Part shown: positions 1 through 64,000 of the stretch, in pieces
Numbering within the stretch: position 1 is the stretch's first letter
Layout of the letters: each line of letters begins with the position of its first letter
The notes under the pieces: model-generated
Database searches by the model: none
What the model was told of the DNA's origin: nothing
The model's input: the letters and a program-made list of their open reading frames with translations, nothing else
DNA from: Blasia pusilla
Lineage: Eukaryota
NCBI GenBank assembly: GCA_050084515.1
Contig: CM114271.1
Location: 12,276,001 to 12,340,000 of the forward strand
Length of the DNA: 64,000 nucleotides
Direction of reading: 5' to 3'
Position numbers and translations under genes: made by a program

Positions 1-780
1 AGATCCACTTCTCAAAATGAGAAGGAGGATCAATCAGAACTCAGGTTTCGGTTCTAGAGACGAGAATTGAGTCCGAACCGGGGCATTCGGAACTGTAGCT
101 CCAAAATGAGATCAAGGGCCTCGTTCCCAGCTTCCTCACCATCGAAATTAGAGATCCAATTCTCAAAATGAGAAGGAGGATCAATCAGAACTTAGGTTCT
201 GGTTCCAAATATGAGAACTGAGTCTGAACGGGGGGCATTCAAAACTATAGTTTCCAAATAAGATTGCGGGCCTCCTTTCCAACATCCTCACCATTAGAAC
301 TCTGGATCCAGTTCTCCAAATGAGAAGGAGGATCAATCGGAACTCAAGTTTCTATTCCTAACATGATAACTGAGCCCGAACGGGTGCGTTTGGAGCTCTA
401 GTTCCCAAATAAGATTGCGGGACTCCTTCTCGGCTTCCTCGCCGTCAGAACTAGAGATCCATTCTCAAAATTATAAAGAGGATCAATCGAAACTCACATT
501 CCGGTTCCATATACAAGAACAAACTGTAGCTCCCAAAAATAATCGCGGGGCCTCTTTCCCAGCTTCCTCACCATCGGAACTATAGATCTAGTTCTCGAAA
601 TGAGAAGGAGGATCAATCAAAACTCAGGTTTCAGTTCCTGACACGAAAACTAAACCTGAATGGAGGCATTGGGAGACCTCACCACCGGAACTAGAGACCC
701 AACTCTTGAAATGAGAAGGAGGATCAACCGGAACTGAGGTTCTGGTCCCAAAAATGAGAACAAAGTTTCTAAATCAAATC
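1..780. repeat. Diverged tandem array, ~150-bp unit (runs off the window start)
   Basis: The motif AGATCC-N-TTCTC-N-AAATGAGAAGGAGGATCAATC recurs at ~1, 152, 305, 455, 583 and 693; later units carry deletions. Confidence 0.9.
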
Positions 781-2429
781 GCTGGAACTGTTCCCTCTAG
801 TGCTAGAAATGAGAACGAGAATCTACGGCTTACTACTCAGAAATGAAGTCTGACATGAACTGTGCGAGACCTCTAACAAGCTTGCTGGATGGGCATGATA
901 CTAGTTGGATGTGCGCTTGATAGGCCAAGCACATTGGATTTTCAAATAAATTATATGACTTGAGCAATCGGAATGTTAGTACCATCTTGTATTCCTTTTA
1001 CAAATATAATGATACAATGCCAATGCATCAGACGCGTTTCGCGCCGAATACACATTGAAAAATATCTGGTGGAGACTATGTTCTCTTTAACCTTCACAAG
1101 AGATCTTCCTTTAGGGTCCGAAGTCATAGTATCTGAAACCCCTAGAAAGGCCTTTTCTATCCTGCCGCAATTGACATCAAAACAAAGTCCTATTAAACTC
1201 CACTCCTATTAAACTCCACCGTACCAGATCGAAAACAACACAATTGTTGTATTCGGAGGGAGAAGAAAAAAGAACCTCGCGATTGTATTTCCGCGTCGAC
1301 CTACAAAAGATCAACAACCGGGCGCACACATTCTTCCCTCACTTCTAGAGCAAGCGCTCTCCACCTCTAGTGTTGAGACTCCGATGTAGAGAGATTGCTA
1401 GCAAAAAAATGATCTGGGAAAACGTTGGTACTTATACTTGCCATTCCTGCCAAACTCGATGTTTGACTAGCGAATCAAATTAGATCGATGTCAGCACACC
1501 TACGTTACTTAACATAATTCTCACATCGATTTCAAATTCCAAATTTGGCCATCATAGATTGACGATTCGTGTTAGGAGTAAATATCGCTCATCGGATCAA
1601 AGTCTAGATTAATTAAGCTAGTACTCACATCAATTTCACAATTCAAATTTGGATGTTATAGATTAGTGATCGGTGTTAGGAGAAGACATCGCGCATTAGA
1701 TCAAAACTCCATATGTCAAAATCATCCGAGCCACTCCTCAATCAGCTATGAAAACCAATGGCTTAGAATGATGAAAGGGCACGGATCGATCACCTCAAAC
1801 TGACTCCAATTGGAATCCTATACAATCCTTGCTCATTCCATTAGAATGGTTTTCTCCTTATTCCTCTATCAACCTAACCTTAGGAGCCCAGTATCCCAAC
1901 GTCCTCTGTCCCTCCCCGTCCGTTCTCTTCAATCCATAACGTTTCTTTACCACATTATCACAATTGTAACCATAGTCTAGAGACGTCAGGCCTCCGCTAT
2001 CCTAAGCTAATGAATTGAACCTCTTTACGGGCTCTACACATAAGTCATCTATTTTTTCCTCTTTTGGACCATCTATCATTTTAAATCGATTCCACTTAGG
2101 GTCTCTATCCACACAAATTTCCTTCTCACGAGGGCCTCCGCTAATCCAACAAATCGATTTGTGACTTCAATTCTTGCTTCATCATCATCGCTTTATAAGC
2201 AAATTATCTTGATATAGAGTTGAATCACCATTCAAATAATCTTGTAAGTGTGATGCAAACTCTGTAATTTTTTATTTCTAGTACTTTTTTTTGGAATAGA
2301 TTTATAGAAGAATAGGCATTAGACTCCAATTTGACCATATTTGCAGATGCAGTACTAATTATATCCAACCGAGCCAACCATGTCAAATAGGTGTAACCCT
2401 GCACAGGGTTTCTCGGAAAAGCTCCAAAG

Positions 2430-4235
2430 CCTGAATTGGATCTGAAGATCCGATTCTACCTGAATTGGCCTGTCTACTTTCACAAAATCGTTGAAAGTGC
2501 CCTTCCCATGTCTGGAAGAGACGCCTCAGGTTCTACTCTATGGGATCTTAAGATCCAATTGAAACTCATTCAGAACTTGAGTTCTAATTGGGCTCTCATA
2601 AGTGCATGGCGCCCATTGAAAAGATATCCAGTTGAAACCATAATTCCGAATCAGGCATTTGTGCATGATGGCATCGCCAGAATCGGATCTTAAGATCAGA
2701 ATAGGACATTAAGATCCAATCAAGAGCTTCACTTGGGAAAAGTGTGGCCCTCAAGGGTATTTGTCTAATTGGAACTATAGATCCGAATGTGTCGAGGTAG
2801 TATCCACATAAGAAAGTCATATGAGAGTTTGCAAGCCGAGTGGCAAGTAGTCCATTTCCATCTCTCGCGGAGAGGTGCCCGATGTTCTTCCAAATGGGAT
2901 CTTATGATCCGTTAGAAGGTCATTCGAAACTATAGTTCCCAATCATCTCCAGGTGAGAGAATCTTGGCCTTCAAGCTCGCAAACCCTCTCATGACTTTAT
3001 TAGGAATATTCAAAATTATAGATCGAGTTAGAGAACAACCCTAGAGGCTGACATTTTTCTCTGCTTAAGAGTGGACCTTAAGATCCACCCTTTTCGACTG
3101 GATCTTAAGATCCAATTTGCCCATTTTCCACTGATCCTTTTATCGGATCTTAAGATCCGATTGAAGGTCATTCGGACCTCCACGTGCCTCTCAGCAAACA
3201 GTCCACATTTTTTCTTAATAGATAATACACGATTCACAGAATCGCAATAGAGGCGCAATGAACATTTTTTTCAACTCTCTGCTGACGTTATTAGGTGGAT
3301 GGCTCCTCGCAAAATTTTGAACCAGAGTTCCAATCAGACTTACCCTTCCTCATCCCGATTGGATCTTAAGGTTAAATTCACCCACAGTCCAGTGATCCTT
3401 CGATCAGATCTTAAGATCCGAGTTAAAGACATTCAGACCTCCGCGTGCCTGTCAACGGAAGTTGCCAGTATTGTTGGAATTTTTTGTTCCCGTCTCGCAG
3501 AGAGGCGCCCGATGTTTCGCTCGAATGGGATCTTAAGATGTGCCTGAAGGTCATTCAGAACTATAGTTGTCAATCATCTCCAAGTGAGAGAATCTTGGTC
3601 TTCACGCTCGCAAACTCTCTCCTAACTTTATTAGGAACATTTGGAACTAAAGTTTGAGTCGGAGAACTACCCTAGAGGCTGATGCTTTTCTCTCCTTAAG
3701 AGTGAAACTTAAGATCCACCCTTCTTGATTGGATCTTAAGATCCAATTTGCCCATTTTCCATTCATCCTTTTATCGGATCTTAAGATTTGATTGAAGGTC
3801 ATTCGGACCTCCGTGTGCTAGCCAGCAGACAGTCCATATTTCTTCTAAACAGATAATCCAAAATTCACGAAATTGGGATAGAGGCGCAAAGCAAGTTTTT
3901 TTCAACTCTCTACTGACTTTATTAGGTGGATGGCTCCTCGCAACATTCAGAACAAGAGTTCCAATGGGACATATCCTAGAGGTTGTCATTCATCCTGATT
4001 GGATCCTAATGTCCAATTTGCCCACAGTACAATGATCCTTGAATTGGATCTTAAGATCCAAATTAAGAACATTCAAACCTCTGCGTGCCTGTCAGTGGAC
4101 AGTCCACATTTCTTCTTGACAGATAACCCACGATTCATAGAATTGCGATAGAGGCGCAATTAAGATCCAATCGAGAGCTTCACACCTTAGAGGTTTCCAC
4201 TCTTCCTGATTGGATCTTAAGGTCCAATTCGCCCT
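2430..4235. repeat. Palindrome-rich array (GGATCTTAAGATCC core) with ~630-bp higher-order period
   Basis: The 14-bp palindrome GGATCTTAAGATCC or variants recurs many times. The block starting TCTCGC-G/A-GAGAGG appears at 2863 and again at 3493. Confidence 0.88.
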
Positions 4236-4336
4236 GTCCAATGAGATGATTATAATTCTGCCCCACTTTCCATTTGGTGTATGGCTAACAATTAATTGGC
4301 ACTTCCATGTTATGGTGCACATTTCAGATTCATTAA

Positions 4337-4520
4337 ATGGAATTTTGCATTGGTGATGTAGTGTATCTACAAGATGGATCATCCATCTCTAGTGGAAGAG
4401 CTAAAATTGTGGACACCAAACCTGAGAGAATAGTCCACAGCATACCACTTGGTAAGGACTCCTTGTACATATCTTTGGAGGAAGTCTTCAGAAGTTCAAC
4501 AAGAAGTTACAATGGAGAAC
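4337..4520 (+). pseudogene. Fragment resembling the En/Spm TnpA C-terminal (DUF8039/Transposase_23-like) beta domain
   Basis: GDVVYLQDGSSISSGRAKIVDTKPERIVHSIPLGKDSLYISLEEVF resembles the HxxxIPxGxxxVxL pattern of the ORFs at 9579 and 58878. Confidence 0.45.
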
Positions 4521-4619
4521 CTCGATCTGTCCGATTTTTATTGGAGCATTCATCACATGGCCTCGTAATGGAGTTACAACAACTAATACATATGATGGAT
4601 ATGAGGATGTGGAAGGAGG

Positions 4620-7600
4620 GCCTCATTTCCCCACACAATATTCAAAGAAATTTTTCTTAAAATATTTGAAGGGATGAGAGCTTCTTATTGGTTCACGACG
4701 TATTGCCGAAAGCTTCGATTCACATGAGATCCAACTTATATCCTTCTTTTACAACCAACGGCAACCGTGGGTGTGCGTAATAATTGATGAGTCATACAAC
4801 GAACCAACTATCCACCCGGATGGAAGAAGGCTACAAGATATGGTGGGAATATTTGCAAAATACCCAAGATATCTGATTACAGAAATATACAATTATACCA
4901 TAGATATTAGGAAGAGAAAGCACTCAACGTGCAATACCTCCATCGATGTCCAAGTTGCGGTTCCCATGATTGGTCGTATGGAATCAGACTTTTTACCAAT
5001 GCAACTTACAGAGAACAATGGATGTCTAAATATCGGAGAGGGAATTGTTTACTAAGTCTATCAAAATGACGAAGTTGGTGGTCAAAGAGGAGGGAACACC
5101 ATGTTGCCGTATTCATTACCAAGATCATCAGCCGTCTTACATGCTACAAGGTTCTTGAAAGGAACTTAGTCATATGGCCTACGACATCCTGTATTGTTAA
5201 AGATGGACAAGACTTGTGGACATGCTACTTGGAGTGTTCAACCATGTCCCAAGGGGCCGTTGAAGCAATAATAGGCAAGAGGAAGAGAGCTTACATGTAC
5301 ACTTATTGGTGTAAGAAGCGATGTCTACCAGGGGCCACCAAAACAAACAAAAAGCTAACAGAGGAAGATTCATCACAATTGGCGTCAAAAAATTATTGCG
5401 GATAATTCTATTGCCAATATACGCCGAGAGATTTTGTTCGTTCAAGCATAGAGAAGTATTGGAACAAATCCTTTTAGGACAAAAGGAAATCACTCCACGC
5501 CATGGTGCATTCGTCTTACTTCATTGATGGACGGATTGTGCAATTGGAAGGTAGAAGGGTATGCCTCTTAGGTTGGCGATAGATCCACCGTCTTGGAAAA
5601 ATGAGCTTTGAGGACGAAGTAAGAAATGTTAGAGATGGCAAGATGCGCACAGGGCATGAGAACCTGGGAAGAAATTGCATAATCCAGAAGATGGTGCAAG
5701 CGGTGGAAACGATAAAGCTGATAATTGAGGAGACTAGATATCGGATGCCCCACAAGGAAAGAACAATGTCAGGCTTGCCAAGAGCGTGGCAACAAACCAA
5801 AGATTTGGCTCTAGCTCAACCGTTTCGTGTTACTTGTATAAGTAAATGTAGTGAAATAACACTCCATTATACTAGAAAATGGTTTAGGGTGCAGATGACA
5901 ATTAGCATGTCCGTAGGGCTATCTTGACGTCGCTCACATAATAGGACTTAAGTTCCCATTTTTATTCCACACCCAAAACTGTTCCCTAAGGAGAAAGAGA
6001 TCGCTCTATGCCTGATCCCTCAATTGGAACTGAAGTTCTCATAGGACGTTACATTTCTTATATTTCTTGGCTAATGGAACTTGCGGATGCATGTATTACT
6101 TGCCGTAGGTACCCAGTTTGGAGAAACAGTACCTTCTTTAGGTACTTGAATATTAAGTTGAATTAACTTTTACTCACTCTTTTTCTTATTGCAAATATCT
6201 TCACTCATGGGCATGGACCATGTGCAATTGCTCAATTTGACATAGGAGTCTACAAGTGGGGATCTAATTGGACAATTAGATCATTGGAAAAGTTGTTCCG
6301 GAGTTTGGAAAACCCCCGTGGTGAAATACAGGAATTCTTGGACGGGCCTGACCTAACTCCACTTCACAGTCGATTCTTAAAAGGAAGGGAAAAGCTTGAT
6401 GGATTACTCCGTGTAGCTTATAGGCTCATAGAGTCTACCAAAGAGGGACCAAGGAAGCTGCCAAAGATTCTGAATCTACAAATGGATAACTCTGGAAAAG
6501 ATAAAAAAAATATTTTTGTCATGACATACTTGGCCCTTTTGGTTCACACGGAGTATTCGAAGAGATTCACTTGGCTTTTCTCATCCCCGGGCACACTCAC
6601 GAAGATGTTGATGCTATGTTTAGCAAGTTTTTGAGAACTTTGCGGTGACACAATGCATACGGGCCATTCAAAGATCTTGCGACATAGTTTTTTAACTCCA
6701 CCTCACCGAATCCAACACCACAAGTGGCTCAGGATATTCCCGACTTCAAGGAGTACTTGAAAGATTTCATCAAGCATAAGACAAAAAATCAATGGTATGG
6801 ATTGTAGAAGCTAGGTCGATTTTGATTTACTAGATCTCCGGATGGTATGCCCATCATGCATTGTAAGATGTATGGTTTCGATAAAGAGTGTCTACCGAAT
6901 GAGCATGGATATGACATGTTTTTACGTCATGAAGTTACTCAACATCCTCTTATCCCTACTAGGAATCCAAAGCGGTTACTGCCCACACCTTTCAAAGCAT
7001 TTTCTGATGTGAAGAAAGGTGTATCTCAGTACATTGAGTACTTTGATAAGATGGGAAGCAAGTCTTTCGGAGGCACAAGGGTGGAATTCCAACAATTACC
7101 ATGATAGTGGAGGAAGACAATTGAGGAATTGGATCGATGGTTTCCTCGGAAACCTTGAGGATAAGGCTCAAAACCTACGATTAAATCACAAGACATCAAC
7201 AGATGATGATTCTTCTACCAATAATAGAACCAGTTTGATAGTCCATGGCATCGGTTCATTGTTCTCTAAGACATTGGAAGATTTTTGTCCTCTAACCAAA
7301 CAAAGCACTCAAGTTCCTATTGTCTTTGGAAGTGGAATTCCCCCAAATCGAGATCACTATTGTGGGCCCACTAGATTCAGAGTTGATATGTTATGAATGG
7401 AGGAAACAAAAATTGCATTGGTAGATTTCAATGTTGGAGACTTTGTCAAGAAAGAAACAAATATCCCATATGGATGGGACAAGTTCTAGTTAGAGTTGGT
7501 GAAGATAAAAATTTCAGAATTTAGTATTGGTAGCCATTGAATACATTTGGAAGAGGGAACATAGCCCCAAGTAGGAGATATCAAAATTGGGATGTAAAAC

Positions 7601-7760
7601 AATGGGAGAAGAATAGTAGTGAAAAAACAATGTTGTGTCCACATGACTCGATTATAGCATCTTTCGCTAATTCAACATATGCAATAGAGGTTGGACTAGT
7701 GAGTATTCCTATTGATGTGGCTAATTTTGTAAAGTCTAGAGTAACTTTTGGCACTAACCT
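4620..7760 (+). pseudogene. Degenerate DDE transposase, DUF7869 / Sola1-like (copy A)
   Basis: Frames joined across stops and frameshifts give LEGRRVCLLGW..TGHENLG..RMPH (~5540-5750), LPKILNLQMDNSGKDKKNIFVMTYLALLVH (~6460-6545) and FLIPGHTHEDVDAMFSKF (~6575-6630). The LQxDNxxxxNKN...GHTHEDxD signature is typical of this family. Confidence 0.8.
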
Positions 7761-7859
7761 AGTTTCCCTAAATAAGACTACACTCTATATCAAAATAAGT
7801 CCCAAAACCTATTCGTTTACAACCTTGAACAGATCATTTATCTTAAACCCTTCAAACCG

Positions 7860-9380
7860 TAAGCCCTAAGGGATTAATAGGCCTAAACCATAAAACCTAA
7901 ACACTAAGCCCTAGCTAGAAATCCGGAACCCTTTGTTGAAGCCTAGACCGTATACACTAAACCCTAAATCCTAAACCTTAAATCCTAAAACCTTAGCCAT
8001 AAACCATAAATCCTAAGCCATAAACCCTAAACCCTAAACCTAAACCCTAAGCCCTAAACCCTAAGCCATAAGCCCTTAACCCTAAACCCTAAGCCAAAAA
8101 CCTTAGACGCTAAGCCAAAAAAACCCTAAACCCTAAGCCAAACACCTTAAACCCTAAACCCTAAATACTAAGCCAAACACCCTAAACCCTAGAACCTCAG
8201 TCATAAACCCTAAGCCCTAAGCCATAAACCTTAAACCCTCAACCACAAACCCTAAACCTTAGAACATAAGCCATAAACCCTAAACCCTAGGCCCTAAGCC
8301 TTTAGCCAAAAACCATAAACCCTAAGCCATAAACAAGGTTGTACGGAAATGGACATGTCCGTCCATGGGACAGACATGTCTAGACATATCCTCACACATG
8401 CCCGAACCGCACCCTGGTGCACATCCGAGCCCGCCCGGAGCCCGCCATATAGACCCAGGCTCACGGAGCCCGCACCCGTTGCATGGCCCGTAAGGTGGGC
8501 TCCAAGCGGGCAAGTACGAGCTCTAAACGGGCACGTGTGGGCTCACAACAAGCACGCGCGGGCTCTCGATTGATTGGGCACGGGCTGCTGGCGGGCAGGC
8601 GCAGGCTCTAGGTAGGCGCCGGCTCCATGCGGGCAGGTGCGGGCTCAGGGCGGGCAAGTGCGGGCTCATGGCTGATTGGGCACGAGCTAGGGCGAGTAGG
8701 TGCGGGCTCCCAGCAGGCAGGTGCGGGCTTGGAGCGGGCAGGTGCGGGCTCGAGGCAAGCATGGGCTTCCGGCGGGCAGGTGTGGGCTCAGGCGCGGGCT
8801 GATGGCTGATTGGGCGCAGGCTAGGGCAGGCAGGTGCGGGCTCCAGGCGGGCAAGTGCGGGCTCTCGGCGGGCAAGCACAGGCTCAAAGGTTATTGGGCG
8901 CAGGTTCTGGACGGGACGGTGCGGGCTCCAAGCGGGCAGACGCGGGCATGGTGCGGGTAGGTGAGGGTTCCAAATGGGGGCGCAGGCTCAGGGCCGCAAA
9001 ATTTCAGTCTTGCAGACCAAATTTTGCGAGCCTTGAGCCGGCATGTGGGCTTAAGGCGGGCCTCAAGCCTGCACCGAGGATCCGCACCGAGCCTGCCCCA
9101 GGCTGGGCTATGGGCCACGCAACGGCTGCGGGTTGCGGGCGGGTCAGCTACGGGCTCGGGTGCAGGCCCCGCGCCCGCCTATCTGAGCCCCCACAGACAT
9201 GTCTACAGACAGTGAATTTGTCCGTGTGCAACATTGGCCATAAACCCTAAGCCCTAAGTGAATATTAAGTTAAAGAAGTATAGAGAAATGTTATTAATCT
9301 AAACCCTCAACCCTCCACCCTAAGACATAAACCTTACATCCGAAGCCATAAACCTTAAACCTTAAACCTTAACCCATAAA
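7860..9380 (+). repeat. Interstitial degenerate telomere-like array (CCCTAAA plus GCCATAAA/CCCTAAG variants), split by an insertion at 8334-9236
   Basis: Dense AAACCCTAAACCCTAA and variants at 7860-8333, resuming at 9237-9380. Confidence 0.92.
8334..9236. mobile_element. Non-autonomous hAT-like element, GC-rich, 903 bp
   Basis: Imperfect TIRs: CAAGGTTGTACGGA on the left, and the right end reverse-complements to CAATGTTGCACACGGA. An 8-bp direct repeat GCCATAAA flanks it at 8326-8333 and 9237-9244. AGACATGTCT lies near both ends, with internal GCGGGCAGGTGCGGGCTC repeats. Confidence 0.75.
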
Positions 9381-9499
9381 CATGGTTGAGATAGAGAGTA
9401 AAACCTAAGTTGTACTCCCATTATACTATGTCCTAGTGTGGTAATAATCATATTAGAACAAAACCAGGTTTTCTAAAAGACCACATTTGTCGAAATTGG

Positions 9500-11185
9500 T
9501 GTTTTATGTGATTGTGGATGCAGTTGACAATAGGGGATCATGTTTTTCTTTCAATGAATCTCAAAGGATGGCACACATGTGGGAGTGGGGAAAATATCTG
9601 GCATTGCAAGAGGGGATCAGTATCATAGTAGATTGATTCCTCTAGGTTATATCAAGATAGATCTTATTAGTGTTCAAGATCCAAAAGTTAAAATACCATT
9701 TCCCAACCACGATGATGATCCTCCACAAATACTCCTTAAGGATGCAAGAGGTTCTTCCGTTTTGTGGCCACAGAGATCAGTGAAAAAGATTCTAGGCCCA
9801 CATTAGTTTATGATGTGATTGGTCTTGTTTGTAGCTATTTTTACTTCACATGGACTTATAGTGTGAAAGTTAGTTTCATTTACCTACTATTTTTGTTGAA
9901 AGGATACGCTAGATATCTTATACTTGTCTTTAGTAGACTCTTCATTGTATATCCTTGTCCAAAATTTGAATTTCATAAGAACTCTTACTTTTTTCTGTAT
10001 GAAAGAATTTTGTTGGACAAAGTTGTCTAGGAATTACACTATCAAGTGGGTTTTTCACCACTTCCTCATGAATACAATGGACTTTGTATTGTACTTTGTT
10101 TCCCAAATTTCCTACGTTTGGGCTCTCAACTACCATTGAGAAAAATTTTAAAGAAGCATGTCAGATTTGCTGATTATTTGGTTTCAGATGAACTCAAGTC
10201 TAGTTCATTAAGTTTCTCTTTATTGGATCTTACAGTTTGCAATGAGCCCTTCATGAATGAGATATTGCCTTGATTTACCTATTTTTTCAGATTATTTAAC
10301 ATCAGAGTGAAGGCAAACAAGAGTCCCTAGTGTGCCTTCATTGATACATGAAAATTTCCGAGCAATACTTATCCCATCAATCTAGTTTCTAAAATGAAAA
10401 GGGATAGAAGTTTTCCAGTTATGAGGGGAATTTTTTTCATGATTAACTAATATACATTTTCTTATTCTATGGATTCTCTTACAAGAAGAAAGATCCCAAA
10501 TATATATCTTATTCTTCATTTGTTATATTGTACAAATGAAATCATAGTACTACTACGACTATCACTAGTTACAAGATTTATTATAGAACTATAACTAGTC
10601 ATAAAAAAATCACTATGCGTTCTTGGTACAACTACATGTAAACTAAGTGATAACACACATTATTACTACTGTCCACCATAGTATCAACAATAGACATGTT
10701 TGATTATGATTTTGACATGTGTCAACACATCAATGTATATAATCAACAAATACTACATAATATAAAACTAATATTAGTCTTGCATCATGAAAAATCCACC
10801 ATATGGACATTTTGAATCATTAGAAGTGTAACAAATTTCTTTTATTACAATGATTTTCAATCTTTTAAAACTAAATAACAACTAGAAATAGTCTCAATAA
10901 TAACTTGGCAAAGCAATGAGGCACATCAAAAATAATTCATTGTCAACGCAACATGGTTTCCATGTCATAACAATTATGTTAATCATGTTAATCACTAGGA
11001 TATTTCCTAGTTGTACATCTTGCCAATGTGTCTCTTTATAACTAGAAATCTTAAATAACAAGTCCTTTGATACTAGAGTGTTTTAGTTATAAATGTTAGT
11101 CACTAGTGGTTAAATATCCCTTTCAACTAACTATAGTAGTGTAATTGAGTGACTAATAACTTAATAAGGGCGTTTCCTTCTAATG
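9500..11185 (+). mobile_element. 3' remnant of a CACTA (En/Spm) transposon
   Basis: ORF 9579-9806 (GVGKISGI..YHSRLIPLGYIKIDL..PFPNHDDDPPQ..DARGSSVLWP) is a TnpA C-terminal-type domain. AT-rich subterminal repeats follow. The end TTTCCTTCTAATG (11173-11185) resembles a decayed CACTA TIR, and chromovirus sequence resumes immediately after it. Confidence 0.65.
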
Positions 11186-12975
11186 GGTACGTGAAGCAGG
11201 CTAACAAAAGTCGTTGCTGAGTGAGTTTCCAAGCAAGGAAGAACGTGTGGTTCATTGTGAAGAATCTTATTCTTCCAAAAGAGTTGTTCGTGAAGTTGTC
11301 TATCAAGTATACTAGACCGTATTTGATCAAGGCAAACCCGTTTGAGGATTTTTATACGTTGGAGTTGTTAGAAGAGTTCACGATCCATCTGACTTTCCAT
11401 GTGTCACTATTGAAGAGGTTCTTTAGGATAATGTACGTCCTTAAGCGAAGGAATATATTGAGACCCCAATCGGTCATCATAAAGGAAGAACCAAAGTTTT
11501 ATGTGGAGATCATCTTGTGTTCAAGACCTAGGGCCAACAAGTATGAGTACTTGGTCAAGTGAAAGGGCTCCCATATGAAGGAGGCAACTTGGATTGTGGA
11601 GGCAGATTTGGAACATGCACAAGAGGTCTTACAAGACTTCAAGAGGATGCAAGAACATCACATGCGTTAGTACATGGAGTATCTAGGGACATGACTTTTG
11701 GCCATGGAAGCTTGGGCCAAAGGCCGTTGTAACTAGAACTAGCTTGTTTTGCAATAGGGATGTTTACGTGTTGTGAGGAAGTCAAGCCTTAGTAGTAGAC
11801 TTAACTAGTTAGCTCATTTGTTGTATTAGGTTAGTTTGAAGGAACTAATTAAAGATTATCAAAGAGGAGAAGATAAATGTTTCTAAGTGGTACATGTGAC
11901 AACCTAAGACTTAAGCCAAAAGAGGAATTACATGTTTGCCACTAGAACGCAGTTCGATGTCAAGGGACGGGATTCCCCAGAAGACTTCACATTAGAAGGT
12001 TTATGTTGATGAAGGCATCAAACTCTAAAGAGATTTAAGTGTTGTGACAATCATAACCAAATGTGCCCTGATACAAAACATCCAGACTCTAGTAGGCTCA
12101 CACCAGGATGGATACGCATCAGAGGAGTGTCATGAAGGAGACATGAGATGTGAGATGCGAGTAAGATTTAGCGTTGCATGTGTTAATGGTCGTGACTTGG
12201 GAAACATGGACCAAATGCGAACCAAGACTTGAGAAGAGCCGAGTCGAATCTAAGAAGAAAGGATTTCCAAAGAGGATAAGAATCGGAATTTGAACTTTGA
12301 ATTGGTTTTACCATGTTTTAGGTAATAACGGTCACACCCAAGATGCATTTGGAACAAAAAAGATAGCGTTGGAAAGCTTGTGCAAGGCCAGTTCTAACAC
12401 ACCAAAGATCTAGACAAACACATGAGCAAAGGCCGAGAAATCTTCCAAAAATTGTCGGAAGGACAATTGGGTAGAGGGCCAAGAAGAGCGGCCTTAGAGT
12501 ACTTTCCCAAAAACAAAGGTAGTTTAGAGGACCCGAGAAGTATACATAAGGAGAAGAGTCTCCAAGGATCTTTGGGATTTGAATTCTACTTTGGAATCTA
12601 GAGGTTGGCATTGGGGTGTGAACACAAAGGCAAGTCCAAGGGAGTGAATTTTAGAGGTCATCCTTGGATTCTAACCTATGACTCAATTCTTGGGCCTCAG
12701 TTAGGGACTCGTGGAAGGTTCATTAGACAGTTGGGACCACTAAGCATACAAGCATTATTTTAGGTTCCTAGACTATCTAGGAAGTCCATTCCAAGTCTAG
12801 GAAGACTTGCTTGTATTGGGAAGTGAGGAGTTAGGGCATATTGACTTTGATGAATGACCCACGTTTAGAACTCGAGGAGTTGAAAGACTACGTTGACTCA
12901 AACCACGACTAATAAGAGTGTGTTTGGATGTAGATCAGTAGAGTGAACGTGACCTACTGAACTAAGGACAACATA
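11186..12975 (+). mobile_element. Old chromovirus 3' fragment: integrase C-terminus/chromodomain (11186-11670) and 3' LTR (~12040-12975)
   Basis: ORF 11221-11562 (KLSIKYTRPYLI..FHVSLLK..PKFYVEIIL..YEYLVK*KG) is homologous to 49015-49500. The LTR is homologous to 47308-48331. Confidence 0.85.
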
Positions 12976-12999
12976 AGTGTTTTTCTTTCCTTCAAATAA

Positions 13000-15900
13000 C
13001 TATTTTGGGAACTCACTTTGGTAAACCCGCTCTCAAAAATGACATCAGAATTTTAGGAAGTCTTATGGAGATTTTGCATAGGACTCCCTAAACGAAGACA
13101 TGGATAAACTCCCTAGGGAAGATAAACATGAGGAAACTAAGGATTGCATAGATTTAACTTAGCAGAAGAAATACTTTACCTACAACTCATATGAGAATAA
13201 GAATTTATTAATGGACAATTATACGATAGATGAGAGTGGTTGATGTTGAGGATCTCGTGTTCCCGTTTTACGGTGCACACGAGAGAGAAAGGGGATATGT
13301 TTGTGAAAAAGAGAGCAATTGTTTTTGTTACAATTTGTCTCTTTTCCACATGTAGAGACCCCACTTTGTCGTATGAAAGATCCCTCAAGAAGCCAAAAAC
13401 CTGTGGCTCCCTTCCAAAAAGTGTTTCCGTGTGTCCAAAAGGACCAGTTTTGTCCCCAAGTCTACCTTCCTTCCACGGCATGCGATCCTCATGGTTGGTG
13501 TTTGTTTCTCTCAAAGAGAAATTCAGGAGCATGGACCTGGCCCTGTCTACGATTCGTTGCAGCCAAAACACATCTGCTTCGGAAAAGGTAGTCGATAAAG
13601 TGCAACGTTAGGAGTTCACGTGGTATCACTACCTAGAAACCATGTATCCATGATATAAAGTGTAGCGTATCATAGGATCTTATCAATTAGATACGAGAAA
13701 AGCGTAGAGAATCTATAGGACCGTATGCACGATAATTCTTTCTCCCATTGGCTTCGGTGAAACGGGAGGAAAGCGAGGGTGCGAATGTGGGTAAAAGTAT
13801 TTGTTGTTGGATGAATTGATATTCTTCTTCTCACACATGAATAAATAAGCTCTCATTTTATTAGATGAAGTGTCCAGTTGAAGGCAAGATAGCTAACCAC
13901 CACTTGATAGGCTCTTGGGAAGAGACGAAAAGTAGCCCGGCCCACAAGTGCGCCATGGCTTGTCTAGCCATGTGCATGTGGCATGTGGAGTTATGTTAAC
14001 TTATCCAAGCATGATCGATGAGAATGCGCATCTTTGATATCCTTTCAGGATCGTTGATTGGATCATCTCTCGTTTTCTTTGGACCGTGTCACTCGTGAAC
14101 ACTTTCTCACTAGCCTTTTTCCTTTTTTGCATAACCACGATTGACAATGAGGTGTATCTATGGGTATCGTGCCATGAACCTAGATTTGCATCGCATGAAG
14201 GGAATTGAATCATCCGATGAACCAATTCGTAAATGTTCTCGACAGGGTTGCGACCCTTAGAACATCCCTTACATCATGTGGTCGTCTTGTATTATAGCGA
14301 TTCAGCGGTTTCGCTTAGTGCAGCGTTTCACTTTATGCCATTGACAAACTCCGAACCATCTTCAGCAGCTGCCACACCCAACTAACTGCATTCAACGGTC
14401 GAAATTTGTGGGGCCAGGAATCCCATTAGCAAGCATTTTCGTGTCACCTACCAAGGTTTAGAACATCTCCACTCCGCAACAGGTTCATGTTGAAGGAGGG
14501 AGGTGAAATATAATTTTAACCCGAAGTCACAATTCTAAAGGACTCTTAGCGAGGAAAAAAATGGTCTTCGAAAATTAGACTCGTCTGCTGGGTTGATAAA
14601 GTTTTATGAGAATTCCTATTCGATGAAGCTAGTCCAATCTGGCGTAACCATGTCTTATTCCTATTTGCGTTAAAAGATTTTAAGAAAGAAAGAAATGGGG
14701 GTGAAAAGCAGCCGTTCAAGTTTGTGCACTTGTATCAGTGGAGAAACACCCAAAAACAGATCCTTGAAATGTGTATACATCAGGGAGATGCCCCTTAGGT
14801 TTGGGCGATGATAATGGCGGCTCTCAATTTTGTTCGGTGCGCAGCAACATTCCCTGCCTCCTCAAAAGCGGATGATGGTAAGTTTAATTTCCCCTACTTT
14901 TGATCGTCCCCTTATGATTGAGAAGGCACGAGGGTAAGACGACTAAAGGTAACCCATCTGATCGAGGAACTAGCCCCTCCTTCGCGTCGAATGAAAGAAA
15001 GAAATATACCGGTATCATTATTAATCCAAAGCGCCTTCAGCTTTTTTACTGTCTTTGAATTGGTCCCTCCTCGTGGGGCGAGGTAGGCCCGCCCCACGCT
15101 TAAAGCTCGGATGACTTCTTTAGCTGGCAGAAGGGATTACTGGAACGGTTTGGTGGACAATGTACTTCTAGTCGAGCTTTTGAAATTAAAATCCTCTTCA
15201 GCAATTTGGTGGAAGAGTCCCAAAGGGATAGACGCTGCTGGCCCCAAGATCGATGTAAGAAAGTATTGCCTTTGGGTTGGACTAAGACTAGGAAGGATGA
15301 CTCGCAAGGCTGAATAATAACAACTCGATAATTGGCATCCAAACGCGCACTAACAAATCTTCATAAATTCTGCGGACGTTCTCAACCCCAAGACACCGCG
15401 AGCTCAGGCCTTCGAGGATAAGAGAACACGGCGCAAGTCGTTGGAGTTTGCGTCCCTCGTCTTCTTCCCATGGGCTGATACTCCAAGGCACTCCGGCACT
15501 ACTAGTGGTGGGGAGCACCGCACTGCACTGGGAAGGTAAAAGGTAAGGTAAACTAAGTTCCGGATCGAGATGTAAGGTCTCTCGACGCTTGGATGGAGTC
15601 AGAGCCACGCGGGCGGGAAGAAAAACAACCAAGAGCATGCATCCACATGGCTGTCGCAAGACAGCCTTCTGGGATTCGTCATGGTGACGGAAGTAGTGAG
15701 TCCGCTGTTGCGAAACGCGAAACGCGCAGCTACTCTCATACGCAAAGGACAGTTTTGAAACGCACAAATTCCCCTATATTCCACCTTCGAGCAAGTTGTG
15801 AGACGCATCATAAATACAATGACGTACTACCTGCATAGGAAAAAGACACGCGCTCGGCACAATGTGCTCCTAAGATCTAAACCACAAATTGCAGCGAGGG

Positions 15901-18300
15901 TTCTCCCTCGGTGCACCTTTGCTCTGTCGCGGCCTGTCCTTGTTTGATTATCCATCAGAGTTCACTGTTGTGGGTGCTTTCGTCCTTCCTATCCCTTCAG
16001 TGTACGAGTGCTTTTCTCCTTCTTCCTAGAGCAGGTAAACCCATCGCTATCCGAAAATTTGCTACCTTGAGATCTTCAGAATCATCCACGACCGTCGTTC
16101 GAGCCGGATCAAATGTTAGCAGGGCGTCTCGGCTCGAGACGGATGGAAAGGAGAGGAACATCGCCTCTCCTTTCCTCTCATTAAGATATCGAGATATCTT
16201 CACGAAGCCTTATTAGCTCTATATCTGGATCTCTTCCTAATCTTGAAATGATCATGGCACGAGAAAGAAAAAGAGCGAATGCTCCAAGCTGGCTCAAGTG
16301 AATAATCCAGGAGAACAACCCAGATGAGAAGGGAAGAGAAGACAGAGGAGGGAAGCGCAAGAGAAACCCTAGGTGCGTGCACATACCCAACGCAGGTAAG
16401 TCACCTGGTGAACAGGTCAATTCTCAGAAGTTGACCTGCAGAGCCTCTAGGGACAAGAATTTCTTGCTTATGGTGGGTCCTACTTACACTTCACTCAAGT
16501 TCTTCGAGTAACCTTCTATCGCAGGTAACATGCATAATGCACATTTGCCATTTCCCGGTACAAAATGCTACGCTTTTTCACCGGTCGGACGGATAGATAG
16601 CACGGAATCTACATAGCAAACGCAAAGCGCAGTATTATGCTTCGATGTGAATGGCTTCCGAGGAGGACCACATGACAAAAGCCACGGCTTTCGTCACTTT
16701 TTCCTCAGATTCCATGACAAAGGAGACTTTCCAAATGTTCTTCTATAATATTCACTTTTTCCACTGAGTACTACCCTTCCTTAAGGAACTACGGCATGCG
16801 CTTACTGGGCTGAATCAGGTAACTATTTTAGAGCAGTTACTTCCCGCTTGGAAGCTGGAATTATAGGACGAGATCCTGCGCAACCCCAACGATCTGGGTT
16901 TAGACTGTAATCTGACAAGGAGGGTGTCGCCAAGGAAATTGCTTAAGGTACGGTCTATGCCAGACTAACCCAAGGGTTCCTGCTGTAGGTCTGCCAATTT
17001 ACCGAACGGACAACCGGCCCATTTCTCCATAGGTCCACTGCGGAGAACCCGGAGTTTAGGGAACACTAGATCTCCAGAATCGATTTCTTTCCATAATTAA
17101 AATAAAAAGAAAAGTCCACTCCCTCTCCAATCACAAGAAGTCCGACCAGGAGTCAATCCGATCCTACCGTCCCCGCCCCGCCTTGAAGCACTGGCTGGTG
17201 ATTGCGCAGTCTGAAACGGCGACGTGAATGTCAAAATGAAACCTGAAAGTCTATCCGTATTTAGAACAATGAATGTTGTACACTAATGGTATATATCTTC
17301 CCGTTTCTTCGTGGGGCGGATTATCAATTAGTGAACAGAATGGCAGACGCAATTCATTAACAGCGATCTAAGCTGTGCTTGGGATTGACGAAATGAAACC
17401 GGCTTGCCCCACATCGCGCCACTCTCTGACGTCCTCGAGCTGTCACATTACTCCAGTTTAGACGGCGGCCGACCGGACAGAAGAGCTCTGGCCTTCCGTC
17501 GCCCCCATGCACGCACGCTCGGGCTGCCCCTGCCCATCCGTGAGTCAGTCCGTCCGTCCCTAAGAAGGAGCTTTCCTCCCACGCCATGCAGGCGAAGCCT
17601 TGTCGGTCGGCGGGCAAATCTGTAGCGCCCGGGAAAACATATCTGCCGTCAGATCTCCTCAATCTACGTCCCTTTATGACTCTCTTAAGCGATTGGATCG
17701 TATGTTGCCATGGAGTGGGTTCCTAAATGTTGACTGAGATCTCCATGCGGAGACAATTGACTCGCCCATGCTTACCGAAATTACACGCTACTTATATGAC
17801 GGAAATGATGACATAATGCAGCAACTTATGAGACTATTGGATAATGGATAGGTATGATCAGTCCTTTTGCCGCCCATTCGAATCTTACTGGTAAATGTGC
17901 CTATGCAACCTATCGGGCCCGATCCTTCTCTTACTTTAGGTGGTCGTTGCGTTTTTCTCAATCATAGTTACTTGCCACCCTCGCTATCAGTGACCTCCCT
18001 CTTGAATGTCTGCATTACTTTCCATTATAAATATATTCGCTATCCACGTTAAACTAGGCTCCCGCGTCACGGGATTCCTCCAATAATAGCTACGATAATA
18101 CGGTCAAACCGTCAAACATAACCCATCGGCGCTTTGTCCACATCAGCACTGGCTACTCGAACTCTTCACAGGAATATATCCCGGTTCAAGCCGGTTGGTC
18201 CCGGTCACAGGCCCCCAGAGAAAATTCCTAGAAAATCTGAACAATTACTTTTTAAAATTTTTGAAAGTAAGAAAATTATAAGCAGTACCACGAGGTGAAT
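13000..18300. other. Unique non-TE island of unknown function (possible lncRNA/UTR/cis-regulatory region)
   Basis: No similarity to the TE families in the window and no convincing ORF. A CT-rich leader-like tract lies on the minus strand (~16320-16365), a GC-rich patch at 17380-17640, and there are many short hairpins. Confidence 0.35.
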
Positions 18301-19469
18301 TTCTAAAAGTTAACGATCCTGGTAAAAAGTACTGTAGTAAATTTTGGTCTGAATTTGTTACGTTTGTGGACGTCGACGACGCAGCCCTCATGGCTCAACT
18401 TTTTTTAATTATAAGAAAATATTTTTTAATAAATAATTCTTTTCCCGTTTTTTCATAATGGCTTACGCTCCGCGGAACGCTTTGTACGAGAAAGGACCTG
18501 AAACTCTTCCACACATGCCATTGGAGCATTCACGTGAAAAAGTGTTATGAGTTGGCTTAAGAGTTGTTAAGTTCTACCCAAGCTGACGTATTTTTAATTT
18601 AATTATTTTTAAATGATATCAATTAATAATTTATTTGAAATTTAGTGTAAGGAAATATTAGCATGTTGTGTGATCAAAGATGATGGACTTTCCCCTTAAT
18701 TTAATTATTTTTAAATGACACCCATTAACAATTGAAGAGTTTCAAGAGGACAGGTGTCGACAATAAAAAGCACTTAAAAGGACATGTATGAAACCTGAGA
18801 AGGGTTTCCTCTAATCTTATGCACGGGAGTGTAAGAACTAATCATGTTGCACAAAATTGTTTTTCTTGTTGCCCATAGAGTAGAAAACATTTTCTTGTTG
18901 CCCGATTGCCAAATGTCAAGCATAAAGGTGTTTTCAAATCAAGAAGGCACTCTCCAATAATCTATATTATTATTATTATTATTATTGGAGAGTGTCCTTA
19001 TAACAAGTGTCACGCCTCCTCATGACATGTGTCTTTTCGGGCCAATAGGATTCGTTTAGTTGGTATTCTTTCTCTCAAGGATTACGGGTCGAGTTCGGAT
19101 GGTTTTCACTTGTGTGGAGCACAGGCACGGTCTAGTAATATAGATATGGGGTTACATATGAAACATAGGGGGTAATTATATGTAGCCAAAAAAAAGAATT
19201 TGTTTTTATAAGAAGTAAAACTTTCATTCTTTTAGAAATCCCCTCTGTACTAGAAGATTTGAACTCTTGGCTTTAATGAGATATGTTGTGGATCGTGGAG
19301 AGACATTTAGCCTTCTAGGACTTCAGGTACCTTATCTTCCACAAGAATAACACTTTTCTTTACATCCACTCGAGGTGACACTCGCTACTCAAGATAAGAA
19401 ACTGCCTATTTTAGCTGACAATAAACTAGTAAATATGCAAGTCAAAATGTCAAGAATGTCATGACATCT

Positions 19470-19805
19470 ATTCTTGGCATTCTTTGGCAAAGACATGACA
19501 TTCTTGACATTCTTTGGCACATCCATTCTCCTTGAGGAACTCGAACAAGAGGTGGCGTCAAACATGCCATTTTCCATCCTCTGGAACAACCATCACATAC
19601 TAGCATTGTGGTTGTTTCCCTAGCAGATCCACACAACATACACCGCAAGCCTACAAGAATGATTGCCAAGCTTGGATCAATTATACCATAAATGTTGGAA
19701 AGGTGACATTGCGCAGAATTACGCACATGATCCTTCCAAACCATACCATCACATCCCTCTAATAAAAGAACACTAGATGGCAAAACCTCACGCACCCTCA
19801 ATATG
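19470..19805 (-). pseudogene. Gypsy integrase C-terminus plus PHD finger fragment
   Basis: ILRVREVLPSSVLLLEGCDG..CHL..LRCMLCG..MLVCDGCSRGWKMACLTPPLVRVPQGEWMCQR (ORF 19442-19921) has PHD C4-H-C3 spacing. Confidence 0.85.
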
Positions 19806-19809
19806 GTCC

Positions 19810-20310
19810 ATAAGAGGAAGACTTTGAGGAGGACCAAAGGGAGGACTTGGGGAGAGAGGGCATATCTCAAGGAGAGTGAACTTGGAGAGCTCATTCTCTC
19901 CTTGTCGAGCCTCTTGAGCATGAGGCGGCAGAGCTATGATGCTCCTCTCCTTGTGAGTAACCCCATCCTCCCACCATGAGAATGGATTTGGTTTGACAAG
20001 GGAGAAAGAGAGTGTGTGAATGAGAGCCATGGAGCTCTTTGTGTTTAGTGTAAGATTTTTCATTGGAGATCTTGGTTCTTTTGGAACCAAGTATCACTTG
20101 GAAGTTATCTTCTGATTATTGGAGAATGGATGTGCCAAAGACGTGACCTTCTTGACATTTTTACGCACACATTTACTCTGATTCTTTTAATTCTTAGGGA
20201 TAACTTCCCTCCGTGATTATATTCGGTGGATGATTGAGTTAGGCTAGTATTTGTGTGTGTTGATTAGTGACAACGATGTATATTGTGTAGCGATGTGTAG
20301 ACGCAAGACA
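19810..20310 (+). mobile_element. Partial LTR of the PHD-gypsy family
   Basis: Reverse complement of the 24350-24800 LTR sequence; ends ...GCGATGTGTAGACGCAAGACA. Confidence 0.7.
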
Positions 20311-23186
20311 AGAATCAAAGTTCATCCGAGAAGCTGACGAAGGAAGTTGATTGTATGGATGTATAGTCAAAGCTACACAGAAGATTCCTCAAGTACACAA
20401 CAAGATTACGAGTGGTATAGGGATATATCAATCCTCAAAGCATCGGAGGTGATGATCACGTATAGTTTCACCTCCATGGATTATATATGTAACCCCCTAT
20501 GTTCCGTTAGTAGCATAGATGTTTGAACCAAAACTAATTTTCACCTTATGTATAGTTTCGCCTCCATCCTCTAATTCTAACTATGTTGTTTTTTTTTGGC
20601 ACTAGGGAGTTTCTTGGGACCATGGATATTGCATGTCTTCACTCAATTGAGACACTTGAGGCTTTATTGTTACTTCTCCCACCCAAACTTAACCAAAGCA
20701 AATTACTCTCATTCAAAAGTGTTTAGCATTAGAGATCTTCCACATGAAATATGTTGGGCTTGGATTTTTGTTGACGGATTTAGAAGGTAGATATAGAATT
20801 GGGCTATTGTAGAGCTTTTTGGCAAGGGTGTAAGATTCCATTGAATTCGGTGCATTTGTAAAGCTACTCGCTCTTTGTAAGGCTTTTGCGCCACTCACCA
20901 TGTCACTTTTTCCCTGCAATTGCTAATAAAAGTTTCCCCATAACCCCTCAAATTGGATATAGGGTTGCTTATAGTGAGGAATATTCTTTTTCCCATTCAA
21001 TTATAATCACACGTACTCTCGACTATTATGATTGTTAGCTCTTTCAAGGATAAAGGCTTCCAATCTCTCCGCATTGTATAAGACTCTACTCTAATCTCAA
21101 CAGTGGATCATTAAATACTCTACATCACTGAAGGGAAGTCACACACCCATTGCCATCTACAATGTAATTCCCTTACGTTTTTGTGTGGTTCACGGCCCAA
21201 AGAAACTAAATGCCCTTCTGTCTTTAAGACAATATGTACTCAATGTCTAATCTCTTGATCAAGTACCTCTTGCCCCTTTCAAGAGAAAGTGTGCTATTTG
21301 AGGCAATACACTTTCAAGCACCTCATTGAAAGGATTGAAGCTACAACGAGTTTTTGAAGAAATAATGTATGTTTGATAAATCTTTGCAAGTGGAACACTT
21401 GTAGAGATTTTTCAATAACATTAATGAATTGATCTATATTAAGTTCATTCTGGAACACATCAATGCCTTTATGGAATGCATCATTTAGTTGCTCCATTGC
21501 AATTGGCACTCCTAGTAGTAAGCGTTCCATTGCGTCTTCCTTGAACATCTGATGTGCTTTCTAGCTTGCTCGTCACAAAGCTCTTTTCCTCGACATCCAA
21601 GGCTTAAAATCCCTTGGTCAAATGGTGATCCAGATCAGAGAAGTGCTTCAATTATTAAGTAGTGACGTCGGTGCATTACATGCGCATTCTTGATAGTCTT
21701 CATAGGGATCCTTTTGGTGTCAATCAAGGTGCATCCATAGTTGTTAGACATCTATGCATGGGTTCTTGAAGTTCAGCCATCCAGATTTGGAACCCATGCG
21801 ATTTACATTCGTTCTTACTTTCCTTTTAAATTTTAATAGAAAGAGGTATGTAAATAATATAAGATGAAGGGTTACATTTAATAAGACTTAATCACTTAAA
21901 AAGAAAACAATTATTCAAAACGATAGACTTAAACGGGTCATGTCATGTCGAGAGGGAAGAAATTGGCATAAGGTAACTTTTCCTACTATTTTCCTTTTCT
22001 CTCAAGAAAGGATTTTGATAGTACTTGTAAGAAAGCTAGTGTGTGGCCCTTTGAGAGGCCAGGAGAAAATGATTATAAAACAAGTGTGGAGAAAAGTGGA
22101 TAAGTTAAATAGAGAAAAAAATAGCTTGTTCATGTAGGGGCCAATAAACAAGCAAGGCAAGTGAGGAATCCTACGTGTCACGGACTAAAAGTGAATGCGT
22201 GTAATACAAATGACATCAAACAAAGTAGGTGGAGACTAATGTGAGAATATTGACTTAAGGAGAAGAAAAGTAATATGTATGGATGAAGGGACAACCTAAT
22301 ACAAAGCAGGTTGCGAGAAGATTAATGTGCAAGAGAAGAAAATTTTAAATTAAACTTCTACGGATGTATGAATTTAACGGGTACCCTAAACACATATGCA
22401 TTTAAGGGGCACCAAATAATCCTATGGACCGTGAGTTGCACTTACGGGGGAAGTTACTATTAAGGGCGAACATCAACTCTAGGCTATGATCAAGCAATGA
22501 TGAAGATCGCATGAACCCCTTTAAGCTATCACACCTAGATAGTAGCGTGGATAGAATTTTTTTACTTACTTTTATGCAATAATATATAACAAATCTTCAA
22601 ACATTTATATATAATGGCCTCTCTCATATCCATGTCATTTTTGTGTTCCCTTACCAAAAGATACTATAATGTTGAGTTTTGATGAAACACTTCCTTCCCT
22701 TCAAGTTAATGGATTTATTGGCAGCCCCCCATTTGATTTATTTTAAATTTCTATAATACTCATAAAACAAATAACTCATGAGAAAAAAAAAGTGAGTAAA
22801 AATTCAAAACTTCACGATATACAACATTTCTAGTATAAACATTTGTTTGTTGAGTTTTTACTATCAACCATCATATCAATTGAATTGCTAGAACCTACTC
22901 TAGATAAGATAACATATAGTTTCCCGTAAGAAAATATAGGACTAGGCAAGTAAATGCCAACTCTCTTAAATATTTGGCCTCAAGACTTATTAATTATTAT
23001 TGCAAAGGTTGGACGAACAAAAAACTGAATCGTCTTTCATCAAAAGGTAAACCAGAATCAGATCTAATGAACATAATACGTGGAATAAACATTTGAGTTC
23101 CAAAATTCTTTCCAACCGAACCTAAAAATAACTAGGCAAGTGTTGTTTGCTTGTCTCTTTGCTCCACTGATATTTTGTAATAGCAT

Positions 23187-24345
23187 GTTGTCAAACGTGT
23201 ACAAATCGCTACAAAATCCACATGGCTGGTCACATCTATATACCATACCACACCGATCTTCCTTACACATAGATAGATCCACACACATACAAAAATGAAC
23301 TCATGCACGTACGTCAAGATTTTAAAACTAGAGTAAAATCTGCTCACACGGCTAACTCCACTCTTGAATCTACATCGGCATATCAAGCCACATCCATCCT
23401 CTGCTATGAGGGAATTCGGACGCTAGCACCCTAGTTCCTACTATACACAAAGTAAGAGAGATGCTCCAAAGGCTTAAAATTAGAAAGATAGCTTGGAAAA
23501 GCCATCTCTCCCTCTCTCATAGCCTTGGGAAGAGCTAAACGGCTCTTCCCCCAAAAATAGCCTTCACACGGTAACTTGCGAGCATAAGTTACCGCGTTGA
23601 CTCGGTTAACGGGTCATGTGGCCAAAATAGAAAATAAGGGGAATCATTATAAAAGATATTCTTAATGCACCAAACTTATCTTCAACCTCATCCAACATCT
23701 CAAGACAAAGTTACACCTAAACCGCCCACTGACTCTCTATGACGTTGACATAGTAGAATCTATATCAATTGGCTAACTAAGATGTAATATCTGTTGTGCG
23801 CATACAAATCACTAAAAAATCCACATCGGTGGTCACATCCACACAACACCATCCTGATCTTCCTTACATGCAAGTAGATCCACATGCATACAAACATGAG
23901 CTCATGCATGTACATCGAGACAACAAAACCGCCCCCTTAGTTGGTAGTTGGATCTCCCTAACTCTAGATAGCATACATCACATCTACCTAACATGACCTA
24001 CTACCTTATACACATCTCCAACATAATAATTTTCCCATGAGAATTGCATCAAGAGATGGGGTAGGACACGACATATATCATCCCATAGAACAACCATCAC
24101 ACAACAACATAGTGGTTGCACCCCTTACAAATCCACACAAAACACATCTCAAGCCCGCAAGTACCATTTCCAAGCTTAGATCCACTATCGCGTCCATTTC
24201 TAAAAGATGACATGGTACACATTTGTGTACATGATCCTTCCAAACCATAACATTATGTCCCTCTAACATGAGGAGTGCGATCCATAATACCTTGTGCACT
24301 TGAAAAATCGTCCGCCCTACAGTAATATCTAGTGTCATGGGTGCC
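23187..24345 (-). mobile_element. PHD-gypsy 3' end: LTR (~23187-23925), PPT, 3'UTR, INT-C/PHD (24060-24345)
   Basis: ORF 24078-24338 (LLMLEGHNVMVWKDHVHKCVPCHL..LRCVLCG..MLLCDGCSMG). PPT AAGGGGGCGG on the minus strand near 23928-23938. The LTR is homologous to 54747-55224 and 41480-41806. Confidence 0.8.
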
Positions 24346-24349
24346 GCCT

Positions 24350-24529
24350 ATCATGCGCATGTACATTACTTCACAACATATACCATTGTTATTGAATACA
24401 CACATAAAACCTACCAAATACTATACTAACTAATGACATCTAAACATCGAGATGATCAAGTACCAAAATATCTCCAATAAATCAAGATCTCTCACAATTC
24501 ATACAAATATCTCCCTCTCTCCCTTTCCT

Positions 24530-24614
<85 letters not shown>

Positions 24615-26040
24615 CCAAGCCCACTCTCCTAATGAAAGACTTGGGCTACTCAAAAGGCAAGGAAGACCGTAGTTTTTCCACCTTATGCCAAGAGGTTCAA
24701 AAAAGAGAGAATAAGCTCTAAAGCTCTCTCTCCTTTGATATATCTCCTTCCCTCTCCCAAGCTCTTTCCATGATAACCTATGGAGGCTATGCTTGTAGGT
24801 CACCTCCTTGGCTCTTGTGCTGCTATAGGGGTTCAAGGGCCACTTCCCAAAGTGGAAAGTAAACTCTATTCATAATGGTATCTTACTCGAAATAGAAACT
24901 TTCTATATATAGCTCCAAATGAGCCGTAACGAAGGGAAAACCTACTCTCTCAAGTTACCTGTGTCCTCAATAAATCATCCTTGGCCTTTTAAGGTTATCC
25001 TCCAATATCCTCAAAGGTGATCAATCATAAAGTGGTTGATCCATCTTAAAAGTCTTGAGTGTTATTATATGCATACAGATCGCTACACAACATACATCGC
25101 TGCCATCAAATATACACACAAACATACAAGATACCATACTAACTCATAGCATCTAAACATCAAGACGATTGAGTACCAAAATATCTCCAATCGCCCTCCT
25201 AGTTGGGGTTTAAGTCCCTCTAATTTTAGATAGCCATCTATCCCTACCTACCATCACACTCATCTCTAGGCCCGATCGTGGCTCCATCGTTAGTCGACTT
25301 CTAGTCCATGTCACAAATACAAGTTTGAATATATGACTGCCTAGTATCTCCACTATGTACATCTAAGATACATCCACTTTCCTTGAGGAACCCTAGTGAG
25401 AGGTGGCGTCATACATTCCATGTGCCACCCTCTCAAACATCCATCATAAACTAGCCTAGTGGTTGCACCATGGGCACAACAGACACATTAAGCCTGTAGG
25501 AACTACTACTAAGCTTCCGATCAACTAGACAATCAATGTTAGGAAGGTGACATGGTGCAGAGTAACACACATGGTCCATCCAAACCATACCATCGTGCCC
25601 CTCCAATAAGAGGACACCAGATAGTAAGGCATCTCGCACTCTCAAGATGATGCACCCTTTAGTCACATCCAATATTGTAGGTGTCATCTGTTGCAAGTAG
25701 ACATAATCTCCTTGATGAAAAATCTAGATTGTTGGTCAATAACCACCTTCCTTAATATTCAAATATCTCAAAGTATCTCGAGGTTGCAAAATTTCCAAGT
25801 TCTCAAACGCCATGGACATAACCTTCCAAAATAACTCAGCCCTCTAAGAACATGCTCGCATCCATACATCAGGGTCATTAAGGTTCAACACCTCACCAAA
25901 ATCATGATGAATTGTCGTAGGTAAATCATGCTCTTGGCCATAAGGAAATAAGTACAATGAGAAAGACTTTAATTAGGGCTTGATCAAACAAGGCCTAAAA
26001 ATCCCCACAAAACTTCATCCCTTGGTGTGTCAGGACTTCG
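24350..26040 (-). mobile_element. Second PHD-gypsy 3' end: LTR (~24350-25190), PPT, PHD and integrase C-terminus (~25350-26000)
   Basis: Minus-strand translation gives ..AFENLEILQPRDTLRY..GGY..GDYVYLQQMTPTILDVTKGCIILRVR..CHL.. followed by [30 protein letters not shown]. Confidence 0.8.
24533..24610. repeat. (CT)39 microsatellite inside an LTR
   Basis: Pure CT run read directly from the sequence. Confidence 0.95.
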
Positions 26041-26043
26041 GCT

Positions 26044-26930
26044 ATCATGACCCTCATCACCAAACAACCGGCAAGCGGAACATTAGACCTCTAGCGAAAT
26101 CATGCTATGATGGTTTGCGTGTTCGAGAGGTCTCTTGGAAGAGATGTTAGCGACACAAGAGATGAGACGCAAACAAGGGTGAGCAATTTATGCGTTTATG
26201 GTCATGACTAGGAAACCTGAACAAAATTTGAATCAAGATTTTAGAGGAGTCAAGGAAGAGTGGTTGCCAAAGAGGTGAGAATTGGATTTGGAACATCACT
26301 AGCGTTTGGGGTTTGACTATATTTTGGATCATAACTTTTAGTCCCAAGATGTGTTTGGAACAAGTAAGATGGCATTGGAAAGCTTATGCAAAGTTAGTTC
26401 CAATGCACCAAAGATATTAGCAGATGCATAAGCATAGGCTAAGAAAATGCCGAGAAACAACTCTATTGGGAGTTGGGTTGAGGGCCAAAAAGAGGGGCCC
26501 TAACGTCTATTACCCAAAGATATGGGAATGGCTGAGAACCCCTTTAGTAGTAGTAAGGGGGAAGGTCTCCAAGAGTGCTTGAGACTCAAATCCTACTTTG
26601 GGATGCCACAAGGCGAACCGAGGGTACATAATGGATCGGGAGTTTGATGTTGGGAATGAAAACCCAAACCAAGTGCAATAGAGTTGATTTTGGAGGCAAC
26701 TATTGGATTCCAACCTGCTACTCATTTAGTTGGGTCATGGTTAAGGGCTCATACGAAGTCCATTGGACAGTTAAGACCGCTAGGCATGCAAACTTCATCT
26801 TAGGTGCTTGGATTATCCAAAAAGTCTATCTCAAGTCTTGAAGGATGATTGACCTAGACCACACTAACATGAGTGTGTTTGGGTGTACATCAACAATAAG
26901 AGCGATTCCTACTAAAGGTATGCTTATGCA
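26044..26930 (+). mobile_element. Old chromovirus LTR
   Basis: Begins ..CATGACCCTCATCACCAAA and aligns along its length with the reverse complement of 47308-48331. Confidence 0.75.
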
Positions 26931-27249
26931 ACATTAGAGATTGAAGTTCAAGGGAAGTAGACGCACAACATTAGCTGGTTTGTGATAATGACTCTACACT
27001 CAATCTAGGAAGGCATACGCTACTCCCTCACTTGCTTTATCAAGCAATGCAACCAACTCTATCCACTTTGAGAAATGCTCGACCATCACCAACACAAAAT
27101 GAGTATGGCACTTTGTGAAAGGTAAAGGTCCTACAAAATCCAAGCTCTATCTATAATATAAACCCATAATCGGAAATTGGTGCAACTGTGGAGTCTCAAC
27201 ATTGAATGATGCTCAGACTCAATCATATATTGTGCATCAGGAAAAAAAA

Positions 27250-28560
27250 ATTTGAACATTAGTGTGCATACCTCGCTATCATATGGAACCCAAGATGGGT
27301 TTGAGAATTTTTTGAGGAAGATGGTGGAGATAGTCAAGAATTTTGGTGAATCCTTCGAAGATGGGGAGAAAATTTGTTGGCAGACGACTTATCGGGATGC
27401 GTGGCTTGGGAGAGCAAATTTTTGCTATGGATAGAAGAAGAAAATTGTATAATATGGAATGAATCCAACTTAGAGGATAGATTGGTGAATCAATTCCTTG
27501 ACTGGATAACAAGGAAAATGTTCATTGATTGGGCTCGAGAGTGGAAACATTGGTTTGCAACCAAGAAGATGAAGGCTCTGGTTCAACCAAGTTGATTGGC
27601 CAAATATAAACGTAGAGCTAGTGAGCGAGAATACTATCCATTTCTTGGAATACATAGACAAATTAGAAGGAGTGAATATGAGCACGTATTTCATTGTTGA
27701 GGGGGTTGGAGGTGTTCTATTTAAATGCAAGTTCTTGAGGCCAAAGTTTATATAAAAAATGGAAGATTCATTCTCATATATTGCAACAGTCTTTAAGGAC
27801 CAAAGACATTGAAATAGAGACGTAGTACTAAGATTCAAGTTCAATAAATTGAAGAGGGAGATGGTTACATGGCATAGAGAGCATGCTAGAATCATTTTTC
27901 ATGTTGCTACAATTCCTATTTTGATTACAACAACTCTTGTATTCCCTCTTTGGAAAGGTAGAACTCTCCAGAAGATGTTAGAGCAGGTGGAGATGATAAT
28001 GACCTCTGGAGTTTGGCCGAATAATCCTCATTTCGAGGAATGTAAGGAGTTTATGATGAAAAGGGATGACATTGCTCTCACCATTCTTAAGAATCTTGCA
28101 TATTTCCATAATCATGGTTGGATACAAGGGTATCTTCATATGCATAATATTTTATTGCAATTTTCTGATTGGGATTCTTAGTTATTGAGTATTTCCTCTT
28201 CTGATCTTGGACACACTTTAGTGTTTGTTGGGATTATGGATCTCGAGTTTGCGCAAAAATTTTAGCAAGCATAGTTGGTTGGTTCCATTTGATATCCACA
28301 CTCCTAACCTAATCTTGATCCTTACTTAGCTCCAGAGTTAACTAAACATCATTTGATGCATCTCGCTTCAACTATATCAAAAGATCAATCGTTCATGGAG
28401 TTTTTTTTATGTTTAAAACCTTGGGTTATTCTATGGAGGGTTTTGAGGAATCTATAAAAAATTTGCATATCCCGGACTCGATAAAAAATTGGGAATTTAA
28501 GACCAATCGAGAAGTACGTAAATGGATAACAAGTTGAATTACCAGATCAAGAAGATGGTG
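27250..28560 (+). pseudogene. Degenerate intronless protein kinase
   Basis: Kinase subdomains occur in order across stops: IVEGVGGVLFKC (Gly loop), YIATVFK, LKREM, LVFPLWKGRTL (hinge), LAYFHNHGWIQGYLHMHNILL (decayed HGDLHxxN), VGIMDLEFA (DFG position), YLAPEL. Confidence 0.65.
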
Positions 28561-29399
28561 AATCCAAAAATAGGTGCTCGGGGGAAGGGGGGTGCACATG
28601 AGGGCTATACAAGTAAATACCAATATGTATAGTGCTCTAAAAGAGACCATAAAACAAATAACTATTGTGAATGGTGCTTGTTGTTTGCGCCCCATCCTAG
28701 CACCAATGTGGAGTAGATGTTAGATTGTTAACTTTGGACGAAATTTAGATATCATATTTGTGTAAATATTTATAAAGGATGCATTTTTTGAATATATCAT
28801 GTTATTAGATTGAATGTGTGTTTTTTGTGTGTATGAGATTACAAGTTAAATGAGTTCTTTAATTGGAAAGAAATTTTTTTCTTTTGGAGCTTGACCAAGA
28901 TATAAGTCATGTTCTATCCGAGTTGTGGATCCATTCATAAGTATAATCCCAAAAAGAAATAAAAACTATGTTGAAGCAAAACTTATAGTATTCGATGGTT
29001 AGAATCAAAGTTTCATTATCGATCATGCATTTGATAGCTCCATTTTGTGTTATTTGCAAGAACCAAACATTTCTTTATTGTCCTCACATATGGATTCAAG
29101 AAATATTCCCACAAGAGAGGAAGAAGATACTATAGTGGTTTCTTTGGATTCCAAGTAGGGAGGATGGATAATCCCATAACCAAGCCATCAATCATTGTTG
29201 ATAAGTCGCCACCTCAAGCATGGGCTCATGGTCTAGGATTGGAGGTTTTCATGGAGATAATTGTGGATTTAGGGTCATCCACTAAAATCCAGACCTCTTC
29301 ACTAGTAGCAAGTGATGAGACCTGATCATTAATGTAGTGGGACTATCACCCTTTGTTCCAGAGATTTGAAACTATTTTTCCACAACTCCATGGGACAAA

Positions 29400-30780
29400 G
29401 GCATGGGATGGCCGAAGGTTTAACATCCCCGTGCATTGATGTGATCTATGGATGAAAGATGTTTGGATAGAAAGGAGATGTCATTGCATGAACATTGGGA
29501 GGAAGGTTGAAGTGCGGAAAATATTCATGAAAATGTTGTTTGAACAAACAAGGATGAATGGGGATTGGAGTACATTGTCATTAGGATCAAAAACCTAGGC
29601 TATTACATTGAGGGACCTAGGCAAGCTTCTGAGATCAAGGATACGTGGAAAATCTCCGACAAGTCCATCAACTATGAAGAGGATCCCTAATCCATGTCTG
29701 CAAAAGCATGTTCTTATTGTTCTCGGAAAAATTATCCCATAATCTACTTGGATATCAAGTTCCTTCATCCCTACAATTGCGAGCCGAGCTGAGGAAACCA
29801 GACAAGAGCCCCAAGCATCACCAACTTTGCACGGGAACATTGGTAGAGCTAAACCTTTGGTGTAGCAAGCTCTTCGCTACAATGCATAGGACGTATAGGG
29901 CACACTATAGATTGGGATGAAGAATTTGCTAGAGCCATTGGCATAGTAGGTATTGTGAACCTCTACGCACCAATCTCTATTCTTGGCCGACTTTGGGACT
30001 CATTTTGAGGAATTCATGCTATCCAAAGGGAAGCAATTGATGGACCGATCTAAGGTGGAGATGATGGAGAATTTTTTTGAATGGACAATTATCTTGAAGC
30101 CAAGTTGCTCAAGATAAAAATGAAGATGAGAGTCAAACCCAACTACGAGAAGATGGTCCACAACTTGAAGGATGAGGGACAACATGCCCTAGATAGGTGG
30201 CGAGAGGCAGAAGTGGGAGTCCAAGAGCTGGAGATGATAATGAAAAACTTGATGAATGTTTGTGGAAAGATTGAAAAATATCCTGACGTTTTAACATTGA
30301 AAGTAGAATCCATTTTGATTGTGGAACAAGAAACTTCATATTCTATGCCTCGTTGGTGAAATGAAGAAACTTGGAGATCCATGTCCAAGATGGTGGAAAG
30401 ATCCTTTGATATCTATTCCATATTTGGCACATCCACGGGGAATGTATACCCAACTAGTTGCTAAAGGGAGACAATCCTCCATCGAAGTCGAGGAAGGAAT
30501 TCATTATATACATGGACAAGGATATGCATGGTACTTGCAGAGTTATAATTCCATGTGTATCCACCTTTGCATTCAGATATGGAGGATCTATCATCCAATC
30601 AACTAGTGGAACCATCTAATTGGAGGAATGATTTGACTGACCGCGAATGGCAAAAATTTGACACGATGGCTATCCTGCCACGTGATAGCCAGATCATGAC
30701 TCGTTCTTCAGATGTATCTTGGAGAGAAATCGGTGAGAGTTCTTATAGCGCACACAGGATTTGTAGTTTAAAATTATAGT
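29400..30780 (+). pseudogene. Decayed unknown ORF with coiled-coil segment
   Basis: Purine-rich, coding-like fragments in successive frames (e.g. ORF 30081-30359 EKMVHNLKDEGQHALDRWREAEVGVQELE). No family recognised. Confidence 0.3.
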
Positions 30781-31279
30781 TTTTGAGAAGATAAATTACT
30801 TACTTTTGTGGAAAGATAGTTTTACTTTATTTGCATTGTATTCAACAATGAAAGATTGAAGAAGACAATTTTTCAATTATTTCCTCAAAGGATGAGAATG
30901 TTTGTAGTTTTTATTATTTAGTTTCCACCTTCATAGTAATGGATATTTTAATTTCCATAGGAGAAAAGAACTGAAAACTATTTAGTTTTTCTCCGAATTA
31001 TCAAAAAAATCAAATGATTGAGGTTTTCTTTTAATTATGTTTGTAAGACTAGAACATAAGAATTTTTGGGTGTCATTATGTGAGGCGTCACCCTGAAAGA
31101 TTCACTCCTCAATTAGTACTCTGGATTTAAAATTATCAATGTTATTTTTTATATTATTTTATTCAATTTATACAGTAAGTGTGCCTCGTGAAAAGTATAT
31201 ATATCTATTTAAAGAACAATAATGTTTTCTTTTATGATGCTTAGTCTAGGAATTATTTGTATCTTTCAATGTCAAATCT

Positions 31280-32900
31280 AGTCTAAAGGGAAAATTAGAA
31301 GGAAACTTCAAAATTGGGAAAAAAGATGTTGGATAATTAGAGAAGAGTGGACATATAAGTATTACTAAAATTTATGGAAGTGGTTTTAGTTTGGGAAATA
31401 ATAGAAACTTTCAAGCGTGATTTTGAAGTAAACTTTGGAAACCAATCATCAAATCTAAAATATTAGTTTAATCCTAGCACTATGGGCATTAGCTCATTTT
31501 GTGAATAAGCGCCACATGTGAAGTTTTCAATTCTCTTGACCTTATATCTCAAGACTATAAGCCAAAAATTGAATGGGAAAGAGATTTTAGTAATTATGTC
31601 AAATTTTCATTTTGAAATATAATTTTAAATTTTTTTGAAAGCCCCCTCATATGTTTGATATTTTCTAATCAAATAAAATAAAATAATTAATTATTAGGGC
31701 CTGAATATATAAAATATTCAACTTTCAACTCTCATTTGGAGGGGAAATTAGATATTATTTTGGAAAAATTAGGAAGGATAATAGTGGAAGAGTGGAGAAA
31801 TAATTATGCTTATGAAGGGTAAAATAGACTTCCATTTCAAAATCTAAATTATGTGTAATTTTCAAGGTTTTTTGGGAGGAGAATCGGAACTTTATTTTGG
31901 AAAAATAAAACATTGCATAAAAATGCTAATTTTCTTTTCTTGCTCGCAAGATCATGAGGGTTGGAAAATTAGACTTATTAATAAGCTTGGACTTACTTAT
32001 TTTAAAATTTTAAGGGTAAAAAGTTTGTTTTTTGAGGAAGAAGTAAGAGTTTCATTACTATTAATATATTCATATTTATGGAGTGGATATAATTTTTCAA
32101 TCTGAGCCTTATTTGGAGGGCAAATTAGAATTTATTTTCAATTTTGGAAACCAAAAATATGTTGGATAATAACAAGAGAGTGGACATATAAGTATTACTA
32201 AAATATATGGATATTGGTAATTTTAAGCTCGATTGGATTTATATTTCCTGAAAATGTTGGAAACTAAATCAGATCAAAACTATTAGCTTAATCAAACTAT
32301 TATGGGCATGAGCTTAATTTTATAAGCTCTCAATGAACACTACTTACAAAGCTTTTCAATTCTCTTCAAGTTTTCTTTGAATTTATTCTACATTAAACCA
32401 AAATTTGAGTAGGAAGGAGGTTCAAGTAATTATATCCAGTTTTCATGTTTTAACTTTTCTCACTCTTAAGAAAAAAAAAGGTTTCCCTCACATGTCTTAT
32501 TTTTTATAAATATTTAGGGAATAAGATAAGAAATTTAAATTTTTGGTTTATAGTGGTGATTCTATCTTTTGGAAAAAATTAGGAAGGATAATATTAGTAG
32601 ATTGCAGAAATATTTAGTTTTCAAAGGAATAAGAGTGACTTTCATTTCTAAGTTCTTCCAAAATTTCCAACTTGCTTGGGAGGGAAATTTTTACTATATT
32701 TTGAGAAAATATTTTTGATCAAAATGGAGAATTACCTTTTCTTACTTGGGAGATCATGAGGGTTTAAGAATTGTAACAAATTGATAAGCTTGAATATAAT
32801 TATTTTTAAATTAATAAAGAAAAATAAAATTTTTAAAGTAGGAAGTAGGGGTTTCAATATTATAAATAGATTTATATCTATTAATTGGAAATTTATCTTT
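31280..32900. repeat. AT-rich ~830-bp tandem duplication (partial copies near 34200-34430 and 35700)
   Basis: ATGTTGGATAAT..GAGTGGACATATAAGTATTACTAAAAT occurs at ~31326 and ~32159; GATCATGAGG occurs at ~31950 and ~32752. Confidence 0.75.
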
Positions 32901-33254
32901 ACTTTTTATTCCTAATATTTTTGGAAATTAAAATTTGGAAATTCAAGATATCATGCTATTATAGAAATTAATTTATGTTGATAAGCTCTTCGCAAAGGCT
33001 ATGAATGAAATGAAGCCTCTGAATTGATGTTTGACTTAACCTTTTGTTTAACTAAAAATGAAATAAGAAGTAGTTTTAGTAATGAGATTAATTTTTTTAT
33101 TAAGTTTTTTATCTGTAAAATTTTACGAATCTTCCTAGAATTTCTTATGTGGGTTAATTTTTTGCCCATACGATGCATTGGGTGAGATGATTGGAAATGA
33201 AACAACTCACATATGGAGGATGATAATGTGAAGTTTCTCACGTGTATTATCACA

Positions 33255-33865
33255 GATCAACGAGATCTAGTAGAACACCTTCGAGAGAAGCGGAGGACAG
33301 CTTTAAGAGGTCAAGGATGACCTTCTAAGACCACGGGTAACTTGAGAGAGTAGGTTTTCCCTTCACTTTGGCTCATTTGGAGCCATACAGAGAAATTTAC
33401 TATTTCGGGTGAATTATCGTTTTGAGTAGAGAATTGGATTTCCACGTTAGGAAGTGGCCCTTGACCCCTTGCATCATGTCAAGAGCCAAAGAGGTGACAT
33501 AGGAGCATAAGTTACTGTATAGAGAGCTTGGGAGATGAAAGCGGATGTAGCCAAGGAGAGAGAGCTTTGGAGCTCATTCTCTCTTTATTGAACCTTTTGG
33601 CATGAGGCGGCAGAGCTATGGTCGTCCTTGCCATGTGAGTAACCAAAGCCTCTAATTGGGATAGTGGATTTGGTTTGACATGAGATAGATAGATTTGTGT
33701 GTACTATGGAGAGACATTGTTGTGAGAGAGAACTTTGATTTATTGGAGATATTTTTACATCCAATCATCTCGATGTTTAGATGCCATGAGTTGCATGGGT
33801 TCTTATGTGTTGTGTGTGTCTTTGATGATAGCGATATATGTTATGTATTAATGTGTATGCGGACA
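33255..33865 (+). mobile_element. Partial/solo LTR of the PHD-gypsy family
   Basis: Reverse complement of 24350-25040 (e.g. GGTAACTTGAGAGAGTAGGTTTTCCCTTC); ends GTGTATGCGGACA. Confidence 0.8.
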
Positions 33866-35219
33866 AGTTGTTAGACATACGATAAATTTTTAGACTTAAA
33901 GATGAGAAGGTATGAGAAAATAGTAATACCAATAGATTTCTTTAATAATGCATCTAACTCGATTTTCAAAAAAGACATTTTTCCCTTTTTTAATTGGGAA
34001 AAACCTTCCTGTAATTCTACTTTCTAATTTAGTATACGATAAAATTAAGAAAATACGTCATTATCTCGCTTCATGGAAAAATTATTTCTCAAGTTTGGCT
34101 GATTCATTGGTCCTCAAAATGAGCTAACACCCATGAATAGTCTGATTTTTCCATTAAAAAATATAACTATTCCTTAAAATTTACACAAAAATAAGGATTT
34201 TTTGAATTTCTAGTTTATTTTGGAAGAGAAATAACATGTTATTTTGGAAAATGAGAAATGATACTCATTGAAAAGTGGAAAAATTAATATTCTTCAAAAG
34301 GATGAAAGTGTTTTTTTCTTGCAAATGTGGATGGGAGGAGAATTCAAAGTCTATTTTGAAAAAAAAAAATGATCTCAATGAGTAATTTCCCTCCCTTATA
34401 TTGGAAATCATGAGGTATAAATTGTTTTTTGATAACTTCTTTGAGCCAAAATTTACATTCTCCTTTGTAGGGTCTTTTCCTTATCTATTCATCTTATGGA
34501 GTGTATTGCACATGTAAAAAATTACGAGTCTTCATATTTCCTTAATTAGGAGGCTAACATAATAGCTATCACTAAATTCATTTTTTAAATGAATGAGGGA
34601 GAGGAGGTTTTTATCCATCTGTTTTCATGATGTTACACTCTATATATTTAACATGTGTGTAAAAACTTCACTTTATATTCTCCATTTGTGGGTTTTTTCA
34701 TTTCCATCTGTATGATAGAGGGCATCATACGGGCCAAAAAAGTACAAGTAGAGAAAATAAGAAAAATTTGCAACAACAAACTTTCCAAGGAAAAACACTC
34801 TTAAAAAAAACTTTTCCCTTTTTTTCTTTCCCAATCTAATCACTAAGGTCTAGAATGACCTCTTCATTTTTGGACTTTGGCATGAACGTCCATTTGCCAT
34901 GAAATTGTACATGATTTATGGAAACACTCTTTTAAAGAAGTTGAGAGAGTTTTAGGGCAAGAGTATATAGTTGGAATAAATAAAAATTACCTAAGTCCTT
35001 TTCTCTTTCTTGATCTAAACACCAATTTCAACAAATCTAGTCCTTTAGAACATCCGCTTTTGTTCTAATATCAATCATCGTGTACATAAGGGTTAAAAAA
35101 TTTCGGGCGTTCGTAGATTGGTATGGCTATCTTGAATTCTTGTTGTAAGTTTTAATTATTGTTACTAGCTAGAGAGTTTACTCCAAACAAAGGTGACATT
35201 TTATTGCTTAGAGTCAAAT

Positions 35220-35695
35220 GGTTAGGTTTAGGGTATAGAGTGTATGGCTTAGGGTGTAGAGCTTAGGGTTTAGGATGTATGGCTTTGGGTTTAGTGTGTA
35301 TGACTAATGGTTTAAGGTGCATGGTTGAGGGTCTAGGGCATTTTTTTGTATAGTTCTAATTTATTCTAGATCATATTATTTCTAGCTTGATAATCATAAG
35401 CAATGGAGGAATCATTGATATATGGATTCTCAATGGTCATGATAGAAAAGTAATAGATTCCTTGAAGAAAGAAAAGAGAAGTCACAAAAGTGAATAATTT
35501 CATATGAATTTTCCTACAATTGAGGGTTTAGGATCATAAAAAGTTACGATTTTAGGATCTACCTCCAACTTGCATGAAGTAGTAGAAATAATTTACAGAA
35601 ATAATTACATACACCTTACATCCTAAGCCCTACACCCTCAGCCATACACCCCAAGGCCTAAGCTTAAGCTTACATCCTAAATCCTACACCCTCAA
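35220..35695. repeat. Two degenerate telomere-like tracts in inverted orientation (TTTAGGG-type 35220-35340; CCCTAAA-type 35610-35695)
   Basis: GGTTTAGGG/GCTTAGGGTGTAG on the left, and CTAAGCCCTACACCCT/CCTAAATCCTACACCC on the right. Confidence 0.7.
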
Positions 35696-36059
35696 TATGG
35701 ATATATAACTATTACTAAAATCTATGGAAGTGATTCTAGTTTGGGAAAAAATTAAAACATCGAATAAGATGGATTCAAACAATTAAAGCTTTAAAAACCC
35801 ATTTATTCCATAAGCTCATACCACATGTGCAACTATAATAATTTAAATAACAAACCGCTTTACATTTAATGTCCTCAAAGGAACTACAAATGATCCATGA
35901 CATTGATTATACCAAGAAAATTAGAATTGTATTGAATTTCAATTATCATAATGTTACTAAGTTAAACACACTTTATAAAATAAATTGATAAATCACAACA
36001 ATATTATTTTAAGTTATAATCAAGATTGAGTAACATTGTTGAACTTAATCTTCTAGTAC

Positions 36060-38470
36060 TAGGTTAGCGCCAAAGGTTATTCTAAACTTTACAAAATCAG
36101 CCACATGAGTGGGGATACTATCACCTAGTAATGCGGACATGACATGGGGTTTTCACTAACATTCATCTCCCTTTTTTTTACATCCCAATTTTGATATCTT
36201 CTACTTGGGGCAAGGTTTCCTTGTTTGAATGTCTTCAATGGCCACCAATATGGAATTTTGAAATTATTATATGCTCCAACTCCAATGAGAACTTGTCCCA
36301 TCCATATGGGATATTCTTTTTTTTTTTTTTTGTCTTGGTCTAATTAGAACAAAGTCTCCAACATTGAAATCTACCAATGCACCCTATGTTTTCTCTATTG
36401 ATAACATATCAACTCTAAATAATGGGAACTTGAGTGTTTTGTTTGGTTAGAGGCCAAAAGTTCTCCAATATCTAAGAGAATGATGAAGTGATGCCATGGG
36501 CTATTAAATTCCTCATATTATTGGTACTAGAGTCTTCATTTCTTGCTGCCTTGTGATTTAATCGCAAATTTTATACCTTGTCCTCAGGGTTTCCATGAGG
36601 AAAAAATTGGTCTAATTCCTTAATCATCTTCTTCCACTTCCGTGCTAGTTTTTGGAACTCCACCTTTGAGTTTCTGGAAGACTTGCTTATCATATTCTCA
36701 AAGCACTCAATGTAATGAGCAACATCTTTCTTGACATCGGAAACAACCTTCAAGGGTGTGGCAGTAAGCACTTTGGAATCAAGGGTATGGACTCCAAAAG
36801 CCATATATGCATATATGGCTTTTGGAGTCCATACCCCTAATTCTTTTCTTAGGCTTGATGAAATGTTTCAAGTAGTTAAGAATTTCTTGAACCACTTATG
36901 GTGTTGGATTCGATGAAGTGAAGTTAAAAAACTATGTGGCAAGATCTTTCAAGGTATGTGCATTGTGTTGTCCCAAGGTTCCCAAAACCTTGCTAAACAT
37001 AGTATCAACATCTTTGTGAGTGTGTCCGGGTATGAGAAAAGCCAAGTGAATCTCTTTGAATACCTCTCTATAAACCAAAAGGGCCAAGTACGCCTTTTAA
37101 AAAAAATCTTTTCCAGAGTTATCTGTTTGTAGATTCAGAACCGTAGGCAACTTCCTCAATCCCTCTTTGGTACACTCCTTAAGCCTATAAGCTATACGGA
37201 GTAATCCATCAAGATTTTCCTTGCCTTTCAAGAATCGACTATGAAGTGGAGTTAAGTCGGGGCCGTCTAAGAACTTCTTTATTTCACTACGATGGTTTTC
37301 TGAACTTCAAAAAAACTGTGCCAATGATCAAATAGTCCAATTAGATCCCTGCATATAGACACTTATGTCAAATTGAGAAATTGCGCACGCTCCCTACCCA
37401 TGATTTAAGATACCTGCAATAAGAAAAACGTTTATTCAACTTAATATTCAAGTACCTAAAGAGGTACTCGTTTCTGCAAACGTGCTACTTGCAGGAAGTA
37501 ACACTTGGGTTTGCAAGTTGCCATAGGTAAGAAATGACGGGCCCTATGAGAACTTTAGTTTCTATTAATGGAGGGAATTTTTCGGTATAGAGAAAAAAAT
37601 TGGAACTTAAGTCCTATTAAGTGAGCAACGTCAAGATAGCCCTACGGAGATGCTAACTATTATCTTCTTGTTAAACTATTCTCGTGGTTAATATAGTGTT
37701 TTCTTGCAACAATTTCCTATAGAAGTAATAAAAGATAGTTGAGGTACAACCAAATATTTTGTTTGTTGCCACACTCTTGGCAATCCTAGTTTGAAACTAT
37801 CCATTTTGTCGTGGATTAGGCAAAGATAAGAGTCGGGATAACGCATGGATTCCACTCACCAAGTGTAAGACAAACTCCTTTGAGATCTTTGCGGATCATC
37901 ATATTCCACTATCCATTCTTTAACAACTGCCTTCTCCTTGTTTGTTGATGCAATTTTTTTGATAGACTTCAACATTTAATAGGTCACACAACGAGAAAAG
38001 TTATCACATGATTTGTTAATGGCAATATTAGAGAAATTTTTTATTTGACTAATAATTGATTATGAGACTCGAAAAGATGTATTGAGGGCTGAGTGCTTCC
38101 TCTTCCTAATATCCACGGAATCAAAGTATTTTTCTGTAATAAGATATGTGGGATATTTTTCAAATATTCCCACCATATCTTGTAGCCTTCTTCCATCCGA
38201 TGGGTGGTTGGTCCATAGTATGACTCATTAATTATTACCTATACCCACGATTCGTTGGTTTTCAAAGAAGGACAAAGGTTGAATCTCATCTAAAATCAAA
38301 GCTTTTTGCAACACGACTTGATCCAATAAGAAGCTCATATCCCTTTGAAATTTTTAAGGAAACTTTCTTTAATTACTACGTAGGGCAATGAGGCCCTCCT
38401 TCCATATCCTCATGTTGGCCAAATGTATTAATTGTTATAACTCCATTACGAGGCCATTTGATGAATATTC
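36060..38470 (-). pseudogene. Degenerate DUF7869/Sola1-like transposase (copy B, inverted relative to copy A)
   Basis: Reverse-complement homology to ~4530-7760 throughout. 36060-36106 matches 7713-7760, ~37000-37045 encodes FLIPGHTHKDVDTMFS, and ORF 36571-36804 matches 6847-7104. Confidence 0.85.
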
Positions 38471-38479
38471 CAATGGAAT

Positions 38480-39460
38480 TGAACAAAGATTCTTCATTGT
38501 ATGTGCTTGTGGAGCTTCCTTTGAAGAAGATTGGCTCTTAAAATCTGATTCCAGCGGATGGAGCTATTATGGAGCCAAAATAGCATAGCTCCTTCCACAT
38601 GCTACTGTAGGATTGCCGCCAAGAGGACCTTCCAAATACTTGGAGGATAGGCGGTGGGTCTGAGCTTATTTGGAACAAGAGTTCTGAATTCTTTTCTATT
38701 GACTCTTAAGATTGGATTGGGACAGTACAAGCTATTCTCGAGCTGGAACAACATCTTCCATGGCCAATTGTAAGGCTCCCTCCAACAAGAGTTTCCAAAA
38801 CTTGGAGGATAGGCGGTGGGTCAAAGCTCCTTTCAAGCTAGAGTTCCGAATGCTTTTCAATTAGTTCTCGAGATCCAATTCTGACGGTACAAGCTATTCT
38901 TGAGCTCAAATAACATCTTCAGCGACTCATTGCAAGGCTATTCCCCATAGGACTTTCCAAATAGTTGGAGCATAGGTGGTGAGTCGGAGCTTAGTTGGAA
39001 CTAGAATTCCTAATGATTTTGAACTTTCCCAAGAAGATCCAATTCCGGTAGTAGGAACAACTCCTTCCATGGGGTACTACAGGGTTGTCCCTAGTAGGAC
39101 CTTCAAGATAGTTAGAGGTCGTTTGAAACTAGAGGTCCGGACGAACGCTTTTGAATTCACTTTTGAGCTCCAATTCTGGCAGTGGAGTAGCTCCTTCCAT
39201 GGGCATTTTCAGAGCTTTTCCTAAGAGGACCTTCAAAATAGTCAGAGTTCATGTGGAATTAGAGTTCTAAGTGCTTTGGAATAGGCTCTTTAGATCCGAT
39301 TCCGACGGTAAGAATGGCTCCTTTCGTGGGAAACTCCAAGGCTACCCCCATGAGGACCTTGGAATTATTTGGCGGATAGATGGTGGGTAGGAAGTCCTTT
39401 TGAACTAGAGTTCCAAATGATTTGGAATTGGCTCTTCTTAAGATCTAATTCTGACAATAG
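38480..39460 (-). repeat. ~160-bp tandem array upstream of transposase copy B (continues at 41270-41480)
   Basis: AGGACCTTCCAAATA..GGAGGATAGGCGGTGGGTC..GGAAC-A/T-AGAGTTC recurs at ~38625, 38790, 38950, 39095, 39226, 39353 and 41399. Confidence 0.85.
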
Positions 39461-40191
39461 GTATTTGTAACCATAGTTCTCGATGTTGTTGAACTAGTTT
39501 GTTTTTTTCCTTTGTTTCTTAGGAGAAGAGGAATATTTGGAACTTACATTCTGATTTCTCGTTCCTACTTCTTGCAACCACATTGAAGAAGTAGACCAAC
39601 CAAACATATGGACTCCAAACGTATGAATTGTACTTATTCCCTAGTTAAACAATTTGTATTTCCATTTTCCAATCCCGTAGTCCAACGGAAGAACCCTAGC
39701 TAAGTCTATCCTTTCTCTAATGTGTCCATGGAGGTGTTATAGATATCTCATTGCATTCAACCTTTTGCCCCTATCATTCTGTATCGGTCGTAAAATCCTT
39801 TAGTTTCTACAATGTCTGCTTTGACGCGGTTAACAAGACTTCATCCACATCAACACTTTAGTTGTGATAACTAACTATACAATATTCCTCTTTAGGAAGA
39901 TGAAGGCCACAGCCGTGAGGCAGGGACTTGAGGAAATTCCCTATTTAGATAGAATTAGAACTTATGTTCCATTTTTGCAAATCCTAAGCGCATAACCTTT
40001 AGTCTATATTTGAATGTCGTTGATGTAAAGGCAACCTCATTCTTCAATTTCCCAACATATATGTGACCATGCACGGTAGGTCATGACAACCTCATTTAAT
40101 TCCATGCTCTGACTATCAAACGTCCACATTTTCATTTTCGTCGCACAAAATTTGATTAGAAACCCCCATACTCACGAGGACTTTCATGATG

Positions 40192-40687
40192 TAGGGTTTT
40201 CCACGGGTCGACGGAAGTCGAGCTAGCAATGATAAAATTTTCTTTACAAATCATGAGGAGAATTCTTTTCCCATTTGTTAATGCAAGTATATTTGAGAAA
40301 ATATTTGAATGTCCGACTACAAGATGATCTTAAAAAATTGGCACATTTGTCAAAGTTTGTTGTCAAAAGACATGTATGTGAGAAAACAGAAAGTGACGAA
40401 ATCACTGAAATCTTTACAAAACTTAGAGATACAAAGTGGCCTAGTCCGTTCGTGCGCTCACAGAAGAGCTTCGATGGAACCTGAACATGGAGATAACTCC
40501 ACATATGAGAATGCGCTACCGCTGCGGCTCCCGACTATTTGACTACTCGGGAAAACTAGGGTTTTAACCTATTTTTCTTCGTTTCTATTAATAGAAAATT
40601 TTTGCCGGGGGCTGCGGATCCCTGGACCCCCGCGAGGCATCAGGGTGCCCCGCACCCTGATGCAATATAGGGTTAGATAAACCTAGT
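40192..40687 (+). mobile_element. Putative non-autonomous rolling-circle (Helitron/Replitron-like) element or terminus
   Basis: Perfect 12-bp hairpin GCATCAGGGTGC-ccc-GCACCCTGATGC (40637-40663), preceded by GGGGGCTGCGGATCCCTGGACCCCC and followed by CTAG|T at 40683-40687. The left boundary is uncertain. Confidence 0.5.
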
Positions 40688-41479
40688 CATGCTACTCCTA
40701 AAACCACCTACGTCATATTACTATGACTCCTTCGACGTCTAAGTCGGAACCATCAATCTAGGCTTCTCCTCATACAAGGGGGCCGATCAGATTAATGGTG
40801 CTTAGAAAAGTAGATGCTGAGAATCCAACAATGTATAAGGAATCCTTCCCAAGTGGGTTAATGTGGACTCTTTGGATTGGTGTCCACGATTATAGCTCTT
40901 GCATTAGAGGTGGGTGATCCATCTTATAGATACACTACAGTACTGATCTGGAATTCCTTTGTATGAATCTCAGTTCTATACCATAATATTGAAGTGCTAA
41001 TTCCATATTATCCATATACTGAATCGAAAGTAAGGCAAAACTATCATCATCCTCCCACATATAAATCAATCCTTGAAGTAGCTCATAGTTGGAACCGGTT
41101 GGAATCAAAACTTACATTCTAATCCATATCCTCTATCCCACTATGAGATAAGGAAAGGGAGGAGGGGACGGCTTCATAAATCATTGGGCCTCGAGAATCA
41201 TTGGGCTCGAGAATAGACTACTGCTATTGATCTCACCAACAACAAAGATGATTTACAATGGAAAGCTAGATTGGACCTTATTGGGAAGTAGAGTTCCAAA
41301 TGCTTTTCAATTGGCTCCTAAGATTCGATTCCAGATTTAGGAGCTATTTAGTAGCTGCAACAGGTCCTCCGATAGGAAATTATAGGGCTACAGCCAAGAG
41401 GACCTTCCAAATACAAAGAGGATAAGTGGTGGGTCAAAGCTCATTTAGAACTAGAGTTTCAAATGCTTTTCTATTTGTA

Positions 41480-44400
41480 TAGGTTACTAGATGGCCCTTA
41501 AACCGAACAACTGGTAACATGGCTACCAAAGACCAAAATAGGGAAATTTCAAAAACTATATTTCCAACGCAATAGAATGTGTCTCTGAACTCATGCAACA
41601 TCTCAGGACAAAGTTACATCCAAAAAACCCTCTAACCCTCTAGGTGTCGGCTAACTAAGATGAAACCATTATCTTACACATACACTTTGCTACATAATCC
41701 ACATCGTCGGTCGTATCTACAAACCACACAACATCAATCTTCCCAACACATGGGTTGATCCACTAATAAACAGAATATACTCACACATATACATCAAAAT
41801 TGCACAACCGCCCCCCTAGCTAGCAGTTGGGTCTCCCTAACTCCAAATAGCATACATCACATCTACTTGACATGATCTACTACTTTATACACATCTAGCA
41901 CCGTCGATTTTGTCATCCCTACATCTCCCAACACATGCTTGTCTGCGGATCCATCTTATCTATCTCCATCTAGAGATATCGATGTATCTAGATGTCATCC
42001 TACAACTCTACAGCATTGCAGCTACCCACCGTGTTGATTCCTCCAAAGAGATCTTATACTCTTGCACCCACACAATAGGTGTGATATCTGAAGATATCAA
42101 GTCTCCACACCAAGAGCACAATTGTGAATTGCCTTTGTATGCTCTAAGACATAGCACAACTCCATGCCTACATCACAAGCTTCTCTACATTCCTCTACAA
42201 CTAAACCCTTGTACCCAACAACGATAAAGAGGTCTTTGGACCATAAGAAGAGACATTCATCCTTGCATGTCTCTCCGTGGGACTATTTGCTACGGGGATG
42301 TCCTCGGCATATACGTCCTCTCCAAAAACTTTCCTGGTCAACTAAGATCACATGTAAATGCTGCCAACATGGTTACTGTATCGTCACGTGCTGGACCCGA
42401 GCCAATAAGAAACCGTCTCCTCCAAGAAATCAAGAATGAAACCAAAGGGGCATAACACCATACTCCCTACCAACACATCATATGACTCTATCGGTGTCGT
42501 AATTTCCCGAGTGTGTAGCATGGCACTTTTTGACTAAATTTTTGTGTCATACACCGACTCTTCTTGAACGTCAATCTCAAGTATTGCTAAAGTGCATGTT
42601 CAGTAAGACACACCCAAAATACTTATCTACATCCAAAAACACTCACATTAGTCTAGTCTGGGTCAATAAGCCTTCAAACTCCACGAGTTTTCAACTCAAG
42701 CCATTCATCAAGCTCAATCCTCCTAACACCTCACTTCCTAACACTATCAAGTCTTCCTAAACTTGAGGCAGACTTAATGGTTAGTCTCGACAGCTAAAAC
42801 AATGCTTGTATGCCTAGCAGTCCAAATTGTCTAATGGACCTCACATGAGTCCCTAACCAAGACCCAACAAATGAGTCACGGGTTGGAATCCAAGAAGGAC
42901 CTCTAGAATCCACTCACTTGGACTTGGCTTGGTATTTTCATCCTAATGCCAACCTCCCAATCCATTCTATGTCTTTTGTTTGCCCTGTGGCTCCCCAAAG
43001 TGGAGTTCATGTCCCAAGCACCCTTGGAGACCCTCCCTCTTATATTTACTTAAAGGATTCTCCACTAGAGTTCTCCTATTCCACCTTGGTGCATGTTTGG
43101 CTATGAAGGTCACGACACTTTGGCTAGAGTTTAACAACTAACTCCTGTCAAGTCATGTACTGCATTGGTGACATGCTCCCAATATAGGCATGTATTTGAA
43201 AAGGACAAGGCTGAATGTTCCCTTTTTGTAACCCCAATGCCAAGCATATTGCCTTCCCTTACATCAAGGGTTGCGCGCCTAAATAATGTAGAATGCATTG
43301 TGGGTGGTACACCGTACATGTGGGACTAACCAAGGGGAACACTCGTGCTTAATTATCCAAAAATACCACATGTGGTGTCACCATGGCTTGTTCTATGGCT
43401 AGGCGAGGTGACATATCCACCAACTTTTCCGCTTCAGCCTACCATGAATGAGTGGGGAATATCACAAGCACATGCTCCAAGGGCAGGTCCACTTGACGCC
43501 ACCACCTTCTCAACAACCACCTCCAAACAAGAGGCAATTACCTCTCCACGCTCACACATTGTGGCGTCGAGGCAGAACACCTCCATTGGTCCAACTTCCA
43601 TCGTCACTGACTCCATAGCTGAAACAACATAGCCTCCCTCACCCTAGTGGCCACCTCCAACAACATGATCGACATTGGCTCCACTCGAGCCGACGTAGGA
43701 GTTGTCTCTCCAACTCCTCATGACGTTGATGCACTTGCCTCACGTGTGAGCATAATTGGTTGTCTAGGCACCATCGAGGGTATGTGAAGTGTCTCTCACA
43801 ACATAAAAAAATGGAGAACCGTGTCTTATCACCCAGAAATTCTCTCCTTGGTAGCTTGGTCAGTCTCGTAGCAAGTCACCACCATAGCAGCGTCTACCTA
43901 AGTTGCCCACATAAACCTCAAACCTGTATAATCCTTTCCTGTATCTTGGACATGACATGGAGGTTGGAGCCACAATAACTACTCTCGGATCCTTGCTTGT
44001 CACTAGCTGCATCATTGTCATGACAACAATCATGTGCTCCTACTCATTGATGGAAGTGAAGAGCGCTAAATTTGGGGCACTTCCTCCATACGCTCTGACT
44101 AGTGGTGGAACCTTGCCGCCACAATCGTCAACTCCTCAATCTTCACCAACTCTATGACCCCTAGACCCTTGGCCTACCTCGACACATGGCTCTTGGCAAA
44201 GATCAAAACACCTATCCCTACTATGACCATATCAATGAAAATGCTCACATTGCAACTAGGTGGAGCCATCCTAGCAATCAAAGGCGCCCTTGGCCTTCTA
44301 CCATGTTGTGGGTAGTTCCTCTGCCTATGGAGCCCACCACACATCCAACAGGACATGGCGGATCCTTGTTGGGAAACATATGCTGATATAGGTCCTTGAC

Positions 44401-46790
44401 TCATGGGCTCACAATACCCGCCTTGCTCTCTAGGCACACTAGTCCACTCCTGAGGTACTAGTGCATGCTAGCGCATCTATGGGGATACTTGTAGACCCGC
44501 CCACTCCGATGAAAATCTTGTGGTGACCCTATGCTCCTTACTCATGTTGAGCTCAACGTGGTCAAACCACCTTCAATGTGGGCTTCATTGTCTCAAGCAA
44601 CATCGTATTTTGGACTCTCCACTGTATCTCCTGGCCCAAAACTCCATACCAATACTGCACTAACTGCGCCTTAGTCACTCCATATGTCACAATGATCAGT
44701 CAACGTATACGCGTGAATACCTCTTAGAGTCTCACCCGATCTTCATTGAACACACGCCTTGGTAGGTCCTCCCCAATTGTCAAAGAACTCCATTGTGGGA
44801 CTGAAATTGGGTGGTGCTCTAGCACAAGAGGTCTTTGCCACCTCATCGTCCTCATTGCCATAATCTCCATCTAGTCCCTAAGTTGATGGTATACGCCTCT
44901 CTCCTTTCACTATCCCATTATATGCCTCATGACCCTAGAGCTCAAGACATCCTCAAGGCGCTAATCTCTCTCGAGTGTAAAGACTGACACTCCATGTAAT
45001 CATCTATCGACGGACCCTCTAAGTGATGGAAAAAACCCTTCCACGCCATAAAAGGGTTGAACCGCACAAGGGATTATGTCTCTTGGAAGTTACATAATGT
45101 GTCAAACTCTTGGATGTAGTCATCTAAGTCTATGGTGCCTAACGCACCCAAGAAATGATGCATGCCTTGATGGCTCATGTTGTCCATCTCCCTCCATGTG
45201 ACATTGACACCGTCTGCGATCTTGTCATCAGACCCGATGTCCAATGATGAGGATATAGCCACCGATGGAAGTCAAGGTAGCTCCTCACTCAAAACCCCTT
45301 AGTATCTCACTCCACTCGGTATCACTCCACTACCACTATTTGAACTACCCCGTTCTTCCGAACCCCAGAAGAACATCGTGATGACAACCTTGTGTCACAT
45401 GCACAAGCCCTCAGACTCACCAAGAGTCTTCCACACTCCTCGCTAGCTCACCTACCCTAATGATACTCCCGTGATGACACGTTTGGCCTCACCTACACTC
45501 AAAAATTGACCTAACACTCTCTCGAGTCATACAGGCGACCTATACGCAGGAAATCGCCCTATATCCACAAATATGCTACACATGGAAGGAGTCTACTCTC
45601 ATCACCATTGTTACACCCATCTAGGCTAAGCTAAAACCCAATACCAAACACCCTCAATGATGCGGGACACATATGGGGAAAGGGACTTAAATGGATAACC
45701 TGAATGCGCACGCCATCACCCTAGTTCACGGTCAACAATGACAACTCTATGTGGTGCGGCAACCTCCATGGCACAACATCTCCTTGAACAACGCCTTGAA
45801 CCTTCCGTCAACGTATGCGGACTACCTATTAGCATCGACGCATTTGTCTCCATCACTAATACCCCATCGCAAATCCTCGGTGCAGATCATCCATCTCAAC
45901 ACCCGACTTTGCATGGTGCTAGTAGGTCAACTCTATGTCAACGATTCAAAGTGGCTTGTAAAACAACCCACTAATCACAATCCTACCCAAAAACACAAGT
46001 CGCAAAAATATCTCCTACTATCCAAAAAATTGCAACTCCCACCAACCATGTAGCTCTCCAATCACCAACTACTTCTGATCTAACCTACCAAGTCCAATGC
46101 CTAACTACACCATCCACTCAACCTCGTAGGGGCATACCATGGTTAGCCTGCTTACTATGTCCATCATTCCAACCTTGTAGCATGTCTCTACTCTGTCCCA
46201 CCTACGCCACACTACCCTAGCTACTGCTCAAGTTCAGGCCCCTGAATGTCCATCCTAACCCACTTGACATGCAACCCTATGCAACTTTGATACACCTCCT
46301 TCTTGAACTCAGGCACGTGTCCCTATGGACACAACTTCATCGGTGACTCCTTCTCTTCCTGGCTTCATGTAACTAAAACTTGGCCGCATGGTGCCTTACG
46401 CAAAAAACCCTCACTATGTTAACTCCTTTCCTTTCGCCCATATGTGCTCTCATCCAAGCCCCGTCTTTCTCTTGCTATGTGTGGTGCCCTATGCATTGCT
46501 AGCTCCCCTCACATTTAATGAGAGCACACAACTCCCTATGAGCTCACGTCCCTTTAGCTTCCTACCCATCACGCATCCAACTTTACTTTTTCACCCCCTC
46601 TAACTCCACTCTCAACTTCTCCTCCTCCATCTTGCCCACACTCTTTCCTATGCACTCCCCCAACCATGCTTTGACGCTCTTAGTCTTGTTCGGCTCTCAC
46701 CTCTTTCCTTGCTTATTCCCTCCAAACTTAGCCTCTACGGCCTACTCCACCATTCTTCTCTCAAACACGATCTTCTCCCAAAAGAGGTAA
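41480..46790 (-). mobile_element. Internally deleted gypsy (PHD/DNMT family): 5' leader, gag, protease, DNMT motif I, 3'UTR, PPT, LTR (41480-41806)
   Basis: gag N-terminus HHFLGALGTIDLDDYIQEFD (ORF 45074-45262) and knuckle CWMCGGLHRQRNYP. Protease homologous to 55607-56095. ARV*DLFGGINT at ~42030-42065. PPT AGGGGGGCGG at ~41808-41817. Confidence 0.8.
42545..43117 (-). mobile_element. Internally deleted chromovirus solo LTR inserted in the protease region
   Basis: TG...CA ends homologous to 47308-48331, with near-TSD TTTTG/CTTTG. The flanking protease sequence is colinear with the uninterrupted copy at ~55850-55910. Confidence 0.8.
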
Positions 46791-47302
46791 GAACCGGATT
46801 TGGAACGTGACTAGAATTTGGGGTTTTGACTATATTTGGAATCCGGATTTTTGGCGTTGGGATTCGACACCCAAACCAAGTCCAATAGAGTGGATTTCAG
46901 AGGTCCCTATTGGTTTCCAACCCGCAAAATATTAAGTTGGATCTCGGTTTGGGGCTTGTGTGAGGTCCATTAGACAGTTGGGACCGCTAAGCGCGCAAAC
47001 GCCATTTTAGGTGCCTGGACTATCCAAAAATTTTGTCCCAAGTCTCCCAAGACTAGCCCGTGTTGGGAAGCTAGGAATTAGGGAATGTTGAGTTTAAAGA
47101 AATGTCGAGTTGAGAACTTGGTGGGTTGGAAGGTCGATTGATAGAGATCAGAATAACATGAGTGTGCTTGGGTGTAGATCGACAATAAGAGCGTGTCTTA
47201 CTGAACATACGCGTCCAAAACACTAAAGATTGACATTCAATAGGAGTAGGCGCATGCCACATGGTATTAGAGCTAATCCTTGGTGAGCAAGAACTTGAGG
47301 TC
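46790..47302 (+). mobile_element. Old chromovirus 5' LTR end (to 47259), PBS (TGGTATTAGAGC 47262-47273) and leader; leader continues at 54671-54746
   Basis: Homologous to the LTR end, PBS and leader of the young element but on the opposite strand; interrupted at the GTAGG target. Confidence 0.8.
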
Positions 47303-47307
47303 GTAGG

Positions 47308-48331
47308 TGTCGTGCGCATACTCTCCTTGAACGTTAATCTTGTTTGTTGCAGAAGCGTGCGTTCAGTAGGTCACGCTCTCAACGCTGATCTGCATCCAAA
47401 CACGCACTTTGGTTAGTCGGGTCTTGGATCAATCAGCGGGATTACTTTCCGATTTCTCGTCTCGGACTCTCTCTTCAAGCTCAACCTTCCTAGTTTCGCG
47501 GTTTCCAACACGGGCAAGTCTCGAAAGACTTGGGACAGACTTTCTGGTCGGTTCAGGAACCTGAAACGACGTTTCGCGCCTAGCGGTTCCAACAGTCCGA
47601 TGAACATCCAATGAGTTCCTCACCAAGACTCGCACGAAGTGAATCTCGGGTTGGAATCCAAGTGTGGCGTACAAAGTCCACTCCCTTGGATCAGGTTTGG
47701 GTTTCGGGTTTCCGCGCCAAACTCCCGTTTCATCCCATGCCTCTGAAACGCCGTTTGGCGCCCAAAGTGGGTTTCGTTTCCGAGACATCTCAGAGAAGGT
47801 ACTCCCCTTACTAGTACTTCTGGGGATCTCCGGGGCCCCCTACATTTAGGAAAGACACCGGGCCCCTCATTGGCCCTCAACCCGATTGCTCTCTGAATCG
47901 TTTTCGGCCAATATCTCAGCCTGTACTTATGCGTTTGCTGAGATCTTTCGTGCGTTGGAAGCGTCTTGAGATCAGCTTTCCAACGCGCCCTTATTTGTCC
48001 CGAACGCATCTCGGAGCTCAACGTTATGGTCCTAAACACAGTCAGATTCTCCCAAACGCTAGTCATGTTCCAAACTGGTTCTCACCTCTTTGGCAACCAA
48101 CCTCCAAGACTCAACTCATCTCAAGTCTCGGCTCGCGTTTGGTCTAGGTTTCTGGTCGCGACCACTAATGCATGAAACGCACAACTCTGTTCGCGTTTCG
48201 TCTCTTAGACTTTTCCAAGAGACTCTACCAAACGCCTCTCCAAAGCGCAAACCTCGCGGCGTGAGTTCCTTTGAGTTCTGATGTTTCGCTTGGCTCGTAT
48301 TTGGTGTTATTTGGTTATGAGGGTCGCGACA
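47308..48331 (-). repeat. 3' LTR (1024 bp)
   Basis: Direct repeat of 53637-54665; PPT AGGAGGGGTGAG on the minus strand at 48332-48343. Confidence 0.95.
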
Positions 48332-49014
48332 CTCACCCCTCCTTAGAAGGTTGATGTCCTCATCAACGCAAACCTTATTGATGTTAAGTTCTGGGAAGCC
48401 GACCCCTTAACACGTAATCGCGTTCGGTAGCTAACCCGCAATTCCTCTTTTTGGCTTAAGTCTTAGGTTTGTCGCTAAAAAGACTTAGACTTATTAGCTT
48501 ACGCTACGATGAGTCGGACTAGTTACGCCAAACTAATCTAACTATCAAAATAAGCTCACTAAGTCGCAACCTAACACTTCACTCACTATTTGTAAACAAC
48601 ACTTTGTCTACCTAGCCAACTCACTACTTTTGGGTCACTGTATTCCACCTAGGCGCGTCACTAAGTTCAGTCATGAAACATGAATGAGATCACCACAAAC
48701 CCAAAGACTCATCCGCCTCGCCGACGTTAGGGCGAGCCCAAATGCTAGTACTTCAACACTTGGTCCTGATCTAGATGCCTTATCTGAATACAAGCTCTCA
48801 CCTCAAATACTCATTGTTTGGTCTCCTTGACTTACATCCTAAGCATATGAAGAACTACTCATTGCCTTGCACAAACCAAACTCAAAATTACAATACAAGC
48901 ATCGAATCTCCAAATCCATGTCTTCTTTATTGCAACAACTAAACCTTTCTAGTTACAACGGGTTATCGGCCCAAGCTTTCCGGTCACAAGTTATGTCCAT
49001 TGCTTCACCATGTA

Positions 49015-52000
49015 CTAACGCACGTGCTTTTCTTGCATCCATCTGAAGTCACGCAATGCTTTTTGCGCATGTTCTAGATCCGCCTCTGCAATCCAAGTCG
49101 CCTCTTTCACATGATAGCCTTTCCACTTGACCAAGTACTCGTTTTGGTGGCCCCTACGTCTGGAACGCGAGAATAGTCTCAACCTCGAACTCTGGTTCCT
49201 CATTTTCGATGACCGGTTGTGGTCTCAACATCCTCCTTCGCCCGGACGCACATTGTCTTGAAGATACTTCTTCAATAATGACACATGGAAAGTCGGGTGA
49301 ATCTTGAACTCGTTTTGGCGGCTCCAACGTGTACACATCCTCAAACGGCCTTGCCTTGATCACATACGGTCCAAAGATACTTGGTGACAATTTCATGAAA
49401 ATTCTTTCGGAAGACCGAGATTCTTAACACTCAACCACACTTGTTCCCCAACTTGAAACTCACATGGCGCCGACTTTTGTTAGCATGCTTTACGTACCTT
49501 AGTTGAGCCTTGGCGAGACTTTCTCTCGCTTCGCTCTTGTCGTTCTGCATTTCCACTAACAAACATTCCGCCGTTGCTTGACGAGTGTGTGTCGATGTAT
49601 TGCCCTTCGGAAGAGCTAAGTCAAGAGGCCCTTACGGTTCTCTTTGATACGCCGGAAGAAACGGAGATTCTCCGATTGCGAGAATGCTTAGTCGAGTTGT
49701 AACAATACTCAGCCATACTTAACCACTTGGCCCAATCTCTTTGGTCCGCACTCACGTAATTCCGTAAGTATTGGTTTACGACCGAGTTTACTTTTCCGTT
49801 TGCCCATCCGTTTGAGGATGGAAGGCCGTACTAAAGCTGAGTTTGGTCGGAACCTCTGAATAGATGTTTCCAAAGGCACTTTGGTAAACTTCGGATCCCG
49901 ATTGGACACAATGCTCCTAGGCAATCCGTGCGCACGCCACCAACCATCCAGGAATAGTCGGAAGTCGCGAGGTCGTCGCGAGACTCTCTCGTCGGCACAA
50001 ACCTCCCCAACTTGCTAAACCGATCAACTATCACAAGTATAGCGTTGTATCCCTCGGATTCTGGAAGACTCGTAATGAAATCCATGCTAATGCTTTGCAA
50101 GGGTCCCTCCGGATTGGCAAAGGATGAAGTAAACCTTGTTTCTTCGCATAAGACATGCGGTTCGGCGCGGAGTCACGCATGTTTTCACATATTGAGCAAC
50201 ATCTTCCTTCATGTTGGGCGGAAGAACCTCTTAGACAAAACAGCAAGAGTGGATTTCTCCCTTTGTGTCCCGCCAAAGGTCCATCATGACATTCCACAAA
50301 CACCTTGGTCCGTAGCTTGCCTTGGCCTACATAGATCTGCTCTGCTTAAACTTCAGCAAGCCGTGTCTCAAACTCAGATTGGCCACCTTTCGCCCCGCTT
50401 TAACTTCCCAAGGTACTCCTCGCTTGCTCATCCTTCATGTATCCTTCACGAATCCTTCTTTCCAGTCTGTTTCATTAGGGAACATTGCTCTCAACACTTG
50501 TGTAAATCGATGGCATATGTTCATCCTGCGACTTAACGATCCGGAATGACATTGTCTTTCCCGGCTTGTGGATTAGCTCCACATTCATCAACGCCAAGGT
50601 ATCATGCCACCGGTTGTTTTGGCCACGCGATCCTGGGTCTCAAAATACTTGAGCGATATGTTATCGGTGAATACTCGAGTCTGTGAAGTCCGAAATAGTG
50701 ACGCCACTTCCTCAAGCAATGAACCACCGCAAACAACTCTTTCTCATGAGTAGGCCATCTCTTTCGGTGTCGGTCGCTTCTTGCTTTCGTGATGCTCTGG
50801 TCTCCTTTTTGCACCAACATTCCCTGCAATCGCGAAATCACTAGCATCCGTGTGCACCTAACAGCTTGTTCAAACTCCGGCGATTTGAAGCGGTTTCTGA
50901 GAGGATCTCTTTGACTCGATTGAACGCTGTATCCACTTCCTCGGTCCATGTAGTATTGGCAAACTTTGCGGTCCAATCCGTGAGAGGTTTCACTATGCCC
51001 GAAAAATTCTTCACGTATGTCCGTAAAACTCGACTCCGATGAACCTTCTCATCCCTTCACCGTGGAAGGCGGTTCCCATTCGCAATCGCGCTCACCTTTT
51101 CCATGTCCTGGACTCACTCCATCCAGACTGACCACATGTCCCAAGAACTTGATCTTCGTCAAACCGAACTCACTCTTATCCGCATTCGCATACGACTTGT
51201 TAGCCTAAGTTTCTCAAACACCGTCTTCAAATGTCGGCGTGCTCCTCTAGTGTTTTCGAATAGATGAGTATGTCATCTATATAGATGATCACAAACTCAT
51301 CCGTCTCCTTGTGAAAGATGGAGTTCATCAAAGTGGTAAACGTCGGAGGCGCATTACAAAGACCGAAGGCATTACTACAAACTCGAACGAACCGTATCTC
51401 GCCCTCAGCGAGTCTTCTCTACATCCGCCGGCAATCCGAATCTGATAATATCCTGATTTCAGGTCAATCCGGCTGAAATACTTGGCACCGACAATCGATC
51501 AAAGAGGTCATCCATCCTCGGTAGAGAGATAGTTATTCCTTACCGTCACTTTATTCAGCGCCCGATAATCAACACGAGTCTCAACTTCCCATCCTTCTTC
51601 TTGACAAAGAGGACGGGCGCCCCATAAGGTGACTTGCTCGTTCGGATGTAACCCCTCTCTAGGAGTTCACCCAACTGTTTCTTCAACTCAGCAAGTTCCT
51701 CTTGATTCAACCTATATGGTGCCTTTGAAGGTGGTTGAGATCCTGGTATCACCTCAATCTTATGATCAACCGCCCTATGTGGTGGCAACTCGTCGGAAGC
51801 TCCTTAGTCAACACATCTTCAAATTCTTTCACAACTCTCTTGAGTGTTTTGGGATCTCCTTGAAGCTGAGTTCTGATCTTTGCATCTTGCGCTTGCATCA
51901 TCCTCTACTCGTCTCATCAAGCAAAGGAATCCTTCCTCTAACTCGCCAAACTCGTCCTCGTGATGGCGTTCACCAACTCCGTCTTTCTAGGCACCTCACG

Positions 52001-53484
52001 AACCAATCGGCGTCCGTCCGTTTGCCGTTAACCAAGACGCTTAACCTCAAAGGTCTCCGCCTCAGTTCCACCTCATACGCATCCAAGAACGTGTTCCCCA
52101 AGACTCGTCGATACCGTCCATCTCGCAAATCAGAAAATTCTCCTTCAACTCAAATACTCCGCATCTCACAACTAGCCCTAAAACCAGATCGATGTCCGGT
52201 GGGATTTTCCTCCCGCGAATCCTACCTAATGGGTTCATCCGCTTTGGTGGTTGGCAATCCCAACGTTTTTACGATTCTCGGACTCAAGAATGAGTGCGAA
52301 GCACTGTATCAACGAGCAACATCACATCGCGATTAGCGATCTTGGATCCTAGGTAAACCAAATTGGGCGCCCTCTTGGTGACTGTAGAGATGTATCTAGA
52401 TCTCCCTCCGATAAATGCTTAGCGGCAAACGCAATCATACTTGGTTTACTAACCTTGGGCCTCACACATTCCTTAGCCATATGCCCGGGTTCGCCACAAT
52501 TATAACAAATCACTTTGGCATTCGTTGACTTAGAACGGCGGCCCCTTCGGCCAGCGTTGAGTTCCACTCGTTTAGCTTTGGGCTGGGAGAGACCCTCCAT
52601 GGTCACGCTCACCCCATTCCAAACCCTCTTGGATGTCCCTTTATTCTTTCGTAATTTAGAAAAACTTTTTGTCTCAAAGGGTTTGGGTGTTGGACTTCAT
52701 TGTCCCCAATCCGCTCGGCTAGTCTCAAGAGGTCCGCGACACGTCTGGGATGTGAGGCATACGAAAGAGAGCCTTTCGGCACTCGGTTTGAGCCCACTTA
52801 GGAAGATCACCTTTTAGTATGTTCATCCGTGGAAAGTACACTCATGAGCGCACTAAACTCTCGCACATAAGCGCCAAGTGATCCACTCTGGCGCAACCTC
52901 ACCACCTCCATGCCATCGCGGTACTCTGATATTCCGGAGTGAATCGGTTCCCAATCAACTCCTTGAAATCTTCCCAACTCAACGTTTTCCCCGACCTAGA
53001 TGTTCTTTCCGGTGAGCCGTCCACCAATGGAGAGCGTGATCCTTGAAACGTGACCGCTCTGATCACCTTGTCTTGTTTATATCGCTTTTGCGCTTCGAAA
53101 TAGAGTTCGAGTTCCGTTAGAAACTCGCTCACTTTCCGAGAACGCCCCATTCTGTGAATGGCGTTGGCAAATTAGTCTTACAAAGCTTCTTGCGTAACTA
53201 GAGGCTCCATTTGACTTGAATTCCGAGATCACCTTGCTCTGTTCAGCCATCTGGTCCGCCATCACCTTCATCAATCCCATCATTTGGGTATAAAAGGCCG
53301 GATCGTGTAAGTTTGGACCCGAAGGTCCCGCGGAAAGATTTTCGGTTGGAACATCCTCATGTCTGTGACTCGGCACTTCGGGAGTCGCAAATTCCACCTC
53401 CGGCTCTCGGTCCGTCATTGATTCGTCTCTTGGCTTCTTTGCTTTGACTCGCGGTTTCCTCGGTTCTTCGCCCTTGGTCGCCAT
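49015..53484 (-). pseudogene. gag-pol polyprotein (frameshifted): gag, CCHC knuckle, protease, RT, RNase H, integrase, chromodomain
   Basis: [47 protein letters not shown] at ~51265-51290; [53 protein letters not shown]. Confidence 0.93.
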
Positions 53485-53622
53485 TTGCGAGTCGTCGCCT
53501 TTTCTCAGATCTCCTCCTCGCCTCTTGCGTTCCTCCTCGGCGTCGCGGTCTTCCGGCTACCTTGAGTTCTCCCCAAACGCCCAGATCTTCAACGACCCCA
53601 AGTTCACGCTCATCAAGGAATT

Positions 53623-53634
53623 GCTCTGATACCA
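53623..53634 (-). promoter_or_regulatory. Primer-binding site complementary to tRNA-iMet
   Basis: TGGTATCAGAGC on the minus strand, 2 nt from the 5' LTR. Confidence 0.95.
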
Positions 53635-53636
53635 CG

Positions 53637-54665
53637 TGTCGTGCGCCTACTCTCCTTGAACGTTAATCTTGTTTGTTGCGGAAGCGTGCGTTCAGTAGGT
53701 CACGCTCTCAACGCTGATCTGCATCCAAACACGCACTTCGGTTAGTCGGGTCTTGGATCAATCAGCGGGATTACTTTCCGAGTTCTCGTCTCGGACTCTC
53801 TCTTCAAGCTCAACCTTCCTAGTTTCGCGGTTTCAACACGGGCAAGTCTCAAAGACTTGGGACAGACTTTCTGGTCGGTTCGGGAACACAAACGGCGTTT
53901 CACGCCTAGCGGTTCCAAATCGTCCGATGAACATCCAATGAGTTCCTCACCAAGACTCGCACGAAGTGAATCTGGTTGGAATCCAAGTGTGGCGTACAAA
54001 GTCCACTCCCTTGGATCAGGTTTGGGTTTCGGGTTTCCGCGCCAAACTCCCGTTTCATCCCGTGCCTTTGAAACGCCGTTTGGCGCCCAAAGTGGGGTTT
54101 CGTTTCCCGAGACATCTCAGAGAAGGTACTCCCCTTACTAGTACTTCTGGGGATCTCCGGGGGCCCCCTACATTTAGGGAAAGACACCCGGGCCCCTCCA
54201 ATTGGCCCTCAACCCGATTGCTCTCTGAATCATTTTCGGCCAATATCTCAGCCTGTACTTATGCGTTTGCTGAGATCTTTCGTGCGTTGGAAGCGTCTTG
54301 AGATCAGCTTTCCAACGCGCCCTTATTTGTCCCGAACGCATCTCGGAGCTCAACGTTATGGTCCTAAACACAGTCAGATTCTCCCAAACGCTAGTCATGT
54401 TCCAAACTGGTTCTCACCTCTTTGGCAACCAACCTCCAAGACTCAACTCATCTCAAGTCTCGGCTCGCGTTTGGTCTAGGTTTCCTGGTCGCGACCACTA
54501 ACGCATGAAACGCACAACTCTGTTCCGCGTTTCGTCTCTTAGACTTTTCCAAGAGACTCTACCAAACGCCTCTCCAAAGCGCAAACCTCGCGGCGTGAGT
54601 TCCTTTGAGTTCTGATGTTTCGCTTGGCTCGTATTTGGTGTTATTTGGTTATGAGGGTCGTGACA
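53637..54665 (-). repeat. 5' LTR (1029 bp)
   Basis: Direct repeat of 47308-48331. Confidence 0.95.
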
Positions 54666-54746
54666 GTAGGAGCAACTAGACGCTTGGGGAGAATTCAAGA
54701 TAGTAGTGAGACCTAGACCCTCATGGAAGGACGCAAAAGACAAAGA

Positions 54747-57400
54747 TGTCGTGCGCATACACATCGCTACAAAACCCACATCGTTGGTCACATCTACACA
54801 CCATACAACACCGATCTTCCCCAATATATGGGTAGATCCACAAAAATACCCCTCCTAACGATAACCTGCGTGCACAGGTTACGGAGTGATCGTTGACTCA
54901 GTCAATGGGTCACTTGATGGACTAAAACCAAAATAGAGAAATTTCCATAATCGACGTTCCCAACACAATAGACCTCGCGCCAACCTCATTCGACATCTCG
55001 GGACAAAGTTACACCCAAACAGCCGGCTGCCTCACTATGCCGTCGACGCGATAGAACTGTGCCTACGTCAAAATAAGATGTGACAACTGTTGTGCGCATA
55101 CACATTGCTACACAACCCACATTGCTGATCACATCTACACACCACACAACACCGATCTTTCCCAACATACGGGTAGATCCACACATAACCAAACAAACTC
55201 ACGCATACACACTGGGATCCCACAACCGTCCCCTTAGTTGGAAATTGGGTCCCCTTAACTCCTGATAGCACACACATATATACCCGAAAAGATCTCCTAT
55301 CCTACACACATTTAGCACCATCGGTGTTATCATCCCTGCAACATTGCCACACTGTAGCAACCCGCAGTGTTGATCCCTCCAAAGAGATCTAACACTCTTG
55401 TACCCTGCTCCAAACATAGACACGGCTCCATGCCTGCCTCATGAGCTTGTCTGCACTCCACACATCTCAACGCTTGTCCCCAACAACAATAAAGAAGCTC
55501 TCCACCATGGGAAGAGACACCCACCCTGACATTTCTCTCCGTACGTGGGACTATCCGCTACCGGAATGTCCTCCGCATGTTTGCTCCTTTCCTTGAACCC
55601 TCCTGATCATTGAACATCACCTGTGAATACTGCCAACGTGGTCACCGTATCCTCACGCAGTTGACCACCACTAACTCCCACAAATTGCATTGGTAGGTGG
55701 CTCACCCGTCCATCACCTAATCGCCACCCTGGCCAATAAGAAATCATCTCCTCCCAAAAATCCAGAATGAAACCTAGAGGGTACAACACCGTACTCCCTA
55801 CCAACACATCATATGACTCTTCCGATGTCGTAATTGCCCGAGTGTGCACCATTGCACTATCCGACTCATGCTCTGGTTGGAGTCTAACCACCAATTCCTG
55901 TCGAGTCATGAATTGCGTGGGTGATACGCCCCCAATAGCGGTATGTATTTGAAAGGAACAACGCTTGATGTCGCCTTTCCGTAATCCCAACGCCAAACAC
56001 GCCGTCTTTCCTAACATCAAGGGCTGCACTCCCGAATCAAGTAGGACGCGTTGCTGGTGGTACACCATACCTGTGGGACTAACCAAGCCAAACACTCATG
56101 CTTGGTTATCCAACAACACAACACTTGGTGTGATCATGGCTCGCTCAATGGCCGGTCGAGCTGGCATGTCTACCAACTTTTCCGCCGCCGCATGCCATGA
56201 CTTAGTGGGGGACGTCTCGAGCTCCTGCTCCGAGGGCAAGTCAACCACCTCCTCAACTACCTCTGAACGAGAGGCAGTCACCTCTCCATGCTCACATGAT
56301 GTGGTGGCCAACCGGAACACCTCCGCTGGTCCAACTCCTAACGTCGCCAAATCCATGGCGGAAAAAAATGGAGCGTGGCTCACCCTAGTGGCCATCTCCA
56401 ACAACATGGTCGACAGTGGATCCTCCCGAGCCGACATAAGAGTCATCTCTCCAACTCCTCGTAACTTCGACGCACTTATCCCACCTGTGGGTACTACCGG
56501 TCATCGAGACACCAACGACGGTGTATGTAGTGCCTCCGACAATGTGAACGACTAGGGAAACATGGCTTGCCGCCCATCGATCCCCTCCTCTGGGTCAATC
56601 TCAACCCCACCTCTCGATGGGTTGATTACTCTCGCAGCACCCGGAGTCACCACCGCAGTAGCCTCAACCTGAACCGCACTACACATAAATCCCATCCCTG
56701 CAGAATCCTCACTAGCATCGTGGTATGATGTGGAGGCTGGCGCCACACTAGCTACTCTTAGCTCTGGGCCTGCCTCTAGTTGTATCATCATCATGGCAGC
56801 AATCCTCTGCTCCAACTGATTGATGCGCATAAGGAGCGTTGCATCGGATGCATGTCCTCCATCTCCCGTGATTGGTGATGGCACTCTACCACCACAATCA
56901 TCTACCACTTGATCTGCACCAACTCTCCCGCCCCCAAGTCCTCTGCCTACCTTAGGACGTACCTCCCACCAAAGATCATAACACCTATCCCTAGTGTGAC
57001 CATATTGATGACAATGATCACATTGCAACTATGGTGGGGCCATCCTAGGTGGCTCCTGAATACTCAGAGGCATCCTAGGCCCTCTACCATGTTGTGGGCA
57101 GTCCCTCTGCCTATGTGACCCACCACACTTCCAACAAGCCAACCTTGGTCCCTGCTGGGAAACATATGTCGGTGTGGGCCGTTGCCTCATCATTTCACGA
57201 TACCCGCCTTGCTCTCTGGGCCCACCGGCCCGCTCTCGTGGTACTACTGCATGTTGGGGTACCTGTGGGTCAACTCTTACTCGTCGACCCGTTGTATCCC
57301 GCAAAAATCCGGTAGTGACCACCTGCTCCTCACTCATGTTGAGCTCTATCTGCTGAGACCACTTGAAGACCACCTTCAATGTGGGCTTCGTAGTGAGACG
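54747..57400 (-). mobile_element. Internally deleted gypsy (PHD/DNMT family): gag (two CCHC), protease, DNMT motif I, PPT, LTR (54747-55224)
   Basis: ORFs 57029-57493, 56552-57028, 56096-56446 and 55607-56095 lie in one frame split by stops: CWKCGGSHRQRDC, CDHCHQYGHTRDRC, VLLDSGVQPLMLG. After a frameshift comes TRVLDLFGGINT (~55365-55400). Confidence 0.85.
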
Positions 57401-58085
57401 CACATTATCCCAAAGACACTTCTTCAATAATGACATGGAAAGTAAGATGAATCTTGAACTCTTTTGGCAGCTCCAAGGTTTACACATCCTCAAACGGGTT
57501 TGCCTTGATCACATAGGGTCCAACATACTTGGCAAATAGCTTTGCAGAAAACTCCTTCGGAAGAGTGAGATTCTTCACACCCAACCACTCTTGCTCCCCT
57601 GCTTGGAATTTCACTTGGCACCGAATCTTGTTAGCATGCTTAAGGTACCTTAGTTGAGCCTTTGCAAGACTTCTTATTGCTCACTCCTCTTGTTCTCACA
57701 TCTCCACTAACAACCTTCTGTCGTTGCTTGTCGGGTCTATGCCGATGAAGTACCCATCGCAAGGGCCAAGTCAAGAAGCCCTTCTGGTTGAGATCCATAG
57801 GGCAAAAGAAACGGAGATTCTCATGTTGCAGAATGCTTGGTTGAGTTGTAGCAATACTCGGCCATACTTAGCTACTTTGCCCAATCTTGTTGATTTGCAC
57901 TCACGTAATTCCTTAAGTATTGATTCACGATCGAATTTACCTTTTACGTGTGTCCATCTATGTGGGGACCAAAGGTGGTACTAAAATCCAGCTTGTTCCT
58001 AAACATTATGAATAAGTGCTTCCAAAAAGAATTAGTAAACTTTGGATCCCAATTTGAAACAATACTCCTAGGCAACCCATGAGTC
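57400..58085 (-). mobile_element. Chromovirus integrase fragment fused to the gag of the DNMT/PHD family
   Basis: [35 protein letters not shown]; colinear with ~49250-49930. Confidence 0.85.
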
Positions 58086-58877
58086 CATTCTTTTAGCATC
58101 CATAAAAATTTGGTGGAGAGACATCCTAAAAATGTTGACCACATTGAGTTGGTTACAATGGATAGTGCTATTTGTTTGGCGACTAGGTTAACTAGGATGG
58201 TCAGCTTAGGTGGAGGTTGGTATATGACTCGAGGGTGTAGTCATGAGGCCATGACTAACACGTCACTCAGATGACGTGGAATAATGACACATCATCAATG
58301 ATATGGACTATTTAGTGTGATGTGTCACTAATGACATGGACTATTGCTGTGACATGTCACTGATGATGTGGACTTGAGTACGACTCGTCTAGTCATATGT
58401 GTATATTTTTCTAGTTACCACCAACGACTCCTTTAGTCATGGTTGGTGTGCAAAAGTTCAGAATATCCCATCAAAATGCACCAAATATACTCCATTGAGT
58501 TATAGTCATACAATTATGACTAGAGAGAACTTGAAGCTTACTACTTTAGTTTTTGAAGAGTACTGTGCAAGTTATATTGACATGACTAGTGGGAGTATAA
58601 ATTTTGGATATTTTGGGATGTTTATTATGCCTTTTGAACGGTGCAAGAATGAATGGATGTGAATTATTGAAATCCTCTTTTGAAAACAAATTTTGAGGGG
58701 TGGAATGTCACTTAAGAGTAGCTTCCATACACCAAATTACAAATATAATCATTATTACATGGCGTTATCATTGAAAAATAAATAAAAAAAACAAAGATCA
58801 AATATAGCAGGGTTTATGATCTCATCTTGAAAGAGCAAGAGAGATTATGTCATCCATGAAAACAAAGTTATTGCACC

Positions 58878-61800
58878 TTAGATAGTTGGGTGCCAAAAGA
58901 AAAGACTATTGTATTGAATCACCTTTCTCATATGCATCTCTGGCCAGAGCATGCTTGAACCGAGAGCATCACCAAATGTTTCTTGTGCAGGTTCGTCTAT
59001 CAAATTCGGCATCCACAAAGCATGTTCTGGTTCGAACACCTCGTTTAGATCAACCCTCACCACACCTAAGGGGATGTCTTTGGCATGGAACTTGTCTCTT
59101 CCACCAAAACTTGATATAACTCCTGACCCAAGCACCATCCTACTCAACTTTGGCTTGGTGAGTAATACGTGATCACCAATTCGTAGCTAAAAAAATACAC
59201 ATGCATTTAGTTAGTATCAATTCAAATTCTTTCCACATGCATTTACACCATTAATCTGAAAATAAAAAACTGTTATGATATACCTGTTTGAAAGACCATC
59301 CCCATTTCGGAAGATGATGTGAAAAGTTCACAAGTCTTAGACGTCCATTTGACTGTCCACAACAAGAATTATCAGTGTCGTCATATAAACCTTGAATAGA
59401 AGAGGCCATTATAGATGAGATAAATTACCTTAGTTATTTTCTTAGACGAGCCTGATCTGATTTCACTTTCCTGCTCATTCAAACCATCAGATTGTAGCCT
59501 AGACTTCTGTCTTTTGGCTGGTGATGATTTGGCTTGGCTATCCATACTCACATTTTCTGCACATTATGCACAACAAAGTCCATTGAAGGTTGTAGGAAGA
59601 AATGAGTTTTGTTTCGTGGATAGTTTGAAAACTCTAGATAAATTAATAATGTCAAGGATGACATACTTACGAGTGATTTGAGTATCACCATCTGCACTTT
59701 CTGTGGAACTTCTCCTTTTGTTGCTCCGTTCTGGCACTTCAACAAACAACCCAAGTATTGAGAAATGAATTGTAAAACCAGATTCTTCACTTCAACAAGT
59801 AATTATATTATAAGACCCTACATGTAGTGAAGCTAAACTCTCTACTTACCACCCGATTGTGTAGTTGCCATTGCCTCTTTTGTGTGGAGATCTTCCTCTT
59901 CCCTAATTGTCCGGCTGTAGACGTTGGTATAGGTTCAACAGTGACTATAAGTTACTCAAAACAAAGAAAGTCAGTTGTGAAATGCTCATGTTGGAAAGGA
60001 CAAGTAGTTATAACAATTGAAAACCAAGGGCGGAAGAATGAGAATGGACTACCTGAAGTGAGCTTCTCATCTGTTGTTGCATATGGTTGAGAATTGGATG
60101 GCGGGGAACTAGAAATCTGGTGTGGTGTTGAAGACACATCCTTTGAAGTAAATTTGGACACCATTTCCATGAGTACACTTAATGCCTTGTTCTGCCGTTC
60201 CATCTGCAACTTCACATCATCCAAATCTGCGCTCCACTTCTTTTCCACTTCTTCCAATTGAATAGTGACTCTAGATTCCACACTCTGCATATATAATCCA
60301 ACGATCAATTAGGCACCAGAAAACTATGGTTTTGCAATTACACACTTAGATACAATCATGATACTAACACCATAATTCAACATGATTAAGGATATGATAC
60401 TAACTCCATAACCCAATCAGATGAAGGTCATAATACTAGCCATATCAAGCCAACGGGTAAGAAAAGAGTTATGCATTTACATTTACCGATGAACTCAATT
60501 GTGTGAAACCTGGTTGCTTAGGCAATTCGTTTCTCTCCATACATTCTAGCCTCGTGCCCAAGGACTCCTTTGAGGTACGTTGTTGCACCTGCACATGCTC
60601 CTTAAATACATTAATTATGAAATTCATGCATGTGAAAGGATTCAATGCAAATATGGAAATGAAGCAATAATGGAAGTTTTCTACCATTATATAACTTTAG
60701 CAAGAAAACTAGGGAATGCCAAGATGACTTACATCAAGTCCATCTAAACTTGCACAGCCGGAGAAATTTAAATTCTGGACCTTGGCCCTTGCTCGAGCCA
60801 TCTTTTCTGCCTTCATTTTGCCCTCCTCGGAGAGCCAATAATCTACTAATCGATTCCATGACTCCTCATTGGTATCAGGGTGACATGGGACTGCTCGATG
60901 AGCCCCATGTAATGTCCATTAGTTCTTGACATTGGATCGCTCGGTTTTCAAGAGTTGTGCTATTTTTTTCTTCATGAAATCAAGCGAAAGAGATGATGCA
61001 ACCACATATGTGTATGCCTCAAGGATGTGATTCTGAACAGCAGCCATGCTGATAGAATTTTTTTTACCAATCTCAATGCATGATAAGTCCAAGTACCTCA
61101 TCACCCATACCTTCAATTCATTTAGCCAAGGCTCATAACCAGGAACTCTAGGCGACGGAATACCATTTGGCATGAGCTCACATCTAGGTTTTAAGTTTTG
61201 CTCCTTCCTAATGGAGACATCACGAGTCCACAAATCACGCTTTGTGCGACTCTGCCGCTCTCCTACAAATATACCACCATCCCAATTCTCAGATGTAAAA
61301 AATGTAGGGCCGACGATTATAAACTCACCAAATCATAATTATGTTGAACTATATTAACTATAAGACCAACTTATACTAGTAACAGTTTCACACTTTTCAT
61401 TATACAACAACCTATTTTAGTATAAATTTGCAAACTCGGAACCAAGTGAGAAGTCACCTTTAGATGCACACGCTATGGGTCAAATTTTCTGATGGGCTTG
61501 GTGTTGTGCAAGATTGAGACCTACTACGGTATAATTCATCATACGTACTCCCGTTGGTCAATGGAGGTGCCAACGGTGTTGGGGGCGGCGGTTGGGATGG
61601 CCCATGTCCCTTGTGTCCACAAAAGAAATACAATTAGCTAGTTAGACTTCCAATTAATTGAATTCCCGTGTGCAAAACAAGAAAGAACAGAATAGTAAGC
61701 CTACTTACCTATGGGGGTGGGATGTTCATGGATGATTGAGCTCCATTGGTCCATGGTGGCTGAAATTGACTTCCATGACCCATTGGTGATTGCATCATCA

Positions 61801-62800
61801 TTGGTACCCACCACGGCATGTGGCTCTGTGCCCATGGGGGTGGATGAGGGGGATATGCTTGAGAAGGCATTATGGGTTGTGATGGAGTTCCATCCATCGG
61901 CTGCACATGCAAGTAAATGGGTGAATAAACTAAACTAGAGACCATTTCATGAGCAAAGATTAGTGAAGTCATAATGACAGGCTTCTACCACTCAATTTAT
62001 TACATACCAATCATACATATAGAGATAGTTGAATATTTGTCCATGTCTATAATTATATAACCGCATCGTTTGTATTGGTGGAATTTCGTACACTTCCTTG
62101 TTTGGATGGTTCGATTGGACGCTCCTTTGCTTGAGGCTATTCAAAACAGACATTTCGTTGTGAGTTAACACAGTAGTCATAATTCTGAAATCTGAAGAGA
62201 GTAGCAAAACAACAAGATGTGAAGAGAAAGTACCCTCCCATCCTCCAACCACAAGTCGTCATCCTCTTCAGTCCCCAAGAAATCCACCTCAAGGAGTGGA
62301 TTATAATAGGGGTCTTTGGAATCACTATTTGAACAATCTTTTCGAATCTCCTCGGGGATTACGCTTTAGTTAGTGGCCTTCTCCTCCAACCGTAAGCTGC
62401 GTCTTTGTGGAAGGGAAGGATTCCAAAATGGCAAAGGCTTGCGCTCCTTCACAACCCTTGGAGCAACAAACCTTCAAAATATGATCACACAAATTCTGTC
62501 ATATTTCCTAATGTACAACCACTATATGAACATGATACACTTGACCAAATAAAGCAAAAGAAAAAGATTATCCAAGATCATACTTACCAATCCTTCAACC
62601 CACCAAACAACTCCGCCTCTTTGGCCTTTCTTTCTTTCACTCTACGATTCCTTTCTTCTTCGTATGGATTAGGACTTTGTTGAACATTATCTATACCATC
62701 CCAAGATGAACTCTGATTGGATTCCACGTTCTCTTCAGTCATATCAGGTACACAGTTCCAAGCGCCTCCCTCCCTCTGTAGACGACAAGTTAGCAAGAAT
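58878..62800 (-). pseudogene. CACTA TnpA-like multi-exon gene (PTTA/Transposase_24-like region and C-terminal DUF8039-like domain)
   Basis: Exon-like blocks with GT..AG ends: EEERNRRVKERK..(62585-62790), a Pro/Gln-rich block (61709-61900), PWLNELKVWVMRYLDLS (60919-61233), a coiled coil (~60050-60290), and FHAKDIPLGVVRVDL..ALGSSMLWP (58878-59147). Confidence 0.7.
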
Positions 62801-62971
62801 AACACCTAACTTGACGGGAATTCGAGAGTTCTACTTGTTGCCGTAGAGTTTCATTCCATTATGCCCAACAACACCAGAATTCACTTACATCCTCGTAACA
62901 AAAGTCAATTATTTGAATCATACCAAAAAAACACACAATGATGAGTACCAAAGAAACAACTATGAATTAAT

Positions 62972-64000
62972 CTAATCTGATTCCGAGTTATTAGAGTCTG
63001 AATCAACATCTTCTATCATATCGCATACATGGATTATTGGCACATGTTGCACATCCACTCTAGTAGTTTCCATCTCTGCATCACTTAGGACTCTAGCTCC
63101 TAAGGTACTTGCATCTAGTAGATTCCCTGGTTCCATGCATGTGGCATGGAAGGTGGGCAAAACATTACAAGCTCCATCTAGCGACTCTAAGTCATCAAAA
63201 TAAACTCTCCAAGCTCTAGAAACCTTCCTCATTACCACTTTCCATCCTACACCCTCATCGGCATCTCCATAAAACATTTGTTGCACTTGTGATGGGAAAA
63301 AAAGTGGTTGGTGATCTAATGGCTCGCATGACCTCAAGTTGGCCAACAGAAAACCCTCCTTATCTAATTTCATGGATCCTACTCTTGAATCCCAATCTGC
63401 TTTAACTCACCGCCCTCGCATTAGTATTATGGGTTGTTCTACAACCCCATAATCAAGTAAGAGAATATCAACCAACACTCCAACATATGAGTATAGATGA
63501 TTCTGGTTGGAACTTTTTTCATCAACAAATACTGCACCTATTCCACTATCATAAGTGGAGAAGGGTGTCGCACCACTTGGCCCTTCTACCCTAAAGTGGT
63601 TTCCGTAGGCTTTCATACTCTTGAATGACAATGCCCTACTATTAGGAGGTATAGCTAACGATAGTAGGTGAGCATCAGGATCTTTTGAGTTGTCAATTGC
63701 ATCCTGTGTAATGGCAAGGCGAATCCACTTTTCAAAAGGAATGTCTCTCGAACATAACTCATATTTCCTATTCAATAACAATGTTAATGGTATTAGTACA
63801 TTATTTTGTATTTAATGTGTCAATACCAAAATAATATACACTTTGAGAGTCCGAACCGTAATTCACATAACTATAACCTTGAAAAGCATATATTGGAGAG
63901 TTTTACCTTTTCCAATCAACCATGACCTCTGTATTATGCAACACATAATGATGTGCTAAGTTGATCATTTCTTGCAAAAGTCGAACTGGAGTGCCCGCAC
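62972..64000 (-). pseudogene. CACTA TnpD transposase C-terminus (DUF4216 region) with one nonsense mutation
   Basis: AYGNHFRVE..TYDSGIGAVF..YVGVLVDILLLDYG..ILMRGR*VK..FFPSQVQQMFY..GWKVVMR. ORFs 63407-63781 and 62972-63373 are in frame across a TGA at an expected Trp. Confidence 0.88.

Follow-up and report, generated by a model that had tools for sequence, protein, structure and literature searches.

Decayed fragments of a Ty3/gypsy family probably descended from an element with both a DNMT3-type methyltransferase and an integrase PHD finger

The question raised by this locus is whether retrotransposon copies with a DNA methyltransferase (DNMT) motif and copies with a PHD finger are remains of a single family. 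In the window, which is the whole stretch of 64,000 nucleotides that was analysed, at least five decayed fragments on the minus strand probably belong to a single Ty3/gypsy family of the Gypsy-DNMT3 kind, whose ancestor would have carried both DNMT3 and PHD. Three of them (copies A, 2 and 3) retain the 3′ end of pol, with the integrase C-terminus and the PHD finger, and copies A and 2 also the 3′UTR, polypurine tract (PPT) and terminal repeat. Copies B and C retain gag and protease, followed by what are probably the opening codons of a DNMT3-type methyltransferase, from where they skip to the very end of the ORF, the family 3′UTR/PPT and the terminal repeat. The window itself is ordinary, as it consists of dead fragments within a transposon nest. 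All family copies in it are dead through stops, frameshifts, lost Zn ligands and foreign LTR insertions, and they differ by 25-30%, so that neutral decay after insertion would dominate any dN/dS comparison among them. The family has left no RT, no RNase H and no catalytic core of the DNMT in the window, only gag-PR (B and C) and integrase fragments (H2C2 end and core start of copy 2). A young chromovirus lies at 47307-54665. The fragments with integrase and PHD finger are the following.

19511-19864, minus strand: copy 3, integrase C-terminal tail and PHD finger (Pfam PHD, 34.9 bits; tblastn)
23176-23319, minus strand: copy A, LTR-start segment repeated, 605 bp beyond its first occurrence
23320-23925, minus strand: copy A, terminal repeat beginning with TG... 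directly behind the PPT, homologous to those of B and C
23929-24005, minus strand: copy A, 3′UTR and PPT AAGGGGGCGG (23929-23938)
24009-24344, minus strand: copy A, integrase C-terminal tail and PHD finger (24012-24146) (Pfam, tblastn)
24369-25191, minus strand: copy 2, terminal repeat, start segment present twice (25191-25083 and 24478-24369), 712 bp apart
25192-25355, minus strand: copy 2, 3′UTR and PPT AGGAGGGCGA
25356-25972, minus strand: copy 2, integrase C-terminal part (25508-25972) and PHD finger (25356-25487) (tblastn)
26964-27272, minus strand: copy 2, integrase zinc-finger (H2C2) end and start of the catalytic core (tblastn)

The PHD finger read from the letters alone is real, as the Pfam PF00628 cut-off of 24 is passed by copy 3 and by copy A (24.7 bits, E 2.4e-5, 24012-24146, minus strand). 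The ORF of copy A ends at a stop at 24006-24008. Its integrase-PHD part, 55% identical to P0002 over 112 aa (tblastn), is interrupted by a stop in frame and has its Zn-ligand His replaced. Copy 2 matches the same protein at 60% over 155 aa (E 1e-57; tblastn), with frameshifts and two Zn-ligand Cys replaced. Its integrase is split by a foreign LTR fragment (26042-26965), upstream of which 26964-27272 is 62% identical to residues 338-440 of P0003 (E 7e-33; tblastn) before the copy is truncated at 27272. The terminal repeat of copy 2 includes a long (GA)n run. Copy 3 is 68.7% identical to P0002 over 99 aa (tblastn) and lies within an uninterrupted stop-to-stop frame of 163 codons (19442-19933; P0001). 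Its finger has both the Zn-ligand His and the last Cys replaced, and the copy has no recognisable 3′UTR or terminal repeat. Every PHD copy in the window is without one or two Zn ligands, or bears a stop. The integrase-PHD fragments are 50-69% identical to six of six matches, all of which carry PF00628 and four also rve; the named ones are Marchantia, Sphagnum and Calypogeia. As all three fragments are cut before RNase H, their own DNMT status is not visible.

The fragments with gag, protease and the DNMT motif lie further along.

41529-41808, minus strand: copy B, truncated terminal repeat
41808-41887, minus strand: copy B, stop (41885-41887), 3′UTR and PPT AGGGGGGCGG (41808-41817)
41955-42053, minus strand: copy B, DNMT3-type stub of 33 codons, from motif I (DLFGGINT) to a YVEKD-like motif
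42396-45187, minus strand: copy B, fragmented gag and protease, with gag from P0008 residue 1 onward (tblastn)
54747-55224, minus strand: copy C, terminal repeat, start segment present twice (55183-55088 and 54842-54747)
55225-55320, minus strand: copy C, 3′UTR and PPT AAGGGGACGG (55225-55234)
55366-55407, minus strand: copy C, DNMT3-type motif I stub QGTRVLDLFGGINT, 14 codons (tblastn)
55559-57430, minus strand: copy C, gag (CCHC knuckle) and protease, 5′-truncated (tblastn)

The DNMT motif reported earlier is present in B and C, where it covers no more than the opening of a DNMT3-type domain, 14 codons in C and 33 in B. The gag-PR pieces of copy B match residues 1-742 of P0008 (tblastn) and are broken by a foreign LTR fragment at about 42528-43084. 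In copy C, gag-PR is 40.5% identical to residues 200-799 of this Marchantia protein over 654 aa (E 2.8e-112; tblastn). The stub of B contains in-frame stops, leads directly into the 3′ end of the element and is 48% identical to the DNMT N-terminus of P0013 over 33 aa (tblastn); that of C is 64-71% identical to P0008 and P0019 over 14 aa (tblastn). The deletion junction is common to both copies (88/107 ungapped columns identical), and C is without a further ~75 nt, which in B is flanked on either side by a short direct repeat. Both copies represent a non-autonomous derivative with an internal deletion. The terminal repeat of C is cut or abutted by the young chromovirus at 54665.

The two kinds of fragment are joined by their 3′ ends. 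The minus-strand 3′UTR/PPT blocks of A (23930-24020), B (41810-41900) and C (55225-55320) were compared by global alignment, with 500 mononucleotide shuffles per pair. A and B, described in the original prediction as nearly identical, are clearly similar, and that wording is overstated since only 78 of 92 columns match (84.8%). The similarity of the C block to both was correctly noted, at 69 of 97 columns with A (71.1%) and 68 of 97 with B (70.1%). In each of the three pairs, 0/500 shuffles scored as high as the observed alignment or higher. The LTRs of the PHD and DNMT copies are homologous as proposed, with 69-74% identity over 250-480 bp: 73.5% over 253 bp for A/B (24017-23771 and 41896-41649), 70.7% over 482 bp for A/C (24015-23549 and 55311-54838) and 69.3% over 397 bp for B/C (41900-41529 and 55317-54924). 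The Ty3/gypsy hallmark of a PPT directly followed by a terminal repeat starting with TG is present in A (AAGGGGGCGG), B (AGGGGGGCGG) and C (AAGGGGACGG), while in copy 2 the PPT AGGAGGGCGA is followed by TTGG....

The stretch common to A, B and C starts within the final three codons and stop of the copy A ORF (RCV-stop). The final R/K-C-V-stop is found in all three, and in A its Cys is the last Zn ligand of the PHD finger. Upstream of these three codons there is no convincing alignment of A with B or C, and the alignment for a PHD 3′-end remnant in B and C is too weak to call. At five of five assessable 3′ ends (A, copy 2, C, L001 and L003) the segment at the start of the repeat is duplicated 341-712 bp downstream, which fits a DIRS-like repeat arrangement. 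The two segments are 77% identical over 144 bp in A (23920-23783 and 23319-23176; E 4e-26) and 90% identical in C, where they are 341 bp apart. Sensitive blastn found no matching 5′ terminal repeat for B (45150-46900) or for L003, so no complete element is bounded here.

Relatives supply the combination that is absent from the window. The proposed ancestral order, gag-PR-DNMT-(RT-RH)-INT-PHD, recurs in P0028, an open polyprotein of 2358 aa with all Pfam domains from PR to PHD in one frame (PR 663-711, DNMT 953-1137, RT 1443-1596, RH 1660-1789, INT 1925-2090, PHD 2300-2344). It shares 49% identity over 726 aa with P0003, a window-like protein. The same domains are collinear on one strand of the metagenome contig L003, which is decayed (DNMT 29.5 bits; PHD 19.3 bits, below the cut-off). 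RVT_1, RT_RNaseH, Integrase_H2C2 and rve follow in that order in P0003, P0028 and L003. L001-L003 have no DNA-level similarity to the window and are distant family members, not copies from the same species. Both domains stand in a single open frame in P0028; the window contains no copy with both DNMT and PHD.

Among 99 relatives with the DNMT domain, a hand count gave 65 that also carry PHD and a regular expression for PHD gave 66, and in a separate search PHD lay beside a DNMT-homologous region in 3/26 matches. Intact relatives have PHD scores of 33.7-42.7 bits. The Sphagnum protein P0019 matches gag-PR of C (E 4e-63) and of B as well as the integrase of copy 2 (68.7%), and Marchantia P0006 has PR, DNMT, INT and PHD pieces within one gene model. 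P0004 and P0006 are gene models over degenerate elements, and P0015 (PR-DNMT-RT-RH) overlaps P0003 (RH-INT-PHD). The pairing is not obligatory, as PHD is absent from five long integrase-bearing PR-DNMT-RT polyproteins (P0027, P0044, P0047, P0054 and P0057).

The identity of the methyltransferase can be read from P0008, in which the motif LDLFGGISTG opens a domain passing Pfam DNA_methylase at 35.6 bits (cut-off 22). The PF00145 cut-off is passed by P0008, P0015, P0028 and L003. Among solved relatives the P0008 domain aligns best to DNMT3A/DNMT3B (E 2e-11), far ahead of DRM2 (E 0.013) and M.HhaI (E 0.017), and by this comparison the DNMT domain of the relatives is DNMT3-like. Its catalytic motifs (LF.G, GW(P/E)CQ, ENV and HR.R..W.N) are kept across 114 relatives. 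DLFGGINT was also considered as what remains of the C-terminal half of a decayed PHD finger, as the Cys-to-Cys spacing fitted. This was rejected because P0006 and P0008 show the motif after the protease, opening a DNMT3-type domain. By sequence, the nearest fingers to the element PHD are those of CHD4, KMT2C, PHF12, KDM5A/B PHD1, DPF3, PHF21A (BHC80-type), ATXR5, UHRF1 and AIRE. Most of these read the unmodified H3 N-terminus, and BHC80, AIRE, CHD4 and KDM5 PHD1 form the class that reads unmodified H3K4. By its sequence proximity to solved members, the element PHD is a candidate for this class.

It is unlikely that the source genome held two sister subfamilies, gag-PR-DNMT never with PHD and INT-PHD never with DNMT, whose 3′UTR and LTR came to be shared through recombination or template switching between co-packaged RNAs. 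The common stretch starts inside the ORF, at the codons that in A include the last Zn-ligand Cys, single bryophyte proteins (P0019 and P0006) span both fragment types, and P0028 and L003 hold the full combination. Such subfamilies would agree with the lack of a two-domain copy in the window, the poor alignment of A with B and C upstream of the last three codons, and the variability of PHD in the PR-DNMT-RT clade, where the five long integrase polyproteins are without it.

The methyltransferase history of B and C could be denied altogether if DLFGGINT were a chance motif in ordinary gag-PR remnants. Searched alone across the window, the stub is not significant (tblastn E 0.17-0.85), and Pfam, DNA_methylase included, found no family in the three read-through frames of 41800-47300, which contain it. 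The stub is accepted as real because it lies collinear with the stretch where gag-PR matches proteins of the P0008 type, in the place expected from relatives with a Pfam-significant DNMT. The similarity in B runs on through ..RYL.YVE.D (16/33 positions) and the DNMT3A alignment to P0008 covers the same motif, so coincidence is very improbable. Least credible of all is an origin of the pieces as fragments of host genes, either a DNMT3 or a PHD protein, in spite of the annotation of some relatives just as ‘PHD-type domain’ or ‘DNA (cytosine-5-)’ hypothetical proteins. In two copies the PHD lies between the integrase tail and the 3′UTR/PPT/terminal repeat, the DNMT stub stands immediately after gag-PR, and the pieces occur as multiple decayed copies.

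Under the preferred reading of one family with a two-domain ancestor, the autonomous element would have encoded gag-PR-DNMT3-like-RT-RH-INT-PHD as a single polyprotein, to judge from intact relatives. Its PHD finger, in the chromodomain position of chromoviruses, would tether the integrase to nucleosomes, with unmodified H3K4 probably being the H3-tail state bound. The protease would free the DNMT3-like domain, which could then methylate the new cDNA or the insertion. A broader proposal is tentative and rather doubtful: an old Ty3/gypsy group, widespread in the green lineage (liverworts, mosses, charophytes and chlorophytes), would combine the integrase PHD (H3K4-unmethylated) and its own DNMT3-type enzyme as a ‘choose and mark’ module. 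If true, new insertions would go into silent chromatin and the element would itself methylate each new copy, a functional parallel to ADD-DNMT3. On this proposal the DNMT domain has changed its place in pol on at least one occasion (PR-DNMT-RT versus RH-DNMT-INT), which would speak for long-term selection to keep it.

The window family probably belongs with the Gypsy-DNMT3 elements that de Mendoza et al. (2018; PMC5890265) reported as KnitGypsy-Dnmt3 from the charophyte Klebsormidium nitens. That report presents a Ty3/gypsy LTR element with a non-rearranged DNMT3-type methyltransferase inside Pol and key residues kept, and the legend of its Fig. 4c gives the repeats as arranged in DIRS elements. 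As DNMT3-bearing Gypsy elements were already published there, the idea behind the original prediction is less new than it assumed. The acquisition is placed in that paper ‘in the K. nitens lineage’, whereas the relatives found here are from liverworts, mosses, Closterium and chlorophytes, most of them with an integrase PHD. Neither ‘PHD’ nor ‘Marchantia’ occurs in the main text of PMC5890265, and the K. nitens element may have a PHD too. In the literature searched, neither the pairing with PHD nor bryophyte-type relatives of Gypsy-DNMT3 were found.

Chromoviruses also carry a histone-tail reader fused at the integrase C-terminus, in the same position, but theirs is a chromodomain instead of a PHD finger and they have no methyltransferase. 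PHD or methyltransferase lineages are not listed in the REXdb account (PMC6317226). The ‘Chlamyvir’ clade was considered as a PHD carrier and ruled out, since the papers on it report a chromodomain. EpiLTRs of Cymbomonas/Euglena likewise combine DNA methyltransferase(s) and a chromatin reader in a single LTR retrotransposon, with DAM, a DNMT4-related DNMT and a chromodomain in place of the DNMT3-like domain and PHD (bioRxiv 10.64898/2026.05.21.726589). The same preprint describes the streptophyte Gypsy-DNMT3 as a distinct acquisition. Animal DNMT3 resembles the element in its DNMT3-type catalytic domain and in a PHD-type zinc finger of the putative unmodified-H3K4 class. It has an ADD, while the element has one canonical PHD finger. 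The methyltransferase and PHD of the element flank RT-RH-INT, ~1200 residues apart and presumably split by protease cleavage, and ADD-type allosteric coupling is therefore unlikely.

Methyltransferase-bearing retrotransposons were reported from one charophyte and from dinoflagellates, and were taken as lineage-specific captures. The matches, of which Marchantia and Sphagnum are named, suggest that the streptophyte-type element is also present in land plants, that green algae commonly have a sister arrangement and that in most members the integrase also bears a histone reader. Model bryophytes, for which methylomes and histone maps have been published, would then suit tests of whether the writer and reader encoded by the element steer insertion and self-silencing.

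The 3′UTR/polypurine tract (PPT) blocks of the three minus-strand copies A (23930-24020), B (41810-41900) and C (55225-55320) are homologous. A and B agree at 78/92 aligned columns (84.8%), A and C at 69/97 (71.1%) and B and C at 68/97 (70.1%), and for each pair the observed alignment score was reached by 0/500 shuffles. This confirms what was originally observed, including the likeness to C, although A and B, described as nearly identical, are only similar at this level of identity. The PPTs at the block ends are AAGGGGGCGG, AGGGGGGCGG and AAGGGGACGG (A, B and C), each followed directly by a TG-initial repeat, and the LTRs are homologous, as originally noted (69-74% over 250-480 bp). The common stretch starts within the ORF, the final codons being C-W-R-C-V-stop in A, G-A-R-C-V-stop in B and G-A-K-C-V-stop in C.

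The segment right after the PPT (110-185 bp) is repeated 341-712 bp downstream, 77-90% identical, in 5/5 assessable 3′ ends, two of them in metagenome loci of distant family members:

Window 23176-23920: duplicated repeat-start segment, copy A
Window 24369-25191: duplicated repeat-start segment, copy 2
Window 54747-55183: duplicated repeat-start segment, copy C
L001 3014-3678: duplicated repeat-start segment
L003 10279-10994: duplicated repeat-start segment

The duplication could represent the 3′ half of DIRS-like split direct repeats, an arrangement that the legend of Fig. 4c in PMC5890265 states for KnitGypsy-Dnmt3; a search for a matching 5′ counterpart found none. Alternatively, it could reflect an LTR whose ends are repeated. 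A terminal repeat of the copy-2 type, 75-79% identical to 24596-25191, lies inverted at 33273-33861 (plus strand) and shows that at least one further family remnant is present in the opposite orientation. The copy 2 terminal repeat also holds a (GA)n microsatellite of ~90 bp (24530-24610).

The integrase C-terminal tail precedes a PHD finger in all three copies of the following kind:

19442-19933, minus strand: open 163-codon frame (P0001) with the PHD of copy 3, Pfam 34.9 bits
24012-24146, minus strand: PHD of copy A, Pfam 24.7 bits (cut-off 24)
25356-25487, minus strand: PHD of copy 2, the third copy

All are damaged: the zinc ligands have lost His and the last Cys in copy 3 and two Cys in copy 2, and copy A contains a stop and lacks the His. 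Copy 2 retains additional integrase in two pieces, 25508-25972 and 26964-27272, with a foreign LTR fragment (26042-26965) between them. Searching longer proteins with P0001 gave 6 matches among 509 candidates, with PF00628 in 6/6 and rve in 4/6; one of these, P0003, also contains RNase H and Integrase_H2C2. Named sources were Marchantia, Sphagnum and Calypogeia.

Copies B and C carry gag-protease sequence. By tblastn, C (57430-55559) matches residues 200-799 of the relative P0008 (40.5%, 654 aa, E 2.8e-112), and B (45187-42396) matches residues 1-742 piecewise, interrupted by a foreign LTR fragment. Downstream of these matches, and collinear with them, lie two methyltransferase (DNMT) stubs:

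55407-55366, minus strand: C stub, QGTRVLDLFGGINT
42053-41955, minus strand: B stub, DLFGGINT...HRYL*MEIDK

The B stub agrees with DLFGGIST...RRYLYVEKDE at 16/33 positions. The case for the stubs rests on position, as alone they score E 0.17-0.85. In P0008 the same motif stands at the start of a domain scoring 35.6 bits against Pfam DNA_methylase (cut-off 22). Among proteins of solved structure, this domain is closest to DNMT3A and DNMT3B (E 2e-11), versus E 0.013 for DRM2 and 0.017 for M.HhaI. Pfam found no family in three read-through frames of 41800-47300, and other parts of the DNMT domain, RT and RNase H of this family are absent from the 64-kb window. Interpretation of DLFGGINT as a decayed PHD was dropped; the Marchantia model P0006 has LQDLFGGISTGLAAVLESGILVRRYLYVEKDE after its protease tail.

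The junction between stub and 3′ end is common to B and C (88/107 ungapped columns identical), and both are therefore copies of a single non-autonomous derivative with an internal deletion. C additionally lacks ~75 nt that in B code for the RYL.YVE.D portion and are flanked by a pair of short direct repeats.

The original prediction of an ancestral order gag-PR-DNMT-(RT-RH)-INT-PHD is matched in P0028, a relative of 2358 aa in an open frame, by these Pfam domains:

663-711: Asp protease
953-1137: DNA_methylase, 32.5 bits
1443-1596: RVT_1
1660-1789: RNase H
1925-2090: Integrase_H2C2 and rve
2300-2344: PHD

An ORF with both domains thus exists in a relative; no window copy is complete. P0028 shares 49% identity over 726 aa with the window-like P0003, P0015 (PR-DNMT-RT-RH) overlaps P0003 (RH-INT-PHD) at E 2e-93, and the Sphagnum protein P0019 has matches to C (E 4e-63) as well as to the copy 2 integrase (68.7%). 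Scanning metagenome contigs with P0028 identified three loci. One, L003, contains on one strand, collinearly, PR, DNMT (29.5 bits), RT, RH, H2C2, rve and PHD (19.3 bits, under the cut-off); with no frame of ≥200 codons, it is decayed too. These independent sequences from elsewhere support the interpretation of the window copies as one family, which would have carried both domains.

With the P0006 N-terminal part as query, 26 of 3312 candidates matched, PF00145 being flagged in 21/26 and accompanied by PF00628 in 3/26 (P0028, P0030 and P0033). The DNMT region of P0028 retrieved 99 proteins (1296-4127 aa) from 2474 candidates, including named sequences from Haematococcus, Monoraphidium and Closterium. 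PF00628 was present in 65/99 by hand count, and a PHD regular expression gave 66. Five long integrase-bearing polyproteins of the PR-DNMT-RT group show no PHD, which counts against an obligatory pairing.

From 115 matched proteins, 114 DNMT domains were aligned; the remaining one was incompletely covered and was left out. Conserved elements are motif I (LF.G), the catalytic GW(P/E)CQ, ENV and HR.R..W.N. In a midpoint-rooted FastTree tree of the 114 domains, the PR-DNMT-RT arrangement falls within a single clade (38 tips, support 0.80), to which the sequences from Marchantia, Sphagnum and Closterium belong; outside it, 76 tips hold the RT-RH-DNMT-INT-PHD arrangement. The DNMT occupies two positions in pol (P0008-P0122 compared), the PR/RT interval in the streptophyte-type clade and between RNase H and integrase in most other relatives, named chlorophyte ones included. 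The catalytic motif is GWECQ in most members, whereas Marchantia copies have GWPCQ.

The nearest fingers to the family PHD by sequence are those of CHD4, KMT2C, PHF12, KDM5A/B PHD1, DPF3, PHF21A, ATXR5, UHRF1 and AIRE. Most of these fingers read the H3 N-terminus in its unmodified form, a lead suggesting that the family PHD may do so too. It would anchor the integrase to nucleosomes in a certain H3-tail state; chromoviruses have a chromodomain at this position. The DNMT3-like domain would act on new cDNA or the insertion, as proposed by de Mendoza et al., who showed that retrotransposon DNMTs methylate CG sites de novo (PMC5890265). Non-autonomous elements of the B/C type would have been mobilised in trans. 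The 64-kb window contains no functional family parts.

DNMT-bearing Gypsy elements are already known. KnitGypsy-Dnmt3 has been described as acquired within the Klebsormidium lineage (PMC5890265), and a 2026 preprint names ‘streptophytes (Gypsy-DNMT3)’ and describes other writer-plus-chromodomain elements (bioRxiv 10.64898/2026.05.21.726589). PHD fingers are widespread in retrotransposons (PMC6673714). The main text of PMC5890265 contains neither ‘PHD’ nor ‘Marchantia’, though its Fig. 4c may already show a PHD, and the available text of REXdb (PMC6317226) mentions neither PHD nor methyltransferase. No description of the DNMT3-plus-PHD pairing or of bryophyte members was found in the article texts searched; the pairing and the land-plant-type relatives are possibly unreported.

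A young chromovirus lies directly below the copy C 3′ repeat (47307-54665, minus strand), with a CCHC knuckle, RT, RNase H, a chromodomain and, at 47307-48331 and 53636-54665, LTRs of ~1030 bp with 97% identity to each other. Older related LTR fragments occur at 26042-26965, 42543-42956 and 46817-47304, and an integrase fragment at 57397-58100. Observed/expected CpG is 1.04 in the young element, with no depletion, versus 0.32-0.70 in the old family fragments (19442-27272, 41529-45187 and 54747-57430), where TpG and CpA are in excess; the depletion fits long-term cytosine methylation and deamination. Tandem-repeat arrays occupy 1-800, 2860-4170, 7840-8360 and 8500-8970, with units of ~150, 270-630, 7-21 and ~100 bp.

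Follow-up and report, generated by a model that had tools for sequence, protein, structure and literature searches.

Gypsy retrotransposons carrying a DNMT3 were described in the charophyte Klebsormidium nitens under the name KnitGypsy-Dnmt3 (de Mendoza et al., 2018; PMC5890265, here and below as far as the available text of that paper goes). The same text describes SymbioDIRS-Dnmt3 and SymbioLINE-Dnmt, two retrotransposons of Symbiodinium with a cytosine methyltransferase, and considers the acquisition of the DNMT in Symbiodinium to be independent. When expressed in yeast, the DIRS-borne DNMT3 of Symbiodinium carried out de novo CG methylation, and methylation of the cDNA upon retrotranscription was raised by the authors for the DIRS elements. 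The Klebsormidium DNMT domain led to no methylation in yeast, a result regarded by its authors as inconclusive (PMC5890265). Chromoviruses and PHD-bearing retrotransposons such as REM1 possess a chromatin reader at the integrase C-terminus or elsewhere that is thought to guide integration, according to the available portion of PMC6673714. A 2026 preprint mentions 'streptophytes (Gypsy-DNMT3)'. In the full-text literature we found no text describing liverwort or moss copies of Gypsy-DNMT3, and the supplements of PMC5890265 and PMC12344493 may list some. On the account given in PMC5890265, elements of the Gypsy-DNMT3 kind have been known since 2018, and the family reported here adds another member.

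The window analyzed here is a 64,000-nucleotide stretch of Blasia pusilla DNA. We interpret positions 57430-54747 on its minus strand, with a probability of roughly 0.9, as a dead copy (copy 1) of a Ty3/gypsy-order retrotransposon family carrying a DNMT3-like cytosine-5 DNA methyltransferase. The features of copy 1, in reading direction, are:

57140..57430, minus strand: C-terminal part of the gag capsid region, 5'-truncated, its start corresponding to roughly residue 200 of P0155, a relative from Marchantia
57092..57139, minus strand: first zinc knuckle CWKCGGSHRQRDC, spacing CX2CX3HX4C, from the ORF translation, aligned to P0155 CWTCGGDHQRRDC
56981..57022, minus strand: second zinc knuckle CDHCHQYGHTRDRC, from the ORF translation, aligned to P0155 CDHCGRAGHTRDRC
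55676..56095, minus strand: retropepsin-type aspartic protease with VLLDSG at 56047-56030, assigned on the basis of relatives
55411..55675, minus strand: protease-methyltransferase linker with two frame changes, its collinear pieces lying in three frames
55333..55410, minus strand: DNMT3-like remnant EQGTRVLDLFGGINTAGCYSVAMLQG, comprising motif I (SAM-binding loop) and the beginning of the next helix, the sole remaining piece of the domain
55316..55332, minus strand: deletion junction, with the DNMT reading stopping at 55333 and homology to the 3' end of copy 3 from about 55316
55226..55315, minus strand: 3' untranslated remnant, ended by the purine tract AAGGGGACGG at 55235-55226 and aligned with copies 2 and 3 and locus L004
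54747..55183, minus strand: 3' terminal repeats B1 (55183-55088), A2 (55087-54843) and B2 (54842-54747), with the element end at 54747

Residues 200-799 of P0155 align to 57430-55559 in a single frame at 40.5% identity over 654 columns (tblastn, E 2.8e-112), with five in-frame stops. The sequence upstream of copy 1 (57397-58081) is the integrase of another family and is 78% identical to element B. The first knuckle yields a weak Pfam zf-CCHC match (E 0.26). No direct Pfam match was obtained for the protease ORF; its relatives match Pfam gag-asp_proteas or Asp_protease_2, and over 265 columns the copy 1 protease shares 47.5% identity with Calypogeia fissa P0001. Two linker pieces can be placed, with ERSKHAEDIPV (55591-55559) corresponding to ERNKSAEDTPV in P0155 and ADKLMRQAWS (55454-55425) to ADRLVKKAWS, motif I being next. 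Copy 1 thus displays the Ty3/gypsy features of a gag with zinc knuckles, a retropepsin and a purine tract ahead of the 3' repeat.

All five fragments of the family found in the window are located on the minus strand. The other four are:

41529..45187, minus strand: copy 2, with gag from residue 1 (45187-44951), knuckles, interrupted protease, DNMT motifs I-II and the same 3' end (tblastn with P0155, blastn between copies)
23176..24344, minus strand: copy 3, 3' end only, with integrase C-terminus and decayed PHD finger (24344-24009), purine tract, B1 (23920-23783), A2 and B2 (23319-23176)
25356..25972, minus strand: copy 4, integrase C-terminus and PHD finger fragment, 60% identical to P0175 residues 401-555 and 58% to residues 576-608 (E 8.9e-56)
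19517..19807, minus strand: copy 5, integrase C-terminus and PHD finger fragment, 67% identical to P0175 residues 508-604 (E 3.9e-36)

Copy 3 is 50% identical to P0175 residues 497-608 over 112 columns (tblastn, E 2.7e-27). Copy 2 has its protease split by an inserted segment of some 580 nt (43118-42536) similar to the element B LTR. Its DNMT motifs I-II at 42071-41955 read GARV*DLFGGINTVGSCNAVEL*DDI*IHRYL*ME when aligned to P0001, and the match extends as far as YLYVE of motif II. The 3' end of copy 2 retains B1 (41801-41670) and a partial A2, and no 5' A1 repeat was detected when this end was compared with the upstream region of the copy by blastn.

Motif I of copy 1, EQGTRVLDLFGGINT, is located at 55410-55366 (minus strand) within the ORF 55330-55557, where the closest relative P0001 has PEQGIRLLDLFGGINTGLVAVLQ. 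The motif I segment is identical to P0001 (PAMYPEQGIRLLDLFGGINTG---LVAVLQ) at 18 of 30 residues, and a tblastn search of the window with whole P0001 gives E 1.1e-4 at this segment. In both copies LDLFGGINT (55392-55366 and 42053-42030, minus strand) aligns with the SAM-binding F-x-G-x-G loop of the relatives. The family DNMT profile aligns to the window only over profile positions 7-43, and the motif sites of copies 1 and 2 are the two best six-frame matches of the family profiles, at marginal E-values (0.25-0.35 for the whole-domain and 0.008-0.014 for the motif I-II profile, six-sequence database); the copy 1 site ranks second with the former profile and first with the latter. Approximately 25 DNMT residues survive in copy 1 and 40 in copy 2. 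None of the seven window ORFs has a Pfam DNA_methylase or protease match, which for DNA_methylase is explained by a remnant that is too short and too diverged. The catalytic motifs IV (PC), VI (ENV), VIII (R-x-R) and X are absent from the window, where nothing past about residue 920 of P0155 matches, and the RT-RH part of P0160 has zero matches across the whole window (both tblastn). Judged by what they encode, copies 1 and 2 are non-autonomous and the window copies are relics, not methyltransferase genes; copy 1 is unable to make methyltransferase, RT or integrase.

The initial annotation, made from the letters of this DNA, had reported two CCHC knuckles (57139-57092 and 57022-56981), VLLDSG and the minus-strand motif, all of which read as described, and its second motif ARV*DLFGGINT was located at 42065-42030 (minus strand). 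The proposed 1-nt shift after the motif was an error: the same frame continues as AGCYSVAMLQG in copy 1 and as VGSCNAVEL*DDI*IHRYL*ME in copy 2, aligning with P0001 GLVAVLQAGIKVHQYLYVE, and the VATVWQ and VAAML given as continuations are out-of-frame readings. Nor do the two copies serve as the independent witnesses they were taken for, being homologous DNA with 79% identity over 71 nt at the motif (70-84% elsewhere) and a common 3' breakpoint of the internal deletion.

Could the motif be a product of chance or of an out-of-frame reading, with DLFGG representing a frame-shifted, decayed terminal PHD finger? Copy 3 has a PHD finger just ahead of the purine tract, and another frame of copy 1 (RSLWRDQHCGLLQCGNV) superimposes by eye on copy 3 PSLDAILMGKLLCWRCV, stretches that MAFFT aligns as well. 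We nevertheless give this explanation next to no weight. DLFGG occurs exactly twice when the 64-kb window is translated in six frames, both times at the motif sites of copies 1 and 2, while 0.06 occurrences per window are expected from 200 first-order Markov simulations, so that a chance origin of motif I is unlikely. The PHD end of P0175 matches copy 3 at E 8e-39, as opposed to E 0.22-0.47 for copies 1 and 2 (tblastn), and relatives found via the protease alone have LLDLFGGINTGLVAVLQ in the DLFGG frame, at an equal distance from the protease and followed by a whole DNMT. The weak PHD match and the in-frame motif I of the relatives rule out an out-of-frame PHD origin.

These relatives were identified by searching 1.84 billion representatives with the 162-aa protease ORF (55607-56095), which returned 185 proteins at E ≤ 1e-3. 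Relatives of the family span liverworts, a moss (Sphagnum) and several green algae, with at least 15 Marchantia gene models and no Klebsormidium sequence among the relatives listed, and even the best are only 40-57% identical to the window copies in protein. Liverwort and algal proteins found in this way continue from the same protease into a full PF00145 domain with motifs I, IV (PCQ), VI (ENV), VIII and X in that unpermuted order. PF00145 scores above the Pfam cut-off in 4 of 10 and 6 of 8 relatives in two scans and in ORF1 of L011. In an alignment of 13 relatives, C974, Q975, G976, E1017, V1019 and R1059 are invariant and P973, N1018 and R1057 at least 90% conserved; the residues of motif I, PCQG, ENV and R-x-R all fall into one of these two classes.

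Plant transposons can capture gene fragments, and the short N-terminal piece that is all the window holds could accordingly be part of a host DNMT3 or DRM gene, captured locally or adjoining an ordinary gypsy element, instead of an inherited element part. Such an origin is very improbable, as the joining of protease to motif I through a linker of some 130 residues recurs in Marchantia, Calypogeia, Coleochaete, Closterium and metagenome contigs, the window's own linker pieces are collinear and the motif order is not DRM-permuted. The C5-DNMT motif I noticed initially is therefore genuine: it occupies the orthologous place, is collinear with protease and linker and belongs to a domain that in relatives continues through motifs IV, VI, VIII and X.

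Intact relatives are about 9.1 kb long. Their ORF1 encodes gag with two CCHC knuckles, the aspartic protease and the methyltransferase, and their ORF2 encodes RT, RNase H and an integrase with a terminal PHD finger (PF00628). L011 carries all of these domains in two ORFs, both intact and one following the other (1369 and 1047 aa). Among the 14 best metagenome loci, RT-RNase H directly follows the DNMT in nine and no locus has another order; two of the remaining five stop within the DNMT at the contig end and three lose homology close to the DNMT end. The nine contiguous loci read gag-PR-DNMT, stop, RT-RNaseH-integrase-PHD. The in-frame stop between DNMT and RT is UAG (UAA in one copy) followed by CAA or CAG, and this stop-CAR arrangement is kept in 11 of 11 loci spanning the boundary, which represent just two lineages. 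As the DNMT is located upstream of this conserved in-frame stop, it is part of the gag-PR reading unit of the relatives and not of pol. The autonomous parent with a DNMT between PR and RT that had been postulated from the window is thereby supported, and PF00145 and motifs IV, VI and VIII, suggested as the features to look for after the protease, are present in natural relatives, which provide this support in place of a consensus of genomic copies.

Searches of the PDB with the family profile indicate the type of the methyltransferase. DNMT3A, 3C and 3B chains score best (7.7e-22 for DNMT3A to 4e-19), followed by tobacco DRM as the next non-DNMT3 match (1.9e-9), HaeIII (2.1e-8), DRM2 (3.7e-7) and DNMT2 (2.5e-5), and no DNMT1 or CMT chain is present among the best 60 of 68 matches. 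On this ranking the domain of the relatives is classified as DNMT3-type; it is not DRM-like because its motif order is unpermuted. From the designation "DNMT3/DRM type" in the initial annotation, the DNMT3 half stands and the DRM half is dropped.

Purifying selection on the enzyme is suggested by a DNMT dN/dS of 0.12 over 316 codons between L011 and L014, compared with 0.18 for PR; among close decayed copies the DNMT values are 0.4-1.05, as expected after insertion, so that the selection signal derives from one intact pair and saturated deep comparisons.

The internal gap of copy 1 opens just past motif I and closes at the PHD finger's last cysteine pair. About 4.2 kb are missing, an estimate taken from L004 (motif I at about 5760, last PHD Cys pair at about 10054), and with them the remaining DNMT, the in-frame stop, RT, RNase H, integrase and most of the PHD finger. 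The purine tract of copy 1 corresponds to GGGGGGCGAG in L004. The termini of intact relatives appear to be split direct repeats, A1 lying 5' and B1-A2-B2 lying 3'. The complete A1 ... B1-A2-B2 layout is present in one locus, L004, and B1-A2-B2 in copies 1 and 3; identity between A1 and A2 is 94% in L001 and 92% in L004, B1 and B2 of copy 1 are 90% identical over 96 nt, and no terminal repeats were found in L011. Sequencing reads add little: 709 DNA reads depart from the window just short of 54747, their agreement being low (0.46), and DNA-read depth, made up of paralogous reads, is about 103 at the motif-I bin versus 32 and 31 in adjacent bins, which is weak evidence. Only 26 of 4934 DNA reads are at least 99% alike to the window, a coverage too thin for copy or junction counts. 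RNA depth across copy 1 is near zero except at a short repeat (54697-54793).

Two histories may account for the gap shared by copies 1 and 2. If a single deleted copy had been duplicated locally long ago, or if two separate deletions had occurred, no transposition of a derivative would be required; the copies are separated by 13 kb and share their orientation, within a set of fragments that is entirely minus-strand, and their 5' gap edges are about 81 nt different. We regard this as unlikely, given that outside the element their neighbourhoods share only other repeats and that the copies differ by 16-30%, and both pick up their homology to copy 3 at one and the same position, which is unexpected from two deletions. 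Most likely, autonomous relatives acted in trans to copy a deletion derivative that had kept only gag-PR, and these copies decayed afterwards. Copy 1 itself has lost its 5' end and the internal 4.2 kb and later gained its five stops and two frame changes.

In the intact family, the enzyme most likely functions as a de novo methyltransferase. Its synthesis alongside Gag and PR would put it in excess over RT and integrase, which would be produced only through read-through of the stop codon. Putative substrates are cDNA, new insertions and host DNA; the initial annotation had proposed the element's own cDNA or its insertion sites. A broader reading, which we offer tentatively and at slightly less than even odds, is that Gypsy-DNMT3 is no Klebsormidium oddity and instead represents an old green-plant lineage surviving in land plants (liverworts and Sphagnum). 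The liverwort-type branch would encode its methyltransferase with Gag and protease before a leaky, conserved UAG-CAR, in capsid-like amounts, the enzyme could ride in the particle and methylate new cDNA, and a PHD reader on the integrase would replace the chromodomain.

The window locus itself is a dead relic doing nothing, and its value is that of a pointer to land-plant Gypsy-DNMT3 elements. The protein relatives in Marchantia, Calypogeia and Sphagnum indicate that retrotransposons with a DNMT3-like enzyme are present in land plants too, and L011 represents an apparently intact element. Marchantia polymorpha is a tractable model and has many copies, so the function of transposon-borne DNMTs could be tested there. 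If one of these copies is active, the activity of the enzyme and the sequence context it methylates, UAG read-through as the determinant of the Gag-PR-DNMT to RT-integrase ratio, and whether methylation of its own DNA helps or restrains the element would all become accessible in a model plant. As a warning for annotation, the labels given to some of these transposon ORFs are those of a host 'DNA (cytosine-5)-methyltransferase' or a bacterial 'transposase InsO'.

Compared with host DNMT3A, 3B and 3C, the relatives have the aligned motifs LFxGIxTGL, PC, ENV, AHRxRxxWxNL and ERxxGF in common, at about 30-35% residue identity by eye in aligned stretches. In contrast to the host enzymes they lack PWWP and ADD and are fused behind a retroviral-type protease, and their motif I (VLDLFGGISTGL against VLSLFDGIATGL in DNMT3A) contains FGG instead of FDG. 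SymbioDIRS-Dnmt3 and SymbioLINE-Dnmt, as presented in the available text, belong to other retrotransposon orders using a tyrosine recombinase or an endonuclease, while the relatives described here use a DDE integrase. Chromoviruses carry a chromodomain, whereas the relatives combine a PHD finger (PF00628) with a DNMT. KnitGypsy-Dnmt3 is the closest system. According to the available text of PMC5890265, it likewise has a DNMT3-related unpermuted methyltransferase within the coding region and a Gypsy domain composition, its repeats are characterized in a legend as 'the same as that of a DIRS retrotransposon', wording that we compare with the A1 ... B1-A2-B2 layout, and its DNMT is under purifying selection with Ka/Ks <0.2, against 0.12 for L011-L014. 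The two differ in the position of the enzyme, which that text places in the Pol ORF for KnitGypsy-Dnmt3 and which here lies upstream of the in-frame stop with gag and PR, and, compared by description and not by sequence, in their hosts, Klebsormidium in the one case and liverworts, a moss and several green algae in the other.

On the minus strand, the gypsy relic at 57430-54747 (copy 1) and a second copy at 45187-41529 (copy 2) retain the beginning of a cytosine DNA methyltransferase (DNMT) domain downstream of the protease (PR). Translation of the minus strand over 54000-58500, with ORFs taken from stop to stop, recovered the two zinc knuckles, the VLLDSG protease and the downstream DLFGG-type motif of the initial annotation, and its second copy of the motif was also seen, so that the original observation is confirmed.

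Protein-coding remains around motif I
57139-57092 and 57022-56981, minus: two zinc knuckles of copy 1 (translation)
55607-56095, minus: retropepsin-like ORF of copy 1, with VLLDSG at 56047-56030 (ORF translation)
55330-55557, minus: ORF of copy 1 with motif I, reading ...LEQGTRVLDLFGGINTAGCYSVAMLQG
42065-42030, minus: second motif site, in copy 2, reading ARV*DLFGGINT

DLFGG occurs twice in the six-frame translation of the window, at these two motif sites, with a chance expectation of 0.06 (200 first-order Markov simulations). None of seven window ORFs gave a methylase or protease match in a Pfam scan. Residues 200-799 of the Marchantia protein P0155 align in tblastn to 57430-55559 in a single frame (40.5% of positions identical, E 2.8e-112, interrupted by 5 stops), and beyond about residue 920 this protein has no counterpart in the window. 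The post-protease linker of copy 1 is collinear with that of relatives through two frame changes, running from ERSKHAEDIPV to ADKLMRQAWS to motif I. In the motif stretch, through VAMLQ, copy 1 is identical to P0001 from Calypogeia fissa at 18 of 30 residues. In copy 2 the match extends further, to IHRYL*ME, the counterpart of VHQYLYVE. Since the motif reading continues in the same frame in both copies, the 1-nt shift once proposed after the motif is unnecessary; VATVWQ and VAAML come from other reading frames. With DNMT profiles built from relatives, the two motif sites are the two best matches in the six-frame window, at marginal E-values.

With the 162-aa protease ORF as query, HMMER found 185 proteins at E<=1e-3 among 1.84 billion representatives; 46 of them reached E<=1e-10 and three reached E<=1e-30. 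The best match, P0001, possesses the same protease followed by ...PEQGIRLLDLFGGINTGLVAVLQAGIKVHQYLYVERNE. Among ten protease-ORF matches, Pfam detected DNA_methylase (PF00145) in four and nothing in six. A word-based search for longer proteins, with P0001 as query, yielded 25, mostly from Marchantia polymorpha, with PF00145 precomputed in 15; a re-scan of eight among those found PF00145 in six, a C-terminal PHD finger in one and nothing in one. P0155 (1278 aa) contains gag, two knuckles, protease and a complete DNMT domain, in P0160 the DNMT is followed by RT and RNase H (RH), and the C-terminal end of P0175 consists of integrase (INT) and PHD. Relatives with the same protease thus carry a PF00145 domain after it, which supports the methyltransferase reading of the motif. 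Named relatives come from Marchantia, Calypogeia, Sphagnum fallax, Coleochaete, Closterium, Haematococcus and Hariotina. Some (P0236, P0222, P0196, P0168) are labelled as a 'Spirochaetia bacterium' MAG protein, a 'transposase InsO family protein' or, host-style, a 'DNA (cytosine-5)-methyltransferase'; such bacterial or host-style labels on members of a eukaryotic transposon family are likely binning or annotation errors.

The further methyltransferase motifs that were looked for are conserved in the relatives' domain. In an alignment of 13 relative proteins, no variation is seen in L-F-x-G (motif I), in CQG (within PCQG), in the first and last residues of ENV or at R1059, and P973, N1018 and R1057 are at least 90% conserved. 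Of the proposed DNMT3/DRM type, the DNMT3 side holds: the family profile matches DNMT3A (7.7e-22), DNMT3C (2.5e-20) and DNMT3B (4e-19) in the PDB more strongly than tobacco DRM (1.9e-9), HaeIII (2.1e-8), DRM2 (3.7e-7) and DNMT2 (2.5e-5), single sequences give the same ranking, and the motifs stand in unpermuted order. Between the intact-looking metagenome loci L011 and L014, dN/dS is 0.12 for the DNMT (316 codons) and 0.18 for the protease; DNMT values among close decayed copies are 0.4-1.05.

Scanning metagenome contigs with this alignment gave 597 candidate stretches, of which 162 were confirmed as relatives and 80 kept. Among the best 14 loci, nine (L001-L004, L009-L012, L014) encode gag-PR-DNMT directly followed by RT-RNase H, the position predicted for the DNMT of the parent element; six of the nine extend to the integrase and three to the PHD end. 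In two of the 14 the contig ends inside the DNMT, and in three (L005, L006, L013) homology is lost where the DNMT ends or close to that point. L011 contains two consecutive ORFs, both open and in the same frame, ORF1 (1369 aa) with Asp_protease_2 and DNA_methylase and ORF2 (1047 aa) with RVT_1, RT_RNaseH, Integrase_H2C2, rve and PHD (Pfam). These data support a methyltransferase-carrying gypsy parent for the window copies.

An in-frame stop divides gag-PR-DNMT from RT-RH-INT-PHD in all 11 loci spanning the boundary, which represent only two lineages.

Position of the in-frame stop in each locus
L001: 13847
L002: 4245
L003: 2686
L004: 6940
L005: 1813
L009: 5335
L010: 1470
L011: 5083
L012: 13171
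L013: 1367
L014: 2081

The stop codon is TAG in ten loci and TAA in one, and the next codon is CAA in nine and CAG in two. UAG-CAR-YYA is a read-through signal of plant viruses, and by analogy the DNMT/RT stop context looks like such a signal. In the protein sequences of Marchantia and Calypogeia gene models, the corresponding tail ends the protein shortly past the DNMT; many algal relatives instead carry DNMT and RT in one protein.

The locus itself is a dead relic. By tblastn, the window contains five pieces of this family, all of them on the minus strand.

Fragments of the DNMT-carrying family
19517-19807, minus: fragment (copy 5)
24009-24344, minus: fragment (copy 3)
25356-25972, minus: fragment (copy 4)
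41529-45187, minus: copy 2
54747-57430, minus: copy 1

Copy 1 starts at about gag residue 200, adjoining the integrase of another family, and ends at 54747. Past motif I (55333) it passes within ~17 nt into the stretch that follows the last PHD cysteine pair of copy 3, continues with a purine tract and then repeats B1-A2-B2, and, compared with L004, lacks ~4.2 kb. In copy 2, gag is present from residue 1 onward and the protease is interrupted by a ~580-nt insertion. Homology to copy 3 restarts at one common point in copies 1 and 2, and the DNMT side is retained ~81 nt longer in copy 2. We infer one ancestral deletion shared by both copies and propagation of the deleted element in non-autonomous form; the competing explanation for the pair is local duplication. 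Copy 3 (24344-23176) preserves a decayed PHD finger just upstream of the purine tract. This finger prompted the idea that DLFGG is an out-of-frame PHD finger, which the homology searches refuted. A long (GA)n microsatellite (24530-24620) lies ~200 nt upstream of copy 3.

Coverage by mapped reads is low, with RNA near zero across the element, and paralogous DNA reads are more numerous on the motif-I bin than on neighbouring bins. RNA reads of 90-95% likeness concentrate only on repeat B2 (54697-54793; depth 20-37, three runs). In one RNA run, five reads match just 31 nt (55365-55395) encoding DLFGGINT and diverge on both sides; by eye, their flanks give a weak hint of a paralogue in which the start of the DNMT is better preserved.

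Past the end of copy 1, at a distance of 80 nt, is a separate Ty3/gypsy element with a chromodomain-like integrase tail (47307-54665, minus). Its LTRs (47307-48331 and 53636-54665) are 98-100% identical, and despite this its frames are split into many short ORFs. A truncated integrase (57397-58240, minus), 78% identical to that of this element, abuts the truncated 5' start of copy 1, where two truncated elements are joined. Repeat families of ~110-160 nt (D2, D10, D11, D16) at 38530-39434 and 41274-41478 start where copy 2 homology stops (~41529).

In L004, the element termini are split direct repeats rather than plain LTRs, despite the DDE integrase that the element encodes. Repeat A1 (1676-2017) forms the 5' end and B1-A2-B2 (10238-10805) the 3' end, a 3' layout also present in copies 1 and 3 (55183-54747 and 23920-23176). 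Repeat A begins TGTCATGACC and repeat B ends GCACGACA. Direct repeats lie ~8.7 kb apart in L001 (94% identical) and L004 (92%).

Literature searches of the main text of articles found no description of liverwort or moss copies. Retrotransposon-borne DNMT3 in streptophytes is mentioned in a 2025 paper (PMC12344493) and a 2026 preprint (10.64898/2026.05.21.726589), and KnitGypsy-Dnmt3 of Klebsormidium nitens was described by De Mendoza et al., 2018 (PMC5890265). The element is one more member of this already known kind. According to the 2018 paper, KnitGypsy-Dnmt3 combines DIRS-like repeats with Gypsy domains, and the A1...B1-A2-B2 arrangement of L004, with the 3' layout of copies 1 and 3, fits that description.
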